Shown here piece by piece: positions 1 through 64,000 of a stretch of DNA of 64,000 nucleotides; positions within the stretch are counted from its first letter, which is position 1; each line of letters starts with the position of its first letter. A program made the translations under genes and the position numbers. The notes under the pieces are model-generated. The model saw only the letters and a program-made list of their open reading frames with translations, was not told the DNA's origin and searched no databases. Location of the stretch: positions 206,757 to 270,756 of IMG/VR virus record IMGVR_UViG_3300023049_000005; one strand, given 5' to 3'.

Positions 1-1
1 G

Positions 2-1525
2 GCAACACAGAGTATAGTTGATCCAGGTAGTCCTCTTACTAGTATTCAGTACAACAACAATGGTGATTTCGGTGGATCTGCATTATTGTTATGGGACAAT
101 ACATCAGGAACTATGACAGTAAACGCTTCGGAAGCATCGGCTGCAATTTCAGTTGCCGCTAATAACGGAGGTGGTGTTAATATAGAAGGTAATAACCAAG
201 ATGGTTTATTTCATATTACAAACGTGGCTGCGGATTTAGTTAAATTAACCAACAAGGAAGGAGATCTAGAAGATTATAGTTTTATATTAAACGGAAATGT
301 GTTTACTGCGTCTGAATATATGTTATCACTTAAATCTAATATACAAGGTGGTATTTTTGTTAATACGGATATAGAAGGTAGTGGTGCAGGTCAAAATGCT
401 ATGGTAGTTAAAAATGCGAATGCTACTTTTTTCGATATTACGGTAAATGATTTTGAAACATCAACGGTCACTATAAACGATGCTGCTTCTGAACACGCAC
501 TGAATGTTAAAGCAAACAACACAGGTGGGTTACACGTGGATTCAAATAACAGTTCAAGTGTATTATTAATAGAAAATATAGTAGGAGCAGATAAATATTT
601 CGAGATAGACGATAGTACTAAAGAAATGATATTCGACGATAAAAATGAATATAAATTTATATTTAGTGGTGCATCGACAGCTATAATAAATAAATTCACT
701 TTCAGAAATGGTGGAGCAGGCGATAAGGATATAACATTATTAGCTAACGCTGCGAATGAGGAATTTAATATTGCATATAATAATGCTAGTGGGGCAAGTA
801 ATTCAGTTATTTCATTTAGTCCTGATAATAATAATGGTTTATTCTTAGGGGTTAGCAATAGTTTAGAGAGTGCATTATTCCTAGGTGATTTTGATGGGTC
901 TAATAGAGGTAGTGTTGTTGTATACCCTAGCACAGAAAGTACACCACCTATCTTACAGAGAGCAACAAGTAAAAGTGTTGTTATTGGTAACAGCAGTAAG
1001 ACAACACAAACATTAGGAACGGTGGTTGGTACTGATGCAGATAAAAGAATGCTTGGTATTAATATAGTACCTCAGGTTGATGATCATTTAAATGGTGTAT
1101 ATGCAGTAAATCCTTCTAATTATATCAGTACTGGATTTACTTTGTATAGTGGGATGTATTATGCATTGAATGTATTTGATACTTCTTATCTTATGTTAGA
1201 CGGTGGTGGATATACAGGACAAACATTACATAGATTGGGAGCTTTAAGCGAGGGCGGCCCCGTAGCACCATATGGTACAACAGTAAGGATATGGAATAGA
1301 TCAGGTGGTAATATATCGGTTGATACTATCTACAACACTAATGAGGCTGCTAGACATAACATATTCGTACCTGCGATAAGTTCTCCTGTACAATTGACAT
1401 GGGCTACGGGAACAATGTTAGAATTTGTTTATTTAGCTATTGGTGGTGATATGTCAAGTACTTTAGCTGGTCTTGGTGTTGGGGGTTTATTAGGTGAAGG
1501 TGGTGTTTGGTATAACATAAATTAA
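2..1525 (+). CDS. Tail fibre / receptor-binding-like structural protein, C-terminal part (5'-truncated by window edge)
   Basis: Frame is open from base 2 (ATQSIVDPGSPLTSIQYNNNGDFGGS...), upstream of the TTG used by the ORF track. The PGxxxSIQYNxxGxFGG motif and G/N/S/T-rich beta-strand composition are typical of phage tail fibres. Confidence 0.6.
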   Translation, partial: ATQSIVDPGSPLTSIQYNNNGDFGGSALLLWDNTSGTMTVNASEASAAISVAANNGGGVNIEGNNQDGLFHITNVAADLVKLTNKEGDLEDYSFILNGNVFTASEYMLSLKSNIQGGIFVNTDIEGSGAGQNAMVVKNANATFFDITVNDFETSTVTINDAASEHALNVKANNTGGLHVDSNNSSSVLLIENIVGADKYFEIDDSTKEMIFDDKNEYKFIFSGASTAIINKFTFRNGGAGDKDITLLANAANEEFNIAYNNASGASNSVISFSPDNNNGLFLGVSNSLESALFLGDFDGSNRGSVVVYPSTESTPPILQRATSKSVVIGNSSKTTQTLGTVVGTDADKRMLGINIVPQVDDHLNGVYAVNPSNYISTGFTLYSGMYYALNVFDTSYLMLDGGGYTGQTLHRLGALSEGGPVAPYGTTVRIWNRSGGNISVDTIYNTNEAARHNIFVPAISSPVQLTWATGTMLEFVYLAIGGDMSSTLAGLGVGGLLGEGGVWYNIN

Positions 1526-1531
1526 TATATA
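1523..1531 (+). promoter_or_regulatory. Putative late promoter TAATATATA
   Basis: Motif 4 nt before the ATG at 1536; recurs before many structural and tagged genes. Confidence 0.6.
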
Positions 1532-1535
1532 GTAC

Positions 1536-2201
1536 ATGAAGTTAATATTAGAATTCACAGAATTTAATCACCAAAGAATGAATAGTGATTCTGTTCCACA
1601 ATCAACACATGTAGATGATCCACAATTATCTCTTGGTTCATTTAACAGATTTCAATCTAATCTTAAAAATGCAGTTAATAAATTAAACTCTATTTATAAG
1701 AAAATGAGTATTACTACATCAGGTGTTAATCTGACTAGTGGTAAACCTATTGAACAAAATGATATTAAGAACATCAAGATTCTTAGAATATTCCCTAGTG
1801 ATGATATTTACTATAATGTTTATTTCTCTTTCGAATTAGAAGAAAACGAATATTACGGAGTCATTAAAAAAATAAACCATGACCAACCTATATTATCATC
1901 TGAAATTTTTAAAGATGTGACAGTATTTGGATCTAAAGAATGGGTAATTAGAGTGAAGGGTAATTTGGTTAAGACTATAAAAAATTGGCTTAATGTAACT
2001 AAAGGAGAATATTTATCATTAAAAGAGATTGAGGTAATTGATAAATTAACAGGTGAGTTAATACTACTTCCTGAGAAAAGTAAAATAGAAGTTCTTGGTA
2101 CGTTTGACAGTGTGATTAATATTACACATGAAGATAGAGAATATGATCTTAAAAATGGTAATTATTATTACTTCAATTATTACTTCGAGAATTTAAACTA
2201 A
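1536..2201 (+). CDS. Hypothetical virion-associated protein (N-terminal tag MKLILEFTEFN)
   Basis: 221-aa ORF behind late-type promoter, with tag-like N-terminus. Confidence 0.6.
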   Translation: MKLILEFTEFNHQRMNSDSVPQSTHVDDPQLSLGSFNRFQSNLKNAVNKLNSIYKKMSITTSGVNLTSGKPIEQNDIKNIKILRIFPSDDIYYNVYFSFELEENEYYGVIKKINHDQPILSSEIFKDVTVFGSKEWVIRVKGNLVKTIKNWLNVTKGEYLSLKEIEVIDKLTGELILLPEKSKIEVLGTFDSVINITHEDREYDLKNGNYYYFNYYFENLN

Positions 2202-2399
2202 GGAATTTATAAGCTGATCTCTTTTTTCTATAAGAGTATGAAAGTGTTCTTTTTTGTAAACTTCGACTAAACCATTATCAGATACTATTAAGTACCCATT
2301 ATCCATATTAGATAATACATCATACTTCTTACCGATGGTCAAAAATGGATACTCATCATTAATACAGTATATAGGCTGTGTTCTTTCGTTCAAATACAT
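2193..2399 (-). CDS. Small hypothetical protein with C-terminal RDxxIxxL tag; paralog of 3823..4053
   Basis: LTIGKKYDVL..SDNG..Y..HF..EKRDQLINSLV aligns by eye with LTKLKEYDCL..DDYG..Y..RF..EIRDIKINQIL. Confidence 0.65.
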   Translation of the reverse strand: MYLNERTQPIYCINDEYPFLTIGKKYDVLSNMDNGYLIVSDNGLVEVYKKEHFHTLIEKRDQLINSLV

Positions 2400-2402
2400 C
2401 TA

Positions 2403-3308
2403 TTATATATTAAACTCAATTTCTCCATTATCTACTTTTTTCAAGAAATCAGAAACAAAATTGTTGTTAAAATAATCCCAAATATCTACATAATTATCAA
2501 CAGCGAATTCTCTAAAGTATCCCGAACATAGTGTTGTACATATCCGCATCATAGACCATCTTACTGCATCCTTAGGGCTGTAATATTTCTTACCATCAAA
2601 GATGGAAGGTAATACTAAACGTTCCAATGCTATAACATAGGATTCCTCTAAAATACATTTAGCCTTCTCTTCGAATGTAAACTTGTTCCATAGATCTTTT
2701 GAACACCAAACAGAATCTGTATCGGGTTGCATCTTTTCATATAAAGGATTATCATAATGAGCTACCATTCTATGGATATCATCATGTATAAAATAATACT
2801 TAACAAAGCCTTCACTTTGTCCAAAGAATTCTTCCTTAGATTTATTTAAACTAGGTGTCTTTAATTTACCTAATCTATCCTTTGTTTCTTCTTTGTTTAT
2901 CTTAGTGATCTTCTTTAATTTATCTATACCATTAAGTTCTTTATGTAAAAAACAATAGTCTTCTATATGCTTATTGAACTTAATAGGATAATAGATATGA
3001 GCCTTTTTAAGACTATATAAAATCTCTTTTGATCCAATTACTGTTTTACAGAAATGGTTGTCATATATATTATATAACAAAGTGAGAGCTTTCGAAGAAT
3101 CGGTTATTAAGAACTCAACCATACTTCTATCAAAATTATCATTCTTTTCGATATCGAAAAAAGTTATAAGATGACCCCTATCAACTATTTTAGAGGGGGT
3201 TAATATTTTTTTGAAATATTCTACTTCTTCTAAGTTAGCGATTAAGTCTATATCAAAATAACTTCTATCTCGATAATTAGAAAGTGCTTTAGATCCTACT
3301 AGTATCAT
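2403..3308 (-). CDS. Putative nucleotidyltransferase (Pol-beta superfamily-like)
   Basis: N-terminal hGS-x(10)-DxD signature (ILVGSKAL...FDIDL) and a downstream HDDIH motif. Confidence 0.55.
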   Translation of the reverse strand: MILVGSKALSNYRDRSYFDIDLIANLEEVEYFKKILTPSKIVDRGHLITFFDIEKNDNFDRSMVEFLITDSSKALTLLYNIYDNHFCKTVIGSKEILYSLKKAHIYYPIKFNKHIEDYCFLHKELNGIDKLKKITKINKEETKDRLGKLKTPSLNKSKEEFFGQSEGFVKYYFIHDDIHRMVAHYDNPLYEKMQPDTDSVWCSKDLWNKFTFEEKAKCILEESYVIALERLVLPSIFDGKKYYSPKDAVRWSMMRICTTLCSGYFREFAVDNYVDIWDYFNNNFVSDFLKKVDNGEIEFNI

Positions 3309-3320
3309 GGTTATAAAATA

Positions 3321-3491
3321 TTACTCATCCAAAAGAGCTTCTAATTCACGGATTATATGTTTATTAACAAGAACTTCTTCACTCCTTGTCATTTCAGCAT
3401 TTTTTGGTTGTAACCAAACTCTTTCTTCGTCAGTAGTGTGTGCTTGTCTCTTATATAATCCTTGTAATCTTCCTTTTATTTTATCTTCCAT
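3321..3491 (-). CDS. Small hypothetical protein (56 aa, not in ORF track)
   Basis: MEDKIKGRLQGLYKRQ...IIRELEALLDE*; co-oriented with flanking minus-strand genes and has an A-rich leader. Confidence 0.55.
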   Translation of the reverse strand: MEDKIKGRLQGLYKRQAHTTDEERVWLQPKNAEMTRSEEVLVNKHIIRELEALLDE

Positions 3492-3563
3492 ATTTGTTTA
3501 ATTATTATTTAATTTATCTTTTCAAGTTTACTTCTGTTTCAAAAACGGTTCTTACGCAAACCG

Positions 3564-3833
3564 TTAATAGGAAGAAGAAGTGTCTTCGTCATATGAAGAA
3601 TCTTCATAGTATTCATCAGTATAGCTAATCATCCCATCTTCGTTATATTCTTCTACAGTACCCGTAAGAATTTTTTCAGGATCTAAATCAATTATATCAA
3701 TTTTTTCACTTAATTCTTTTATATGTGTTGAAGCCCTTTCCTTACTGATTGGATCATCTTCTCTTATATAGCTTTCTACTATATCGTTTAGCTCTTCCCA
3801 AGCCTCGTTTATGTTTTCTATCTTATTGCTCAT
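3564..3833 (-). CDS. Acidic hypothetical protein
   Basis: 89-aa ORF overlapping the stop of the upstream gene; S/Y/E/D-rich tail. Confidence 0.6.
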   Translation of the reverse strand: MSNKIENINEAWEELNDIVESYIREDDPISKERASTHIKELSEKIDIIDLDPEKILTGTVEEYNEDGMISYTDEYYEDSSYDEDTSSSY

Positions 3834-4053
3834 CTTCTAAAATTTGATTGATTTTAATATCTCTTATTTCTGCTTTGTTTATGAACCTATTCACATTATA
3901 ATAATGTGGTTCACCATAATCATCTTCTACTTTAATTGTATTAGTAGATTCACCTACGTCTAGACAATCGTATTCCTTTAACTTAGTTAAGTATACGTTT
4001 GCCCATATCACACAAATAACTTTACTTCCTTTCTCTATTTTACTTCCTAGCAT
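3823..4053 (-). CDS. Small hypothetical protein with C-terminal RDxKIxxIL tag
   Basis: Ends KAEIRDIKINQILEDEQ. Confidence 0.7.
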   Translation of the reverse strand: MLGSKIEKGSKVICVIWANVYLTKLKEYDCLDVGESTNTIKVEDDYGEPHYYNVNRFINKAEIRDIKINQILEDEQ

Positions 4054-4069
4054 ATTTAATATATATTAC

Positions 4070-4450
4070 ATGAATTGGTTAGATTTCATTTTAGACAACA
4101 TATCCGAATTCGGTTTATATATTACAAAGTTAGAAAAAAAATTCCTAGATAACTATTATTCTAAGGAAATAAATAAAGAACTTACGGAAAGGTACGACTT
4201 TTATAAATCGATATATGAATCAGATGTGTCTTCTTCTTTCTTATTAGAAAACATTACTTTTACCAACGAAACAGATGTAACTGACCTAAAGTTGAATATA
4301 CTATGGGATAATATTAAGGAAGATGATGCTGATAATTTTCAGAACATTTATAATATACCTACAAGAAAATTAAACTTAGAGTGGGAAGACCTAGATGATA
4401 GATATAGAAGGGAGTTCCATTTATATTGGAAAAAATATTATAGGTTTTAA
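4070..4450 (+). CDS. Hypothetical protein
   Basis: 126 aa. N-terminus LDFILDNISEFG resembles IDNILDKISDKG in 60352..60777. TAATATATA at 4057-4065. Confidence 0.6.
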   Translation: MNWLDFILDNISEFGLYITKLEKKFLDNYYSKEINKELTERYDFYKSIYESDVSSSFLLENITFTNETDVTDLKLNILWDNIKEDDADNFQNIYNIPTRKLNLEWEDLDDRYRREFHLYWKKYYRF

Positions 4451-4460
4451 TATATAGACT

Positions 4461-5558
4461 ATGGCTCATATAAACAATTTTCAGAAATTTAACGAAAGCA
4501 AGTTTGTAGAAGAACTACCTGAATACTTCTATCTAATATTACGTGCGGGTGATAGAGATAATAGTAATACTAACACTAAACCTTAGGAAACATTAGCTAC
4601 TATGGAAGCTGAGGGATTAGTAGGGATTAGTTCGACTCCTAATATTATATCTAGTTGGATGGACGTAAGACCTATATTAGTTATGATGCCTGCTGAAGAA
4701 ACTATGAGAATAAATAAGATATTCCCTGTCGATTATTACAATCCTGATCAACTTGTGTCTAATGACCTATTTTTATTAAGAAGGTTAACAGATAATTATA
4801 ATAAAGGAAGTAAGGCTGATCTAAAAGACAAGGAAGACGTAGACAGATTTGAAAGATGGGAATATGATTCTACATTAACTAAGATATTCCAAGTTAGAAA
4901 ATTGAGCGTAGGTAAAAAGAAATCGTCTAGATTAGTAGGAACTTGGCACAGAGATAGAACACATTACCAACAAAAATTATTCGAAACATTTGGACACAGT
5001 GCCTTCTATTACAGAATAGGAGACCATATATCTAATGAAATACAACAAAAGAAATTTAAGATAAATAACGTAAACGATTTAGTCAAAGTGATGGGTGAAG
5101 CTATTGTAACTAACAGAGATGAGTTAGAACATATTACTTATGGTACACATAAACAATTCGAGTGGTTCTTTAACTACTTTGATAAATACGGAACAAAAGG
5201 ATTTAAACAAGTTCTTAATTGGATGATTATAGAACTTTCTAGGGTATGGGCAGAAAAAGAAAACGAATGGATTGTGAAGAAAGATAAGTTAAGTAGTAAA
5301 AGGGAATTTAAGATCCCTAACAATTCACACTTGATTATCAAAACTTTCCCTGGTTATGAGGACGAAGAAGCATATGCTGAGTGGAATCAGAAAAGACAAA
5401 AAGCAAATAAAGAAAATAATAGAAGAGATTTGACACAAGGACTTAGAGAAGATTATGCTAAAGAAGCAGTAAAAGATTACCATTTAGATAATATATATGA
5501 TATACACTATGTAGATAATTTACATGAGGGTAAGAAAAAAGTAAATGAAATAAAATGA
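4461..5558 (+). CDS. Putative ADP-ribosyltransferase-like protein with N-terminal tag, interrupted by in-frame TAG at 4584-4586 (readthrough candidate or pseudogene)
   Basis: TAATATATA at 4448-4456, then ATG 4461 MAHINNFQKFNES...YLILRAG...TKP*ETLATMEAE, in frame with ORF 4602..5558. ART-like R (LILRAG), S (GISST) and ExE (EKENEWIV). Confidence 0.55.
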
Positions 5559-6085
5559 AATACATAAGAGAATATAATAGCAATGTTTATAACTATATAA
5601 AATCAATCATTGATACTAAGTTCAATGAGTTAAAATATGATACTGAATTTTTAAAAGAAGTATATAATATCATAGATATATGGGTTTATATAAAATTTAA
5701 AAGCGATAATTCACTATTAGAGGATACTGAAATATCTATGGAAGGCTTCGATACGAGTTATGATTTCGCAGACCAAATAGCAGGCTTAGAGACTGCCGTT
5801 CTTGAAAGTGAAATGGAGATAGAAATCGATATAGAAACTACTTCACCTGATTATATACAACAGGATTTTAAATTTAAGCTAATAGATAAAGATAAGCTTA
5901 CTAAAATGTATAATTTTTATGACAAACATTCATATATTATGAAGAAGGCAAATGAATTATTTATTAAATATAAAGACGATATGGAAATTAATTATAGATC
6001 AGACGGAAACGAGTTGGGTATAACATACACCTTTACTGTAAATATATCTGAAATGACTAATATGATAAAAAAATTAAATAAATGA
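5555..6085 (+). CDS. Hypothetical tagged protein (MKYIREYNS...MIKKLNK family)
   Basis: Shares both termini with 6082..6633 and 49886..50380. Confidence 0.7.
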   Translation: MKYIREYNSNVYNYIKSIIDTKFNELKYDTEFLKEVYNIIDIWVYIKFKSDNSLLEDTEISMEGFDTSYDFADQIAGLETAVLESEMEIEIDIETTSPDYIQQDFKFKLIDKDKLTKMYNFYDKHSYIMKKANELFIKYKDDMEINYRSDGNELGITYTFTVNISEMTNMIKKLNK

Positions 6086-6633
6086 GATATATAAAAGAAT
6101 ATAACAGTTATATAGAAAATCAAAGTGAGTATTTTGGGGCATATATGGATTCATTTATTGAAAGTAATAAATGGGTATATTCTTATGTAAACGAAAGTAG
6201 AGTAAGTTTTCTGTTCTCATTTAAAGGTGATATAATTGTTTATGATGAAAATACAGGAGAAAGAAGCTCACATATCCTAAACACTCCTTTACAAAACAAT
6301 AAAGAAAGGGTACTTGATCATTTAAAAAATGATGCTTTAATATCCGCTACTATAAGAGCAGGATTAAATATTAAATTAGAAAACGTAGAATTAGTTTGTA
6401 TATTAAATGTAGGATATAATAAAAGATCTGATTGGTATGATATAGAAAATATCAAATCAATAGAAGACGAATTAGACAAGAAAAAGGGGCTAGTTGAAAA
6501 ATTAAAAAGATTAACTACATTTGATAAATCAGATGTTCAAATAAGCCCCAATCTAGATGCCTTTGTGCATAAAAGATATATTAATATTAACATTGATGAT
6601 ATGTATAACATAATGAAAAAGTTAAATAAGTAA
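6082..6633 (+). CDS. Hypothetical tagged protein (MRYIKEYNS...MKKLNK family)
   Basis: Overlaps the upstream gene by 4 nt; same terminal motifs. Confidence 0.7.
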   Translation: MRYIKEYNSYIENQSEYFGAYMDSFIESNKWVYSYVNESRVSFLFSFKGDIIVYDENTGERSSHILNTPLQNNKERVLDHLKNDALISATIRAGLNIKLENVELVCILNVGYNKRSDWYDIENIKSIEDELDKKKGLVEKLKRLTTFDKSDVQISPNLDAFVHKRYININIDDMYNIMKKLNK

Positions 6634-7304
6634 TGGAAAAAGTATTATATCATTTCATACCCGTATTTAATTTAATCTCTCTTTTAGAAGAATATAAGAG
6701 CTTGAGTAAAATATTTTTGAAATCTAATTCAGAACACATTAGCTTAACTAGGAATCCTTCTTTAACTAGTGTGGATCTTTCTTTCGATAAACATATGTGT
6801 AGGATCACATTGGATACTAAGAAGATTTATGATAGGTATAAGATAAAACCATACGCAGATTCAACTTATACACAAGGTAGTGATGAAGAACAAGAAGAAA
6901 GAGTATATGTAAAAAAGAGGTCTAATTGGCAAAGAAACTATGATAAGGCATTACAAATACCCACAGGCGCATATAAAATAGATATATCTGATTGTATATT
7001 ACGAATAGATATTTTAACAATGGTTCATAATAAAGTGAAAGACAGACAAGCAGGATATAACTCTTGGATGTTTTCATACGATCAATTTAATCCTAAGTAT
7101 TTAGATCCCAAAAATAAAAAGAATTTACCTACAATACAAAAAGACCACGAAGGTTTAGTTCATGGTCTTTTTAATATTTTAAAACAAGTTGATTTACCGT
7201 TTAAGGTAAAACTCGTCACAAAATTTGTCGGGTATAAATATCAGGATAAATATATCGATAAATGGAATAGAAGAAGTTTTTCTTTTAATTCTTTCGGTTC
7301 ATAA
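6633..7304 (+). CDS. Putative ADP-ribosyltransferase-fold protein
   Basis: LYHF / ISLTR / EEQEERV motifs in the order of the ART catalytic strands. Confidence 0.5.
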   Translation: MEKVLYHFIPVFNLISLLEEYKSLSKIFLKSNSEHISLTRNPSLTSVDLSFDKHMCRITLDTKKIYDRYKIKPYADSTYTQGSDEEQEERVYVKKRSNWQRNYDKALQIPTGAYKIDISDCILRIDILTMVHNKVKDRQAGYNSWMFSYDQFNPKYLDPKNKKNLPTIQKDHEGLVHGLFNILKQVDLPFKVKLVTKFVGYKYQDKYIDKWNRRSFSFNSFGS

Positions 7305-8412
7305 ATCCCATTCGGTTATTATTTTCTTCTTCCTCCAATTTATCATTATAGATTTGCGCTAAAGTCATATCTTCGGTAGTTTCTTCTTTCCCAAGTTTAT
7401 TTAATATTTTATTAGCTTTATCCGTTTTAAGTTTACCGAATTCGTATTTCTTTAATAGTCTTCCTTCTCGAAGGAGAGCTTTATCTAAGTTATGTACATC
7501 AGTGTTAAAAGTACATATTATTTGAAATCTTAAACAATCCCCTAATATACCATCAGATAAATTAAGTAGATCACTCACTGCAGCACCATTTCCTGAATTT
7601 CTCGATTCTACTAATTTCTCCGCATCCTCAATCATTAATACTGAGTTGGGATAGTCCATTAAGAAGTTTAACATAGAAGGCTCTGATAAAGAAGTCCCAA
7701 TATTAGGTGGTATGAATATAACACGTTTATTAACTGTTCTGATAAGGTGTCTTAAATAAGTAGTTTTTCCTGTGCCTGGATCACCGTGGAATAAGAAAAG
7801 ACCTACGCTTTCTCCTTTGATTTTTTCTATTACGTCATTATGCACATCGATAAAACCATCGTTGTAATTACTCTCTAAATCTAAATTTGCATATTTATCA
7901 TCGATCCTAAAATCAGATAAACTCATATCCTTACCTTGTGTAAGCATATGGACAGAAGTGTTAATTCTGTTTTTAGATCCGTCATTTATTATATTTTTAA
8001 GTTTATCTAAAACAATATGGTCTATTTCACCTTTACTAAGGAACTGCAGATTTTCGTAATTAGATATACTCAACACAATATTTCTTTTCTGATCAACAGA
8101 TATTCTATTTATTCTATCCTCTCTTTCGTTTACCAATTCCCCTGTATAATCATCTATTGTGTTCTCAGGAGTAAATGATTCCGAACAGTAATTTACATCA
8201 AATTCAAATTCTTTCTCTATTAGTTCTCTTACTTCCTTTCGAACCGATTTATGTATAGAATAGAAATTATAACTATAATTAGCTAGATCCTTGAAAAATT
8301 TTAAATAAATTAAACGAACCTCAGATGAATCTTGGTATTCTGAAATTTCTACATCAGTAATATTACCTATGGTTATATCGTTTCCTTTTATTTTGCTTGT
8401 CTTCATTTCCAT
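7285..8412 (-). CDS. AAA+ ATPase
   Basis: Walker A GDPGTGKT, Walker B LMIEDAE, SRH DKALLREGRL. Confidence 0.9.
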   Translation of the reverse strand: MEMKTSKIKGNDITIGNITDVEISEYQDSSEVRLIYLKFFKDLANYSYNFYSIHKSVRKEVRELIEKEFEFDVNYCSESFTPENTIDDYTGELVNEREDRINRISVDQKRNIVLSISNYENLQFLSKGEIDHIVLDKLKNIINDGSKNRINTSVHMLTQGKDMSLSDFRIDDKYANLDLESNYNDGFIDVHNDVIEKIKGESVGLFLFHGDPGTGKTTYLRHLIRTVNKRVIFIPPNIGTSLSEPSMLNFLMDYPNSVLMIEDAEKLVESRNSGNGAAVSDLLNLSDGILGDCLRFQIICTFNTDVHNLDKALLREGRLLKKYEFGKLKTDKANKILNKLGKEETTEDMTLAQIYNDKLEEEENNNRMGFMNRKN

Positions 8413-8446
8413 ATTTATATCAAACTTTTTATAATATATGATATTT

Positions 8447-8478
8447 TTTGGTATTTGTTTTAAATATTAGTACATTTG
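8447..8478 (+). promoter_or_regulatory. Bacteroidota-type housekeeping promoter (-33 TTTG / -7 TACATTTG)
   Basis: TTTG at 8447-8450, 20-nt spacer, TACATTTG at 8471-8478, ATG at 8493. Confidence 0.7.
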
Positions 8479-8492
8479 TAAAAAATAAAGAC

Positions 8493-9428
8493 ATGAATAC
8501 GAATTATAATGCTATATACGACTTTTGTAAAGTCAGAAATAACGGAGTTTCTACTAAGAATGGAACTGTTGATTATCCACCAAGAGTTAAGTTTATAATC
8601 GAACTATTAGAAAAATTAGGTATTGATTATGAAATGGATACTTACCAAGTAGGTAAATATAAGGATAACAACTTCCATAACATTTACCTAAGAGGAACTT
8701 CAACTCGTTGGTTTATGGCACACCACGATGTTTGTAATCATAATATTGATAATGCTAATGATAATTCTGCTAGTGTGATCAATGCTATTATGTTGAAAAA
8801 CATTAGACCTGATGTTAATATAGCATTAGTAGATGGAGAAGAACTACCTACAATGGGATTAGGTTCGGCACATTTTTCTGACCGTGTGAACAATGGTGAT
8901 TTCGGAACAGTAGAATGGGTATTGAATTTAGAACTTACGGGAATCGGAGGAAAGAATTTCTTTATCGCTGATATGAATAATCTATTGTGTGATAAGATAT
9001 TTGATAAATTCGGATGTCCACCTTTCAATCCACCATTCAGTGATGCTACTATTATGAATAGTCGTGGAATAATGACTACAGTAATTAACCCACTCCCTTT
9101 GGTAGAAAGGGGATTTAAAATAACCAAACTTGGTGCTTTAGAAGATGATGGGTTTAAGTTAGGGGAACTAATCTTTGCAGATGATATAAAAAAGATAAAT
9201 TTGCATTATCGTGATAATGATGAATTAGAAGATGATAACATAGATAAGTTTATGTTAGAACCTTTTGAGATATCTGAATCTGATTTCGATAAAATGCCCT
9301 CAATTGAATATATGGATACTAGTATTCTATGGAGATGTCATATGGCTGCAGATACAGTTGATAAGATCAAAACGGATGATATGAAGGAATTTGTTGAACA
9401 AGTACTTACTGTTATTGCTGATATTTAA
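8493..9428 (+). CDS. M28-family metallopeptidase
   Basis: MAHHD, NANDNSAS, DGEE, LNLE and terminal H-x4-D motifs. The ATG at 8493 is preferred over 8448 because the promoter lies between them. Confidence 0.8.
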   Translation: MNTNYNAIYDFCKVRNNGVSTKNGTVDYPPRVKFIIELLEKLGIDYEMDTYQVGKYKDNNFHNIYLRGTSTRWFMAHHDVCNHNIDNANDNSASVINAIMLKNIRPDVNIALVDGEELPTMGLGSAHFSDRVNNGDFGTVEWVLNLELTGIGGKNFFIADMNNLLCDKIFDKFGCPPFNPPFSDATIMNSRGIMTTVINPLPLVERGFKITKLGALEDDGFKLGELIFADDIKKINLHYRDNDELEDDNIDKFMLEPFEISESDFDKMPSIEYMDTSILWRCHMAADTVDKIKTDDMKEFVEQVLTVIADI

Positions 9429-9691
9429 TCTTCCACAGAAGAGAAATAATAGTCATCAGATCCATAGCAATACCAAACGTCTATACCATTTGCTGTATCT
9501 ACGTAGTCTAAATATGCTATACGCTGTTCTTGACATTCCATTGAGCCCCAATCCAACCCATTAGCTCTATCTATTGCGTCTTGCTGACCATTAGGAGCTT
9601 CATGACCTGATAAGATATCACCAAAGAAACATCTTTCTTTGTAATCATGGTTTTCGGTTATATATTGATCAAATTTTTTAATACGATTCAT
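9425..9691 (-). CDS. Small tagged protein (MNRIKKFDQYITEN)
   Basis: 88 aa with capsid-targeting-like N-terminus. Confidence 0.7.
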   Translation of the reverse strand: MNRIKKFDQYITENHDYKERCFFGDILSGHEAPNGQQDAIDRANGLDWGSMECQEQRIAYLDYVDTANGIDVWYCYGSDDYYFSSVED

Positions 9692-9711
9692 TTCGGTTTA
9701 TTATTATTTTT

Positions 9712-11517
9712 TTAACCCATAGGTTTATTAAATTCTTGTACTTTTTTAATTATATCACGATCTTGTTCACTACCTTCACCTGTTAAATATGCTTCTAAGC
9801 TTGTATCAATTGTATATTTTTCTTCTGTGTATACTTCTCTTGGTAGCATTGTATAATAAATAGAATCGCCTTCTTTTCTACTTAACATTAACATCGTTAG
9901 ATCTAAGTTAACAGGATTTAAATGATCTTCTATCATAATCATAGGAGTGTCTTGTTTAGGCATTAAGTATTCTTCCCCATCAACTTCTTTCTTATTCGCT
10001 AAGAAGAAAAAATAGAAATTATCTGATTCCTTTTTAAGTCTACTACTATCTTTTATTAATTGAGATAATAATAAAGATATAGTAATAGTATCCTCACTAT
10101 TTGCGGCTTCTATTAATCTATCCCACCTTTTCTTATCATCAATATACATTTGTCTTAATTTTTCTTTATCCGCTCTTGATGTTGCTATCTTAGTATGAGA
10201 AACTAAAATAGTAGGATCTAAATCAATTAGTTTATAAAGTTCTTCATCAGTCAATTCTACACCATCATATAAACTGTGTTTATTAGTGATCATTTCTAAT
10301 TTTTGAGTAGAAGTAAGTTTAAGTGTTGCTTCTTTATAATATTCCTCTATATTACTTTCTAGTAAATCAGGATAGTTTATGATAGCATATATCTTTTGAT
10401 CCATGTTTAATGATTTAGCAACGGACTCGTGTTTACATACACGAACATCTGTCTTAATTAAATCAGTGATTTCTTCTGCCGTTAGGAAGTCTATATTATC
10501 ATATAGTCTAACTAATCTTGGGTATTTCATTAAGTACTTTTTCTTATCACCATCAGATAGATCGCTAAATAAATCTCCTGCGTATTCACTCATACTTTCA
10601 TTATCGGCTAAATACTTTATCTTTTGATAATCTTCTATTTCATTCCATTTTTTTAGATATTTGAAGTATCCTTCTTTTTCAAGATTACTAGCACTACTAT
10701 CATCCTTATAATGTGCTATATATTTACCATCTTCGTACAAAGTAATACCAACTTGTGATTGTACGCCCTCTTTTGTTAGATCCCAAATAAAGTATTGTAC
10801 CCCTGCCTTTCCACCACGAGTAAGATAACTACTCCAATAGTTATACATACTATCAGATATACACCATTGTTTAGACCCTAAGTTACATGAGCCTTCTTTT
10901 GAGAAAATCATAGCAATTAAATAATCATCTTCATCAAAGTATACTATTTGTGCATCTTGATCTTTTTTAATTTTCTCGAATATATCCTTTATATCTGCGA
11001 AACTTTTTAAGTGACCTGATAAGTAATTGAAAAAATCTTCAACAGGTCTATCCTGATACTTAGCAATCTTTTTTAAGAATACATTATTATAATCTTCGTA
11101 ATCATAATCTATAATAGCATCTCTGAATCTGTTAAAGTGTTTTTTATTGGATTTCAATTTTTGTCTAAGCGGATTTGGTATCTTTTTTAAATATTTATTT
11201 GTCTTTTCGATTAGATCTACTTCTGCTAATATATCAATAACATCTTCAAACTTCTCTGCTTCTGTTACATCTATATTAAACTGTTTGAACGTGTTTTTAT
11301 GATCAGTCATTTTCTTATATAAATCCTTTAATTCATCGTGATTTATCCCTTCTTCAGAGTGTATATCAAAGAAAAGAGGAATGTATTTTTGTTCCTTTCT
11401 CAAATAATCAAACGCTTTGAGTATTTCTTGGTAAGGTATTTCCCTACCTTCCTTATCTTTATATTCTCTTTTACTTTCGAAAATAAATTGTTCTAATGTT
11501 ATTATCCACTTTGCCAT
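9712..11517 (-). CDS. Tagged protein with conserved CxLGSxxWCI module (paralog 1 of 3)
   Basis: SCNLGSKQWCIS...QYFIWD...SQVGIT...AHYKDD; minus-strand TAATATATA at 11552-11560. Confidence 0.75.
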   Translation of the reverse strand: MAKWIITLEQFIFESKREYKDKEGREIPYQEILKAFDYLRKEQKYIPLFFDIHSEEGINHDELKDLYKKMTDHKNTFKQFNIDVTEAEKFEDVIDILAEVDLIEKTNKYLKKIPNPLRQKLKSNKKHFNRFRDAIIDYDYEDYNNVFLKKIAKYQDRPVEDFFNYLSGHLKSFADIKDIFEKIKKDQDAQIVYFDEDDYLIAMIFSKEGSCNLGSKQWCISDSMYNYWSSYLTRGGKAGVQYFIWDLTKEGVQSQVGITLYEDGKYIAHYKDDSSASNLEKEGYFKYLKKWNEIEDYQKIKYLADNESMSEYAGDLFSDLSDGDKKKYLMKYPRLVRLYDNIDFLTAEEITDLIKTDVRVCKHESVAKSLNMDQKIYAIINYPDLLESNIEEYYKEATLKLTSTQKLEMITNKHSLYDGVELTDEELYKLIDLDPTILVSHTKIATSRADKEKLRQMYIDDKKRWDRLIEAANSEDTITISLLLSQLIKDSSRLKKESDNFYFFFLANKKEVDGEEYLMPKQDTPMIMIEDHLNPVNLDLTMLMLSRKEGDSIYYTMLPREVYTEEKYTIDTSLEAYLTGEGSEQDRDIIKKVQEFNKPMG

Positions 11518-11576
11518 AATTAAAAAAAATCTTATATTTGTTCTTTAATACTATATATTAAATAAAATAGACACAA

Positions 11577-12044
11577 ATGAAAAGTATGACACAGTTAAAA
11601 TTATTTTCTCCTACACATTTCAAATTTAAGTTTGATATTGCGTTATCTCTTATTGTCCTATATTATTTAGTACTTCTCATATTTATCGGAGAAAAAGAAG
11701 TAAGAGATTACCTAATGGAAGGGACAAATATATTCTCTAGTTTAATTGGTGTCGTTATCTTAGTAAATGCTAAAATTGTAGACTTTTTTTCTTTTTTAGA
11801 AAACTTAAAAAAGGATTTGAGATATGATCTATGGATCAAATATAAAGATAACAAGTTATATAAGTTTATTAAGAAATCTTTTTATGGACTTATTGTGTTT
11901 AATACAATATGTTTATTGGTTTATTTGTATTTAATTTTCATTACTGATGATATTATCGATAAAATTTTGTATTTTTGTATCTCTTTAGTTACGATAATCG
12001 TACCTGGGATTGTTATTTATAGCTCACATTTAAAAATAAAATAA
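11577..12044 (+). CDS. Membrane protein
   Basis: Four hydrophobic segments; TATATTTG at 11533-11540. Confidence 0.65.
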   Translation: MKSMTQLKLFSPTHFKFKFDIALSLIVLYYLVLLIFIGEKEVRDYLMEGTNIFSSLIGVVILVNAKIVDFFSFLENLKKDLRYDLWIKYKDNKLYKFIKKSFYGLIVFNTICLLVYLYLIFITDDIIDKILYFCISLVTIIVPGIVIYSSHLKIK

Positions 12045-12045
12045 G

Positions 12046-12324
12046 ATGAAAAAATTATTACTAATATTCTCAACTCTACTGTGTGTCAGTGCTTATTCAC
12101 AAGTAGATGGTAAATACGGATCGGAAGGACTTTCCTTTCACACTCCCCAAAAAGATACCTTGTTTTTACAGAAAGGTCATTTAATTACACCCGATATCAT
12201 TAGGATATGGGAAACCGATAGTACTATTGAAGAAACTAAGCCTGTTATCATTACCCATACTAACATCGCTTATATTAGAGAACAAAGATTAAAACAATAT
12301 GGAATTAGAAAAGAAATTCGATGA
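12046..12324 (+). CDS. Small protein with signal peptide; C-terminal IREQRLKQYGI
   Basis: MKKLLLIFSTLLCVSAYSQ Sec-type signal with Gln at +1, typical of Bacteroidota. Confidence 0.6.
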   Translation: MKKLLLIFSTLLCVSAYSQVDGKYGSEGLSFHTPQKDTLFLQKGHLITPDIIRIWETDSTIEETKPVIITHTNIAYIREQRLKQYGIRKEIR

Positions 12325-12829
12325 ATATTTAAAGATCTATGATATAGAGGACATTAATAAAAATGGTGTTCATATCAAAAGACAGATCGTTTCTAGAACA
12401 AATGATAACTTAGATATATCTGTTGCAGGTACTGTATATGATACAGAAGAAGAAGTCTTCTATCTAGTAAAACAGTATAGAGCAGGTGTAACTGACGAAG
12501 ATCGTTATATGGTCGAAGTAGTTGCAGGAACTGTTGAAAGCGGTGAAAATCCATTAGAATGCTTCAAGAGAGAAGTTATGGAGGAAGTAGGTGTTAAGGT
12601 GAATAGGGTCACTGAAGTTGGTTCGTTTTATGCCTCACCAGGCTTTTCGAAGGAACAAATGTACTTGTACCACGCAGAGGGTGTTAGAGTTGCCGAAGGT
12701 GGTGGACTAGAATCAGAAAACGAAGATATCGAAATCCTTAAAGTTTCTAAAGAAGTATTAAGAGATATGCTTTATAGAAACAGAATAAAGGATCTTAAAT
12801 CACTGACTTTATTGAAAGACGTTATATAG
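12299..12829 (+). CDS. NUDIX hydrolase, ADP-ribose/nucleotide-sugar pyrophosphatase type
   Basis: LVKQYR, Nudix box AGTVESGENPLECFKREVMEEVG, SPGFSKE, ENEDI. Confidence 0.88.
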   Translation: MELEKKFDEYLKIYDIEDINKNGVHIKRQIVSRTNDNLDISVAGTVYDTEEEVFYLVKQYRAGVTDEDRYMVEVVAGTVESGENPLECFKREVMEEVGVKVNRVTEVGSFYASPGFSKEQMYLYHAEGVRVAEGGGLESENEDIEILKVSKEVLRDMLYRNRIKDLKSLTLLKDVI

Positions 12830-12833
12830 TATT

Positions 12834-13109
12834 ATGGGAATAAATATTTTAGATAGTTTTATGGAAGAAGTTAAAGAACTTGAAAAAAGACCTGAACTTT
12901 TAGATAGTATATTAAACTATTATAATACAGAAACAAAGACATTTGATATTCCAAAAAATTGGAAGTCTAAAAATGTACGTAGGAATAAACTACCTGCAGA
13001 TAACCCAAGGGATTATGTTTTCAATAAGATAGAAGAGGTTTTATCATTTGAGGAAATGGATCAATTAATATCCGATTCTCATATGAGAATGGACAAGAAA
13101 CTTACTTAA
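12834..13109 (+). CDS. Hypothetical protein
   Basis: 91-aa ORF in the same operon. Confidence 0.55.
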   Translation: MGINILDSFMEEVKELEKRPELLDSILNYYNTETKTFDIPKNWKSKNVRRNKLPADNPRDYVFNKIEEVLSFEEMDQLISDSHMRMDKKLT

Positions 13110-13497
13110 CATAAATAACAGGGATGTTATCTAACTTAAGCCAATAGAAAGCTACTACTCTATGTCTGCCTTCTAATATGAATCTATCCCCATCTTCTAA
13201 TTCAACGAAGATAGGATAGATTCTATTTTTTCTCTCTGATATTAGATCGAGGATATATTCACTCCTTTCTTTTTCGTCTATAAATTCATCATAAGTAGAT
13301 TCCATTTCCTTTGCTTGGTCTTTGAACATTTCCATTGGTTCTGATTTATAATAGAACTTTATGTCGTTTATGTCTTTTCTTAACCACTCACCTATGGCTT
13401 CTATGTCCGATAGCTGAGACATATCAATAGCTTCTTTAAGGCTGATTTCTTTTAGCCCTGAAAATCCTGAATATTCGTATATGCGCTTATTTTTCAT
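13102..13497 (-). CDS. ParB/Srx-like nuclease-fold protein with N-terminal tag
   Basis: YPIFV...FILEGRHRVVA...IPV motif. Confidence 0.7.
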   Translation of the reverse strand: MKNKRIYEYSGFSGLKEISLKEAIDMSQLSDIEAIGEWLRKDINDIKFYYKSEPMEMFKDQAKEMESTYDEFIDEKERSEYILDLISERKNRIYPIFVELEDGDRFILEGRHRVVAFYWLKLDNIPVIYVK

Positions 13498-13649
13498 GAT
13501 TTGCGCTCATTTTTCTTGTAGGGACAATGTTTGCACCCATTTTTACAACAGTAGCCTCTCTTTAAATGGTATTGTTCAGTGAAAACTATATACCCTTCTT
13601 TCGTAGTATAATAATCACCCTTTTCATATTTGCTAAATTGGTCGTACAT
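13494..13649 (-). CDS. Small Cys-rich protein, DUF5522-like (51 aa, not in ORF track)
   Basis: MYDQ...GDYYTTKEGYIVFTEQYHLKRGYCCKNGCKHCPYKKNERKS*. ATGA overlap with the next gene; TAATATATA at 13661-13669. Confidence 0.75.
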   Translation of the reverse strand: MYDQFSKYEKGDYYTTKEGYIVFTEQYHLKRGYCCKNGCKHCPYKKNERKS

Positions 13650-13669
13650 AACTTTTTAAGTATATATTA

Positions 13670-13696
13670 AAACATATTTAAATATTATAATATAAT
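13670..13696 (+). promoter_or_regulatory. Putative middle-class promoter AAAC-N17-TATAAT
   Basis: Upstream of glutamine synthetase; the same spacing occurs upstream of five other genes. Confidence 0.5.
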
Positions 13697-13711
13697 AAAA
13701 AAAGTTTTACT

Positions 13712-14782
13712 ATGCTTAAAAATAATGAAAGAAAAATAAGAGTAGAATATATTTGGTTAGACGGTGGTACTCCACAGAAAATACGATCTAAGACCAAGGT
13801 TATGACAACTACTACTGACGATCTAATGACTATTGAATTATCTGATTGGAATTATGACGGATCTTCAACGAAACAAGCTGTAACCAATAATTCAGAAGTT
13901 GTAATTAAACCAAAAACAAGATTTAAAGATCCCTTCGGTGGTGACCTTTTAGTAATGTGTGATACATACAGCCCTGATGGTACACCACTTGGTGACAACA
14001 AGCGATACGAATTAGAGAAAATAATTGATATGGATCAAGAAACATGGTATGGTTTCGAACAAGAATATACTATGATGAACCCAACTTCGGGTAAGCCATT
14101 AGGTTTCCCTAATACAGAAGGATATTTCCCTGAGCCACAAGGAAATTATTACTGCGGAGTAGGCTATAATCATGTTAAAAATGGTAGAGAGATAGCTATG
14201 GAACATTTAGATAAATGTATAGAAGCGGGTATTAATATCAGTGGTGTCAATGCAGAAGTCATGCTAGGACAATGGGAGTATCAGGTCGGTCCTGTCCCTG
14301 CATTAGAGGGGGCAGATTCGATGTGGATGTCTAGATATATCCTTTATAGAATCGGAGAGAAATATAGTGTAGAAATGAATATCGAACCAAAACCCGTTAA
14401 AGGCGATAATTGGAACGGCTCAGGTATGCATGTTAATTTCTCTACAGGTGCTATGAGAGATAAGAAAAACATCGAAAGTGGTGAAAGTATCAAAATTATA
14501 GAAAGAGCCTGTGAGAAACTTTCTACGAAACATTCAGAACACATATCAGTGTACGGTGAGGGTAATGAAGAAAGACTTACAGGAATCAACGAGACTTCTT
14601 CTTATAAAGACTTTTCTTGGGCATATGGTAGTAGAGAAGTATCTATTAGAATACCAACTGCTGTTAAAGAAAGAAAGGTGGGATATTTAGAAGATAGAAG
14701 ACCATCATCTAACGGTGATCCTTATTTAATTTGTAGAAAGTTAATCCAAACTATCTGCAGCGAGAAAGAAGCGTATGCATAA
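13712..14782 (+). CDS. glnII: Glutamine synthetase type II
   Basis: EYIWLDG, WNYDGSST, GFEQEY, NAEVMLGQWEYQVGP, WNGSGMHVNFST, GYLEDRRPSSNGDPY; 356 aa is GSII size. Confidence 0.95.
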   Translation: MLKNNERKIRVEYIWLDGGTPQKIRSKTKVMTTTTDDLMTIELSDWNYDGSSTKQAVTNNSEVVIKPKTRFKDPFGGDLLVMCDTYSPDGTPLGDNKRYELEKIIDMDQETWYGFEQEYTMMNPTSGKPLGFPNTEGYFPEPQGNYYCGVGYNHVKNGREIAMEHLDKCIEAGINISGVNAEVMLGQWEYQVGPVPALEGADSMWMSRYILYRIGEKYSVEMNIEPKPVKGDNWNGSGMHVNFSTGAMRDKKNIESGESIKIIERACEKLSTKHSEHISVYGEGNEERLTGINETSSYKDFSWAYGSREVSIRIPTAVKERKVGYLEDRRPSSNGDPYLICRKLIQTICSEKEAYA

Positions 14783-14803
14783 TTAGTAAACTGTATTATT
14801 TTT

Positions 14804-14836
14804 AAAGAGGGAGTGATTATTCATTCCCTCTTTTTT
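14804..14836 (+). terminator. Intrinsic terminator after glutamine synthetase
   Basis: AAAGAGGGAGTGA-TTAT-TCATTCCCTCTTT hairpin followed by a T-tract. Confidence 0.85.
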
Positions 14837-14850
14837 GTTATATTTGTATT

Positions 14851-15234
14851 ATGGAAGTAGGATTCATAAAGCGAGAATTAAAATTAGCCTCTTTATCGGG
14901 AGAAAAATTAGATAAAGATCTACAGGACTTAATTGATAATTTTAAAAAAGCATTGAATTATAAGATAGTTGAACCTTTTGTTGAAATATGGTATAATCAT
15001 TTAGACCAAGAAGTTTTGAAAATAGACCAACAAAATAATAGAGTTCTTGTAACATCTTCCTACATAGGGTTGTCGATATATTTTAATTCTGAGGTATATA
15101 AAACTATAATTGAATATGTTTTAGAAATAGATTTGTCCTATAAAGATTTGTCTTTTATATTTGTGGTTGATGTGGTTGATGTTGAAATGGATTACCATAA
15201 GTTTATGGATTACCATAAGTTTAATAGTCTTTAA
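14851..15234 (+). CDS. Hypothetical protein
   Basis: TATATTTG at 14839-14846 just upstream; C-terminus built from tandem duplications. Confidence 0.6.
   Translation: MEVGFIKRELKLASLSGEKLDKDLQDLIDNFKKALNYKIVEPFVEIWYNHLDQEVLKIDQQNNRVLVTSSYIGLSIYFNSEVYKTIIEYVLEIDLSYKDLSFIFVVDVVDVEMDYHKFMDYHKFNSL
15162..15222 (+). repeat. Adjacent 9-bp and 18-bp perfect tandem duplications
   Basis: TGTGGTTGA x2 (15162-15179) and ATGGATTACCATAAGTTT x2 (15187-15222). Confidence 0.9.
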
Positions 15235-15622
15235 CTATTTGTGTGAAGGTAAATTTGCTTAAATTCTCTAAGGCTTCGTTTAAATGATGTTTATCTTTTT
15301 CAAATTCATCATAAAATACTAAGATATTAAAATTGTTTTCTCCTAATATTTTCTTTAAGTTGAGTAGTTTTTCAATCGAAAATTCATCATCAAAGTTGGG
15401 TATGAAATAGATATCTTTTTTCTTTTCCATAGCCTGTTGGATCTTATTATAGATAAGTATTTTCAAATACATCTTATCTTGATCCTTTTCGACCTCTTCA
15501 TCCATCAGTTTCCTGATATCTAATACGTACTTATTGCGTATCTTATTAGTCTTGAAATACTTATCGATTTTCTTCTTTGTCTTTGCGTATACCACAAAGA
15601 AGTTTATCATATGTTCTTGCAT
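15221..15622 (-). CDS. Hypothetical protein
   Basis: 133-aa ORF. Confidence 0.6.
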   Translation of the reverse strand: MQEHMINFFVVYAKTKKKIDKYFKTNKIRNKYVLDIRKLMDEEVEKDQDKMYLKILIYNKIQQAMEKKKDIYFIPNFDDEFSIEKLLNLKKILGENNFNILVFYDEFEKDKHHLNEALENLSKFTFTQIVKDY

Positions 15623-15672
15623 AAAAAGAGGTCATTTTATTTTTATAAACTATATATAAAAATACTTCCCCC

Positions 15673-16095
15673 TTAATCCAAAAACATATCAATTTTCATG
15701 TCTCGATAATCGACTTTATGTTTGTCTAATGTGTTTACTATTCTATAGTGTGCGTCTTCACTATTTGTTACAGTGAAGATATAGTGAAGATATTCAACAA
15801 ACCCCATTTTCTTTTGTAACGGAAATATCTCACCACCACCTAAATTATAGACTATGTCAGTATTCTCACCATCCATCAGGACTTTTATGGATGTCGTATA
15901 ACTCGTTATAATATCGTATTTGAGATCTTTGTCAAAACTCGTCCATATAGGGAAGTCATATTTAGCGAGTTTATTATACTGTTTTATTGTCTTTCTTTTC
16001 TCTTTTTCTAAAAAAGATTCATACCAACCCAAATTCCCAATCTTCTTTTTTTGTTGGTGTTTATAAGCTATATGTGTGTCTGATCCTTTTTTCAT
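15673..16095 (-). CDS. Hypothetical protein with C-terminal RDxKIxxFL tag
   Basis: Ends VDYRDMKIDMFLD; directly behind TATATTTG. Confidence 0.65.
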   Translation of the reverse strand: MKKGSDTHIAYKHQQKKKIGNLGWYESFLEKEKRKTIKQYNKLAKYDFPIWTSFDKDLKYDIITSYTTSIKVLMDGENTDIVYNLGGGEIFPLQKKMGFVEYLHYIFTVTNSEDAHYRIVNTLDKHKVDYRDMKIDMFLD

Positions 16096-16099
16096 ATCA

Positions 16100-16117
16100 C
16101 AAATATACGTATATTTG
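16100..16117. promoter_or_regulatory. Back-to-back divergent Bacteroidota -7 elements (18-bp palindrome)
   Basis: CAAATATACGTATATTTG between divergent starts at 16095(-) and 16135(+). Confidence 0.7.
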
Positions 16118-16134
16118 CTTAAAATATTTAATTT

Positions 16135-16572
16135 ATGACTAATTGGGATAAAAGATTTATAGATTTAGCTAATCATATAGCTACTTGGAGTAAAGATACT
16201 AACACAAAAACAGGTGCTGTTATTGTAGATAAAGACAATCGTGTAATTAGTATGGGATACAACGGCTTTCCATCGGGTGCAGTAGATACCAGGGAAGATA
16301 AGTATGAGAAACCACAAAAGTATTTTTATACCGAACACGCAGAACGTAATGCTATTTATAATGCTGCTAAATTGGGTATAAGCACAGATGGGTGTACTAT
16401 GTATATCATGTGGTTTCCTTGTGCTGATTGTGCAAGAGCTATCATCCAAAGTGGTATTAAGAAACTTGTGTGCCACGAACCCGATCTAAACTTACCTAAA
16501 TGGGGGGAACATTTCGAAAAATCCTTAGAGATGTTCAATGAAGTGAATATGAAAATCGTTTATATAGACTAA
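16135..16572 (+). CDS. dCMP deaminase
   Basis: GYNG, HAERNAI and PCADC zinc-binding motifs. Confidence 0.93.
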   Translation: MTNWDKRFIDLANHIATWSKDTNTKTGAVIVDKDNRVISMGYNGFPSGAVDTREDKYEKPQKYFYTEHAERNAIYNAAKLGISTDGCTMYIMWFPCADCARAIIQSGIKKLVCHEPDLNLPKWGEHFEKSLEMFNEVNMKIVYID

Positions 16573-16573
16573 T

Positions 16574-17155
16574 ATGGAAGATACTACTAATAATGAAGTT
16601 ATTGATATGGAGATTAGGTATATGCACGATGAATACCTATCTTCACGTGAAAAGCTTATAGAAAGAAGAAAAGAAGCAGTTCAAAAAGTTATTTCAAAAA
16701 AAGAATATACATATAGAATAGAGGGGATTAATTATTATTATATGTTAGAATCGGGTGTCACACTGATTGTTAGAGCAAATGATAGTGATATATCACATAG
16801 TCTCAATACGGATAGAATATTACTTAAAGAAGAGAAGAGAGATATGTTTATCTCCTCTCTTCTAGAAGATGTTGATTCATTCACCGATAGTTTGATGAAA
16901 GACCTAAAAGAAATTGAATGGATGTATAATGAATTTCGTATGCTTAAAAATAATCTATATGAGGCTATTATAACCGAATTAAGAGATTGGGTAGATAATA
17001 CCTTTGATATATCATACTTACTTCCATTGGTTATTTCTATCGGGGAAACAAAGTATATTATTACCGAAAACGAAGACCGTGGAGATGCTGCTTATAACCC
17101 TAGTGAAAATAAAACCAAAATTGATCTGAAACCATACATAGAGTATTCACTATGA
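16574..17155 (+). CDS. Hypothetical protein (internal EKRDMFISSLL); paralog of 17152..17676
   Basis: Shared C-terminal pattern PLVISIGETKYIITEN / PYVINLGSIKYLLTKE. Confidence 0.65.
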   Translation: MEDTTNNEVIDMEIRYMHDEYLSSREKLIERRKEAVQKVISKKEYTYRIEGINYYYMLESGVTLIVRANDSDISHSLNTDRILLKEEKRDMFISSLLEDVDSFTDSLMKDLKEIEWMYNEFRMLKNNLYEAIITELRDWVDNTFDISYLLPLVISIGETKYIITENEDRGDAAYNPSENKTKIDLKPYIEYSL

Positions 17156-17676
17156 TAGAATTAGCTGAGATTTTCGAAGAAAATAAAAAGAAAATAAAGG
17201 ATCTTAAAAAGTCCATAGTCGATATACTCCTATCTAATAAAGAGTTGTGTTATGAAGTGAGGTATGATCTATATACTATATTAGTAAAGGATAACCACTT
17301 AGAACACATAGAAATAATAGGGGAATCTTTATGCTCAAGATATAATACCTTTTATAATGCTTATTTAGACCATGTAGTTAGGGATATGAAATTAAGCCTA
17401 TTGACAGAAGAACATAAGGTAGAATTTGCTAATGAGGTAAATCAGATGCTAATAAATTTAGATCTATTGCTTATAGAAACACAAACTATTAATGAAGGGA
17501 TAATTAGTAAAATAGTTACCCATCTTAATAGTAAATATAATACTATTGAAACACCATATGTTATTAACTTAGGTAGTATTAAATACCTACTAACAAAAGA
17601 AGAAATACCTCTTAGTGTAGATTATGTAATTAACACTGATTACAATTTAATTGAACATAGAGAAGAAATTATCTAA
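17152..17676 (+). CDS. Hypothetical protein (internal VRDMKLSLL)
   Basis: Tandem paralog of the upstream gene; ATGA overlap. Confidence 0.65.
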   Translation: MIELAEIFEENKKKIKDLKKSIVDILLSNKELCYEVRYDLYTILVKDNHLEHIEIIGESLCSRYNTFYNAYLDHVVRDMKLSLLTEEHKVEFANEVNQMLINLDLLLIETQTINEGIISKIVTHLNSKYNTIETPYVINLGSIKYLLTKEEIPLSVDYVINTDYNLIEHREEII

Positions 17677-17718
17677 TAAGTCTCTAAACTTTTTCATAGT
17701 TCTAGACTATATCTAGTA

Positions 17719-19152
17719 ATGAAAAAGGAAGATAAGATACAAGAGTTAAAAAGGAAAATTTCTCAACTCGACCAAGAGATTGGATATTATGATGCACTTC
17801 AACAAGGATTGAAGCTCGTACTTAACGGATCATATGGTGCTTATGCATCAAGTTACTTTGTCTTATTCGACAACAATGTTGCAGGCTCTATTACCGCTGA
17901 AGGTAGAGAGTTAACTAAAACTATGTCAGATAAAAATGAAGACTATTGGTATAACCAATGGCACTTAGATGAAGAACTACATAAAACCCTTTATATAAAA
18001 TATGTAGAACAAATTCCTAATACTAAACCCGTAAGTGTATATGGTGATACAGATTCAATTTTTGTTGGATTTGAACCTGCTATCGATAGCTGTGAATGGA
18101 AAGACAGGATATTTAACGACACATGGTTGAACAAGTGTCCTTATCCTTATATAGTAATCAAGAAAGGAGATACATTTGACCATAATATAAAGAATGATAA
18201 TTACAAAGGTGTCATTTATTTCAGAGATGAAAAATTATATATGAACGGAGAAGAAATAGAATCTATACCTGAAATAAAACTATTAGCGATAGATGGTTCT
18301 TTAATTAAAGATTATAAGTTCATACCATATCTAAAAGAAGTTAAGAGTAAAACAATATACAATTGGGGAACTGAATTAGAATTCATGCACGGTTTAGATC
18401 ATTTTAAAATAGCTGCTTATTTTAAAGATGAGTTAGACAAACATGCCCATAGTTATGGCGTAGATAACCTAGAAGATTTTGAGTTAGAAAAGATTTCTGA
18501 ATCTATTATCAACTTAGAGAAAAAGAAATATATCCAACATATTACTTGGGAAGAAGGAATTAATTATGAAAGATTAAAATACTTCCAACCTAAGGGTGTT
18601 GAATTGATTAGATCATCTACTCCACAATTTGCGAGAGATGAAGATATGGGTATATACAAAGTAGTTAAATATTTATTTAACCATCCTAGGGATTTCAATA
18701 TACAAGAACTTACTGAAATAGTAAGAGGAATGAGAACAGAATTTGAACTTGCAGATATAAATGATATTAGTGGACAATCTTCTTGTAGTAATTATGAGAA
18801 AAAAGTACTTAATGATAAGGACGCATTAGAGTTTGTATCAGGTGCGCATTTTGGTGTTAAGGCTGCAGCATTCCATAACTACTTATTGAACCAAAGAAAA
18901 GAATTACAGACTAGATATGAATTCTTGAAATCAGGCGATAAGATCAAGTATTATTATACTAAAGATCCGATTAATCCTATTTTTGGTTTTAAGAGAGGGG
19001 AATACCCAATTGAGTTTGGTCCTGATGTGGATTATGACACACAATTTGATAAAGTAATTCTAAGTCCTATTAATAATATTATTAAGAAACTTGGTATGCC
19101 TGAAATTAATAAGAGGTTAAGTGTGTTAGTAGATATATTTGCTAATCTTTAG
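17719..19152 (+). CDS. polB: Family-B DNA polymerase, C-terminal subunit of a split enzyme
   Basis: Motif B KLVLNGSYG, motif C YGDTDS, KKKY, KGVELIRSSTP. No exonuclease domain or motif A; begins in the fingers. AAAC-N18-TATATC at 17686-17713. Confidence 0.9.
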   Translation: MKKEDKIQELKRKISQLDQEIGYYDALQQGLKLVLNGSYGAYASSYFVLFDNNVAGSITAEGRELTKTMSDKNEDYWYNQWHLDEELHKTLYIKYVEQIPNTKPVSVYGDTDSIFVGFEPAIDSCEWKDRIFNDTWLNKCPYPYIVIKKGDTFDHNIKNDNYKGVIYFRDEKLYMNGEEIESIPEIKLLAIDGSLIKDYKFIPYLKEVKSKTIYNWGTELEFMHGLDHFKIAAYFKDELDKHAHSYGVDNLEDFELEKISESIINLEKKKYIQHITWEEGINYERLKYFQPKGVELIRSSTPQFARDEDMGIYKVVKYLFNHPRDFNIQELTEIVRGMRTEFELADINDISGQSSCSNYEKKVLNDKDALEFVSGAHFGVKAAAFHNYLLNQRKELQTRYEFLKSGDKIKYYYTKDPINPIFGFKRGEYPIEFGPDVDYDTQFDKVILSPINNIIKKLGMPEINKRLSVLVDIFANL

Positions 19153-19188
19153 ATATATTTCCAAATATATAGTAAAATATCTACTCCA

Positions 19189-19992
19189 TTAGCGTTTAAC
19201 CATAAAGAAAAAATCCGAATTTGGCATACCTTTAACGGTTTCTTCTGCTTTTTCTTTCATGTTTCTTCCTTCATCTAGCATCATTTGAGAGTTATAGCTA
19301 CTGTTGCCAGGAAGTTTGAAGTCATATCTACCTACCATTTCACCGATCTTCATCTTACACATACCAATAACATATTCTATGAATAAAGGATCTGCGTACA
19401 AATGCTCAGGTTCTATATTGGAATAACATTCTGCAATTAAGTCATCTTTAACATTTGTTAAAATAGCTAAACGGTTCGCCATTTGGTTATAATCATATTT
19501 TACTGTGAAAAGGTTTAAGTGATCTAACATATCAGAGAAGTTATCAAGGACTGTCTTATATACCCCCAATTCCCCTATTGTCGTTACATATGACGAAAGA
19601 TATGGTTGGTTACTAACACCTAAGTTAATACTTAAATTTGGTGCGTTTAAACCTAATTGAAATAAAGAATCTCTGTTTATTTTAAATAACCACGTAACTG
19701 ATTGTATCTCAGCAGGTAAATAGATATACTTATCTCTAGTAAACTCTCTTGTTTCCATTAGGTTTCTATCGATATAATAATATCCTTGTTGTACTGCGTA
19801 TCTGTAATTTTGGTAAAACCACGGCTGAGCTTGTGTAACTATTACACGTTTAATAGTTCTGATAGGGAGTAATTGTGGTAAAGCACAATCAAATGTTAAT
19901 TCACTGTTTACTAGGTCTACTAATTCTTCAATAGTATACGCTTTGCTGAATCCTCCTTCTAGATTCCTTGGTGATTGATTATTATAACTCAT
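19189..19992 (-). CDS. Neck protein, T4 gp13-like
   Basis: EELVDLV N-terminus and C-terminal GRYDFKLPGNSSYNSQMMLDEG..KEKAEE pattern; late promoter at 19997-20005. Confidence 0.65.
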   Translation of the reverse strand: MSYNNQSPRNLEGGFSKAYTIEELVDLVNSELTFDCALPQLLPIRTIKRVIVTQAQPWFYQNYRYAVQQGYYYIDRNLMETREFTRDKYIYLPAEIQSVTWLFKINRDSLFQLGLNAPNLSINLGVSNQPYLSSYVTTIGELGVYKTVLDNFSDMLDHLNLFTVKYDYNQMANRLAILTNVKDDLIAECYSNIEPEHLYADPLFIEYVIGMCKMKIGEMVGRYDFKLPGNSSYNSQMMLDEGRNMKEKAEETVKGMPNSDFFFMVKR

Positions 19993-20022
19993 ATACTATA
20001 TATTAAAGTTATATTTTTATAT

Positions 20023-20850
20023 CTATCCCCAATAAGATCCACCCTCTGCCATGTGTGCTTTATCGTGCTTTTCTTCTGCTTTAGGATACACCCAATGTTC
20101 GTTATATAGTTTAGAAATTATACCATGTCCGTCCCATCTCTTTCCTTTTATACCAAAAAGAATTTGTACACCACCGCCTATATAAATGGCACTTTTATTC
20201 AGTTCTGTCTTAATAAAATTAACAAGTGGTAGCCCATATGCACCACACCCCACTAAAGCGATATCAAAGTCATATTTACTAATATCGTCCTTCATTATGT
20301 TGAGTGATTCGATCCAATCCGAGTGAGGTCCTTCACCACCGATGCTCTGTACGCTTTGGTAACACATTAGATCAAACTCAGGTAATATTTTTTTATTCTG
20401 AAACAGGTTTTCTCTTTTCTTATATTGTTCTTCGATACTTTTCTTAAAAGGGTGTATAATAAGAACTTTCTTTCCTTTTAATTCTTCTGACCAAGGATTA
20501 TCAAAATAAAATGGTTCGAGACTTCTATTATGTACCCTAATACTGTTAGGAGAATATTTATCAAATAAATGAGTCTGTGCTTTATTTATAAGCGGGTTAT
20601 TCCATTCTATTTGTATATCAGCACAAGCTATACCTTTGGTGTATTCTTTATGGAATTGTGGTACACAATCTCCATAGAACCCCGCAACTATTCTATTCAT
20701 GTGATCTACATTGGGTGTTATAGGTTGACCTATATCTGTTAAATATGCGGTTAATGTTTCACCGCCTATACCGACTCTAGATACAGCGAATGGATCGCCT
20801 TGTTCTATGAGTTCTTTTATTTTATCGTTTCCTTCTTGTTCATTTAGCAT
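20023..20850 (-). CDS. Putative glycosyltransferase-like (GT-D-fold-like) protein
   Basis: SRVGIGGE, KKVLIIHPF, FDIALVGCGAYGLPL, AIYIGGGVQILFGIKGKRW. AAAC-N17-TATAAT at 20858-20884. Confidence 0.5.
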   Translation of the reverse strand: MLNEQEGNDKIKELIEQGDPFAVSRVGIGGETLTAYLTDIGQPITPNVDHMNRIVAGFYGDCVPQFHKEYTKGIACADIQIEWNNPLINKAQTHLFDKYSPNSIRVHNRSLEPFYFDNPWSEELKGKKVLIIHPFKKSIEEQYKKRENLFQNKKILPEFDLMCYQSVQSIGGEGPHSDWIESLNIMKDDISKYDFDIALVGCGAYGLPLVNFIKTELNKSAIYIGGGVQILFGIKGKRWDGHGIISKLYNEHWVYPKAEEKHDKAHMAEGGSYWG

Positions 20851-20887
20851 AATAAAAATTATATCAAAAAAGTAAAAAAAGTTTATA

Positions 20888-21202
20888 TTATCCTCTAGGG
20901 AATTTATCTTTATATATCCAAGGAAACTCCTTTTTGAGTTCTTCCTTTTCCCTTTCTCTGTATTCGTTTAATTTCTTTTTCACTTCATCGCTATCAGTAG
21001 TATCTAATACTTCAACTACCTCAACATTTTTTACTGATATAGATCTCCAATATGACCCATCTGTTAAATATACCCTAGTATCATTTTTTAACCAATGTGT
21101 AGGAACTGCAAAATGATCATGTATAAATCCTGTTATCGGAATCTTTCTTCTGATGATAGATGTTGATCCACTGAAATTTTCTAATAGTTTAATGTATTTC
21201 AT
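20888..21202 (-). CDS. Small tagged protein (MKYIKLLENFS)
   Basis: Late promoter at 21207-21215. Confidence 0.7.
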   Translation of the reverse strand: MKYIKLLENFSGSTSIIRRKIPITGFIHDHFAVPTHWLKNDTRVYLTDGSYWRSISVKNVEVVEVLDTTDSDEVKKKLNEYREREKEELKKEFPWIYKDKFPRG

Positions 21203-21212
21203 AACTTATATA

Positions 21213-21491
21213 TTAGTGATTAGGGTGTAATTTATAGATTATCTTTTCTAATTCTTCTTGTGTTAAAGCTATAGCCTTAGCTCCTGTTTTTTGTTCAATT
21301 TCATCTACTGTATCATTTACACCATAAATAAAATCTTCTTCATCATCAAATTCATCTCTATGTACTTCTTCTACGCCTACTCTTTTGTCTACATCTGTAA
21401 TTTCTTTACCCAAGTTATATAATACGTAGAATACTTCATTTGATTCTTCATCTGTGTTTTCTGTTATAAATTTATCAAATTTCTTAACCAC
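21213..21491 (-). CDS. Small acidic tagged protein (MVKKFDKFITEN)
   Basis: Bidirectional TAATATATATTA at 21507-21518. Confidence 0.65.
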   Translation of the reverse strand: MVKKFDKFITENTDEESNEVFYVLYNLGKEITDVDKRVGVEEVHRDEFDDEEDFIYGVNDTVDEIEQKTGAKAIALTQEELEKIIYKLHPNH

Positions 21492-21536
21492 AATAGTTCT
21501 CTTTTTTAATATATATTAAAAACCAAATACTATTAA

Positions 21537-22376
21537 ATGATTACAGTAAAGGTATTAACTGCAGACGAATTCCGTGAGATAACTAAAGAGAAAGATAGAA
21601 TAAGATATTTCGATTATGCTGATCTATCTAGGAAAAAGAAAAAACACTTCATTACTCTTTTAGATAATAATAAAATAATAGGTGTTTGTCATATAGCAGA
21701 GTTTGAATATGATACTGATTCGGATATGTCTATTGTTTATTTTTCGATAGATCCTGAATATAGAGGAAAGGGATATACTACTTTAATGGCTGATAAGTTA
21801 ATGGAACTTTGCAAAAAAGAAAATATTGTATTGGGAACATCTTCTTGGACAGTGCCTGGTTTTAACAGACTGAGATCTACTATACAAAAATATGCAAATA
21901 AACATAGAGTTAAATTTGTAGATAATAATGAGTTGTTTGATAGACCTTGGATGTATAATTCTAAAATGAAACACACACGAGATATGACCGAAGAAGAAAA
22001 GAAAGAATATGAGAAGTTAAGGAAACTTAAATACGTAAAATCATTTAATATTTTTGATTATAATACAGGATTGTATAAGATATATGCTACACAAACAGAT
22101 TTCGATTTCAATAAAGTAGATTATTTCTATGATATAATAGATAAAGGAGAATATAGGTTCTTTTCTAATGAAGGGAAGATAGCGGGTTATTTTGTTAACA
22201 ACAAGTATTATATTTCAGAAGGACACCACAGAATGTTAGCTGCGTTAAAATATTGGAAGAAACATAATGATTATTCGGTTGTAGATAAACTGATCAAGAA
22301 TGGTCTTATCACACCAAAAGATAAAGTGCCTAATAACTTCTATAAAAAATTTCCTATTAAGAAGCTTTTTTCATAA
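21537..22376 (+). CDS. GNAT acetyltransferase fused to ParB-like domain
   Basis: IDPEYRGKGYTT acetyl-CoA motif, then internal KLKYVKSFNIF tag, then ISEGHHRMLA. Confidence 0.7.
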   Translation: MITVKVLTADEFREITKEKDRIRYFDYADLSRKKKKHFITLLDNNKIIGVCHIAEFEYDTDSDMSIVYFSIDPEYRGKGYTTLMADKLMELCKKENIVLGTSSWTVPGFNRLRSTIQKYANKHRVKFVDNNELFDRPWMYNSKMKHTRDMTEEEKKEYEKLRKLKYVKSFNIFDYNTGLYKIYATQTDFDFNKVDYFYDIIDKGEYRFFSNEGKIAGYFVNNKYYISEGHHRMLAALKYWKKHNDYSVVDKLIKNGLITPKDKVPNNFYKKFPIKKLFS

Positions 22377-22404
22377 TACAAATATAAGAAATAATATATA
22401 AGGT

Positions 22405-22662
22405 ATGAAGAATTTTAAAGAGCTTAAAAAAATAGAAGACCCAAAAAATACTTTATTTTTTATGAGGTCAAGACCATTAGGATATAATACAGATGGACAA
22501 AGTTATGATAACACTTTCGAAACTATTATGGCATTAGCCAATTATAATATTGAAACATACCCATTGGCTAAAGATGATGAAATTGTATCAGGTGATATAA
22601 AAGAAGCCTTCATGTTTATGGGGAAAGGTAGTTCAGGAAGATTTATATTAAAAAACATTTAA
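22405..22662 (+). CDS. Hypothetical protein
   Basis: TAATATATA at 22392-22400; begins MKNFKEL. Confidence 0.6.
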   Translation: MKNFKELKKIEDPKNTLFFMRSRPLGYNTDGQSYDNTFETIMALANYNIETYPLAKDDEIVSGDIKEAFMFMGKGSSGRFILKNI

Positions 22663-22665
22663 GAC

Positions 22666-22728
22666 ACGACCACAATTAGGACCGTTGTCGTTATAGAAAC
22701 CACTTATGTTCGCTACGTAAGTGGTTTC
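22666..22728. other. GC-rich double-hairpin intergenic element between convergent genes (terminator or structured RNA)
   Basis: ACGAC...GTCGT stem plus GAAACCACTTATGT-TCGCT-ACGTAAGTGGTTTC stem. Confidence 0.55.
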
Positions 22729-22732
22729 ACCT

Positions 22733-23038
22733 TTAATTCAATTTAGTTATTTCACCGTGGTTATCGTAAATGAATTTATACTTTTCTGCAATTGAATAAG
22801 AACAAGTATAATTAGTGTACACCTTATCTTCCTTTACTGCTTTTTGGATATCTTCTAAAGACGCTTGACCAAATTCATCAGAACTACCATAAAAAGTGAA
22901 TGTTTTATCTTCTAATTTAAACCAACCACCACCCTGTACTTTATCTTTCTCAGTAACTAATTCATTATGATAGATACATCTTGAAAGGATTAAATTTCCT
23001 TCTTCTATAATAAATTTGGGGTTTAATTCTTCTATCAT
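22733..23038 (-). CDS. Hypothetical protein
   Basis: 101 aa with YHNEL, GGGWF and YGSSDEFG motifs. Confidence 0.7.
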   Translation of the reverse strand: MIEELNPKFIIEEGNLILSRCIYHNELVTEKDKVQGGGWFKLEDKTFTFYGSSDEFGQASLEDIQKAVKEDKVYTNYTCSYSIAEKYKFIYDNHGEITKLN

Positions 23039-23313
23039 ACACCTAAATCTTCTATGAATTCATCACGACTCATCGCTTTTTTATAGGTATCGTATCCTGG
23101 AATTAAGGGAAAGTCTACATAGGTATAAACCTCTTTATACTTTGTTCCAAAGAAGTCATATATACGTATTCTACGCAAATCAACCTTTCCTTTTTTCATA
23201 GCAAAAAGAATTTTCAATACCTTATCATATGACTTCACATGATGTTTCTCTTGATGTTCTTTACCATCTTTGTCTTTGTAGATAAATACTGCGTCAAAAA
23301 ATTTAGTTTCCAT
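23035..23313 (-). CDS. Hypothetical protein with C-terminal RDxxIxxLG tag
   Basis: Ends AMSRDEFIEDLGV; minus-strand TATATTTG at 23333-23340. Confidence 0.65.
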   Translation of the reverse strand: METKFFDAVFIYKDKDGKEHQEKHHVKSYDKVLKILFAMKKGKVDLRRIRIYDFFGTKYKEVYTYVDFPLIPGYDTYKKAMSRDEFIEDLGV

Positions 23314-23358
23314 ATCGTTTTAGTTTGTTTTACAAATATAATAATAAATATATAGAGT

Positions 23359-25788
23359 ATGAAATTTATTTTACAGAAAGAAAATTTACAACAAGCAAGA
23401 AGTATATTAAAAAAATTAGATATCACAGAAGATGATGTTAGATTCAAAGACCTCAAAGAATATTACGAAGAAAGATTAGGTAATAATTGGGGGTATTTTG
23501 GTTTCTTAACTAATCTTATTTTTAAACAAGGTGAGCATTTAAGTTCAGTTAAAAAGTTAATAGATTTCATTGTTGATGATAAAGATATCATAAAGAGTTT
23601 ACCAAAAAACATAATTAAATATACTAGTATAGAAAAGATATCAGATGATATTACTATACAATTGGAATGGAGAAAATACAGACAAGAATTCGTCAATGAA
23701 CTTTCGGGTAAAATAAAAACACTAGCTAAAAAAGATGAAGATCTTAAAAACGAATACATTAATAGTGATGAAAATACTAAGAAAGATATTTTACAAAATT
23801 TCATTCCTAAAATAGCTAGATATACGGACTATAGAAAATTTAAATCAGATCTAAAATCATTTTTGAATAAAACAGATGATATCGAAACCATTATTAAAGA
23901 TATTAAGAATCAAGAACACGCATATTTAGTATACAACGAAAATAATGTTGTTATAGCGGAAATATATAAATATGAAGCATCTTGTAAATTAGGATCTAAA
24001 GCATGGTGTATATCTACGGAAAAATTCCATTGGAATGATTATGTCAGTGGTATGAATAAACAATATTTTATTTGGAATTTAAATGTTCCTAAATCAAGTA
24101 ATGAAAGTCAAGTAGGTGTTACAATAAAGGAAGATGGTACAGTAAGAACTGCTCATTATAAAAATGACAAAAGAGCATCTATTGAATTATATTTAACTAA
24201 ATATAATATACCCACCGAAGTACTTACTCCTATTGATATAAATAAAGATTTTAGTAAATTAGAAAAAGCAGACCGTTTAGATGAAGGCGTATTCACTAAT
24301 CTGATAAAAAGTGATAACAAAGAACTTATTAAAAAATATTACGATATTATACCAAATAGATTAAAGATTAAATATAATTTATATAATGAAGAAGAATTAA
24401 GTAAAATGAATTTATCTGATACTACTAAAGAAGTACTTAGTTCGGATAACAGTAAGATTAAAAGAATAGTTAATTATCTAAGTCTTGAAGAAATTCTTAA
24501 TTCTGAGGAAAGAAAATTCGTCGATAAGATGACATTCGTCGATAAAATATATTTTCTTAAAAAAGCGATGACACTTAATTTAGACTACGGTAGTGATTTC
24601 CATGAATCTAATATAACAGAAAAGTTGTTTCCTAATACTGATGTATATACCATAGACTTTGATGAAGAATTAATTTATGTTAAAGGGGAGGAGAAAGATC
24701 AATTTTTTGATGAATTTCTTGGTATGTATACTGAGACATACCATCATTTAAATTCTATCACTACACATAGTAGTATGTATAGTGATACAGAGGAAATTAA
24801 TTTTTGTTATAATGCTCTAACGTCTGACCAAGGGTTAGAATTTATGGAAGTTTTAGAGTTCTTAGAAAAGAATTCATACCACGAAAAACTAAAAGAATAT
24901 TTCACAAAATTTATTAAGACGTATACTGATAATAATGGGATTGAATATTATGACGTTGAATCATTTTTCTTAAAAGTAGGTTTAAAAGAAGTGTTCGAAG
25001 TATTAGAATTATGTTCTAGTGCAATAGAAGAAGGCGCAGATCAATATATCTCAGAAGATATGCAATTATTTTCTGACCTAGAAAATAAGTTTGATTTTGA
25101 TAGTTTTAATATCGGAATAGGTATTCCAATAGATTTAATTATTGATTCATTTGATGATAAGGAATTAACAGACGAAGGTTTTGATTATGATAATTGGGTT
25201 AATAACACTCCGTTATCTAATCAAGTTCCTGCATTTAATTCAGAAGAGGGAACTTATGAATATTATAGTATGGCTCAAGTATCAGAAGAATATAAAGAAA
25301 AAATTGATAATCAATTAGAAAAATTAACAAGTGATCTTGAATTTGAATTAGCTGAATTTTTAGAAATGAATAACGAAAAAGTACATAATGCTTTAATTGA
25401 CAATGGATATGTTGGTGATACAGAAAGTGGTTGGCAATATGAAGAATTCTTTTTTTATAGAAAAACCAAAGGTGATATAGTTAGTATCATACCAATAGAA
25501 AGTATCATAGAAAACGGTAATGCCGTAATGTACATAATGGAAACTAAAGTTTTTAAGGAAGAATTACGCATTCTTAAAAATATAAATATAGTTACTGATG
25601 GTAGTGAGGAAAAACCAAATAGATGGGGGAGTAGTGAAAAAGAGCTTAATAGTAAAAACATCAATGTTAAACAGATTAACATCTTTGATCGCTTTGAAGA
25701 AAGAACTAAAGACCCTAACCAACTTAGTCTATTTGAAGAAAAGTTAATAATTAATTTCAAAAAGTTTAAACAAAGGAAGAGTATTTAA
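23359..25788 (+). CDS. Large protein with CxLGSxxWCI module (paralog 2 of 3); C-terminal QLSLF
   Basis: ASCKLGSKAWCIS...QYFIWN...SQVGVT...AHYKND; AAATATATAG promoter-like motif upstream. Confidence 0.75.
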   Translation: MKFILQKENLQQARSILKKLDITEDDVRFKDLKEYYEERLGNNWGYFGFLTNLIFKQGEHLSSVKKLIDFIVDDKDIIKSLPKNIIKYTSIEKISDDITIQLEWRKYRQEFVNELSGKIKTLAKKDEDLKNEYINSDENTKKDILQNFIPKIARYTDYRKFKSDLKSFLNKTDDIETIIKDIKNQEHAYLVYNENNVVIAEIYKYEASCKLGSKAWCISTEKFHWNDYVSGMNKQYFIWNLNVPKSSNESQVGVTIKEDGTVRTAHYKNDKRASIELYLTKYNIPTEVLTPIDINKDFSKLEKADRLDEGVFTNLIKSDNKELIKKYYDIIPNRLKIKYNLYNEEELSKMNLSDTTKEVLSSDNSKIKRIVNYLSLEEILNSEERKFVDKMTFVDKIYFLKKAMTLNLDYGSDFHESNITEKLFPNTDVYTIDFDEELIYVKGEEKDQFFDEFLGMYTETYHHLNSITTHSSMYSDTEEINFCYNALTSDQGLEFMEVLEFLEKNSYHEKLKEYFTKFIKTYTDNNGIEYYDVESFFLKVGLKEVFEVLELCSSAIEEGADQYISEDMQLFSDLENKFDFDSFNIGIGIPIDLIIDSFDDKELTDEGFDYDNWVNNTPLSNQVPAFNSEEGTYEYYSMAQVSEEYKEKIDNQLEKLTSDLEFELAEFLEMNNEKVHNALIDNGYVGDTESGWQYEEFFFYRKTKGDIVSIIPIESIIENGNAVMYIMETKVFKEELRILKNINIVTDGSEEKPNRWGSSEKELNSKNINVKQINIFDRFEERTKDPNQLSLFEEKLIINFKKFKQRKSI

Positions 25789-25816
25789 ATATATTAACAA
25801 AAGATTTCTTCCCTTA

Positions 25817-27043
25817 ATGAAATTAGAGACCAAGGACAAAGACCTATTAAAAACATTCGAGAAATACAGTAAAAGAATTAAGAAAATCGATAAGCTTAAA
25901 TTATGTACTTATCAGACCATACTTGATATAATAGGCGATAAAAGTAAAATAAAATATGGAGATATCTTTCTTAAAAAAGATTACCTCATTGATCTAGTTA
26001 ATACTATTATTTATAAGACTTATGACAAAAAAGATAAAGTTGTTAGACTATCTTCTGTGTATTTAAGAAAAAAATATGGGAAACATTCGAGTAAATATAC
26101 TAAATATTTAAAAGAAAAAAAGATAATAAATCATCCTAGTAATTATTTAGTAGGTAAACAATGTAATGGATATCAATTACATTTCTCTATTATAGAGAGC
26201 AAATCGGTTTTATATACTAGTTATGATAAAACACTAATCGAAAAAACAAAGAAACGAAAGATCCAAGAGTTCATAGAATCAGTTAATTATAATTATATAT
26301 CAGATAAAGTAATAAGACACGTAATCGATAGTTTCGAACACGTTGAATTAGAATACAATGGTGCATTACATTATCTGAATGAAAATGTCAAAGGAAATAA
26401 ACTGACAAAAAACTTAGTACATCTTCATATGATAGATGAAAAATTAGGTTGGTTTTCAATAGACGAAAACCAAAGGTGTCACACTCCGTTTACTACATTA
26501 AAATCAGAAGTTAGGGATAGTTATTTAACAATAGAGGGGGAAGAAACCAAAGAGATAGATATTTCTAATAGTCAACCTTTCTTTTTAACTATATTAGTTA
26601 AGAAACATTTAAAGGAATTAAAATGGATAGATCGAGATGAGTATAGTATATTTAAAAATTTAGTTAAGTCGGGTAAATATTATCGATTTTTCGAAGAATA
26701 TGCACATGGGGGAAATGTTAAGACAAAAACATTTAAAGTGTTCTTCGGTAAAAATGAATATAAGACTAAGGTTGAGAATAAATTTGAACAGACTTTCCCT
26801 ACTATATACAAATTTATACTTTGGTATAAAGAAAAAGAAAAGAGATATCAAGCATTAGCTAAAGAACTACAAAGGAGTGAATCTAATTTCATATTTAACG
26901 ATGTCTTAGAAGAAGTAGTTAATTCTTTCCCAAACATAAGGTTTTTCACAGTACATGATTCGATAGTAGTCAGAGAATCGAAATATGATGAGGTAAAGGA
27001 AATATTTGATAAACATATTGATAGAATTCACCAAAAATTGTAG
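25817..27043 (+). CDS. Small PolA/T7-RNAP-superfamily polymerase (TV-Pol-like)
   Basis: RCHTPFTTL..R, motif A-like EIDISNSQP, motif B-like KTKTFKVFFG, LQRSES, motif C-like FTVHDS. Confidence 0.6.
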   Translation: MKLETKDKDLLKTFEKYSKRIKKIDKLKLCTYQTILDIIGDKSKIKYGDIFLKKDYLIDLVNTIIYKTYDKKDKVVRLSSVYLRKKYGKHSSKYTKYLKEKKIINHPSNYLVGKQCNGYQLHFSIIESKSVLYTSYDKTLIEKTKKRKIQEFIESVNYNYISDKVIRHVIDSFEHVELEYNGALHYLNENVKGNKLTKNLVHLHMIDEKLGWFSIDENQRCHTPFTTLKSEVRDSYLTIEGEETKEIDISNSQPFFLTILVKKHLKELKWIDRDEYSIFKNLVKSGKYYRFFEEYAHGGNVKTKTFKVFFGKNEYKTKVENKFEQTFPTIYKFILWYKEKEKRYQALAKELQRSESNFIFNDVLEEVVNSFPNIRFFTVHDSIVVRESKYDEVKEIFDKHIDRIHQKL

Positions 27044-27088
27044 TTGACATACTTACTTATTTAATATATAATTAAAATCGGATATTAA

Positions 27089-30000
27089 ATGAGTAACAGT
27101 ATTCAAGAAACATATAGTTCAGCACTAGTAAACTATTCAGAGCCTAGAACAATTAACGGTGTACATTACACGAGGTTTTACACAGAATTCAACACTGAAT
27201 TGTCTGTAGGTGATTTCGTGTATATCTTAAATGGTAATTATGATAATACTGATTTACTTAACATCAACGAATATCAACAAGGAACAACGGGCTATGAAGT
27301 ATTAGAGATCGATAGAAATTCGATAACTTTAGATATCTTATATAGAGATGAAGATCCGTGGAACGAAGACCCATTCGCTGATTATACTAAAGTATATTTA
27401 GTTGATAATATCCAAAAATTTAATTATGAAAATATAGATAACTCGTTTGGTTTCGAAGGTCAAAGTGGGGATAAATACAGTATATTTAATAACAATGTTT
27501 TCTTATCTCAAATAGAGGATATGGAATATACCCAAGAAACAGGAACTAACCAAAGATTTTTTAAGTCTTTCTTTGATCCCGAACGTACTTTAGGTATGGT
27601 CGATATGAGAGGACAATTATTTAATGATTCCACGGAATTAAAATTCGATCTAGAAGAACTAACCGAATATAGTTTAGTTGAGCCTAACGGGGCATCAGGT
27701 AGTACATATGCTAGGTTTTCTAGTGGGCAGAATAATATAAGAGATTTTGATATAGTAACACAAGTTGATTATAGTACAGATGAAATAATAGAGAGATTAA
27801 TATCACTTAACTCATCTAATTCAGCTACTAATACAGTCAATTTATGGACACTTAATAAAAACACATTAGATGGTATAGGTGATGTTACACTAAGAAATAG
27901 TTTAAATACAGAAGATGTGAGTGCTAATATAGTATCCCCTTTTATTAAAAAAGACGGATTGGGGGCATTTTCGGGTAGTCTTATTGATATTAGATTACCG
28001 AAATATTCAGGTAGTACATATAATTATATAAGTTCTCAATCAGGGGGTGCTATATTAGGTAATACTTCAAGAACTTATACACTTAGAGATATAAATCAAA
28101 CAGTAATAGTGGGATATGATGATCCTACTTTTGAAAACAATTATAGAGCATTTGGTTTTTATAATTCTTCGGATCTATTGTCTGATAAATTTATATCACC
28201 TGATTCACAGGATGATAGTTGGACAATTGCTAACGGTCAGGGATATATAGACGGTAATACACAGTCTACTCCATATTTTGCTTTGTCGTCAGGTTTAACA
28301 GGGTCTTATAATTATACAGGCGACTTTGTTTTCCCACAACGACAAATTGGAGGATTTAGGGTATATGGAAATATAGTACCACCATACGCAGAATATAGTG
28401 GTATAGGTAGAGCAGTTCAAATAGAAACAAATACGTGGAATAATTCAGTAGAGGATTCTACACACCATGAGTTAGTTTTTGCGGGAACAGGACTTACATC
28501 ATCAGTCGATCCATTACAAGGAGGTGCTTATTTTTATTCATATGGAGGCGTTTGGCGTGATTATGATAGTATCTATAATGGTAATAAAATGTTAGGTAAT
28601 GCGTTTGAGCTTTCTAAAACAACTTTTGATGAATATAAAACAGGGAGTTGGTCACAGTCTAGTTTTAACCCATTTGGTGATTTTGATGATTACCCGTTCG
28701 CAGATTTAAAAGATATTAAATTCTTAGGATACGAGAAGAAAGATTTTGGATTAAATATCTATTATGATAGTGCAGGTACACCTGTTAATACGTTTTCGGC
28801 TCTTACTTTTGCTTTACCTACTTTCGGTGGTATTGGTGGTGGTGAAACTTTTGCTTTACCATCGGAATTCGAATCTAATGGAGTATATTATTCTAGGTAC
28901 TTAGTAATTACTGAAAGTGGTACTTCTTATATAATAAATTTATTATTTAACAGTGTTCTTTTAGCGGTAAATACTGATTTCTTAACTGATATGCAGAATG
29001 GATTACCACAAGTACATGTAGTAATACAAGAAATAGACACTGATCTTAGCCAACCAACAGAAATCGGAGTGCAAAGGAATTTAAACGTTTTTGATTTCCC
29101 TGAATTAATAGGGGGGGATTATCCAATTGTGTCTATATACGGAACACATTCTTATTATGATCCTATAAGCGGAACATTTTCGGGGTTTGACTTTAGTGAT
29201 ATTAATATAAGTACTATTGATTTTAGTGACCAAAGATGGCTAATAGGTAGCTCTGAACTAAGCCCAAGGTTAAGTAATTCTTCTCTTTTATCAACAGATG
29301 CAAACCAAGGTGTTTATGTTTTTGATAGATCAATAAATGATACTACTTATGAGTTTAGTATAACAACAACTACTGAATTTGATACAGGTGATACTTTACC
29401 TTCAAACAAAATATATAAAATATTAGGAGAGGTTATAAATAATAAGAGAAGAGTTTGGGTAGCTACGAACACAGGTCTATTTATGTTTGATTATGATCTA
29501 GCATATACTTTTGATTATTATTTTAGAGTAAATTTTGATGATAATGAAATAGAACTAGATGAATCATTATATAAGAATGACAGACTTTATGTGATGGAAG
29601 AATTCACGTATGATGGAAGATTATTCGAAAAAGATAAAATATATCGTCATTTAAAAGACGAAAAAAGATGGGTAAGGGATACTACATACGAAAGATCGTA
29701 TTTAACTAAAGCTCACATGAAAGATGGTACTATATTAGAAGGTGTCTTCAATGATGGTATCTTCGGTAATAAAAACACTGTTGCAAATTGGGAAGGGGCT
29801 ACTTGGAGAAATGGGATAGTTTATAATGTGGATTGGGATAGTGGTACAATGAGTTCTAAATCTGATATTATATTAAGACAAAATTATTATGCTACGTTAG
29901 ATAATAGCAAAGTTAAGATAAGTACTGATTTTACTAACAATGAAGGATATGGTTATAATTTAGTTAATTTCTCTACACTTAAAACGGGTGATGTCTTAAA

Positions 30001-33000
30001 TGGAACAATATTAAATACAACAATTGGGTTAACTGTAAGTAGTAGATTATTGGATGATACGTATAATGGATTATCGTTTAGTTATAACGATTTAGAAATT
30101 GTTAGATCTAAGATAGAAAATTCTACTACGAATGCGATACAACTTGGTAATTCTATGGTTAGTAGATCAGATCTAAATTCTACTTTTGTTAATGATGCTC
30201 AATTGATTAATAATAATGTATATGATAGTATAATAAATGATGCAACAATAGAAAACCAAGGTAATATTAAGATATTAGGATACGAAAAATGGTTTAATAT
30301 CAGAACTAAAACGGAACAACAGGATATATTACAAATTCATAAATTCTTTATTAACGAAAAGGATTTTAGTAAGTTATCATATGAAGATTGGGTAGTTTTC
30401 AATAACGTGCAGTTAAGTAATAATAACCCGTCTAACATACTCGATAGACTGTTCTATGTCTTAGGTGGAGCTGATGGATATTACCAAGATGTATATGAAG
30501 ATTTAAATAGAATATTTAATAATAAGTATAGAGAGAATAATTTTAAGATATTTATTTCTAAACGATTAGAAACACAGAATAGACAAAGAACTAATATTAG
30601 ATATAATGGTGTTCAGTTAGTTGTAGATACTGCAGAGAACGAAAGTCCTATGTATTCTATTGATTTAAATATAGTAACTAATGAAATACCATATAATTCT
30701 GATTCGAGTATTTATTTAAATGCTTTAGAAAATGATGGTATACTTAAAGTAAATGCTACTAATATAAGTAAAGCGGTTTTACAGAATTACCATTTTAAAA
30801 ATAGTTGGATTAATGGTGGTACTTGGTTAAATGGTTCTATGATACAACCTGATCAGTTAAATAGTTTATATAATTATGGGTCAGTTTCTTCTACCACTAA
30901 TAGTGTTACAGTTGATTTATATGATAATAATTATGAGATAAAGTCTTCTGATATACTTGATAATGAAGTTGTACATATAAATAACATATGGGATAGTAAT
31001 TTCTTAACGTATAGTGGTGGTGATTTTATGATCGTATCAGGAACAACATCAAGAGTTTTAGAACCGTATGGTGATTTCGCAACAAACGCAACACTATCTG
31101 TTCCTATGAGTCAATATACTACACTTAATTTAAATAGAATTGACGGAGTAAATAATAATTTATCAATTGTAAGTGGTGTATTTAAGAACCAAAGTTTTTC
31201 TAATTTAAGTATACAAAACGAAGAATTAGATGTAAGAAATTTAAATTATCAGAATATTAGAAACTTAATGGTTATAAATTCTGAAATCACAAAGAGAGAT
31301 AATTTAGAGATACAAGATATATTCTTAGGATATGGACATGTCTCAAATGACTTTACTAGCAAAGAAGAATTTGGTTTAGATCTTATATCATATAAACAAA
31401 CATTAACAAACGTAAATGTTTTTGATGGTATAGTTACTAAGTCTGCTTTCATATCAGGTACATTCTCTGATGGTATATTTACTAATAATCGTTACAGAGA
31501 TATCAATGATTTGATTCCTATTAACAATAGAACCTATGCACCAACACAAAGTGCTGTGATATCTTCATGGCATTTCGGTAATTTCCTAAACGGGGAAGTT
31601 TCTGATTCAACTTGGTTGAATGGTACATTCTCTAATGGAATATTCTTAAATAGTGAATTCTTAGGTGGTATTTGGTCAAATGGTGAGTTTGGTGATATAT
31701 CAGGTAGACCAACTCTTAACTTATTTAGAAAGGGGTTGTGGTTAAATGGTGCTTTTAATAATGGAATATTTGGCGATGATGATAAAGAAGTTGGTACGAT
31801 AAATAGTATTTATACTAATAATAAGTATATTTTAGAAAGTAATATTTATACTAAAGAAGGAACAAATATATGGGAGAAAGGTAATTTCAACAATGGTGTT
31901 TTAACTTCTATTAATAATAATGTAACAATATGGAGAGACGGTAAATTTAACAATGGTAAAGTAAGTGGGTCTGTTATTTGGTATGATGGTATATTTAATA
32001 ACGGTAAATATAGTTCTAGATACGGTAGACAAGTAGCTAACGTAGCAGGTGAAGTGGATTTATTAAGTCTTGCGGATAGTTCATTAGCAGACGGATCGAG
32101 AACATTAAACTTAAATGGTATAACAGCTTCTTTCCCCTTCTTAGATCAATATAGTATTGCTTCTATTAGAGATATCAATGCTAATAATCCAAACCTATTT
32201 GATAACGCAGGAACGATTGTTCTTGATACTAGTGATAATCAATTAAAGTTCGGTTATGTTTCTTCTACTACAAGTAATACAGTGCTTGATCCATTTGATA
32301 CTAACTTATCTTCACATGGTTTCACTGAAAAGGCTGCTGATGATTTCTTTACGGGTACTATATCAAATTTATATATGCAGTTCAAACCATTAGATTACGA
32401 AGCAATTGGGACAAGTGTACACCCACTTAAAAATGCTAACATATTAGGTGCTAAGATATTCGTTCAAGATACTTCAAATGAATATATTTATGATGGATCA
32501 AGTTATGTTACTCAATCTAATTTCTTATCTGCTACAATAAGTGGCACATCGTTAACATTCAGTAGTTATTATTCTTGGAGAAATGGTGTATTCAATAACG
32601 GTGAATTTGGATTAGCGGATAATCCAAATAATATAAACCCATCATGGGAAAACGGTACTTTCAACGGTGGTGTTTTTAATGGTAAAGTTTGGAAAAATGG
32701 AACATTCGTAAAGGGTAAATTTAATGGTTCGGGTACAAATCAGTTACAAACTAGTAGTACAAATATATTTAAGGGTTATGACCCACAAGCAAGTATAGAA
32801 GAATATATCGATGATTATAGTCTATCTTTTATAGCAGCACAAAACCAAGGACAAGGATCATATAAAGTTATTTTAGATAAATATGATTGGTATGGTGTGT
32901 GGTTAAATGGTGAGGTTTCACCAAATATTAGTGGACTTAGTGTTGTTTTATCTAATTTAGAAAGCGCAGTATCTAACGTAACACCCAATTTAAGTTTTGG

Positions 33001-36000
33001 GTTAGAATCCGCATTTGCTCCTTCTGCTACTAACACATCTGTTTCCAATGCTCTTTCTAATAATTCAGGTTTATTGACAAACACATCAGTTCTTTCTAGT
33101 CCTGTTAGAGAAAATATACTTGTTGAATATTTCAACGAAGATAAATATAATAGAAGAATTAATAAAAGACCCATATTCGATAAAATGATATGGGTAAACG
33201 GTATATTTAATAACGCAGACGGAGAATTTAATGAAAGTGTTTGGCTTAGTGGTACTATGAAAAACGGTACATTTAGAAATTCTATGTTCAACCCATATGT
33301 ACAAAGATGGGATTTCGAAACAGGTGATTTAAATAATATAGAATTTAAATTTGACTTAGATACTGAGAACACTATATGGGAGAACGGAACATTTGATAGT
33401 GGTATATTCTTTTTCTCTGATTGGGAGAACGGAACATTCGAAAATGGTGTAATGATGGGTGGTAACTTTAAGGCAGGTAGAGCTAATTATATGTCTGCAT
33501 ATTCTTCTATTTGGGAAGGTGGTAGATTTAGAAATGGTAATTGGTTCGGGTCTAACTTTACGTTTGATAATATTTACAACGATCCATCTATACCCAATCC
33601 TTTTGAGTACTTACGTAATTATTTTGCTAATGTTCAATTTGCTCCTTTCGTAACAGATATTTTAGGTAATAATAGTAAGAGATTACAGGATGATAGATTA
33701 CATATATGGAATATAATAGAAGGTGATATTACTAATAGTGTTTATAATATAACAGGTCATAGTTTTGGTACTGATAGTGGATCACAAATAATCAATAACG
33801 GAACAGTAGATGTGAATAACACATACAGCTTTACTGATATATCAACTAGCCCCGCATCGGGTATATATAGATTGGAATTAAGTATATCACAAACACCAAT
33901 TGTTTTCTCTACATATGACTATATTGTGAATTTCACATTAGTTGACCAAAAGAGATATGATGAAGGGGTGTACGAAATTACTTTTTATACCGATGGTAAT
34001 ATTTGGAGTCCTATTCCAATAGTAAACAGCACGGTGTTTGAATTATATGCTGATATATACGAAAACGGTATATTAATCGAACCTGATGTATTACTAAAAC
34101 AAATCCCAATAGGTAGTTATAAGAATGTTAGGAAAACCTTTGAGGTATTAGAAAATCAAGAATATGTACTTAAAATAGAAGCCCGAATGAGTGTAGATAA
34201 TGGTACTTACACGGAGAGTTATTACTTAGCAATAGAAGAAGTAGTGGCTGAGGTTGTTTACTCAAATAAAAATAATGATCTAGAAGGGTCAATAGAATTA
34301 AATTGGGAAGGTTCATACTTAAATTCTACTGCTTCGACTGCTAGTGCTTCATTAACTTATACAAATACATTAAGTTTAGAAGATACTATTCGTTATACAG
34401 GTTTAGATGTATCTACTATAAGTATACCTACTGTATATAAAGATTATTCAAGTGCGTATTCTCAATTTGGAAACGGTACTTTCCAATCAGGTATATTTGA
34501 AAACGGAATATGGAACAACGGATATAGGGGAACAGAATACGGTCTTTATATAATAGAAGACGGTGATGTTTATCCTGGGGCGACATTAAGTTATGTTCAT
34601 TTGGGTGGTTCTTCGTCTATAGTAGAAACTAATCCATTATATAGCGATGTCCCTCAAGTTAAATATAGAACAGAACCAATTGTGTATTTTAACAGAGTAC
34701 AAAGAAGCTTTAAAGTAGGAAGAAGAAGATGGAGATTCGTTTTAGAAAGTGCTTTTGATATTGATGCTGCTAATAATACAGAAGAATATAATAGATTAAG
34801 AGTAAGTGATCAAGTGTCTATTTCTAATATAATAGCAATAGATATTAATGGTAATAGAAAATTAATTAAAGATGTATTTAGAATAATTAGAATACCAAGT
34901 AGAACTAGAATAGTAGTAGAGTATCAAGAAACTTTCCCTATCGATAGTATCCAAATAGATAGCGATAGACACTTAATTGCGGTTAGTAAAAACGTATGGT
35001 TTAATGGTGCTTTCTTAAATGGGTATTTTAAAGGTAATATGATAAACGGATTTGTTAGAGGAAATAGAAATATCACCAAGATAGAAGACTCTCAATTAAT
35101 AGACGTTGACTTCCAAGGTGGGCATTTTGTGAGTAAGAAATACACACTTAGTAGTATATTCGATACAAGAACATCCAATTCGTTAAGTTTATCTCCACAA
35201 TTCACAGAGAAATATAATAGCTTATATCATAGTGGATTAATACAAAATATGACATTCGATGATGATGTTACTTTAACCAATTATGGGTTATATTCCACAG
35301 AAGGAGTAAAAATAAACGGAAATGGGATTGGTGATCCTAAGAATGTAACTTTTGGTGCTACGGCAGTTTCGGAAGCACTTCAATATATCTATAATAGTGA
35401 CATGGATCTAGTGTATGAACCTGAATATTATAGTAGTGTATTTAACCAAAATATTATCAATACACATGCTATAAACGAATTGGAAATTGGTGAGTTCATC
35501 CCCACTAAACTATATAACATACCTGCGGGTTATATTACTTATGATGTATTAAATAGTGTATCTAATTTTAAATATTCGACTGAGCCAAATAACATTGAGG
35601 GGGTAATAGAATATAAATTAAGTTTAGGATCTAAATATAAAATATTTAATGATTTATTTAATGTTGATTTTTCACAAAGTCCAAATAATGATCCTGATAT
35701 AGATGCACCATCTACTTTTAATATAGTGGAATCAGCAACATATGGTATATTCAGACAAGGATCTATATCTAATGGTATCAATTTTAACCAACTAGAATCA
35801 CAATTTATACACGAAGACTTTATGTATATATTTGATACTAGTAGTAATGTTACAGAAAAAATAACAGGGAACAATACGTTTAAACTTAGAAATAGATATC
35901 ACTTAGTAGAAGTAGATGTAGAATTTACTAATAAAACAGTACCCAATCCTTATGTTATAACTAATACCGTTACTATAGGCACTACATATAGTTATGGTAC

Positions 36001-36661
36001 ATTCTCACTACCTAAATTAAGTATAGGGCAAGCCTATAACGAATATTTTGAAAATATTAATTTAGGTGGAACAAGTGGTTATATATCATCTTATGATAAT
36101 GATATGGTCGGATTTATTGATGGGACAAAATTAAGTGAGATAAATAATTTTGGAAATATTGGTGATACTAAACGATTAACCATGAAGTCATTTATGTATA
36201 ATAACTTTGGTGGGTATAGAGATTCAGTGAGAGTTATAGAAAAGGGCTTTAATGTTGATATAGGTTCAACCAGTAGCGAATATACAGTTAATTCTCCAAT
36301 TTATTATAAATTTAATCATTATGAGATAGATAAAATTCCTTTTTATGATTATAGAAGTTATATTGATCCATTAAGTGGTGAGGTAACAGATTGGAATATG
36401 TTAGCAAACCAAGATCAAACTAGAAAAATAGATGATAGGATTAAAACACCTTTCTATGCTTCTTCTGTTCCTATTAATTATCAAGACTCTAATTTTGTAT
36501 TAACTGATAATATAAATTTCTTAGGTGGTTCTAATATAACAGGTAATGTGATTATTGAAGAAGTAGATACATTATCAACAGCTACTATACAAGAATTATT
36601 AGATTTACTTGCTGCTAATAAACAATTTAATTTTGGTGGTGGTGGTCCTCAATCATTATAA
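27089..36661 (+). CDS. Giant (3190 aa) probable virion structural protein with WxNGxFxNG pentapeptide-like repeats
   Basis: Late promoter at 27062-27070; many WxxGxFxxG repeats; N/S/T/G-rich; no Cys seen in the translation. Confidence 0.65.
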   Translation: MSNSIQETYSSALVNYSEPRTINGVHYTRFYTEFNTELSVGDFVYILNGNYDNTDLLNINEYQQGTTGYEVLEIDRNSITLDILYRDEDPWNEDPFADYTKVYLVDNIQKFNYENIDNSFGFEGQSGDKYSIFNNNVFLSQIEDMEYTQETGTNQRFFKSFFDPERTLGMVDMRGQLFNDSTELKFDLEELTEYSLVEPNGASGSTYARFSSGQNNIRDFDIVTQVDYSTDEIIERLISLNSSNSATNTVNLWTLNKNTLDGIGDVTLRNSLNTEDVSANIVSPFIKKDGLGAFSGSLIDIRLPKYSGSTYNYISSQSGGAILGNTSRTYTLRDINQTVIVGYDDPTFENNYRAFGFYNSSDLLSDKFISPDSQDDSWTIANGQGYIDGNTQSTPYFALSSGLTGSYNYTGDFVFPQRQIGGFRVYGNIVPPYAEYSGIGRAVQIETNTWNNSVEDSTHHELVFAGTGLTSSVDPLQGGAYFYSYGGVWRDYDSIYNGNKMLGNAFELSKTTFDEYKTGSWSQSSFNPFGDFDDYPFADLKDIKFLGYEKKDFGLNIYYDSAGTPVNTFSALTFALPTFGGIGGGETFALPSEFESNGVYYSRYLVITESGTSYIINLLFNSVLLAVNTDFLTDMQNGLPQVHVVIQEIDTDLSQPTEIGVQRNLNVFDFPELIGGDYPIVSIYGTHSYYDPISGTFSGFDFSDINISTIDFSDQRWLIGSSELSPRLSNSSLLSTDANQGVYVFDRSINDTTYEFSITTTTEFDTGDTLPSNKIYKILGEVINNKRRVWVATNTGLFMFDYDLAYTFDYYFRVNFDDNEIELDESLYKNDRLYVMEEFTYDGRLFEKDKIYRHLKDEKRWVRDTTYERSYLTKAHMKDGTILEGVFNDGIFGNKNTVANWEGATWRNGIVYNVDWDSGTMSSKSDIILRQNYYATLDNSKVKISTDFTNNEGYGYNLVNFSTLKTGDVLNGTILNTTIGLTVSSRLLDDTYNGLSFSYNDLEIVRSKIENSTTNAIQLGNSMVSRSDLNSTFVNDAQLINNNVYDSIINDATIENQGNIKILGYEKWFNIRTKTEQQDILQIHKFFINEKDFSKLSYEDWVVFNNVQLSNNNPSNILDRLFYVLGGADGYYQDVYEDLNRIFNNKYRENNFKIFISKRLETQNRQRTNIRYNGVQLVVDTAENESPMYSIDLNIVTNEIPYNSDSSIYLNALENDGILKVNATNISKAVLQNYHFKNSWINGGTWLNGSMIQPDQLNSLYNYGSVSSTTNSVTVDLYDNNYEIKSSDILDNEVVHINNIWDSNFLTYSGGDFMIVSGTTSRVLEPYGDFATNATLSVPMSQYTTLNLNRIDGVNNNLSIVSGVFKNQSFSNLSIQNEELDVRNLNYQNIRNLMVINSEITKRDNLEIQDIFLGYGHVSNDFTSKEEFGLDLISYKQTLTNVNVFDGIVTKSAFISGTFSDGIFTNNRYRDINDLIPINNRTYAPTQSAVISSWHFGNFLNGEVSDSTWLNGTFSNGIFLNSEFLGGIWSNGEFGDISGRPTLNLFRKGLWLNGAFNNGIFGDDDKEVGTINSIYTNNKYILESNIYTKEGTNIWEKGNFNNGVLTSINNNVTIWRDGKFNNGKVSGSVIWYDGIFNNGKYSSRYGRQVANVAGEVDLLSLADSSLADGSRTLNLNGITASFPFLDQYSIASIRDINANNPNLFDNAGTIVLDTSDNQLKFGYVSSTTSNTVLDPFDTNLSSHGFTEKAADDFFTGTISNLYMQFKPLDYEAIGTSVHPLKNANILGAKIFVQDTSNEYIYDGSSYVTQSNFLSATISGTSLTFSSYYSWRNGVFNNGEFGLADNPNNINPSWENGTFNGGVFNGKVWKNGTFVKGKFNGSGTNQLQTSSTNIFKGYDPQASIEEYIDDYSLSFIAAQNQGQGSYKVILDKYDWYGVWLNGEVSPNISGLSVVLSNLESAVSNVTPNLSFGLESAFAPSATNTSVSNALSNNSGLLTNTSVLSSPVRENILVEYFNEDKYNRRINKRPIFDKMIWVNGIFNNADGEFNESVWLSGTMKNGTFRNSMFNPYVQRWDFETGDLNNIEFKFDLDTENTIWENGTFDSGIFFFSDWENGTFENGVMMGGNFKAGRANYMSAYSSIWEGGRFRNGNWFGSNFTFDNIYNDPSIPNPFEYLRNYFANVQFAPFVTDILGNNSKRLQDDRLHIWNIIEGDITNSVYNITGHSFGTDSGSQIINNGTVDVNNTYSFTDISTSPASGIYRLELSISQTPIVFSTYDYIVNFTLVDQKRYDEGVYEITFYTDGNIWSPIPIVNSTVFELYADIYENGILIEPDVLLKQIPIGSYKNVRKTFEVLENQEYVLKIEARMSVDNGTYTESYYLAIEEVVAEVVYSNKNNDLEGSIELNWEGSYLNSTASTASASLTYTNTLSLEDTIRYTGLDVSTISIPTVYKDYSSAYSQFGNGTFQSGIFENGIWNNGYRGTEYGLYIIEDGDVYPGATLSYVHLGGSSSIVETNPLYSDVPQVKYRTEPIVYFNRVQRSFKVGRRRWRFVLESAFDIDAANNTEEYNRLRVSDQVSISNIIAIDINGNRKLIKDVFRIIRIPSRTRIVVEYQETFPIDSIQIDSDRHLIAVSKNVWFNGAFLNGYFKGNMINGFVRGNRNITKIEDSQLIDVDFQGGHFVSKKYTLSSIFDTRTSNSLSLSPQFTEKYNSLYHSGLIQNMTFDDDVTLTNYGLYSTEGVKINGNGIGDPKNVTFGATAVSEALQYIYNSDMDLVYEPEYYSSVFNQNIINTHAINELEIGEFIPTKLYNIPAGYITYDVLNSVSNFKYSTEPNNIEGVIEYKLSLGSKYKIFNDLFNVDFSQSPNNDPDIDAPSTFNIVESATYGIFRQGSISNGINFNQLESQFIHEDFMYIFDTSSNVTEKITGNNTFKLRNRYHLVEVDVEFTNKTVPNPYVITNTVTIGTTYSYGTFSLPKLSIGQAYNEYFENINLGGTSGYISSYDNDMVGFIDGTKLSEINNFGNIGDTKRLTMKSFMYNNFGGYRDSVRVIEKGFNVDIGSTSSEYTVNSPIYYKFNHYEIDKIPFYDYRSYIDPLSGEVTDWNMLANQDQTRKIDDRIKTPFYASSVPINYQDSNFVLTDNINFLGGSNITGNVIIEEVDTLSTATIQELLDLLAANKQFNFGGGGPQSL

Positions 36662-36700
36662 AAAAAAAGGGGGGATAGTTAAAAACATATCCCCCCTTTC
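36661..36700. terminator. Bidirectional intrinsic terminator
   Basis: A8-GGGGGGATA...TATCCCCCC-TTT between convergent genes. Confidence 0.85.
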
Positions 36701-36719
36701 AGACAAACTAAAAACTAAT

Positions 36720-37454
36720 CTATTGTTTGATAAACTGTTTCGTCAATGTCTTTCCATCTTTGTTCAACATTAATATATAATTACCTCTAGTTAAAGAAGT
36801 AACATCGATTCTGTTGTTATTTAAATTACCTTGTTTAACCATACTACCATTGATATTAAATACACTAAAGGTAGCGTTAGAAACATCATTACTAACATTC
36901 AAATAGTCAGTAGTTGGATTAGGATAAATTGTAAAAGAAAGTGATTCTTTCTCAAAGCTATTATCATTAATACCTGTAGTAATACTACTTACAAAAATAG
37001 TATCTACTGTGTGTATAATATCAACATCAACTTGATATCTACCTGCAAAAACAGTATTACTAATATTAAAATCTAATACATCACCTGATTTTAATATTAA
37101 ACTATCTTTAACTACATTAAATAGAGACATATTATTACCACTAGTGATGGTCGTAGAATTTGTATCAATAGTGAAATTATAACCGCCTCTTATATGGGTT
37201 AAGGAAAAACTCACTTTATATGAGTTATAAGTAGTAGGTATAGTTTCACTATACAGTGTAACTGCAGCCCTCATGTTCTGAACTCCACTATTATAAGCAT
37301 ATAGTGTATCAACTTTAGAGCTATCTTGTGTATAGTTATTGATGTTTGTATCATTAACTACCATTTGATTTGATACATCGAAAAACACAGTATCCTGAGC
37401 GTTCAATGTCGTTGCAAATAATGCAACTATTAAGATTGAGATTAACTTTTTCAT
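36720..37454 (-). CDS. Secreted protein with T9SS type-A C-terminal sorting domain
   Basis: Signal peptide MKKLISILIVALFATTLNAQ; CTD IYPNPTTDYLNV...GNYIL...KQFIKQ; minus-strand TATATTTG at 37490-37497. Confidence 0.9.
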   Translation of the reverse strand: MKKLISILIVALFATTLNAQDTVFFDVSNQMVVNDTNINNYTQDSSKVDTLYAYNSGVQNMRAAVTLYSETIPTTYNSYKVSFSLTHIRGGYNFTIDTNSTTITSGNNMSLFNVVKDSLILKSGDVLDFNISNTVFAGRYQVDVDIIHTVDTIFVSSITTGINDNSFEKESLSFTIYPNPTTDYLNVSNDVSNATFSVFNINGSMVKQGNLNNNRIDVTSLTRGNYILMLNKDGKTLTKQFIKQ

Positions 37455-37614
37455 TGTTTTTAGTTTTAGTTATTATTGTTTTGTTGGTACAAATATACGA
37501 ATACTTTTTAAATAAACAAGCTTTTCTGTAAAAAAAATTATTCTTATATTAAATCCTTGTTTTAGTTCAGCACAAATATAAGAAAACTTTTATATACAAT
37601 CAACTATAATTAAT

Positions 37615-38001
37615 ATGATATTATTTAATGAAGAATACGACTTAGAAAAAAAGAAGTCATTAATAAAAGAACATAACCAAAGGTATTATAATGCAGTTTA
37701 TATAGACATACCTGATTATGTTATAAGTAAAATATTCTTTTTAACTAATACTATAAATATCAATAATAAGGGTGTAGATAACGTAACTATGTATTCTATA
37801 TCAGAATTAACAGAGGAATTTTTAAAAGATAAGATCATTTTTTTCAATAAATTAACACTTGAGCCATTTAATTATCATATAAATAATGATCCTGTTGTAT
37901 TACATGGTAATATTTATAATAGAAGTCAATATATGGATTTACCCATTTATCAAAAATATTTAGTAGAGAAGAGAGAACTTTATATTAAAGATTGTCTTTA
38001 A
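37615..38001 (+). CDS. Hypothetical protein with C-terminal EKRExxIxxxL tag
   Basis: Ends LVEKRELYIKDCL; AAAC-N17-TATAAT at 37584-37610. Confidence 0.6.
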   Translation: MILFNEEYDLEKKKSLIKEHNQRYYNAVYIDIPDYVISKIFFLTNTININNKGVDNVTMYSISELTEEFLKDKIIFFNKLTLEPFNYHINNDPVVLHGNIYNRSQYMDLPIYQKYLVEKRELYIKDCL

Positions 38002-38524
38002 TATAAAGTTCTATTATAGCTTCTTTTTCTTTATCTGTATTAGAAATATTCCATTGCCAAGCATAGCTACATTCGATGAAATCTATACTAGCTTTTATTT
38101 TATTGATTTTTTCTTTAATTAAATTAGTATCATCTTCTTTGAACTCAAAGTCAATCTTCAAATCATTACATATTAGATATAATGATAGTATATCATTGTT
38201 TTTATAGTGTTCACTTGCTCTAAGATAATATTCAGAAAGATCTTCTGTTACATCAGGGTGTGTTTTCTTAGCTATTTTACGAAATACATCTTTTGCTTTT
38301 TGGTCAATATTCTTCTTTAGTTTAAGTTTGCCTAGATCTATTCTTTTATTAGTAGAACTATCATCCGCTATCCTAATATCTTCTCTTTGTTCGATTGTTT
38401 TCCCTATCTGTTGAATGAATTTTTGATTCGCTTCATCCATACACTCTTGTTTATATTCTAAATCAGCATTCAAATAGTCTAATTCTTTAAACAGTTTGTT
38501 TACTTCTAGGGTTTTCTTGTCCAT
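37985..38524 (-). CDS. J-domain (DnaJ-like) protein
   Basis: VFRKIAKKTHPD: helix II followed by HPD. Confidence 0.7.
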   Translation of the reverse strand: MDKKTLEVNKLFKELDYLNADLEYKQECMDEANQKFIQQIGKTIEQREDIRIADDSSTNKRIDLGKLKLKKNIDQKAKDVFRKIAKKTHPDVTEDLSEYYLRASEHYKNNDILSLYLICNDLKIDFEFKEDDTNLIKEKINKIKASIDFIECSYAWQWNISNTDKEKEAIIELYIKDNL

Positions 38525-38559
38525 TAAAATGAGATATATTTATTAATATATATAATAAT

Positions 38560-39003
38560 ATGAAACGTACTATAAATAATTTCGAAAATTGGGTAACAAT
38601 AAATGAAGAAGGCGGTGCTGCAGGTGGTGGCGCAGGCGCAGGAGCAGCAGGTGGTGGAACAGGTGCAGGAGTAGCATCAGGTTCAGGATCAGGTGATGCT
38701 TCGGCAGGAACGACTCCTGTATCAACAGGTGGGGTAGCTTACTTCAACCAAGGATCTGTTGATGGAATGGGTGCTGTTAAAAATTCAACAGTTTCTCCCG
38801 TACCAGGCTCACCAAAAGAGAGTGAAGCAGGATCAGGTGATGTATCATTACCCGCATTTACTTTTACTAAAGACACAGGTATAACAGGAAATAAGTTCCA
38901 CAAAATGGGTAAAGTAAAAGTTGATATGGGTACAATCAAAAAGATAAAAGATAAAGTAGGTCTAGGTAAAGTTAAATCTTTCGAAGACTTCTTAAATAAA
39001 TAA
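38560..39003 (+). CDS. Gly/Ala-rich protein with tag-like motifs at both ends
   Basis: MKRTINNFENWVTINEE ... KVKSFEDFLNK; late promoter at 38544-38552. Confidence 0.7.
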   Translation: MKRTINNFENWVTINEEGGAAGGGAGAGAAGGGTGAGVASGSGSGDASAGTTPVSTGGVAYFNQGSVDGMGAVKNSTVSPVPGSPKESEAGSGDVSLPAFTFTKDTGITGNKFHKMGKVKVDMGTIKKIKDKVGLGKVKSFEDFLNK

Positions 39004-39013
39004 TTAAAGTAAT

Positions 39014-39778
39014 ATGAGATTTGTAAAAAAATATGATAAATTCTTAGAAAGTTATTCAGAAGATATCGATGAAGTAATGGATGATAAAGATAACGAATAC
39101 GTTCTAATAGAAAATGGTGAAGTAAACTCAGCGTTTGAAACAGTAGAAACAGCATTCGAATACTTAGCTGATATGTTAGAAGACAAAAAGCAATTAGATA
39201 TTGATCAAAAAGAAGAATTTTTAGAAATCACTAAAGAAGAATTGGGTAAACTAGATTCTGAAATCATATTACAAGAAGAGATAGATTTCGTATTAAACTT
39301 CATATTAGATCGTTTTAATATAGTAGAACCTTTTGAAATCAAAGCTAGAATAGAAATAGAAGATACTCCAATAGATGATACTATCGATACAGAACTAGAA
39401 GAACTATTAGGAGAAAGTAAAGAATATTTAATATTCTCATCTGATGGGAAAGAATTAGATGGTTTTGATAGTAAAGAAGAAGCAGATGATTTTAAAGAAG
39501 AATATGATAAAGTCTATAACAGTTGTAAAGTAGTTCATAAAGATGATATGATTAAAGAATCTGTTTTATCCGAGAGAGGTTGTGATTGTGAAGATTGTGA
39601 ATGCCATAAAACAGGATTGTGTTCATGTGGATCAGATTGTAGTTGTACTAAATGTAAGTTAATTAAAGTACATATGCGTCATTGTAACCAAGGAGATTTT
39701 GAAGATTCTTGTAAGTATGGTGATCCTAATTGCCCTATGTTAAACCAAGAGCAAGAAGAAGATACTTTTTCAAAGTAA
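39014..39778 (+). CDS. Acidic tagged protein with metallothionein-like Cys-rich tail
   Basis: MRFVKKYDKFLES; CDCEDCECHKTGLCSCGSDCSCTKC...HC...C...CP. Confidence 0.7.
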   Translation: MRFVKKYDKFLESYSEDIDEVMDDKDNEYVLIENGEVNSAFETVETAFEYLADMLEDKKQLDIDQKEEFLEITKEELGKLDSEIILQEEIDFVLNFILDRFNIVEPFEIKARIEIEDTPIDDTIDTELEELLGESKEYLIFSSDGKELDGFDSKEEADDFKEEYDKVYNSCKVVHKDDMIKESVLSERGCDCEDCECHKTGLCSCGSDCSCTKCKLIKVHMRHCNQGDFEDSCKYGDPNCPMLNQEQEEDTFSK

Positions 39779-40708
39779 TTCGTAACTATTATTCTTACCG
39801 TCAATTAAATAAGAGACACATTCTTTATTCTCTGCATATTTATACCCCGCTTCCCACCATTTTTCGGATAACTCTTTATCAAATATTAAAGCATTATTAG
39901 TAAGTCTTTTATTTAAGTAATGAAAGTTTATTTGTATTTTCTTAGTAGCATGATGTGCTAAATACCCTATGTCAATTTGATGATCTTTAATTTTATTCAT
40001 CATTAGTAATAGTAATTTTATCTGATAATGTAATATATTTCTAATATGCTCAATAGCCCAATCTGTTTTTTCTTTATCTAGTACGATTACATCTATTATA
40101 TCATTCTTATCCAAGATAGCTTGTTTAATTGGAACTTGTGTTGAAACACCACCATCAGTATAATGACATCCGTTTATTTCAGGTAAACTCATAAAAGGAG
40201 GCGCACAAGTAGATGCCCACATCCAATCACAAAATTCTTCATAGGTATAATCCTTTAAATCCTTTTCTTCAGGCATACCTGTTGACATATTAGTAACTAC
40301 GATCAATATTTTTTTACCACTGTTGATCAGATCAATATAATTATCTTTTGTGAAAAATTTAGGAATTGTGTGTGTCCTTAACTTTGTAGTATCCCCCAAA
40401 GCAATCTGTTTATTGATAATAATATTCTTAAATATATTCCAATAGTTTACACCATAGATATAAATACCATTACTTTGTTTTTCGATTTTAAACGGATTAA
40501 TTGAGAATATATCATCCATTGTAATAGATGAAAACGCTGTCTTTAATTTGTTGTAATTATTAGTAGCCGCAAAAGGAATTAAAAGAGATCCTATAGATGA
40601 ACCATATAAATTATCATAAGTTATTCCGTTTCTAATATAATATTCTATAATCCCACCTGCGTAAGCTCCCTTAGACCCACCGACACTTATAACTAGACCT
40701 CTCTTCAT
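39770..40708 (-). CDS. Patatin-like phospholipase
   Basis: SVGGSKG oxyanion loop, GSSIG nucleophile elbow, DGG motif. Confidence 0.85.
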   Translation of the reverse strand: MKRGLVISVGGSKGAYAGGIIEYYIRNGITYDNLYGSSIGSLLIPFAATNNYNKLKTAFSSITMDDIFSINPFKIEKQSNGIYIYGVNYWNIFKNIIINKQIALGDTTKLRTHTIPKFFTKDNYIDLINSGKKILIVVTNMSTGMPEEKDLKDYTYEEFCDWMWASTCAPPFMSLPEINGCHYTDGGVSTQVPIKQAILDKNDIIDVIVLDKEKTDWAIEHIRNILHYQIKLLLLMMNKIKDHQIDIGYLAHHATKKIQINFHYLNKRLTNNALIFDKELSEKWWEAGYKYAENKECVSYLIDGKNNSYELL

Positions 40709-40749
40709 TAATTTATATATAAATTAATGTTTAGTTTGTCTGATAAACA

Positions 40750-41532
40750 TTAAATAAAAACCATATTCCCGTTCTTATAATGAACAAATTCTTTACCTAA
40801 CATCTCAGCCCATTCTTCCTTAGTGGCAGTCTGTTTTCCAAAGACTGTTGTGTTATCTGCACACCACTCACATAGGTCTTCTAAATTATCAAACACAGGG
40901 GATTTAGGAGAACCCTCACTTGTTGTTTCCCATAATTGAAATCCTTCACCCTTTGGTGGATCAGTTGATTCCCATTCTTCGTATAAGTTTTTAGATTCTT
41001 CACTATCCCATACTACACCTTCACCATCACAAATTTCACATAGTCCATATACTCCAATGTCCTTAGCTCTCGCCTTCACACAAATATGCATATTAATACC
41101 ATCATGTCCCATTCCTTCTCTGTTCCATTTATTTACTTCATCAGGCGTAGGTATATATCCATTGTTATAAGGAAGCCAACTGTTACCACCGTTTTTTACC
41201 TTTTCTTCTACCTCTTTCTTTTGTTCCTCATTTAAAGGAACTCTTGTGAAGTCCATTAACCTACCTGATTCTAATAGAGCATTAATTTCAACTTCCGTGA
41301 TATTATTAGAATGTGCTAATTTATTATACCTTCTACCATTACCAAGATATTCCCAATCTTGTTCATCGAATGAATACCATTCTTCTGATATCTTTTTAGT
41401 TTCTTTATTATATCCCGATTGGTCACAAGATATACAATCCACGGCTGTATATAGTGGATTTAAATATCCTTTCCATTTTTTACCTAATTCCCAATCGAAA
41501 TCCATTGGTACTCTTTTTAATTCTCTACCCAT
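40750..41532 (-). CDS. Conserved hypothetical protein with split CxxC zinc motifs
   Basis: Likely start MGRELKRVPMDF at 41532, just after the smpB stop. CISCDQSG, CEICDGEG, WETTSEGSPKSPVF. Confidence 0.7.
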   Translation of the reverse strand: MGRELKRVPMDFDWELGKKWKGYLNPLYTAVDCISCDQSGYNKETKKISEEWYSFDEQDWEYLGNGRRYNKLAHSNNITEVEINALLESGRLMDFTRVPLNEEQKKEVEEKVKNGGNSWLPYNNGYIPTPDEVNKWNREGMGHDGINMHICVKARAKDIGVYGLCEICDGEGVVWDSEESKNLYEEWESTDPPKGEGFQLWETTSEGSPKSPVFDNLEDLCEWCADNTTVFGKQTATKEEWAEMLGKEFVHYKNGNMVFI

Positions 41533-41533
41533 T

Positions 41534-41983
41534 TTAGTTGTGTTTAATATCTCTTTCTGCTTGTCGATCAATGTCTTTACTTTTAATAGAATCTTTCTTA
41601 TCATATAATTTCTTACCCTTACCAACCCCAATTTCTAATTTAGCCCAATTGTTAACGATCAGTAATTTAATAGGAATTAATGAATATCCTTTTTCTTCTA
41701 TTTTTTTAGTTATCTTCTTAATCTCTTGTTTAGTAAGTAATAGTTTCCTCTCTCTTGTTTCATCGTGTTTTTCACCAAACTTATACTCTTTGATATACAT
41801 ATTCTTAACATATATTTCCCCGTCATTAATTATACAGAAAGACTCTTTGATAGAGCATGATCCTTCCCTAACACTTTTTATTTCAGTACCTAATATTCTA
41901 AGACCTGCAACAAAAGTTTCCCCTATCTCATAATTGAAATAAGCTTTCTTATTGTTTACTATTGTTTCTATTTTCTTTGACAT
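41534..41983 (-). CDS. smpB: SsrA-binding protein SmpB
   Basis: NKKAYFNY, AGLRILGTEIKSVR, RERKLLL, GKGKKLYDKK. Start at MSKK (41983); AAAC-N18-TATATT at 41987-42014. Confidence 0.95.
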   Translation of the reverse strand: MSKKIETIVNNKKAYFNYEIGETFVAGLRILGTEIKSVREGSCSIKESFCIINDGEIYVKNMYIKEYKFGEKHDETRERKLLLTKQEIKKITKKIEEKGYSLIPIKLLIVNNWAKLEIGVGKGKKLYDKKDSIKSKDIDRQAERDIKHN

Positions 41984-41993
41984 ATTAATATAG

Positions 41994-42314
41994 TTAAATG
42001 CTATCAATAAGTTTATCTCTGAGTTCAGCTTTAATTAAGTTTACTATTTTTTCTTTATTTCTTCTATATAAGTAAACAGTAATAGTTTCTAATTTGAAAT
42101 CATTCAGATCTAATTTTTCTAAATCTAATATGATATAACGCAAAAATCCATCAGGTGATACTCTCCTTTCATGATAAGCATTACCCTTTAATAAAGATCT
42201 ATCTTGATATAATAATTTCTTCATTAGTTTTTCATTACCAATAGAATTACCTTCCTTGTCTTTTAATATACTAGGATTATTTAGTAAATCTCTTATTACT
42301 ATAAAGTCGCTCAT
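41994..42314 (-). CDS. Hypothetical protein with C-terminal ELRDxxIDxI tag
   Basis: Ends IKAELRDKLIDSI; paralog of 42311..42628. Confidence 0.7.
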   Translation of the reverse strand: MSDFIVIRDLLNNPSILKDKEGNSIGNEKLMKKLLYQDRSLLKGNAYHERRVSPDGFLRYIILDLEKLDLNDFKLETITVYLYRRNKEKIVNLIKAELRDKLIDSI

Positions 42315-42628
42315 AAGCTATCAATAAAAGAATCCCTCAATTCAATAGTAACCATCTTCTTTATTTCTTCATTGTCTATAAAGATATAATCAATTATATC
42401 AATATCAGACATCATAATAAATTTTTGATTTAAATCGATAACTAAGTATTTATTTATATAATATTCAATAATTTGACCATGTTTTATAACATCATCAATA
42501 CCGAAATGAGTTCCGCTATCATATTGAATTAATCTCTTTATAAAATCAATATTACCCCTATTCTCATTGTTTTTATACTTAACAATAGTTGGGTTATTAT
42601 ATATATCCTTAATCAGAATAAAATTCAT
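42311..42628 (-). CDS. Hypothetical protein with C-terminal ELRDxxIDxL tag
   Basis: Ends TIELRDSFIDSL; minus-strand TATCTTTG at 42633-42640. Confidence 0.7.
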   Translation of the reverse strand: MNFILIKDIYNNPTIVKYKNNENRGNIDFIKRLIQYDSGTHFGIDDVIKHGQIIEYYINKYLVIDLNQKFIMMSDIDIIDYIFIDNEEIKKMVTIELRDSFIDSL

Positions 42629-42646
42629 AATACAAAGATAAGAAAA

Positions 42647-43372
42647 TTATATCATATTATCAGCTTTTAACTCTCTGTATAATTCTTCTTCTGTTTTACA
42701 ATTAGAATAATTTAACTTATAATGTTTTTTCATTTTTCGAATAACTCCTTTGATTCCCTTATGGTCTTTTAATAAAGCTTTAAATTCTTCATCACTTTCC
42801 CAAGTATCATCTTTCCCAATAGTAGTAGTGATTTCTTGGTCGAATTCAAATTGGTATAATTCGTCTATTTTAGTTATCCAATTTATTTTAGTATAATAAA
42901 TATGGTCATCTATATTTAAAGCTATATTACCTTCCTTATCTATAGATAGGGGGGTATATGCTTTATTTTTATCGTGTTCGGGATAATCATGGATATATTC
43001 TACATATATCTTCTTTCCGTCCATTATAAGCTCTGCTATTTCTTCCTCTGCTACTGATTCTAATTTCATTAGGTTAGGAATTAAATCGACATGATATCTC
43101 GATCCTAATTTAATTATAGTTGGGATAATAACAATTGAAGCGGGTAATACTAATAATGTGCTTATACCTAATAATTTTAAGATATCAAGAACTTGATCTC
43201 TAAAATAGTTTACTTCTTCTTGTGATATTGGTATTCTGTTCAGAAACTTCATTATTATATTTCTCAAATCTCCTTTATCTTTTATCTCTTTTTTAAGAGT
43301 AACAAGGAATTTTTGGATATATTTTTTTCGATTTTCTTTAGAAAATTTATTTAAATTGGAAAGATATTTCAT
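42647..43372 (-). CDS. Tagged protein with a LETM1-like hydrophobic hairpin
   Basis: DILKLLGISTLLVLPASIVIIPTIIKLG...LIP; late promoter at 43377-43385. Confidence 0.55.
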   Translation of the reverse strand: MKYLSNLNKFSKENRKKYIQKFLVTLKKEIKDKGDLRNIIMKFLNRIPISQEEVNYFRDQVLDILKLLGISTLLVLPASIVIIPTIIKLGSRYHVDLIPNLMKLESVAEEEIAELIMDGKKIYVEYIHDYPEHDKNKAYTPLSIDKEGNIALNIDDHIYYTKINWITKIDELYQFEFDQEITTTIGKDDTWESDEEFKALLKDHKGIKGVIRKMKKHYKLNYSNCKTEEELYRELKADNMI

Positions 43373-43434
43373 AGAGTATATATTAAATCATATATTTGTC
43401 AAAAATAAATATAAATTTAAATTATTATATTATA

Positions 43435-43899
43435 ATGTTGAACCTTTTTACTCTCCTAAAAGATAATGACTACAAATTATCCGTAGCAGAAAGTTGTACA
43501 GGTGGAAACCTACAAGCGTTTATTACATCTAGAAGTGGAGCAAGTGAAGTCTTTAGGGGTGGAATTACTTGTTACACAATTGATCAGAAGGTGAAACATT
43601 TAGGTGTGGATTGGGATTTAGCAGAAGAAGTTGATTGTGTATCATTGGAAGTAGCGGATCAAATGGCACTAGGTTGTGTTAAAATGTTTGGCACTGAGGT
43701 AGCGGCATCGACTACAGGGTATATTGAGAAGTATCTTTATTACTCTATTGTGATTAATGGTGTGGTTGAAGTTAATGGGGAAATTGATCTAAGTAATTAT
43801 AAAAATAGAAGGGAAGCACAACAAGTAGCTTCGATTGATATTATTAATGTCTTAGAAAAAACATTAGAAAGTATATACAGTCCGAATAATATTATATAA
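43435..43899 (+). CDS. cinA: CinA C-terminal domain / NMN deamidase (PncC-like)
   Basis: SVAESCTGG, SGASEVFRGG, VSxEVAxQMAxG, STTG. TATATTTG at 43391-43398 favours the ATG at 43435. Confidence 0.85.
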   Translation: MLNLFTLLKDNDYKLSVAESCTGGNLQAFITSRSGASEVFRGGITCYTIDQKVKHLGVDWDLAEEVDCVSLEVADQMALGCVKMFGTEVAASTTGYIEKYLYYSIVINGVVEVNGEIDLSNYKNRREAQQVASIDIINVLEKTLESIYSPNNII

Positions 43900-43915
43900 T
43901 TTTTATATATAATAG

Positions 43916-44182
43916 ATGAAACAAAACATTAAACTATTTGAACAATTTAATATGGAAAATGTTATAAGCCCGATGTTCTTAGAAACATTAAATGATAATG
44001 AGATAAAAGAATATTTCGATGCTGAGAATATAGATGATTTATCTGATTATGGGAGCTTGGGTGTTATAAAAAATTTCCTAAATAAGAAAAGAGGACTAGG
44101 TTCGTTAGGATCATACATAAATGGTATTGAAAATCATTTAATGTCGATTGTATACGATAGATGGTCAAAAAACATAAAATAA
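43916..44182 (+). CDS. Small tagged protein (MKQNIKLFEQFNME)
   Basis: TTATATATA upstream. Confidence 0.7.
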   Translation: MKQNIKLFEQFNMENVISPMFLETLNDNEIKEYFDAENIDDLSDYGSLGVIKNFLNKKRGLGSLGSYINGIENHLMSIVYDRWSKNIK

Positions 44183-44183
44183 G

Positions 44184-45350
44184 ATGAAATTTATTAAACC
44201 TAGAAGTGTTAACGAAAGTAACTCTATGGAATCTATTATACCTGATTCTATATGGGAACTAAATTCTATTTTCCAAAAAGAAGGACATAAGTTATATGTC
44301 GTTGGTGGAGCAGTAAGAGACTTTCTTAATAATGAAAAACCAAAGGATTTTGATCTAGCTACAGACGCAGAACCACAGAAGGTAATTGATATGTTGAAAC
44401 CTCATTTTAAAGTTAAGGATGAGGTACAAGGTGTTGACTTTGCTGTTGTGGTAGTTTACACAGAAGACGAACCCGATGGAATGGAGATTGCTACTTTCCG
44501 TGAAGACGTATACGGAGATAAACTTGGTAAGACAAGAAATCCTGTTATTAAATTTACGACTATTGAAAAGGACGTGGAAAGACGTGACTTAACCTTCAAT
44601 GGTCTGTTCTTCGATCTAGAAAAGAAAGAAATAATTGACTTAGTAGGTGGACAGAAAGATCTAGAAAATAAGATTACTAGATTTGTAGGTAAACCCGCAG
44701 ATAGAATAATTGAAGATCCACTTCGTATATTAAGACTATTAAGGTTTACTACTAGGTACAACTTTACTATTGAAGAAAAAACTGCTAATGCTATTAAAGA
44801 AAATGGTCACACACTTTCTATTATCACTAAGGAGAGAATTTGGGATAGTAAAAATGGTGAAGTTGTTAAAGCCTTCAAGCAAGCGAAAGACTTTCAGGAT
44901 TACGTAAACTACGTAACGGCTTTTGCGTTATGGGATAATATACTTCCTAATCTTGAAATTAATTCTGAATTAAAGAGCCAAATCAACTTACCTATTGTTG
45001 TTGTTCAATTAGTAAAAGGTAATAGTATTAAGAGTGTTCAGAAGAACCTCACTAAAAGTAAACTATCTACTGATTTAATTAATCAAGTAGTTTTTATGTT
45101 GAAACTATTAGATTTCAATAAAGAAGATATACTTAAATTCCATAGCGATAAAGTAAGGTCTAAGACGGCTGATGATACTATTGAAGAATGGATCAAGATC
45201 AATGGTCTAAAAGGTGATGTTTTAAAGTTCACTAAATTCGTTCCTACTGTTAGTGGAGAAGAAGTGATGAAAAAATTTGATATGAAACCTAGTAGAGAAT
45301 TAGGCGATAAGATCAAGGAGTTGGAAGTTATTAATTTCGAAGCTCTTTAA
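44184..45350 (+). CDS. cca: CCA-adding tRNA nucleotidyltransferase (class II)
   Basis: VGGAVRD, KDFDLAT, EIATFR, RRDLTFN, EDPLRILRLLRF, ERIW; N-terminal extension MKFIKPRSVNES. Confidence 0.9.
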   Translation: MKFIKPRSVNESNSMESIIPDSIWELNSIFQKEGHKLYVVGGAVRDFLNNEKPKDFDLATDAEPQKVIDMLKPHFKVKDEVQGVDFAVVVVYTEDEPDGMEIATFREDVYGDKLGKTRNPVIKFTTIEKDVERRDLTFNGLFFDLEKKEIIDLVGGQKDLENKITRFVGKPADRIIEDPLRILRLLRFTTRYNFTIEEKTANAIKENGHTLSIITKERIWDSKNGEVVKAFKQAKDFQDYVNYVTAFALWDNILPNLEINSELKSQINLPIVVVQLVKGNSIKSVQKNLTKSKLSTDLINQVVFMLKLLDFNKEDILKFHSDKVRSKTADDTIEEWIKINGLKGDVLKFTKFVPTVSGEEVMKKFDMKPSRELGDKIKELEVINFEAL

Positions 45351-45351
45351 T

Positions 45352-45753
45352 ATGTATGTAATACTTACTATAAACCTTCAAGATGATACATTAGTATATT
45401 ACTTTGATAATACACAGGGTAGTATTCTTGTAAACGAAACTTATGTGAAGTCTTTCATAGGTGATATAGAATCTACAAAAGCTGTGATAGAATCTGCGGA
45501 TGCCGTAACTGATGACGGTTTATTAATAAGAACAACCCCTGCTATTATATTTACTGATGATTCTATATCTTGTATAGCTATCAATAAAGAAGGTACGAGA
45601 GCAACACACCTTATCGTAGAAATAAAAGAAGGATACGAAAACCGATTTGATTTAATTCATAAATATGTATCATTATCTGATGAAAGTCTTAAGAATATTG
45701 TATCTAAAATAAGAACTGAATTAAGGGATTGTTTAATAGATAAACTGATCTAA
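45352..45753 (+). CDS. Hypothetical protein with C-terminal ELRDxxIDxL tag
   Basis: Ends IRTELRDCLIDKLI. Confidence 0.7.
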   Translation: MYVILTINLQDDTLVYYFDNTQGSILVNETYVKSFIGDIESTKAVIESADAVTDDGLLIRTTPAIIFTDDSISCIAINKEGTRATHLIVEIKEGYENRFDLIHKYVSLSDESLKNIVSKIRTELRDCLIDKLI

Positions 45754-45754
45754 T

Positions 45755-45828
45755 ATGTATATTTTATAACAAATAGAATTAAAGTAGAGTTAAGAGATAG
45801 AGCTTTAAATTCTGTTACCCCAAATTGA
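45755..45828 (+). pseudogene. Collapsed remnant of a C-terminally tagged gene
   Basis: ATG TAT ATT TTA TAA (MYIL*, like MYVIL at 45352) out of frame with ITNRIKVELRDRALNSV. Confidence 0.45.
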
Positions 45829-48800
45829 ATCGGCTTTAGGTGTTCCTCTGTAAGCACCAACCTCAAATTTAAATGGTTCGCCTTTCAGATTAACTTCTAA
45901 TTCGTGTGGTAATTGTTTAAAGGTCTCAATAGATTTATTAGTATCTATTTGGTTAGGTTTTAAATACCCCTTAATTATATAAGGTAATTCCCCTTCTGTC
46001 TCTTCTAACGAATCATAGAAGTTGGATAATTGATCAAATTCTAAACACCAATGCTCACCTAGTTCTTTATCATCCAAATCAGATATATTATCTAAGAATA
46101 CTAATCGATATACTTCACCACCTTTTTTATTTAAGGTTTTAATCATATTGTTATAGTATTCCCATTCTTCTTCGGCTCTATCACCATCTTCGAATTCACT
46201 TATAAACCTTTGGTCTAATTCTTCTTTAATGAAGTCTGAATATTTTAATACAACAGATTCATTAGCTTCTCTAGGTATAAATTCATATAACCTATCGTTT
46301 AATCTTTCATTATAGTCTTCATAATCATTATCATCAAAAGAAACATAATTATTGTCACCTGAATCGGGGCTAAATTTTCCTTCCGCTTCTGTATAAGCAT
46401 TAAACATATTAGATACTTCAAATTCTTCTAATCCACTATAATCTCTTAGATTACTTAAGAAGTATTCGTTATCACACATTTCCCATATATCGGGAATCAC
46501 TTCAATGCCACCGTTAGTATATTTTATTAAACTATTATTTTTGAAATATTTTAATATTTTGTCTAATTCATTAATAGTATTATCAAACCATTTTGATCCT
46601 TGTGCATCTGCCTCAGTTTGACTATATGCTCCATTAATTGCGTCTATTATCTGATCTGCTTCGAAATCATCATAAAAATCTTCATCCTCTGTTTCATAAT
46701 CTTCCTTTAAAACTGATTCTATATCATTTCTTAATTGTCTTAATTCTGCGTCCTCGCTGTATAACTCTTGTGATTTTTTATAACTATAACTTGATTCTGT
46801 GTATTTATCAATAGCTGAGGTATTTATGTCTAATCCATCACTTTTTATTATAGATATTATATCTCTTAAATTATGAACTGTAATCTCATCAAATATACCA
46901 CTTTCTTCAAAATAATTAAAATCATTATGCCACGCATCAAACATATCATAATAATTCTCTAAAGAAAAGTTCATACCACTACTATCATATAGATCCTCTA
47001 AATCAGATAATGTTGTTTCGTATACCCACGCTTCTTCTTCCTTATCATAACTCATACCAATATTTTCATAAAAGACTTTGTTGTATTTAGTATCATGGTA
47101 TGCTAAAGATAGTAGAGCAAAACTATTACCTTCTTCTAAATATTTCTCTAATAATTCTTCATTATTTGCTATACTATATCCTATTAGTTTAACTACGTCT
47201 AAGTCCTCTGTATGGTCTTCATAATATAGTTTGTCACATAAAGTATCCATACTAGTTTCATTTAAATATTTTACAATTTGTGTATCTAATCCTATATTAT
47301 TTTTATTATACTTACTAAGGATAACTTCGTCTTTTTCGCCTGCCCAAGTAGTTAATACTCTATGTAGATTATCTGAGATATAATCTAACTGATCTTCTTC
47401 ATCATCATTTACCATTAAATATTCCCTTTTAATTAATCTATCATATTTATTGAAAAAAGAATAATAATCACCAAATGTTTCAAATGTTTTAACTTCATCA
47501 AATAATAACTCTAATAATTCACCTAAGAACATCTCTATTTCTTTTTCGAAATCATTTACAGTAGGTTTAGAAGGCATCTTGTTATAGATGTCAGATTGGT
47601 TAAAATATTTTTTCATTCCGTTAAGACCAACTTCTTTGTTATTAATCATATCATCTATCTGTTCTTGTATTTTAGGAAAATCATTAATGTCTTTTATGTT
47701 AACAATATTATCTTCTACTACTAATTTTCTTAACTGTCTAGCACTAGCATTAGACTTTACCATTTTAAGAATCACTATAATAGTAAATAGTTCTTTAATA
47801 TTATATTCTTCTTTTTTGTGTGCTTGTAATACCATACTTAGATCCAATACTAACCAAGAGAATATATACTCATTAGAGATTACATAATTTAATAATTCTT
47901 CTGTTTCTGATATAGCTTTAAGATCGGTTATAACTTTTGTTATAACTTTCCTATCTATCTTAAATTCATTAGATACGTCTCTGATATATGGATAAACTTC
48001 TTTATCTAACTTATTTATCTGTTTAATAATTCTATTTATCTCAGTTAAATCTTCTTTGTTTGATAGATACTCAGCTAATGGTTTTGTTAATTCCTTTGAG
48101 GCTATTAAGTAAAACATATCCTTATCGAATAATTTAACCGCTTCTTCTGTTTTAATTAACATAGATAAGAATTTAGGTAACTCTCTACTATTGGCTACTT
48201 GTTCAATGTTTAACATTTTCTCATATTGTTCAGATGTCAATAATTTCATATCTTCTCTGAACTCTAAGGACACAACAGACTTTTCATAAACTTCATAAAG
48301 TTTACTGTTTCCTTTTTCTAAAATATCATAAAACGCTTCGAAGTTTCTTTTACTTAACATATTATATGATGATACATATATCTCTTGTCTAGGTGAATCA
48401 ACTACTCCCGACTTTGTAACAAAGTCTATTAGTATTAAGTAACCACCATTATTCCCTGTTAAATATTCTAATATCCTTTGTTCTAAATTAGAGCTAAAAT
48501 AAAAATATGATAATACTAGTTCTAAGAATTCAACACCTATCTCTTCTGTAACTTTATGTGCGCTTATTATTTCGTATGTGTTGAATATACTTTTTAAACT
48601 TTTACCCTTAGATTCAAATCCTAAGGCATTAAAAAACAATGCTGCGTCTGTTGCGTTTTCTAATTCCTTTAAACCTTTCAATAATCCAATTAAATCATTA
48701 TAATAGAATAAAGAATTGAATAATACTTTACTGTCTTGATTATCCTCTTGGAAATATTTAAGGCTTTCTTTTGGTATGTTCACTTCTATGTCACCTATTT

Positions 48801-49842
48801 TCATTGGTTCATTTAGCTTTTCAATAGTCTTAGCTATACCATTATTCTTAGCAAACTCTATCATATCTAAAGTACCACTATTGATTTTATTATAAATTTC
48901 TTCATATTTGGATTTTAATGATCCTTTTGGTATGTCTGTCATATCATATATCCTATTTAAATCAACGGCATTATTATTTTTGTTCTGTGATCCACCATGT
49001 AAGGTTTTACCTTTAGGGTCAATAGTAATCCCAAATTCTGAGTTAGGGTTAGATGCGGGTAAGTTAAAGTTGAATATGAAATATTGTGTATTATATTTAC
49101 TTTTATCTAAATAACTATCATAATAATTATCGCTATATACTATACACCATTTTTCTGAACCTAAGTTACACACGTGTTCCTTATCACTTGTTTCTATGGC
49201 TAATATGTTATTCTGATTATATACGATATTAATATCATGTTTCTTTACGTATTCTAATACTTCTTTCTTTCTCTCATTAACATCGGATTTATTAATAAAT
49301 TTATCTAATGTATCTAGAAACTCACTGATCGAAATATCATTCTTTTCGAAATATTTCAAAGGTGTGAATAGTTTTTTGTAATCTTCTTTTAGATCCATAA
49401 AAGACAATGCAAGTTGGTTGAACTTTTCCATTCCTTCTTCTCCTAATCTATCTACTTCACTTCTCATACTACTGTATAAAGATTTGTAGAATTTTTTAAT
49501 CTTAATTTGATCTTCAAGTTGTACTATATCATCTGATATTTTTTCTAAACTATCATATTGAATTAGGTTCTTAGGAAGTTGTTTGGATATGTTTTTGTTT
49601 TCTTTATACCACTCTATTATTTCTCTAGCTTTTTCTAAGGCTCTCTCTTTGTTTTCTTCTTGGAAAATTAGTTTTGTAAAAACATAAACTAAGTTCGGGA
49701 ACTTTTTAAGTAGTTCTCTAATAGCCTCAAATATTACACTGTTGTCTTGATCGACATCAATATTATATTCCTTCTTTAAAAAAGATTTTGCTTGTTTTAT
49801 ATTCTCTTTAAGTAAATATGTGTTTTTATCTAAGATAAACAT
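45805..49842 (-). CDS. 1345-aa multidomain protein: CxLGSxxWCI module (paralog 3 of 3) plus C-terminal ART-like domain
   Basis: VCNLGSEKWCIV...QYFIFN...SEFGIT; internal NESVVLKYSDFIKEE, then VYR...LGEHWC...HELEVNL. Confidence 0.7.
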   Translation of the reverse strand: MFILDKNTYLLKENIKQAKSFLKKEYNIDVDQDNSVIFEAIRELLKKFPNLVYVFTKLIFQEENKERALEKAREIIEWYKENKNISKQLPKNLIQYDSLEKISDDIVQLEDQIKIKKFYKSLYSSMRSEVDRLGEEGMEKFNQLALSFMDLKEDYKKLFTPLKYFEKNDISISEFLDTLDKFINKSDVNERKKEVLEYVKKHDINIVYNQNNILAIETSDKEHVCNLGSEKWCIVYSDNYYDSYLDKSKYNTQYFIFNFNLPASNPNSEFGITIDPKGKTLHGGSQNKNNNAVDLNRIYDMTDIPKGSLKSKYEEIYNKINSGTLDMIEFAKNNGIAKTIEKLNEPMKIGDIEVNIPKESLKYFQEDNQDSKVLFNSLFYYNDLIGLLKGLKELENATDAALFFNALGFESKGKSLKSIFNTYEIISAHKVTEEIGVEFLELVLSYFYFSSNLEQRILEYLTGNNGGYLILIDFVTKSGVVDSPRQEIYVSSYNMLSKRNFEAFYDILEKGNSKLYEVYEKSVVSLEFREDMKLLTSEQYEKMLNIEQVANSRELPKFLSMLIKTEEAVKLFDKDMFYLIASKELTKPLAEYLSNKEDLTEINRIIKQINKLDKEVYPYIRDVSNEFKIDRKVITKVITDLKAISETEELLNYVISNEYIFSWLVLDLSMVLQAHKKEEYNIKELFTIIVILKMVKSNASARQLRKLVVEDNIVNIKDINDFPKIQEQIDDMINNKEVGLNGMKKYFNQSDIYNKMPSKPTVNDFEKEIEMFLGELLELLFDEVKTFETFGDYYSFFNKYDRLIKREYLMVNDDEEDQLDYISDNLHRVLTTWAGEKDEVILSKYNKNNIGLDTQIVKYLNETSMDTLCDKLYYEDHTEDLDVVKLIGYSIANNEELLEKYLEEGNSFALLSLAYHDTKYNKVFYENIGMSYDKEEEAWVYETTLSDLEDLYDSSGMNFSLENYYDMFDAWHNDFNYFEESGIFDEITVHNLRDIISIIKSDGLDINTSAIDKYTESSYSYKKSQELYSEDAELRQLRNDIESVLKEDYETEDEDFYDDFEADQIIDAINGAYSQTEADAQGSKWFDNTINELDKILKYFKNNSLIKYTNGGIEVIPDIWEMCDNEYFLSNLRDYSGLEEFEVSNMFNAYTEAEGKFSPDSGDNNYVSFDDNDYEDYNERLNDRLYEFIPREANESVVLKYSDFIKEELDQRFISEFEDGDRAEEEWEYYNNMIKTLNKKGGEVYRLVFLDNISDLDDKELGEHWCLEFDQLSNFYDSLEETEGELPYIIKGYLKPNQIDTNKSIETFKQLPHELEVNLKGEPFKFEVGAYRGTPKADSIWGNRI

Positions 49843-49885
49843 TTAAGGTATATATATTTTGTTTTATATATTAAATATATAAGCT

Positions 49886-50380
49886 ATGAAACACATCTTA
49901 GAATACAATTCTTTTAGTGATAACCAAGTAATATTAGACTTTATTAAACATAGTTTACAAGAAGGAGAAGAAACCTTTAAGGCAATGAAAGAAGCCTTAG
50001 AAGACGATTCAATATCATTTAACGTCAAGTTTTCTCTATTTGATATAGACTATATTGATCCTAAGAATTATAAAGGTGAAGATTTTGATGAAGAAGAAAA
50101 AGAAATATTTAAAAAAGAATTTAAAGGAGTGAAGTATATTTCATATTTTAGGTTCAGAGAATATGGAATGGGGACACAGGAAGAGATTGATAATTTTTAT
50201 TATTATGAGAATGGAGCATTTAAAGATATCGTTGGTGATGCTCACTCTTACTTACGTTATTTACTAGATGATTTAGATTACACTTTCCAAGAAGGTCTTG
50301 AAATAAAAATGGTTACTTATGACAATTGGTTAGAGTATACTGCTAAGACCGCAGATATGATCAAAACGCTTAACCAATAA
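49886..50380 (+). CDS. Tagged protein (MKHILEYNSF...MIKTLNQ family)
   Basis: Same termini as the 5555 and 6082 proteins. Confidence 0.7.
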   Translation: MKHILEYNSFSDNQVILDFIKHSLQEGEETFKAMKEALEDDSISFNVKFSLFDIDYIDPKNYKGEDFDEEEKEIFKKEFKGVKYISYFRFREYGMGTQEEIDNFYYYENGAFKDIVGDAHSYLRYLLDDLDYTFQEGLEIKMVTYDNWLEYTAKTADMIKTLNQ

Positions 50381-50407
50381 TAAGAATTTAATATATAAGA
50401 TATAAAA

Positions 50408-51466
50408 ATGTTTACTATTATGAAGATAAGAAAATTCAATGAAAAAGTGGTTGTACCCAATGCTGATAAGTTCAATATTATATCAGAAGTTAAGGATAAA
50501 TTTAAAAAAGGAGAGATCAAAGATCTACAAGAATTGAATGAGTTAACTGTTCCTCAGGGGTTTAAATTTATAAAACACTCAGAGTTCTCTGAACTAATGA
50601 AAGATGTTAAAGACGTAGCAGAAACAATGCCGAAGAAAGGCGATAGACAAATGATACCTCATGTTCTTTGGTTTATGATAATGAATAAGAAAACAAATTT
50701 GATTAATATTGTACTTGATGATAATTTCGACAATAACTTTAAATTGCACATGAATAAGTTATTAGATTTTCCTGTTTTAGTATCTATATTAAAACACGAG
50801 GATATTCATAGACAACAGATTGAAAGAATGGGTGATAGTAAATATTACATAGTAAGAGATCCTAATGACAGGAAAAAATATTTTTCTGATCCAAATGAGA
50901 TAATGGCTTTTGCTTATTCAATAATTGAGGACTTAAAAAACGATGGGTTTTCAAGAGATGAAATCTTAAATAAACTTAAAGATGGTGATTTATCTTTCTC
51001 TATGGGCAGAATGATGACAGGTGGAAGATCGTCTTTTCACCCAATATATTTTGATTATGTAGAAAATTTAGAAAAAAACAGTAAAGAATTTAAAAAATTA
51101 CAAAAATATATGTACCTTTACACCATTGAATTGTTTGACAAAGACAAGACGGAAAAAAACGTACACGATAAAATTAATTTAAACGACGAAATGAGTAAAA
51201 TTAAGAAATTTGAAGCTTTTGTAGAAAGTGTAACAGTGGCTAACCAACCACAAACAGCACCTACAAAACCAGGTGTGAAGCCTGCTGACCCTGGGACGAA
51301 GCCACAAAAGCCTAACCCAAGAAGAAGAATTAAACCAAGTGTTGACCCAAGACCAAAAGCAGAAGCAGAAGATCTTATCAATAACCTTATTGATAAATTT
51401 GATGACGAAGCTACAACTAGTGTTAAAAAAGAAATAATAGAATATTATGGCAAAAAGAATAGATAG
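50408..51466 (+). CDS. Zincin-like metallopeptidase fused to a second tagged Pro-rich peptide
   Basis: LKHEDIHRQQ...YFSDPNEIMAFA; internal MSKIKKFEAFVES at 51191, then PTKPGVKPADPGTKP; late promoter at 50389-50397. Confidence 0.65.
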   Translation: MFTIMKIRKFNEKVVVPNADKFNIISEVKDKFKKGEIKDLQELNELTVPQGFKFIKHSEFSELMKDVKDVAETMPKKGDRQMIPHVLWFMIMNKKTNLINIVLDDNFDNNFKLHMNKLLDFPVLVSILKHEDIHRQQIERMGDSKYYIVRDPNDRKKYFSDPNEIMAFAYSIIEDLKNDGFSRDEILNKLKDGDLSFSMGRMMTGGRSSFHPIYFDYVENLEKNSKEFKKLQKYMYLYTIELFDKDKTEKNVHDKINLNDEMSKIKKFEAFVESVTVANQPQTAPTKPGVKPADPGTKPQKPNPRRRIKPSVDPRPKAEAEDLINNLIDKFDDEATTSVKKEIIEYYGKKNR

Positions 51467-53084
51467 TTTTAAAGTATTTGAAGCAAGTTTAAATGATGAC
51501 ACTAAATTAGGGTCATGGTATTTAGATGACGTAAAAAGAAGAGGTGAGGAAGAATCACAAGAGAAAATGAGACAAGGATATAATCCTATGCAAATTCCTG
51601 ATCTTTTACCAAGGCTGATGCAAATCCAAGGTGCTGACTTTAACCCAAGAACAAGAGAACTTACTTGGATCAACGAAGAAAGAAAAGAAGAATTAGAACA
51701 ACTTACTGAAAGGATCATAAGAACAGAATTCGGTTCTGTTATTAATACTTTAGGTGTGGAACTAGACTTAAAATTAGTTGGCAATAAAGAAGAATTAGAA
51801 GACGCTGCTAAGGAAATGGAAAGCGAAGCTGAGGAACTACCTGAGGAAGAAGAGGAAGAAAAAGAAGATCAGGAAGAAAAAGAAGAAGAAGAAGAAGAGG
51901 AAGAAAAAGAAGAACCTAGTGAAAGACTTCTTAATGAAGTAGAGAAAAGAAAGTTGATCAACAACATTACACAAGGTTCAGCTAAAAACACACATAGATT
52001 GATCGCATTATATAAAAATGATATAGATGACATCGATCCACGTTTATATGATATTATGGAGCGTCTTATTAAGTCGCAAGAAACCATGGAATGGGACCCG
52101 AATAATCCGTTGAACAATATGTCTGATAGAGAAAAGGGAGATATTATTAAAAATAATATGAACGGATTTGCTGATATCGATTTTGGTGATGATGAAACAG
52201 ATGATGGTAGAGATTACGATGCCTCTGCAGGTGCTTTATCGGATATGAATGACGAAGAAGATGGTGGGGGTTCAGAAGGAGAAGAACAAACACAAGCTGA
52301 AGAATATGCAGCAAGAAACCCTAAGTTAATCGCTAGGGCTTTTGATATCGTAGTATTATTACACGAATCTGTTAAGGCTATATATGAAATGATCGCTACA
52401 TCAGGTATTGTAGAAGATGAAGAAATGGCAAGAGCCGTTATGAATTACACAGATACTGTATCAGATGAATTCGAAGATCTTAAATATGGTGTTTATATCA
52501 GACAAGATTTAATTGCATTCATATCACAAAATGATAAAATCGATGATATCGAAAATGGTTTTGAGTATGTTTGGATGAAGATGGTGGATATACCTGCGAA
52601 ACAATTTGTTAAACTATTCAAATACATCTTAATTGATACTTATCATGAAGATAGATTAGAAGTTGATGTATATCATTCTTATGACCAAGCTGACATCACT
52701 CTTACAGGAACACCAATGGAAATTATTGATGGTATTGTTAATCTTATTGAAGAAGAAAACAAAACATACCAAGAAGAACTAGCTCGTTGGGAAGAACAAA
52801 ACAGAGAAGCACAAGAATGGGAAAAGGATAAAGGTCGTTACGAAGAATGGAAGGATAAAGCAGAAGACGAAGGAGAACTCGAAGGTGATAAAGAAGACGA
52901 TGAAATTGAGAAATTAATTAAACAAAGTCAAGAAAGGAATCAAGAACCTGAAAAAGATTCTGATGATTTTTCTTCTATGTCTAAGAAAGAAGTACAAGCA
53001 GAGATCGATAGAATCTTCGATGAAGAGGATATCAGTAAACCTGAGGTAAGAAGTCGTTTAGATAAACTTACTAGCCTTGTATAA
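51447..53084 (+). CDS. Highly acidic tagged protein, possibly head core/scaffold-associated
   Basis: MAKRIDSFKVFEAS; poly-Glu tracts; conserved-looking KRKLINNITQG and VLLHESVKAIYE. Confidence 0.55.
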   Translation: MAKRIDSFKVFEASLNDDTKLGSWYLDDVKRRGEEESQEKMRQGYNPMQIPDLLPRLMQIQGADFNPRTRELTWINEERKEELEQLTERIIRTEFGSVINTLGVELDLKLVGNKEELEDAAKEMESEAEELPEEEEEEKEDQEEKEEEEEEEEKEEPSERLLNEVEKRKLINNITQGSAKNTHRLIALYKNDIDDIDPRLYDIMERLIKSQETMEWDPNNPLNNMSDREKGDIIKNNMNGFADIDFGDDETDDGRDYDASAGALSDMNDEEDGGGSEGEEQTQAEEYAARNPKLIARAFDIVVLLHESVKAIYEMIATSGIVEDEEMARAVMNYTDTVSDEFEDLKYGVYIRQDLIAFISQNDKIDDIENGFEYVWMKMVDIPAKQFVKLFKYILIDTYHEDRLEVDVYHSYDQADITLTGTPMEIIDGIVNLIEEENKTYQEELARWEEQNREAQEWEKDKGRYEEWKDKAEDEGELEGDKEDDEIEKLIKQSQERNQEPEKDSDDFSSMSKKEVQAEIDRIFDEEDISKPEVRSRLDKLTSLV

Positions 53085-53601
53085 GATTTTCAACAAGCTT
53101 GATTTTTTTATAATACCTCAAAAACACAAAGGAGGAATATGGATATTACTTATCCCATTCCTCTTTTTGATTATTGATAGTATTCTTAAATTAGCGTTTT
53201 CTATAAATATGGGTATCATTGGAACATTGGTGTACCTATTAGTCCTTTTTTATTGTAACTTAATATGGTATTATAGAACTAGTAAATGGTATCTTAGAAA
53301 AACAAAGAAGATATACTATCGTGTGGTGAGTCATCATATCTATTATTTACCAATACCAAAAAAATATTTTAAAAAGGATAGGGATGTTTTTTATATGAAT
53401 CCTAAAGAAGTTGTTTCTGATTTACAAAAATCATATGAAATGATATTAGACATAGATGACATAGAAGTTATTAAGTTATTATTAACTGATAATAATACTT
53501 GCTTTCTTCATCATCCTGATATTAAAATAGAATACGTATTAGAGCCTATTGTTAAAGTAAATAAAAGAAATGAAACCATTGATGATGTTTTGAATAACTA
53601 A
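53077..53601 (+). CDS. Membrane protein with C-terminal KRNxxIDxVL tag
   Basis: Two TM segments; ends NKRNETIDDVLNN. Confidence 0.6.
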   Translation: MYKIFNKLDFFIIPQKHKGGIWILLIPFLFLIIDSILKLAFSINMGIIGTLVYLLVLFYCNLIWYYRTSKWYLRKTKKIYYRVVSHHIYYLPIPKKYFKKDRDVFYMNPKEVVSDLQKSYEMILDIDDIEVIKLLLTDNNTCFLHHPDIKIEYVLEPIVKVNKRNETIDDVLNN

Positions 53602-53641
53602 TTTTTTAATATATAGTTATAGAAAATAGATTAGATAATTA

Positions 53642-54394
53642 ATGGGATTCGACAGCATCAATGAAATATATAACACTTTACCAAATTACTTACAAATATT
53701 AGGGGCTGTTCTTGGGTTCATATTTACGGCATTTATTGTGGGTCTATTAAGTTCTGATTTCGTTAAAGATACGGTAAAAAATTTCATAAACAAAAAGTGG
53801 GAAATATTTAAGAAAAAGAAAACAGAATCAGAAGATATTAACGCCATAGATATAGATAACCACAATTTATTCAACTATATTGACTTTTGGATATATAATC
53901 AAATACCTTCTATGACACTGAGAACAAGGTACAGAACAATAGTTTTTAGAAAATATTTACATTTTTTCTTCTATACACATAAAGAAAAAATAATAGCTTT
54001 TATAAAGGATGGTGGTTATAAAGAGATAAGCAGCCAAGAACTTAAAACAAAGTTGTTAAGACTAATGACTACTATAACTATCGAAATGGAAAATAAAATG
54101 AGGAAGGGGGGAATCCCTGAGGTAATCATACTAAAGATGAAAAATGAATTAAATGATAAAAATGAATTAACTAGAGATCTTATAGAATCTATATCGGATA
54201 GTTCTTTTTATGATAGTGATGATAATCTACTGAAAATTTACTCATTTTTAAATATCATACATTCAATATTAGATAACACTATTTCTAACATTGAGCCTGT
54301 GTGTAATAATATAAATGGAGAGTTAAGTGGTTTGATAATAGAAGGTGTAACAGAACCTATATCTAAGGGGGGACATGATGGTGATGATGAATAA
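53642..54394 (+). CDS. Single-TM membrane protein (holin-like topology possible)
   Basis: N-terminal TM followed by a soluble domain; late promoter at 53607-53615. Confidence 0.45.
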   Translation: MGFDSINEIYNTLPNYLQILGAVLGFIFTAFIVGLLSSDFVKDTVKNFINKKWEIFKKKKTESEDINAIDIDNHNLFNYIDFWIYNQIPSMTLRTRYRTIVFRKYLHFFFYTHKEKIIAFIKDGGYKEISSQELKTKLLRLMTTITIEMENKMRKGGIPEVIILKMKNELNDKNELTRDLIESISDSSFYDSDDNLLKIYSFLNIIHSILDNTISNIEPVCNNINGELSGLIIEGVTEPISKGGHDGDDE

Positions 54395-54408
54395 GTAATA
54401 TATAAACT

Positions 54409-54771
54409 ATGGAAAAACAAGTAGAAAAAGATTTAAAAAGTACATATGATTTAAATGTAACATCCCTTAGGATATTTAAAACACCGTTCAAAGAATATCT
54501 GAAAGATTCTTTCGGTATTAGTGTAAAAGAGATGAAGATAGAATACAGACACTTAAATAGTGGTAGGTTATCTAATCATGGTAGAATAGGAGATCAGTCT
54601 GAATTACATATTAAATGTACTACTAATATTATAAACAATGATGTTATACTAATGGTAAAAAGAGAATTAGGTGAACTACCTAGAGCTTTTGATATAAGCG
54701 TAAGAATGGATAGTATTTTAGTTACTTTCGATTCTAAGATATTAGTCAGAGCAATAGATAAAAATAATTAA
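54409..54771 (+). CDS. Hypothetical protein
   Basis: Late promoter at 54396-54404. Confidence 0.6.
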   Translation: MEKQVEKDLKSTYDLNVTSLRIFKTPFKEYLKDSFGISVKEMKIEYRHLNSGRLSNHGRIGDQSELHIKCTTNIINNDVILMVKRELGELPRAFDISVRMDSILVTFDSKILVRAIDKNN

Positions 54772-54776
54772 TATGA

Positions 54777-56522
54777 ATGAAATTTAAGTTAACTGAAATA
54801 ACATATGAGAATCTAAAGACAGAGATCAATTTCTATTTAGAGGGTGTATACAATAAAGCTTCACAACTTTTTTCTAAGGCTTCACCTTTTGGTCAGATAT
54901 TAGATGTAGTTCAAAACCTTTTCCAATTATCAATATTATATCTTAAAAATTCGATTAATCAATTCGATTTATCTAATTCTAATAGTAATAATTATAATAT
55001 TATACGGAGTGCTGCTATTGTAGCAGGACACAACCCACAAAGAGCAGTGTCTGCTTCGGGTACAATAAGATTACAAGTACAAGTGAGTACTAATATTCAG
55101 GAAGATATTCCTGGCGCACAGATACGAATAAAAAACAAAACCACTATTAAGAATTCCACTAATAATCTATTATATCATTTAGATTTAGGTGGTGCAGATG
55201 AACAAGTTTATAACATCCAAGGAGGTGGATCTATTTACATAAACGTAGCACAAGGTGAGTGGAAGTCAGCAGATTTCACAGGTAATGGACAAATCAATCA
55301 AAGTTTTGAGATCAACCCTGAGAACAAAGATGTAGAAAATAACAAAGTAGAAGTTAGAGTAAACGGAGAACTTTGGGAAAATAAAAACCACTTATATGAA
55401 ATGTTGCCCGATGAACAAGGTGTGGTTATTAGAACAAGTTTTGATGGTGGGTTAACCGTTCTTTTTGGTAATGGTAATTATGGAGCTATACCTATTCTTG
55501 GTTCTGCTATATCAGTTTCTTATGTAGAAACCGATGGGGTAAATGGTAATATATTTAGAAGAACCGCAAACGATTGGAGATTCGTAGATGAAGTACTAAC
55601 AGGTGATGGATCTACGGTTGAGATCGAGCGTTATTTCAATATCTTTATTAATACTGACATAAACTTTGGTGTTGATAATGAGAGTTTAGAAAATATGAAA
55701 AACCTATTACCTTTAAATACTAACAACTTTGTATTAGCGTTACCTCAGCAATATGCTTATGCGATCAGAAGGATCGGAGTGTTCTCTTATGTTAATGCGT
55801 ATTTAGAGCAGAATACAATACGTATAATGGCTACCCCGAATATAAGAATATTTAAGAACCAAAACGCTGATTACTTTACAGTAAATATAGATGCGTTTTC
55901 TTTAGATGATTATGAAAGACAAAAATTAGATCAGTATTTAAGAACGGGTGGTTATATACAGCTTACACAAAAGTATAGTATTGATACACCTGCGCTTACT
56001 TATTATGTATTGTATATAAACCTACAACTATTTGATGATGCTGTTGAGGAAAATATAAACAATGAAATTATAGAAGCAGTTAGTGAGTATTTCTTAAATC
56101 TTAATAGATTAGACCGTATTCCTAGAAAAGATATCATTAACTTGATATCTGATATCAATGGGGTCGATTCAGTAACTGTTAAATTTTTATCTAAAAATAA
56201 CGAAGACTACCATAGACGGTTTGTTCTTGCTCAAAGAAATTCAGAACAAGCTAGAAATCAAAACAGAATAGATAGTGGAGTAGAAACATTAACAGAAGCT
56301 TTACCACAAGGTATACCTAACGGATATCAGAAAAATAGAGTAGTTGGTTTAGATCCCGTATTAGGTGATATAATTTTTAATCCAAATGAGTATCCTATAA
56401 TCAGAGGTGGTTGGACAGATAGAAATGGTATATTTTATAGCGAAGAACCATTAGACGGGTTTTCTAGTGTGAATATAAACGTTACGGGGTTCACTCCGAG
56501 AACAAGTGTTAATGATAGATAA
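54777..56522 (+). CDS. Baseplate wedge subunit, T4 gp6-like
   Basis: TEITYENLK, SPFGQILD, AGHNPQRAVSA, LFGNGNYGAIP, YxxTDGxxGN and GxDxESLE motifs. Confidence 0.8.
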   Translation: MKFKLTEITYENLKTEINFYLEGVYNKASQLFSKASPFGQILDVVQNLFQLSILYLKNSINQFDLSNSNSNNYNIIRSAAIVAGHNPQRAVSASGTIRLQVQVSTNIQEDIPGAQIRIKNKTTIKNSTNNLLYHLDLGGADEQVYNIQGGGSIYINVAQGEWKSADFTGNGQINQSFEINPENKDVENNKVEVRVNGELWENKNHLYEMLPDEQGVVIRTSFDGGLTVLFGNGNYGAIPILGSAISVSYVETDGVNGNIFRRTANDWRFVDEVLTGDGSTVEIERYFNIFINTDINFGVDNESLENMKNLLPLNTNNFVLALPQQYAYAIRRIGVFSYVNAYLEQNTIRIMATPNIRIFKNQNADYFTVNIDAFSLDDYERQKLDQYLRTGGYIQLTQKYSIDTPALTYYVLYINLQLFDDAVEENINNEIIEAVSEYFLNLNRLDRIPRKDIINLISDINGVDSVTVKFLSKNNEDYHRRFVLAQRNSEQARNQNRIDSGVETLTEALPQGIPNGYQKNRVVGLDPVLGDIIFNPNEYPIIRGGWTDRNGIFYSEEPLDGFSSVNINVTGFTPRTSVNDR

Positions 56523-56776
56523 TGTTAGTAAAGAAGAAAGAAATAAAAGAATTATATGATCTAAAACATCATAATGATAGTTACCCTAAGGGGTTTAACT
56601 ATTTCGATAGTATCTTAAAGAAAACAGTATCTCCTTATGTGTTCCAAAACGATAACACAAATGGATTCTTATTAAGATTAGAACCTATTATGGCTCTTTT
56701 CTTCGATAAAGTTAATGTTATGAGAAATTGGAAGAATTGGTATGTGGATAAATATAAAAATGACCATATTAAATAA
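56522..56776 (+). CDS. Small protein coupled to baseplate gene
   Basis: TAATG overlap with the gp6-like gene. Confidence 0.55.
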   Translation: MLVKKKEIKELYDLKHHNDSYPKGFNYFDSILKKTVSPYVFQNDNTNGFLLRLEPIMALFFDKVNVMRNWKNWYVDKYKNDHIK

Positions 56777-56787
56777 AATATGAAATA

Positions 56788-57117
56788 ATGACTGAACAAG
56801 AGTTAAAATATTTAGAAGTAGGTATGAGCGTAAATTATACCGAACCATTAGATGAATCATATAGAGAAAAAGCAAAGAGTATGATCGAAGACACTGAATT
56901 TTTTGATGTTGTTTTTGATAATAGTGTTATTTGGAATTATGGTAAGGTAGATAAAATTGATTATGAGAATAACAAAGCTCTTATAAAAAGAAATACTTTT
57001 TCGGGAGACGCAGAAGAATGGAGATCTATATATGAATTAAAATTCAATGACGAGGATCAAGAAAGAATTAAAAAAATCATAAACAGAGAGACTACTATTA
57101 ATAATATATTAGACTAA
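56788..57117 (+). CDS. Hypothetical protein with C-terminal RExxIxxIL tag
   Basis: Ends IINRETTINNILD. Confidence 0.65.
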   Translation: MTEQELKYLEVGMSVNYTEPLDESYREKAKSMIEDTEFFDVVFDNSVIWNYGKVDKIDYENNKALIKRNTFSGDAEEWRSIYELKFNDEDQERIKKIINRETTINNILD

Positions 57118-57182
57118 TTATTAAAACAAACTAAAAATAGGGAATATATATTTAATATATAATATAAATCACTTTTATAAAG

Positions 57183-57878
57183 ATGGGAATTAAAAAATGG
57201 AGTAACTTTAATAACGAAGAAACAACAAACGAAAAAATGAAAACATTCACAGGAAAAAATAACGACAAGAGTAAGATGGAAGATCCTAAAAGATCACATG
57301 TATCTGCTTCTTCAGAATATGCTGATGAGATCAATCAGAATATTGTTAAACAAAAAAAGGATGTTAGTTCGAAGCAACCTGATAGGAAATATGCTACTAA
57401 GAAATTAGAGGATACTATCAAAGATGATTCCCTTTATCCACCTAAAACGGAAGACAGAGGCGTAGCTAACCTACAAGAAAACCAAAAAGTGAAATTTTAT
57501 GGTAAACTAGCTAAATTCCCTGACAATGTAAAAGCAGCAAATGCATACAATTGGATGCATAACCTAAAAGATCCTAAATTAGCTAAGAAAGACATTTGGT
57601 ATCTAATGGTAGAGAAGCAGGACAATGAGCTTCAAATGATTAAATATCAACAAAAGCAAGGTGTAAACTTAACTAAGTTCATCTTCGATCTCAAAAAATA
57701 TTACGTAGAAAAATATAAAGACAATAAAACCCTTGTTGAAAATATCTCAAACATTGAATTAGGTGGAGATAAAGAAGGTAACGTATCAACTATTAGAAAC
57801 ATACCTAATGTTACAGTAGAAAATGATACAAAATTAATCCAAAAAATAACAGAAGATTTAGTTAAATTATTGGGTTAA
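57183..57878 (+). CDS. Tagged protein (MGIKKWSNFNNEE)
   Basis: Late promoter at 57153-57161. Confidence 0.7.
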   Translation: MGIKKWSNFNNEETTNEKMKTFTGKNNDKSKMEDPKRSHVSASSEYADEINQNIVKQKKDVSSKQPDRKYATKKLEDTIKDDSLYPPKTEDRGVANLQENQKVKFYGKLAKFPDNVKAANAYNWMHNLKDPKLAKKDIWYLMVEKQDNELQMIKYQQKQGVNLTKFIFDLKKYYVEKYKDNKTLVENISNIELGGDKEGNVSTIRNIPNVTVENDTKLIQKITEDLVKLLG

Positions 57879-57896
57879 AATATTTATATATAAGAT

Positions 57897-58286
57897 ATGG
57901 AAAAACGTATTAAAAATTTTAATAACTTTGTGAACGAATCATTTTCGTCTTTGTCTGATGAAGAAAAGTCACATCTACAAATTGTTGTAGATAAATTAAA
58001 AGGCGAAACTGAGGAAAAGATACCTTATAACAGTGAGGTTGCTAATCCAAGAGGGAAAGCTAAAAATCCTTTTTATGATAGAGGATCTAGAAAATTAGAC
58101 GGTCTCGGTAAGCCATTTGCCTCTATTGTGCCTGGTTCAGTTAATAAAAAAGGTGATACAATCACTGCAGAAGTTTCTCACGGGGTTGAGTTTGAAAGTG
58201 GATTAAAAACTGAAAACAAAACACTTGTTGAAATGGACAAGAAAACTTTTGAATACACAACAAAGAAAATAGAAACTAACTTATAA
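57897..58286 (+). CDS. Tagged protein (MEKRIKNFNNFVNES)
   Basis: TTATATATA upstream. Confidence 0.7.
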   Translation: MEKRIKNFNNFVNESFSSLSDEEKSHLQIVVDKLKGETEEKIPYNSEVANPRGKAKNPFYDRGSRKLDGLGKPFASIVPGSVNKKGDTITAEVSHGVEFESGLKTENKTLVEMDKKTFEYTTKKIETNL

Positions 58287-58298
58287 AACTCTTTTAAA

Positions 58299-58577
58299 AT
58301 GTCAAATACTAACCACTTCGTTTATATTCTAGAAGATGGTAAAGATATTGCTTACAATGAAATACATTATGTTTACGATGTAAATGATGATAATGACCAT
58401 TCTATAATGTCAGTTAAATTGGTATCTGAAATATATCAATCAGCAACAGCTTATATTTGTGAAATCCCTAGTAACTTAATGGGCGAGTTTAATATCGAAG
58501 ATGGAAATTATTTCATCGATGCTCTTGAGCAAAATTTACTTAATTATATACGTTCTAACGGAAAACCGATTTTTTAA
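58299..58577 (+). CDS. Hypothetical protein
   Basis: 92-aa ORF. Confidence 0.6.
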   Translation: MSNTNHFVYILEDGKDIAYNEIHYVYDVNDDNDHSIMSVKLVSEIYQSATAYICEIPSNLMGEFNIEDGNYFIDALEQNLLNYIRSNGKPIF

Positions 58578-58593
58578 TTTAATAATTTTTTAT

Positions 58594-58601
58594 TACCTTT
58601 G
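58594..58601 (+). promoter_or_regulatory. Bacteroidota-type -7 element TACCTTTG
   Basis: 18 nt upstream of the ATG at 58620. Confidence 0.65.
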
Positions 58602-58619
58602 TACTTTAAACACAACTAA

Positions 58620-59045
58620 ATGGAATTATTTATTATTTACATTATCTCTCATTTAATAGGAGATTTTATATTACAGCCCCGTTGGATGGGTGAAAATAAA
58701 TCGAAAGATTTAATGACATTAGTATCACACGTATCTATATACACGTCAACTATGATCATACTTCCCTCAGCAATAAACTTAACGTTATATAAATTAGGTT
58801 GGACAGAATTACTACTTGATTGGTCATCTTATTTGGTATTATTATCCTTATTCTTAGGACACTTTTTTACTGACATATGGACAAGTAAATTGAGTAGTTA
58901 TTTTAAATTGAGTAGTTATTTCTATTTAAAATATACTGAAACAAACGATAAGAAACATCTAAATTATTTTTGGTGGGTAATAGGAACGGATCAGACGATT
59001 CATTTCATTCACATATATTTAACATTTATTTATTTAGTATTATGA
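58620..59045 (+). CDS. DUF3307-family membrane protein
   Basis: SHLIGDFILQ, SHxxIY, HFFTD, IGTDQTIH; 18-bp tandem duplication (KLSSYF x2) at 58886-58921. Confidence 0.8.
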   Translation: MELFIIYIISHLIGDFILQPRWMGENKSKDLMTLVSHVSIYTSTMIILPSAINLTLYKLGWTELLLDWSSYLVLLSLFLGHFFTDIWTSKLSSYFKLSSYFYLKYTETNDKKHLNYFWWVIGTDQTIHFIHIYLTFIYLVL

Positions 59046-59341
59046 AGAACCCCAAAGTTGATTTAGACAGTAGGATCGTGTGTATTTATCTTAAAACATT
59101 AGGGATGTATTGTTTTGAGAAAATAAACAAAAAGGGAAAAATTGCTAAAACATATAGACCACCTTCTGTTTGTGGTGATAGTTTTTCAGAAGCTGTTGAT
59201 AAAGCAAACCAAGAAGAAGGTATTAAAATAAAGAAAACAAGATTTAAAACCATTGTAATAGATCAGACTAAGTATAAAAATTGGAACGATTACGTAACAG
59301 CAACATTTAAAAAAGCACAAGATGAAAATAGAATTAACTAA
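59042..59341 (+). CDS. Hypothetical protein
   Basis: ATG at 59042 overlaps the upstream stop (ATGA). Confidence 0.55.
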   Translation: MKNPKVDLDSRIVCIYLKTLGMYCFEKINKKGKIAKTYRPPSVCGDSFSEAVDKANQEEGIKIKKTRFKTIVIDQTKYKNWNDYVTATFKKAQDENRIN

Positions 59342-59966
59342 ATTTGGAGAAAGACATTTTAACAGAAGTTTTAATGGAACTAAAATTTTCTCACACAACA
59401 CGAAAGAGTTTGAAAGAGAAGTAAATGATCTAATGAATGCCCTCCCGCTTAACCAAGATGTTATGGACAGAGGTATTACTTTAGAGACAAATGGCGTTAA
59501 GCTTATTAAGGGGTACGCACCTTTTTGTAAGTTATTAGTAGTACCCAACTTCACAGATGCGAAGACAGGTACTATGCCTATTACAATGGAAAACTTCCAA
59601 TACCTTAGATCTGATTACTTTGCTAGAAGTGAGAATGAATTACCTGTTCTTTCTAGATGGTTAGAGATCCCAAGAAGGTTTGTACCTAAGGCTAATTTCT
59701 TAGTAATCATTTTATATAGCTACGATCAACTTTTAGAAGAACATCGTTCGAAACACGGTGATCAGCCATTTAAATTAGAAGATGATACTGATTGGGGAGT
59801 AGTGGCTATATTGGCTCAGATGACAGATGAAGAAGAGCCAATGAAGCCTATTACTATGATCCGTAATGCCATGGATAAAAAGTATGGTGGATCGGGTGTT
59901 GAAATCAATGAAGATTTGTATCAAAAGAGTGTAGATTTTTGGAAAAATAATGCAACTATAAAATAA
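59322..59966 (+). CDS. DUF3228-family protein
   Basis: GYAPFCK, ARSENELPVLSRW, ILYS, EEPMKPITMIRNA, GGSGV. Confidence 0.8.
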   Translation: MKIELTKFGERHFNRSFNGTKIFSHNTKEFEREVNDLMNALPLNQDVMDRGITLETNGVKLIKGYAPFCKLLVVPNFTDAKTGTMPITMENFQYLRSDYFARSENELPVLSRWLEIPRRFVPKANFLVIILYSYDQLLEEHRSKHGDQPFKLEDDTDWGVVAILAQMTDEEEPMKPITMIRNAMDKKYGGSGVEINEDLYQKSVDFWKNNATIK

Positions 59967-60184
59967 TGAAAGTAGAGATATTATCAAGTAGTGGTGTATT
60001 TCAATTACAGCGTGACATAAATGATGAATTAGAGAGAATATCACAAAAGGGGGATGTCGTATTAGATCTGAAATTTACTGATGTTGAAGACGATAGAGCG
60101 TCTAAGAAGATTTCTGTTATGATCATCTATTGTGATAAAGCAGAAATGAGAGATATAAAACTTAACAATATACTAGGTGAATAA
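59966..60184 (+). CDS. Small protein with C-terminal RDxKLxxIL tag
   Basis: Ends KAEMRDIKLNNILGE. Confidence 0.7.
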   Translation: MKVEILSSSGVFQLQRDINDELERISQKGDVVLDLKFTDVEDDRASKKISVMIIYCDKAEMRDIKLNNILGE

Positions 60185-60320
60185 ATACTTAAAATATTCA
60201 ACAGTGGTGATTATTATTCTAATAGTAATCACCCTTTTTTTATACCAATTATCAGAAGTCATTGATATGATACCAACTGATTATGACATCGATAACCCTG
60301 ATGGACATTTTCAAGATTAA
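60177..60320 (+). CDS. Putative 47-aa single-TM protein (GTG start, not in ORF track)
   Basis: VNKYLKYSTVVIIILIVITLFLYQLSEVIDMIPTDYDIDNPDGHFQD*; fills the gap exactly. Confidence 0.5.
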   Translation: MNKYLKYSTVVIIILIVITLFLYQLSEVIDMIPTDYDIDNPDGHFQD

Positions 60321-60351
60321 TATTTAACAAAAAAAGTTTAATATATAATTT

Positions 60352-60777
60352 ATGAAACATATTAAACTTTTCGAAAACCATAATATCGATAATATTTTAG
60401 ATAAGATATCCGATAAAGGAATCGATTCATTATCTAAAAATGAAATCGACTATTTAGACAGCACTAATAGCCCTAATAAACTATTAAGAGAAAGATTAAA
60501 TAACGTTCGTTTTATACAAGAAAGTGTAATGAAAAACGAAGGGTCACTAGGTATGGGCGAGTTACAGGCAGAAGCTTCTCCTGTTGTTACAGAAGAAAGT
60601 AATGAAATACATCTTGTTGAGATGCTATTTGAAGAAACGTGTGATGTGGTAGTATACGGTGGACACAATCTAGAAACCGTAATGAATGAATACCAATTGA
60701 CATATTCTGAGTTAAGTGATGAAACAATTTCTGAAATTTGTAATATAATCAGAAACAGTTATTACTTCGAGGATTAA
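60352..60777 (+). CDS. Tagged protein (MKHIKLFEN)
   Basis: Late promoter at 60339-60347. Confidence 0.7.
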   Translation: MKHIKLFENHNIDNILDKISDKGIDSLSKNEIDYLDSTNSPNKLLRERLNNVRFIQESVMKNEGSLGMGELQAEASPVVTEESNEIHLVEMLFEETCDVVVYGGHNLETVMNEYQLTYSELSDETISEICNIIRNSYYFED

Positions 60778-60779
60778 AT

Positions 60780-61835
60780 ATGCAAGGAATACCAAATGAG
60801 ATAGACGATTGGATCGAGTTACTTTATTTTAGAGTAAGGGATTTTATCTATTACCTAAACGAAGTGGGCAAAATAGATCCATTGATAATTGACTACGGAT
60901 CAGAAGAAGTTGAAAGCTATGGTCTAGTATTCACCAACGAAGATTCAATTGGAGCAGATGATATTGATTCTATCTTTAATGGAAAGATAAAGGATCTATA
61001 TCTAGAAATTATAATCAACACATTACCGAATGAGTACAAAGAGAACATCCGTAAAAATTGGAGTGGTTCTTATGATTATACAAATAGTGTGATCAAAGAC
61101 GATGTTATGTTAGGGTCATCTCTTTGTTTCGAATTCTTCTTTCCTGAAGAAATAATAGAAACAAATGATATTGTTACTTATTTAGAAGATAATTATAAAC
61201 ATAAGATCAAGTCTTATATAGCACATGAACTTACCCATATATATGAATTCTATTTAAAGAAGACAAAGGGTTTTGGTGATAACAAAGAAATGATAATGAA
61301 TTACCATAGTATATTAATGGATCAATATCTAACCGAATTGAATATGAGGTCTATGTGTCCTTCTTGGAATACTTTTCTGTATCTAATATACTTATCATCA
61401 GATTTTGAAATCAATGCAAGAGTAGTTCAATTCTTTTATAGTATAGATAAAAAGGGTAAGACATTCAAAGAATATATGGAACTATTTAAAAAGAGTTATA
61501 TATTTGAGGAATTCACTATGTTAAATGATTTTGATACTAAGGGTTGGTATAGAAACTTAGAATATGATAGAGAATTAGTAGATGATTATATCTTAGATCA
61601 AGAGTGGGTAAATGTTGAAATAACAGATGATAATAGGAAAGAGTTATTAATGTTATCATTAGTTAAAGATTGGGATTATATAGCAGAGAAACTAAGTGAT
61701 AAAAAATTAGAGCGATTACCTGATCAATATATCGAAGATCCGTTATTGTTTGTAGAATCTCAAGTTAAGATATTCAATAGATACGGAAAAAAATTAGAGA
61801 AAAAAATAAAGAGATTATACAACAATTACGTATAA
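60780..61835 (+). CDS. Zincin-like metallopeptidase
   Basis: YIAHELTHIYE...YLSSDFEINAR. Confidence 0.65.
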   Translation: MQGIPNEIDDWIELLYFRVRDFIYYLNEVGKIDPLIIDYGSEEVESYGLVFTNEDSIGADDIDSIFNGKIKDLYLEIIINTLPNEYKENIRKNWSGSYDYTNSVIKDDVMLGSSLCFEFFFPEEIIETNDIVTYLEDNYKHKIKSYIAHELTHIYEFYLKKTKGFGDNKEMIMNYHSILMDQYLTELNMRSMCPSWNTFLYLIYLSSDFEINARVVQFFYSIDKKGKTFKEYMELFKKSYIFEEFTMLNDFDTKGWYRNLEYDRELVDDYILDQEWVNVEITDDNRKELLMLSLVKDWDYIAEKLSDKKLERLPDQYIEDPLLFVESQVKIFNRYGKKLEKKIKRLYNNYV

Positions 61836-61851
61836 AATTATATATAGTATA

Positions 61852-62175
61852 ATGAAGAGTGATAAAGACATACCTATTATAGAACTTAATGATGATGAAA
61901 CATATAATAGTTTTATAAAGAATAATAAAACGCATATATACCGACATACTGTAAACGCTTTAGGTAAACTAGTTGATAGTGGCGAAGAAACACAATTAGT
62001 ATTCGTTTTATCGGGTAAATTAATCGATAAAACGAAGGATTTTGTGATCAGTAGGGACAAGATAGATGAGTACTTAGAAAGGTCTTTAAAACACTTAGAA
62101 AAGGTCGAGGAATATGAATACTGCTCTAGAATAGTAGAAATAAGAAAAAAATGGGAAAATAATGAAAAAAATTAA
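61852..62175 (+). CDS. Hypothetical protein with UVR-like C-terminal helix
   Basis: EKVEEYEYCSRIVEI. Confidence 0.55.
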   Translation: MKSDKDIPIIELNDDETYNSFIKNNKTHIYRHTVNALGKLVDSGEETQLVFVLSGKLIDKTKDFVISRDKIDEYLERSLKHLEKVEEYEYCSRIVEIRKKWENNEKN

Positions 62176-62449
62176 GCTATATTACACATATTTGTATCAA
62201 AATATGATAAATGATGAAGAGTGGGGTGATGTTACGTGGATAGGTAAAATTGCTATATTTTTCCCTTGGTTGATAAGATCTATATTAATATTAGTATTAT
62301 CTCCTATCGGATTCCCTATTTATTTACTATGTAATTCTAAACTATATTTTATATTAGAGGAAAAAGCTATATTATTTTATTTAGATATTATGAAAGATTA
62401 TCAGGAGTTCGTACATGAAATGGAGCAACAAGGAAAAAAGAATGTTTAA
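62162..62449 (+). CDS. Small membrane protein
   Basis: Central hydrophobic stretch. Confidence 0.55.
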   Translation: MKKIKLYYTYLYQNMINDEEWGDVTWIGKIAIFFPWLIRSILILVLSPIGFPIYLLCNSKLYFILEEKAILFYLDIMKDYQEFVHEMEQQGKKNV

Positions 62450-63249
62450 GTTAAAACACCATTGTATATATCTCCAAGAACTTCGTTTGGTATAGTAAAT
62501 TGTTTTTTACCATCTTCGCTATAAAGGATTAATAAATCATTATAATAGACTTTCAAATCATATGATCTACCTGTACTTCTATTGAATCTAATGATAGTTA
62601 TTTCTCCGTTTTCGTCATATCGTAACTTAGACGTACTTAAATTTAATACATCAGCATCAATTTTCTCCCCATTCACATAGATATCAAAATCATTTCTTTT
62701 AGAAGTTAAGAACTTATTTAATTTAATTGATTTTTCTTTTTGGTCTTCTAGTTTATTTACATACTCTTTAGATAAATCTTCTAGATCACTACCATGTTCT
62801 TTAATGAACTTTTGCTTTAATTCTCTTTTCTTTTCTTGGTTTTCATCTGATTTTATAAAAGGATAAGATAGTATAATCTTATATCTTTTTTCATTTAGAT
62901 CATAAACTCCTATACTCCACATATCCTCATTTAATTTAGGATCTTCGGTAATAGTTTGGCAATGTTTTCTTCTACCTTTCTTATCTGTGAAATCCCAATG
63001 GTCTGATAACCTTTCTGGTTGATTTGGCTTATATGTCCAACCAACTTTGTGTGAATAATAACTATGGCTATAAGGAGATTTGTGATAATACAATGACCAA
63101 TTTTCTAAAATATGCTCTAGTAACCTATAATCAATTGTATCAGGAATAGTTTCAAATATAGTATTCATCGGTACTCTAGTATCGCCTTTTTTGAAAGACT
63201 TACCTATTGATTTTTTATACTGATTTAAATTTAATATTTTATTCTCCAT
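62446..63249 (-). CDS. Hypothetical protein (KSPYSHSYY / RLSDHW motifs)
   Basis: 267-aa ORF with tag-like start MENKILNLNQY. Confidence 0.6.
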   Translation of the reverse strand: MENKILNLNQYKKSIGKSFKKGDTRVPMNTIFETIPDTIDYRLLEHILENWSLYYHKSPYSHSYYSHKVGWTYKPNQPERLSDHWDFTDKKGRRKHCQTITEDPKLNEDMWSIGVYDLNEKRYKIILSYPFIKSDENQEKKRELKQKFIKEHGSDLEDLSKEYVNKLEDQKEKSIKLNKFLTSKRNDFDIYVNGEKIDADVLNLSTSKLRYDENGEITIIRFNRSTGRSYDLKVYYNDLLILYSEDGKKQFTIPNEVLGDIYNGVLT

Positions 63250-63562
63250 TTACCTCTTTTATCTCGTTAGTTCCTTTTTCTATACTACGGTTCACATTTG
63301 TTAAGATAGTATTGATTCTCCCCATCTCTTTATATATTTTTCTTAGGTTCACAATAAATATTTCATATTCTTTACGGTCTTCAAATTCACCGAACTCTAT
63401 TTTATCCAAAGCTAGATCCATATTATCTTTGTGGTTATCTAATTCACCTAGAATATCATCAATGTTATTACCTAAATTTTCGATATTATCAATAAATGAT
63501 GTATGTAGATCAACTACATTTTTAAAGTCTTTATGTCCTATATTAAATCTTAGTCCTTTCAT
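63239..63562 (-). CDS. Hypothetical coiled-coil protein
   Basis: 107 aa, co-oriented and overlapping its neighbours. Confidence 0.55.
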   Translation of the reverse strand: MKGLRFNIGHKDFKNVVDLHTSFIDNIENLGNNIDDILGELDNHKDNMDLALDKIEFGEFEDRKEYEIFIVNLRKIYKEMGRINTILTNVNRSIEKGTNEIKEVNGE

Positions 63563-63812
63563 GTTTAGTTAGTTTGATCTTTAGTTCTCCTGTTCCTTTT
63601 ATTACCCTATGGTAAACATCGTGGGGGATAAAGTTACGATTTATTTTCTCAGGTAAGCAATTATCTAATTGTAATTCCCAATCTGTTTCTCCGATGACCT
63701 CTATTGTTCTGTCTTCCTTATCTCTGTGCCAAGAAAATTCTTCTGAATATTGATCAGAAAAGGTACGGATAAATACATTGTCATCCATTTCTTCTTCTTT
63801 AAAAGGGAGCAT
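63543..63812 (-). CDS. Small cupin-like protein
   Basis: WHRDKEDR..IEV..DWELQLDN..IP..YHRVIKG. Confidence 0.65.
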   Translation of the reverse strand: MLPFKEEEMDDNVFIRTFSDQYSEEFSWHRDKEDRTIEVIGETDWELQLDNCLPEKINRNFIPHDVYHRVIKGTGELKIKLTKHERTKI

Positions 63813-64000
63813 TATTTAAAATTAATTTTTATGTCATACTTTTCTGATAGGCGACTCATGAAACCATTTAAATCTATATCGAAATTATATCTGATGTATT
63901 GTTCTTCATCACCGTCACAATCTCCACAACAATAACCATCAGCAAGACCCGTGAATTCCATTCCCTCTGTCTTAATATCTATGAAAGGCATATATTTAAA
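63812..64000 (-). CDS. Hypothetical protein, 3' end (truncated by window edge)
   Basis: Open frame FKYMPFIDIK...CCGDCDG...KINFK*; TAATG overlap with the next gene. Confidence 0.5.
   Translation of the reverse strand, partial: FKYMPFIDIKTEGMEFTGLADGYCCGDCDGDEEQYIRYNFDIDLNGFMSRLSEKYDIKINFK

Follow-up and report, generated by a model that had tools for sequence, protein, structure and literature searches.

A 64,000-nt stretch of a 270-kb lake-water jumbo phage genome (IMG/VR record IMGVR_UViG_3300023049_000005, positions 206,757 to 270,756), hereafter the window, carries three dispersed genes whose products resemble one another at the N-terminus and nowhere else. The locus raises the question of what the common part does and whether the unrelated C-terminal regions, or tails, are exchangeable.

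A common N-terminal module in four paralogs

The three genes encode P0001 (601 aa; 9712..11517, − strand), P0002 (809 aa; 23359..25788, + strand) and P0003 (1345 aa; 45805..49842, − strand), all open under table 11. The proteins are homologous and can be aligned from the N-terminus to about residue 280-310; in a three-way alignment, identity to the first sequence is 22-32%. In pairwise blastp against a small database, they matched one another over the N-terminal ∼280-300 aa only (E values of 3e-12 to 3e-27), and no match was found between their tails. The reading frames, the motif pattern and the blastp data all agree with an earlier note on this DNA, which had described three dispersed paralogs with a common N-region and unrelated C-terminal halves. 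A fourth paralog, of 897 aa, is encoded in the same genome outside the window (G000:C1:82243-84936, + strand); with this copy included, the blastp E values range from 4e-10 to 6e-30. When 1.8 billion proteins were searched with a profile of the module, the paralog copies were recovered at E values of 1e-87 to 1e-124. The similarity is therefore far beyond chance.

The module is ∼300 aa long and spans residues 1 to ∼310 of P0001 (nt 10588-11517), 1 to ∼307 of P0002 (nt 23359-24279) and 1 to ∼308 of P0003 (nt 48919-49842). It is predicted to consist of a bundle of ∼11 helices bearing an acidic pair, Glu92 and Asp96 (P0002 numbering, used throughout unless noted), followed by a compact α/β domain with the element order α-β-β-α-α-β-β-β-α-α. 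This α/β core corresponds to residues 171-299 of P0001 (nt 10621-11007), 172-296 of P0002 (nt 23872-24246) and 186-308 of P0003 (nt 48919-49287). A predicted model of residues 1-310 had a pLDDT of 78.7; the core alone, modeled from a 150-sequence alignment, reached a pLDDT of 92.2 and a pTM of 0.87.

Conservation is concentrated in a Trp-Cys-Ile sequence, located at residues 218-220 of P0001 (nt 10858-10866), 216-218 of P0002 (nt 24004-24012) and 232-234 of P0003 (nt 49141-49149). In the three-way alignment, invariant residues include Val192, Tyr193, Cys211, Leu213, Gly214, Ser215, Trp218, Cys219, Ile220, Tyr231, Gln241, Tyr242, Phe243, Ile244, Ser254, Gly257 and Thr259 (P0001 numbering). Among 153 family representatives, Trp216, Cys217 and Ile218 are 100% conserved, in agreement with the Cys and Trp conservation noted earlier, and near-invariant residues include Tyr228 (99%), Asp96 (97%), Gly253 (96%), Gly212 and Gln235 (95% each), and Glu92 and Thr255 (93% each). 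The helical stretch that had been picked out as EKISDDI or EDVIDIL is likewise present and holds the acidic pair. The proposed CxLGSxxWCI signature needs trimming: its W-C-I is invariant, but the leading Cys of 'SCxLGS' varies, being a Gln in the fourth copy.

In the predicted model, Trp-Cys-Ile is placed after a Gly-Ser loop, and a short helix begins at Cys217 (helix 46-49 of the core model). Reactive, nucleophilic thiols are typically found at such a position, and the model thus suggests that Cys217 may be reactive. Together with His266 and Asp270, it could make up a Cys-His-Asp set. In the 1345-aa type, however, His266 is missing from 34 of 40 sequences, which mostly have Gly or Gln instead, and Asp270 is replaced by Asn in 39 of 40, whereas the Cys is still invariant. 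A classical triad is therefore ruled out as a mechanism common to the whole family.

Tail types and the age of the paralogs

The family comprises 2,362 clusters at 50% identity and is widely represented in uncultured large phages, and multiple copies per genome occur elsewhere: a 634-kb phage has three and a 642-kb phage two. Clustering the tails of the top 150 representatives yielded 33 tail groups among 145 tails. Four groups, of 40, 28, 19 and 17 tails, each contain one paralog of this genome; the P0003 tail falls in the largest orthologous group (40 representatives), the P0002 type has 19 representatives and the P0001 tail belongs to the 17-member orthologous group. Within each type, the tails are conserved end to end, down to 20-40% identity. 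The tree of the N-terminal modules is fully congruent with tail type: it required three label changes, which is the minimum, as compared to a mean of 53.6 for shuffled labels, and none of 200 shuffles gave a number as low. Moreover, orthologues with 63-86% identical tails occupy the same gene neighbourhoods in a related phage. For example, P0010, the orthologue of P0001, is syntenic and adjoins M28 peptidase and AAA genes.

The congruent tree and the synteny of the orthologues indicate that these genes are ancient paralogs, not swapping cassettes. It is well supported that the four proteins are ancient paralogs within a single, very large family of phage proteins and, equally, that every type already possessed a long acidic C-terminal region of its own when the types began to spread across a broad clade of large phages. 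The tail of P0001, for instance, is acidic (pI 4.8) and unannotated. The description of the module as one with varied C-termini thus fits the family at large, with its many unrelated tails, but not the individual paralog types, each of which has a stable, orthologous tail. Tails in other clusters of the family contain ankyrin, LRR or WG repeats. A Pfam scan of 61 representative tails detected ankyrin repeats only and no toxin domain, and tails of up to 1,035 aa carried no enzyme signature.

Relation of the α/β domain to PcfJ

The earlier note had raised PcfJ-like and GNAT-like folds as candidates for the core. A GNAT acetyltransferase was rejected, as the GNAT fold with its acetyl-CoA-binding β4-α3 motif was not found in the core. 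The PcfJ suggestion fared better, and it is well supported that the α/β domain is a divergent, fold-level relative of the uncharacterised PcfJ domain (PF14284). According to language-model features, 28 of the 30 nearest named ESM-Atlas clusters carried PF14284, with scores of 0.91-0.92. When the core model was compared with the BFVD viral models using Foldseek, a comparison of predicted models on both sides, family members ranked first, followed by at least 13 PcfJ-annotated proteins among the top 50 (E values of 1.3e-3 to 0.15, probabilities mostly of 0.9-1.0 and TM-scores of ∼0.5, with a few weaker rows). In hhalign, the same register was obtained with two different PcfJ profiles: W-C-I was placed on H-C-V, Tyr on Tyr and Thr on Thr, such that the invariant residues of the PcfJ alignment, His43, Cys44, Tyr50 and Thr76, were paired with Trp216, Cys217, Tyr228 and Thr255.

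Fold and motif register make PcfJ the best lead, but sequence-level comparisons did not reach significance. The hhalign P values were 0.15 for a 7-sequence and 0.062 for a 57-sequence PcfJ profile. The Pfam model of PF14284 did not match any of the four full proteins at E values of up to 1-5, PcfJ was not among the families listed in a Pfam scan of 150 core sequences, and at E values of up to 10 the model found nothing in six-frame translations of this genome and of two huge phages.

The two domains are alike in being small α/β domains of identical element order, in having an aromatic residue or His followed by Cys and Val or Ile at a helix start, then a conserved Tyr and a Thr on a strand, and in being found in phages and mobile elements, where they frequently form part of long multi-domain proteins. 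They differ in that the residue before the Cys is Trp in the phage module and His in PcfJ, and in that the module has a Gly-Ser loop in place of the 'EG..L' of PcfJ. Moreover, the canonical PcfJ domain lies at the C-terminus, whereas in the module the α/β domain is preceded by a conserved N-terminal helical domain of 180 aa and followed by the long tails. The type PcfJ protein is that of the Enterococcus faecalis plasmid pCF10, where its gene adjoins genes of the AcrIIA9 and DpnD/PcfM families; pCF10 also encodes ArdA. A PcfJ-like domain has also been described upstream of DGR-diversified regions (PMC5758913). In a full-text literature search, PcfJ was seldom named together with phage.

Phages and conjugative plasmids commonly encode PcfJ-like domains, to which no function has been attached. 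The family described here is a very large, multi-copy branch of the PcfJ-like fold that current family models have missed, and its confident structural model offers one absolutely invariant Cys as a target for mutation. The family further connects the fold with virion carriage, ADP-ribosylation and the sliding clamp, each of which can be put to the test.

Proposed virion carriage, candidate tail functions and competing readings

The link to the virion comes from PA5oct, a 287-kb T4-related jumbo phage whose virion proteome comprises 93 proteins (PMC7318152). Its 482-aa protein EST35_0205 (QCG76086.1; UniProt A0A4Y5JTQ7) is annotated as 'structural protein, ESI-MS/MS', and its gene lies in a run of structural genes, between those of other MS-detected structural proteins. 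EST35_0205 is a distant homologue of the whole module, which is again N-terminal and followed by an unrelated tail. It matched the 153-sequence module HMM with an E value of 3.7e-8 over 338 ORFs, collinear in the helical part and the W-C core, and the core model in Foldseek with an E value of 2.5e-3 and a TM-score of 0.56. A standard search of the PA5oct genome found it with neither the module profile nor PF14284. EST35_0205 has G-K-G-T-R-W-C, as compared to G-S-x-x-W-C in the phage family, and Thr in place of the Ile after the Cys. PA5oct further differs in having one clear copy, the tail of which is unrelated to any of the four types. PA5oct belongs to a different phage family from the paralog-bearing phage, and the virion evidence consists of this one distant homologue.

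The present phage resembles T4 in having T4-type capsid and head protease genes: a gp23-like capsid protein (PF07068, 102.5 bits) and a gp21-like S77 protease (PF03420, 30.8 bits), together with a PHROG head maturation protease and portal, and gp13 by synteny. In T4, capsid-targeting and cleavage sites end in hydrophobic-x-Glu. The N-terminal tip of the module ends likewise: the motif [FY]-L-L-x-E-N-[ILV]-x-Q-A-[KR] occurs at residues ∼5-20, with the Glu present in 129 of 131 sequences, and is part of predicted helix 1. No convincing occurrence of such a tip was found in ORFs of the same genome outside the family.

With moderate-to-low confidence, we propose that the paralogs are multi-domain proteins that travel in the virion and are directed to host targets by their tails. 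The full explanation, which we favor but hold only tentatively, is that the ancient paralogs have in common a module that would do the same job in each, with the tail setting the target; the proteins would be destined for the particle and delivered to the host along with the DNA, like T4 Alt or the 'polyvalent' proteins known from phages and conjugative elements. For this phage, we infer virion carriage and host entry by analogy, from the presence of the PA5oct homologue in purified virions (mass spectrometry) and the T4-type head machinery encoded here. The PcfJ-like Cys domain may be either a common catalytic unit or a common docking unit. Among the tails, that of the 1345-aa type would contribute a candidate ADP-ribosyltransferase, that of the 809-aa type a peptide resembling a sliding-clamp-binding motif, and the ankyrin, LRR and WG tails of other members would be protein-binding scaffolds.

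The first of these tail leads is a C-terminal domain of ∼130 aa in P0003 (aa ∼1216-1345; 45808..46197, − strand), a candidate ADP-ribosyltransferase-like domain of the R-S-E type. GG-x-x-YR (Arg1246), LG-x-HW, LSNFY (Ser1273) and ELE-x-NL (Glu1314 and Glu1316) are invariant in nine P0003 orthologues, with YR, LSNFY and ELE spaced by 27 and 41 residues. According to language-model features, the nearest named clusters were DUF4765/EspN, DRAT, ADPrib_exo_Tox, NarE and Mod_ADP_RT (0.82-0.92). The ART-like end recognized in the earlier note is retained as a lead on these two grounds; ART sequence models did not bear it out, as there was no Pfam match at E values of up to 5-10 and no PDB sequence match. 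T4 Alt is a head-packaged ADP-ribosyltransferase that is injected with the DNA. P0003, with its putative ADP-ribosyltransferase-like domain, resembles Alt and the 'polyvalent' proteins as a long multi-domain phage protein, but it has no sequence similarity to Alt or Mod models and the ART-like domain lies at its far C-terminus.

The second lead is DPNQLSLFE, residues 785-793 of P0002 (25711..25737, + strand), which resembles a bacterial β-clamp-binding peptide. The consensus for such peptides is a QL[SD]LF or QLxLxL type in a disordered terminus. The QLSLF pointed out earlier occupies residues 788-792, within a motif conserved across orthologues: most of the 19 P0002-type representatives have DP[ND]QL-x-hydrophobic-x-[FL]E some 20-25 aa from the C-terminus. 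QLSLF itself is found in P0002, P0005 and P0016, and QLEFKF, QLKFKF, QLELQF and the like at the corresponding position in most of these 19 proteins, always preceded by DP[ND]. In complex prediction with DnaN of E. coli, surely not the real host, the P0002 motif scored 0.58 as compared to 0.00 for the best control (partner pLDDT of 41 or more; at least 56% of contacts reproduced between runs), with a verdict of 'weak support'. Of 78 solved complexes, 51 reached the mark for this score, as did 2 of 108 mismatched pairs; at scores of 0.60 or below there were just 5 of the solved complexes, along with all 4 of the mismatches that passed. The prediction thus lends weak support to the tail peptide being a putative sliding-clamp-binding motif.

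A tail that binds the clamp would suit a replication-linked role inside the cell no less well than a role in the virion. The paralogs might accordingly be non-virion enzymes or adaptors in which the Cys domain acts on DNA, the replisome or host complexes and the tails recruit, the clamp-like peptide to loaded sliding clamps and the ankyrin or LRR repeats to particular proteins. This alternative, which we consider rather unlikely, draws on the conserved DP[ND]QL-x-hydrophobic motif of the 809-aa type and its weakly positive β-clamp prediction, on the failure to detect a phage-encoded sliding clamp, on the invariant Cys at a helix start, and on gene location: the paralog genes lie among replication and nucleotide-metabolism genes, including those for DNA polymerase B, a gp32-like protein and a CCA-adding enzyme, and not in the head-tail block. 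Against it stand the virion protein of PA5oct, the long tails devoid of enzyme signatures, and the weakness and choice of host of the clamp test.

It is improbable that the module is purely structural, with a non-catalytic Cys, and anchors the four accessory proteins at one virion site, be it the head interior, neck or baseplate. Several copies per genome with a common N-terminal part recall the fibre or spike adaptor families of Rak2-like and CBA120-like phages; the annotation and gene position of EST35_0205 also fit. By contrast, a W-C-I that is 100% conserved, with near-invariant polar Tyr, Gln and Thr, at ∼30% identity suggests chemistry or ligand binding, the tails are acidic and the family's ankyrin, LRR and WG repeats are intracellular-type scaffolds rather than fibre folds, and the 1345-aa type has an ART-like end. 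A promoter-like 10-mer has also been weighed in favor of a structural role. It precedes P0002 as AAATATATAG (23346..23355, + strand; 13 nt from motif start to the ATG), P0001 as TAATATATAG (11551..11560, − strand; 43 nt upstream of the start) and P0003 as TAATATATAA (49864..49873, − strand; 31 nt upstream of the start), and it is found before the protease, neck and baseplate-hub genes. However, [AT]AATATATA[GA] has 87 copies in the genome and is also found upstream of a helicase gene and a homing-endonuclease gene, and therefore does not mark a late or structural class. None of the RNA runs searched for the locus contained it.

Least probable, and largely refuted for the four types, is the strict form of the earlier proposal of swappable payloads, in which recombination between strains exchanges them as in MuF-, Rhs- or CDI-type toxins: a large phage family with one conserved N-module, many unrelated tails, repeat fusions and a candidate ART at one end does recall such effectors, but the N-module is unrelated to MuF, the tails are inherited vertically with it in orthologous groups, as the congruent phylogeny, end-to-end conservation and synteny attest, and the 61 tails scanned lack known toxin domains. 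Nor did orphan tail cassettes or small immunity-like genes come to notice beside the three genes.

Returning to the virion-delivery explanation, a more novel form of it is that the module is a hitherto undescribed, Cys-dependent unit serving as the chassis for virion-delivered host-takeover proteins (ART, clamp binder, and ankyrin or LRR binders) across more than 2,000 clusters. We regard this as unlikely; if true, working it out would also provide a first function for the PcfJ superfamily of phages and conjugative plasmids. Should the module prove to be an enzyme or a delivery adaptor, a substantial fraction of the large 'hypothetical' proteins in huge phages would be accounted for; should it be nothing more than a structural plug, this is an ordinary paralog family. 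P0002 opens a three-gene string in which ORFs of 408 aa and 3190 aa come next, and the string is conserved in the relative L006.

Four paralogs with a common N-terminal module

Read under table 11, the three ORFs of the earlier note are all open and have the lengths reported there: P0001 (601 aa; 9712–11517, − strand), P0002 (809 aa; 23359–25788, +) and P0003 (1345 aa; 45805–49842, −). The three proteins align over their first ∼300 residues with the pattern noted before. According to blastp, their similarity (E 3e-12 to 3e-27) is confined to this region and none exists between the tails, in agreement with the unrelated C-terminal halves described. All three paralogs are thus real, but the set has one further member outside the window: a six-frame whole-genome search and a local HMM search each found exactly one extra copy, an 897-aa paralog at G000:C1:82243–84936 (+; locus L005 of the 270-kb phage genome), with which the E range widens to 4e-10 to 6e-30. 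The tails of all four proteins are acidic (pI 4.3–4.8); that of the 897-aa paralog is very acidic (26% D+E) and coiled-coil-like.

A word-index protein search yielded only 3 relatives, so an exhaustive search was needed. Searched against 1.84 billion cluster representatives, the module profile matched 2,362 proteins at E ≤ 1e-3, 1,491 at E ≤ 1e-10 and 272 at E ≤ 1e-30. Of the best 153, which range from 215 to 1,554 aa in total length, 142 have the start of the module no further than 40 residues from the N-terminus. In a few members it is internal or matched twice (P0008, 1,554 aa; P0066; P0138), for which fusion or tandem duplication is the probable explanation. Two huge phages, of 634 and 642 kb, carry three copies and two copies, respectively. 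Pfam, PHROGs and NCBIfam all miss the module, giving only noise and ankyrin repeats for full proteins, cores and tails, and a literature search found no description of it.

The conserved Trp and Cys noted from the sequence are borne out: W216, C217 and I218 (P0002 numbering) are each present in 100% of 153 representatives. Y228 (99%), D96 (97%), G253 (96%), G212 and Q235 (95%), E92 and T255 (93%), S213 (88%) and H266 (66%) follow. By contrast, the first Cys of the SCxLGSxxWCI motif, also taken as conserved, is variable, and is Gln in the 897-aa paralog.

Fold of the core and the invariant cysteine

Residues 1–310 of P0002, modelled from six sequences (pLDDT 78.7), form 11 helices (2–183) followed by an α/β domain. 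Modelled alone from a 150-sequence alignment, the core (172–296) reached a pLDDT of 92.2 and a pTM of 0.87, with the element order a-b-b-a-a-b-b-b-a-a. The core had no sequence match in the PDB and, according to Foldseek, the module models matched no solved structure at E 1e-3 or better. Of the two folds proposed for comparison, the GNAT-like one was therefore not accepted, while the PcfJ-like one gained support from structure search and language-model features.

Three independent lines point to PcfJ. First, PF14284 occurred in 28 of the 30 nearest named ESM-Atlas clusters in language-model feature space, with scores of 0.91–0.92. Second, in Foldseek searches of predicted viral structures, uncharacterised phage proteins ranked first (top match E 9e-8, TM 0.79), followed by at least 13 proteins annotated as PcfJ-like (E 1e-3 to 1e-1, mostly probability 0.9–1.0, TM ∼0.5). 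Third, hhalign aligned WCI with HCV, the Tyr and Thr residues with their counterparts and strands with strands, identically in two trials, with non-significant scores against both PcfJ profiles (P 0.15 and 0.06). These profiles were built from pCF10 PcfJ and 56 other sequences; among 301 genomes from a single phylum, no more than 3 had PcfJ at E ≤ 1e-8, so few sequences were at hand. Even with E values as high as 10 allowed, the Pfam PF14284 model had no match in the paralog proteins or the searched genomes. In our judgement, the core has the PcfJ fold and is probably a distant branch of the PcfJ superfamily, though not a member of PF14284 as defined. We would class the module as a large new variant of the PcfJ-like fold, itself uncharacterised.

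We know of no function for PcfJ itself and of little literature naming it together with phage. In pCF10, which also encodes ArdA, the PcfJ gene adjoins genes for an AcrIIA9-family and a DpnD/PcfM-family protein. A PcfJ-like domain is also located before DGR-diversified regions (PMC5758913).

In the core model, the Gly212-Ser213 loop leads into a short helix that begins with Cys217. Such a setting is usual for a low-pKa, nucleophilic cysteine, and the model suggests that Cys217 could be one. His266 and Asp270 lie downstream, in the order Cys-His-Asp, and are kept in the 809-, 897- and 601-aa types. Their replacement in the 1345-aa type complicates a catalytic triad: of the 40 proteins made up by P0003 and its 39 relatives, 34 lack His266, mostly with Gly or Gln in its place, and 39 have Asn instead of Asp270, while W-C-I, Tyr, Gln, Gly and Thr are retained. 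Either an activity was altered or lost in this type, or His266 and Asp270 are not catalytic.

Particle association and the nature of the tails

A distant relative of the module occurs in phage PA5oct, for which 93 particle-associated proteins have been reported (PMC7318152). EST35_0205 (482 aa), annotated as 'structural protein, ESI-MS/MS', lies within a run of MS-detected structural genes. It is a Foldseek match of the core (E 2.5e-3, TM 0.56) and ranks first among 338 PA5oct ORFs searched locally with the module HMM of 153 sequences (E 3.7e-8), with collinear matches to the helical part and the core, the latter reading G-K-G-T-R-W-C. Its detection is the sole experimental fact touching the family and concerns a distant member. 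A second PA5oct ORF (182 aa; MK797984 172979–173527, +) matched the HMM weakly (E 4e-4 over 338 ORFs) and may be a stand-alone PcfJ-like protein. We also considered the N-terminal tip as a capsid-targeting peptide common to head proteins and rejected this, as no convincing non-family ORF in the genome of our phage carries it.

The paralogs are an ancient four-member set of a very large phage family. We propose that in each of them a type-specific tail would aim or complement the shared N-terminal unit, which comprises a helical domain and a PcfJ-like Cys domain, and that they would probably be carried in the particle and probably act early in the host; this functional reading is plausible at somewhat less than even odds. 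A purely structural plug, which the detection of EST35_0205 among structural proteins would also fit and which would leave Cys217 without a catalytic role, is distinctly unlikely.

An intracellular enzyme or adaptor linked to replication is somewhat less improbable than such a plug, though still unlikely, and the tail of P0002 bears on it. The QLSLF ending seen earlier is present in the 809-aa type as a conserved DP[ND]QL-x-hydrophobic-x-[FL]E, ∼20–25 residues from the end; three representatives have QLSLF, and the others have QLEFKF or comparable variants. We take this motif to match the bacterial penta- and hexapeptide clamp-binding motifs, and DPNQLSLFE of P0002 (25711–25737, +), conserved among orthologues, looks like a β-clamp-binding peptide. 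In complex predictions, residues 745–809 of P0002 with the E. coli β clamp (DnaN) scored 0.58 versus 0.00 for the best control, graded 'weak support' by the tool and lying in a range (≤0.60) that held only 5 of 78 solved complexes plus all 4 mismatches that passed. The partner pLDDT was 41 or higher, and agreement between runs covered 56% or more of the contacts; in calibration, 51 of the 78 solved complexes reached the mark, as did 2 of 108 mismatched pairs. A search with PF02916 or PF02768 found no phage-encoded clamp.

When clustered, the tails of the top profile matches (145 sequences, each 100 aa or longer) fell into 33 groups. The four largest groups have 40, 28, 19 and 17 members, and our phage contributes a single paralog to each; within groups, similarity extends to the very C-terminus. 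In a FastTree phylogeny of the N-module only (152 rows, each with 220 or more residues and all kept; one long branch, P0066, flagged), every tail type lies on one side of a branch. The tree requires 3 tail-label changes, the minimum, versus a mean of 53.6 for shuffled labels (0 of 200 shuffles as low). Moreover, a related lake phage has orthologues of the 601-, 809- and 897-aa proteins in matching neighbourhoods. The conserved neighbours are M28 peptidase and AAA genes for the 601-aa type, an adjoining gp32-like gene for the 897-aa type and, for the 809-aa type, a three-gene string (L006 in the relative) in which P0002 is followed by a 408-aa ORF (25817–27043, +; gap 28 nt) and a 3,190-aa ORF (27089–36661, +; gap 45 nt). 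Together, the tail groups, the N-module tree and synteny indicate that the paralogs are old and that each tail was inherited with its module.

The swappable payloads envisaged in the earlier note thus do not hold among the four paralogs. A wider survey of C-terminal diversity did reveal other partners, while the four types of our phage are stable: Pfam recognised ankyrin repeats in 5 of 61 representative tails and nothing else, and Atlas and BFVD clusters join the module to ankyrin, LRR and WG repeats. True polymorphic cassettes, despite these partners, are very improbable. Taken jointly, the homology, the module limits, the invariants, the old orthologous tails and the PcfJ-like fold form a description that we hold with high confidence.

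The last ∼130 aa of the 1345-aa type form a domain whose motifs GG-x-x-YR, LG-x-HW, LSNFY, PY-x-I and LP-x-ELE-x-NL do not vary among nine orthologues. Its language-model neighbours (DUF4765/EspN, DRAT, ADPrib_exo_Tox, NarE and T4 Mod-type clusters) are mostly ADP-ribosyltransferase families, in line with the ART-like end suggested before, but it matched no Pfam sequence model and no PDB sequence; 'ART-like' therefore stays a lead.

Genomic setting and an upstream 10-mer

The source virus record is linear (270,756 bp; CheckV 89% complete; G+C ∼29%), the window being bases 206757–270756. Lake-water metagenomes contain near-identical DNA, and no RNA run is among the listed holders of the locus. 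The genome encodes T4-type morphogenesis proteins (gp23-like capsid protein, gp21-like S77 head protease, portal, a gp13-like neck protein identified by synteny and a baseplate hub); between the 897-aa paralog and the genes for portal, protease and capsid, which lie downstream of it, there are ∼13 kb. Cultured and deposited phages yielded no megablast match to a 10-kb query, and for the genes examined the nearest deposited relatives are uncultured huge phages of 634–735 kb. Such phages (LR756502, LR745206, LR756501/3/4) are also the only deposited-phage relatives of the 3,190-aa protein, the best two having 28% identity over 53–62% of its length; it has no Pfam or PHROG match.

The 10-mer [AT]AATATATA[GA] occurs in 87 copies in the genome, 66 of which lie at most 120 nt upstream of a same-strand ORF start. 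In most of these, the motif starts exactly 13 nt before the ATG, so that the spacer is 3 nt and too short for a Shine-Dalgarno sequence. The motif stands before all four paralogs and the giant ORF, as well as before the genes for the head protease, neck and baseplate hub, with window copies at 23346–23355 (+), 27062–27071 (+), 11551–11560 (−) and 49864–49873 (−). The 10-mer probably acts as a phage promoter whose mRNAs are almost leaderless. It also precedes a helicase and a homing endonuclease gene, which rules it out as a clean late-gene marker. The T4 late promoter TATAAATA is absent upstream of the paralogs and not enriched in the genome.

Genes around the paralogs encode an AAA ATPase (7285–8412, −), an M28 peptidase-like protein (8448–9428, +), a glutamine-synthetase-catalytic-domain protein (13712–14782, +), a GNAT acetyltransferase (21537–22376, +) and a CCA-adding/poly(A) polymerase-family enzyme (44184–45350, +). 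A family B DNA polymerase ORF (477 aa; 16574–19152, +) matches polymerase profiles in their C-terminal part only (PHROG 262 positions 488–840). Two short ORFs lie upstream of it and, in the relative, a NUMOD-type homing endonuclease directly follows the polymerase gene; the gene may be split or interrupted.
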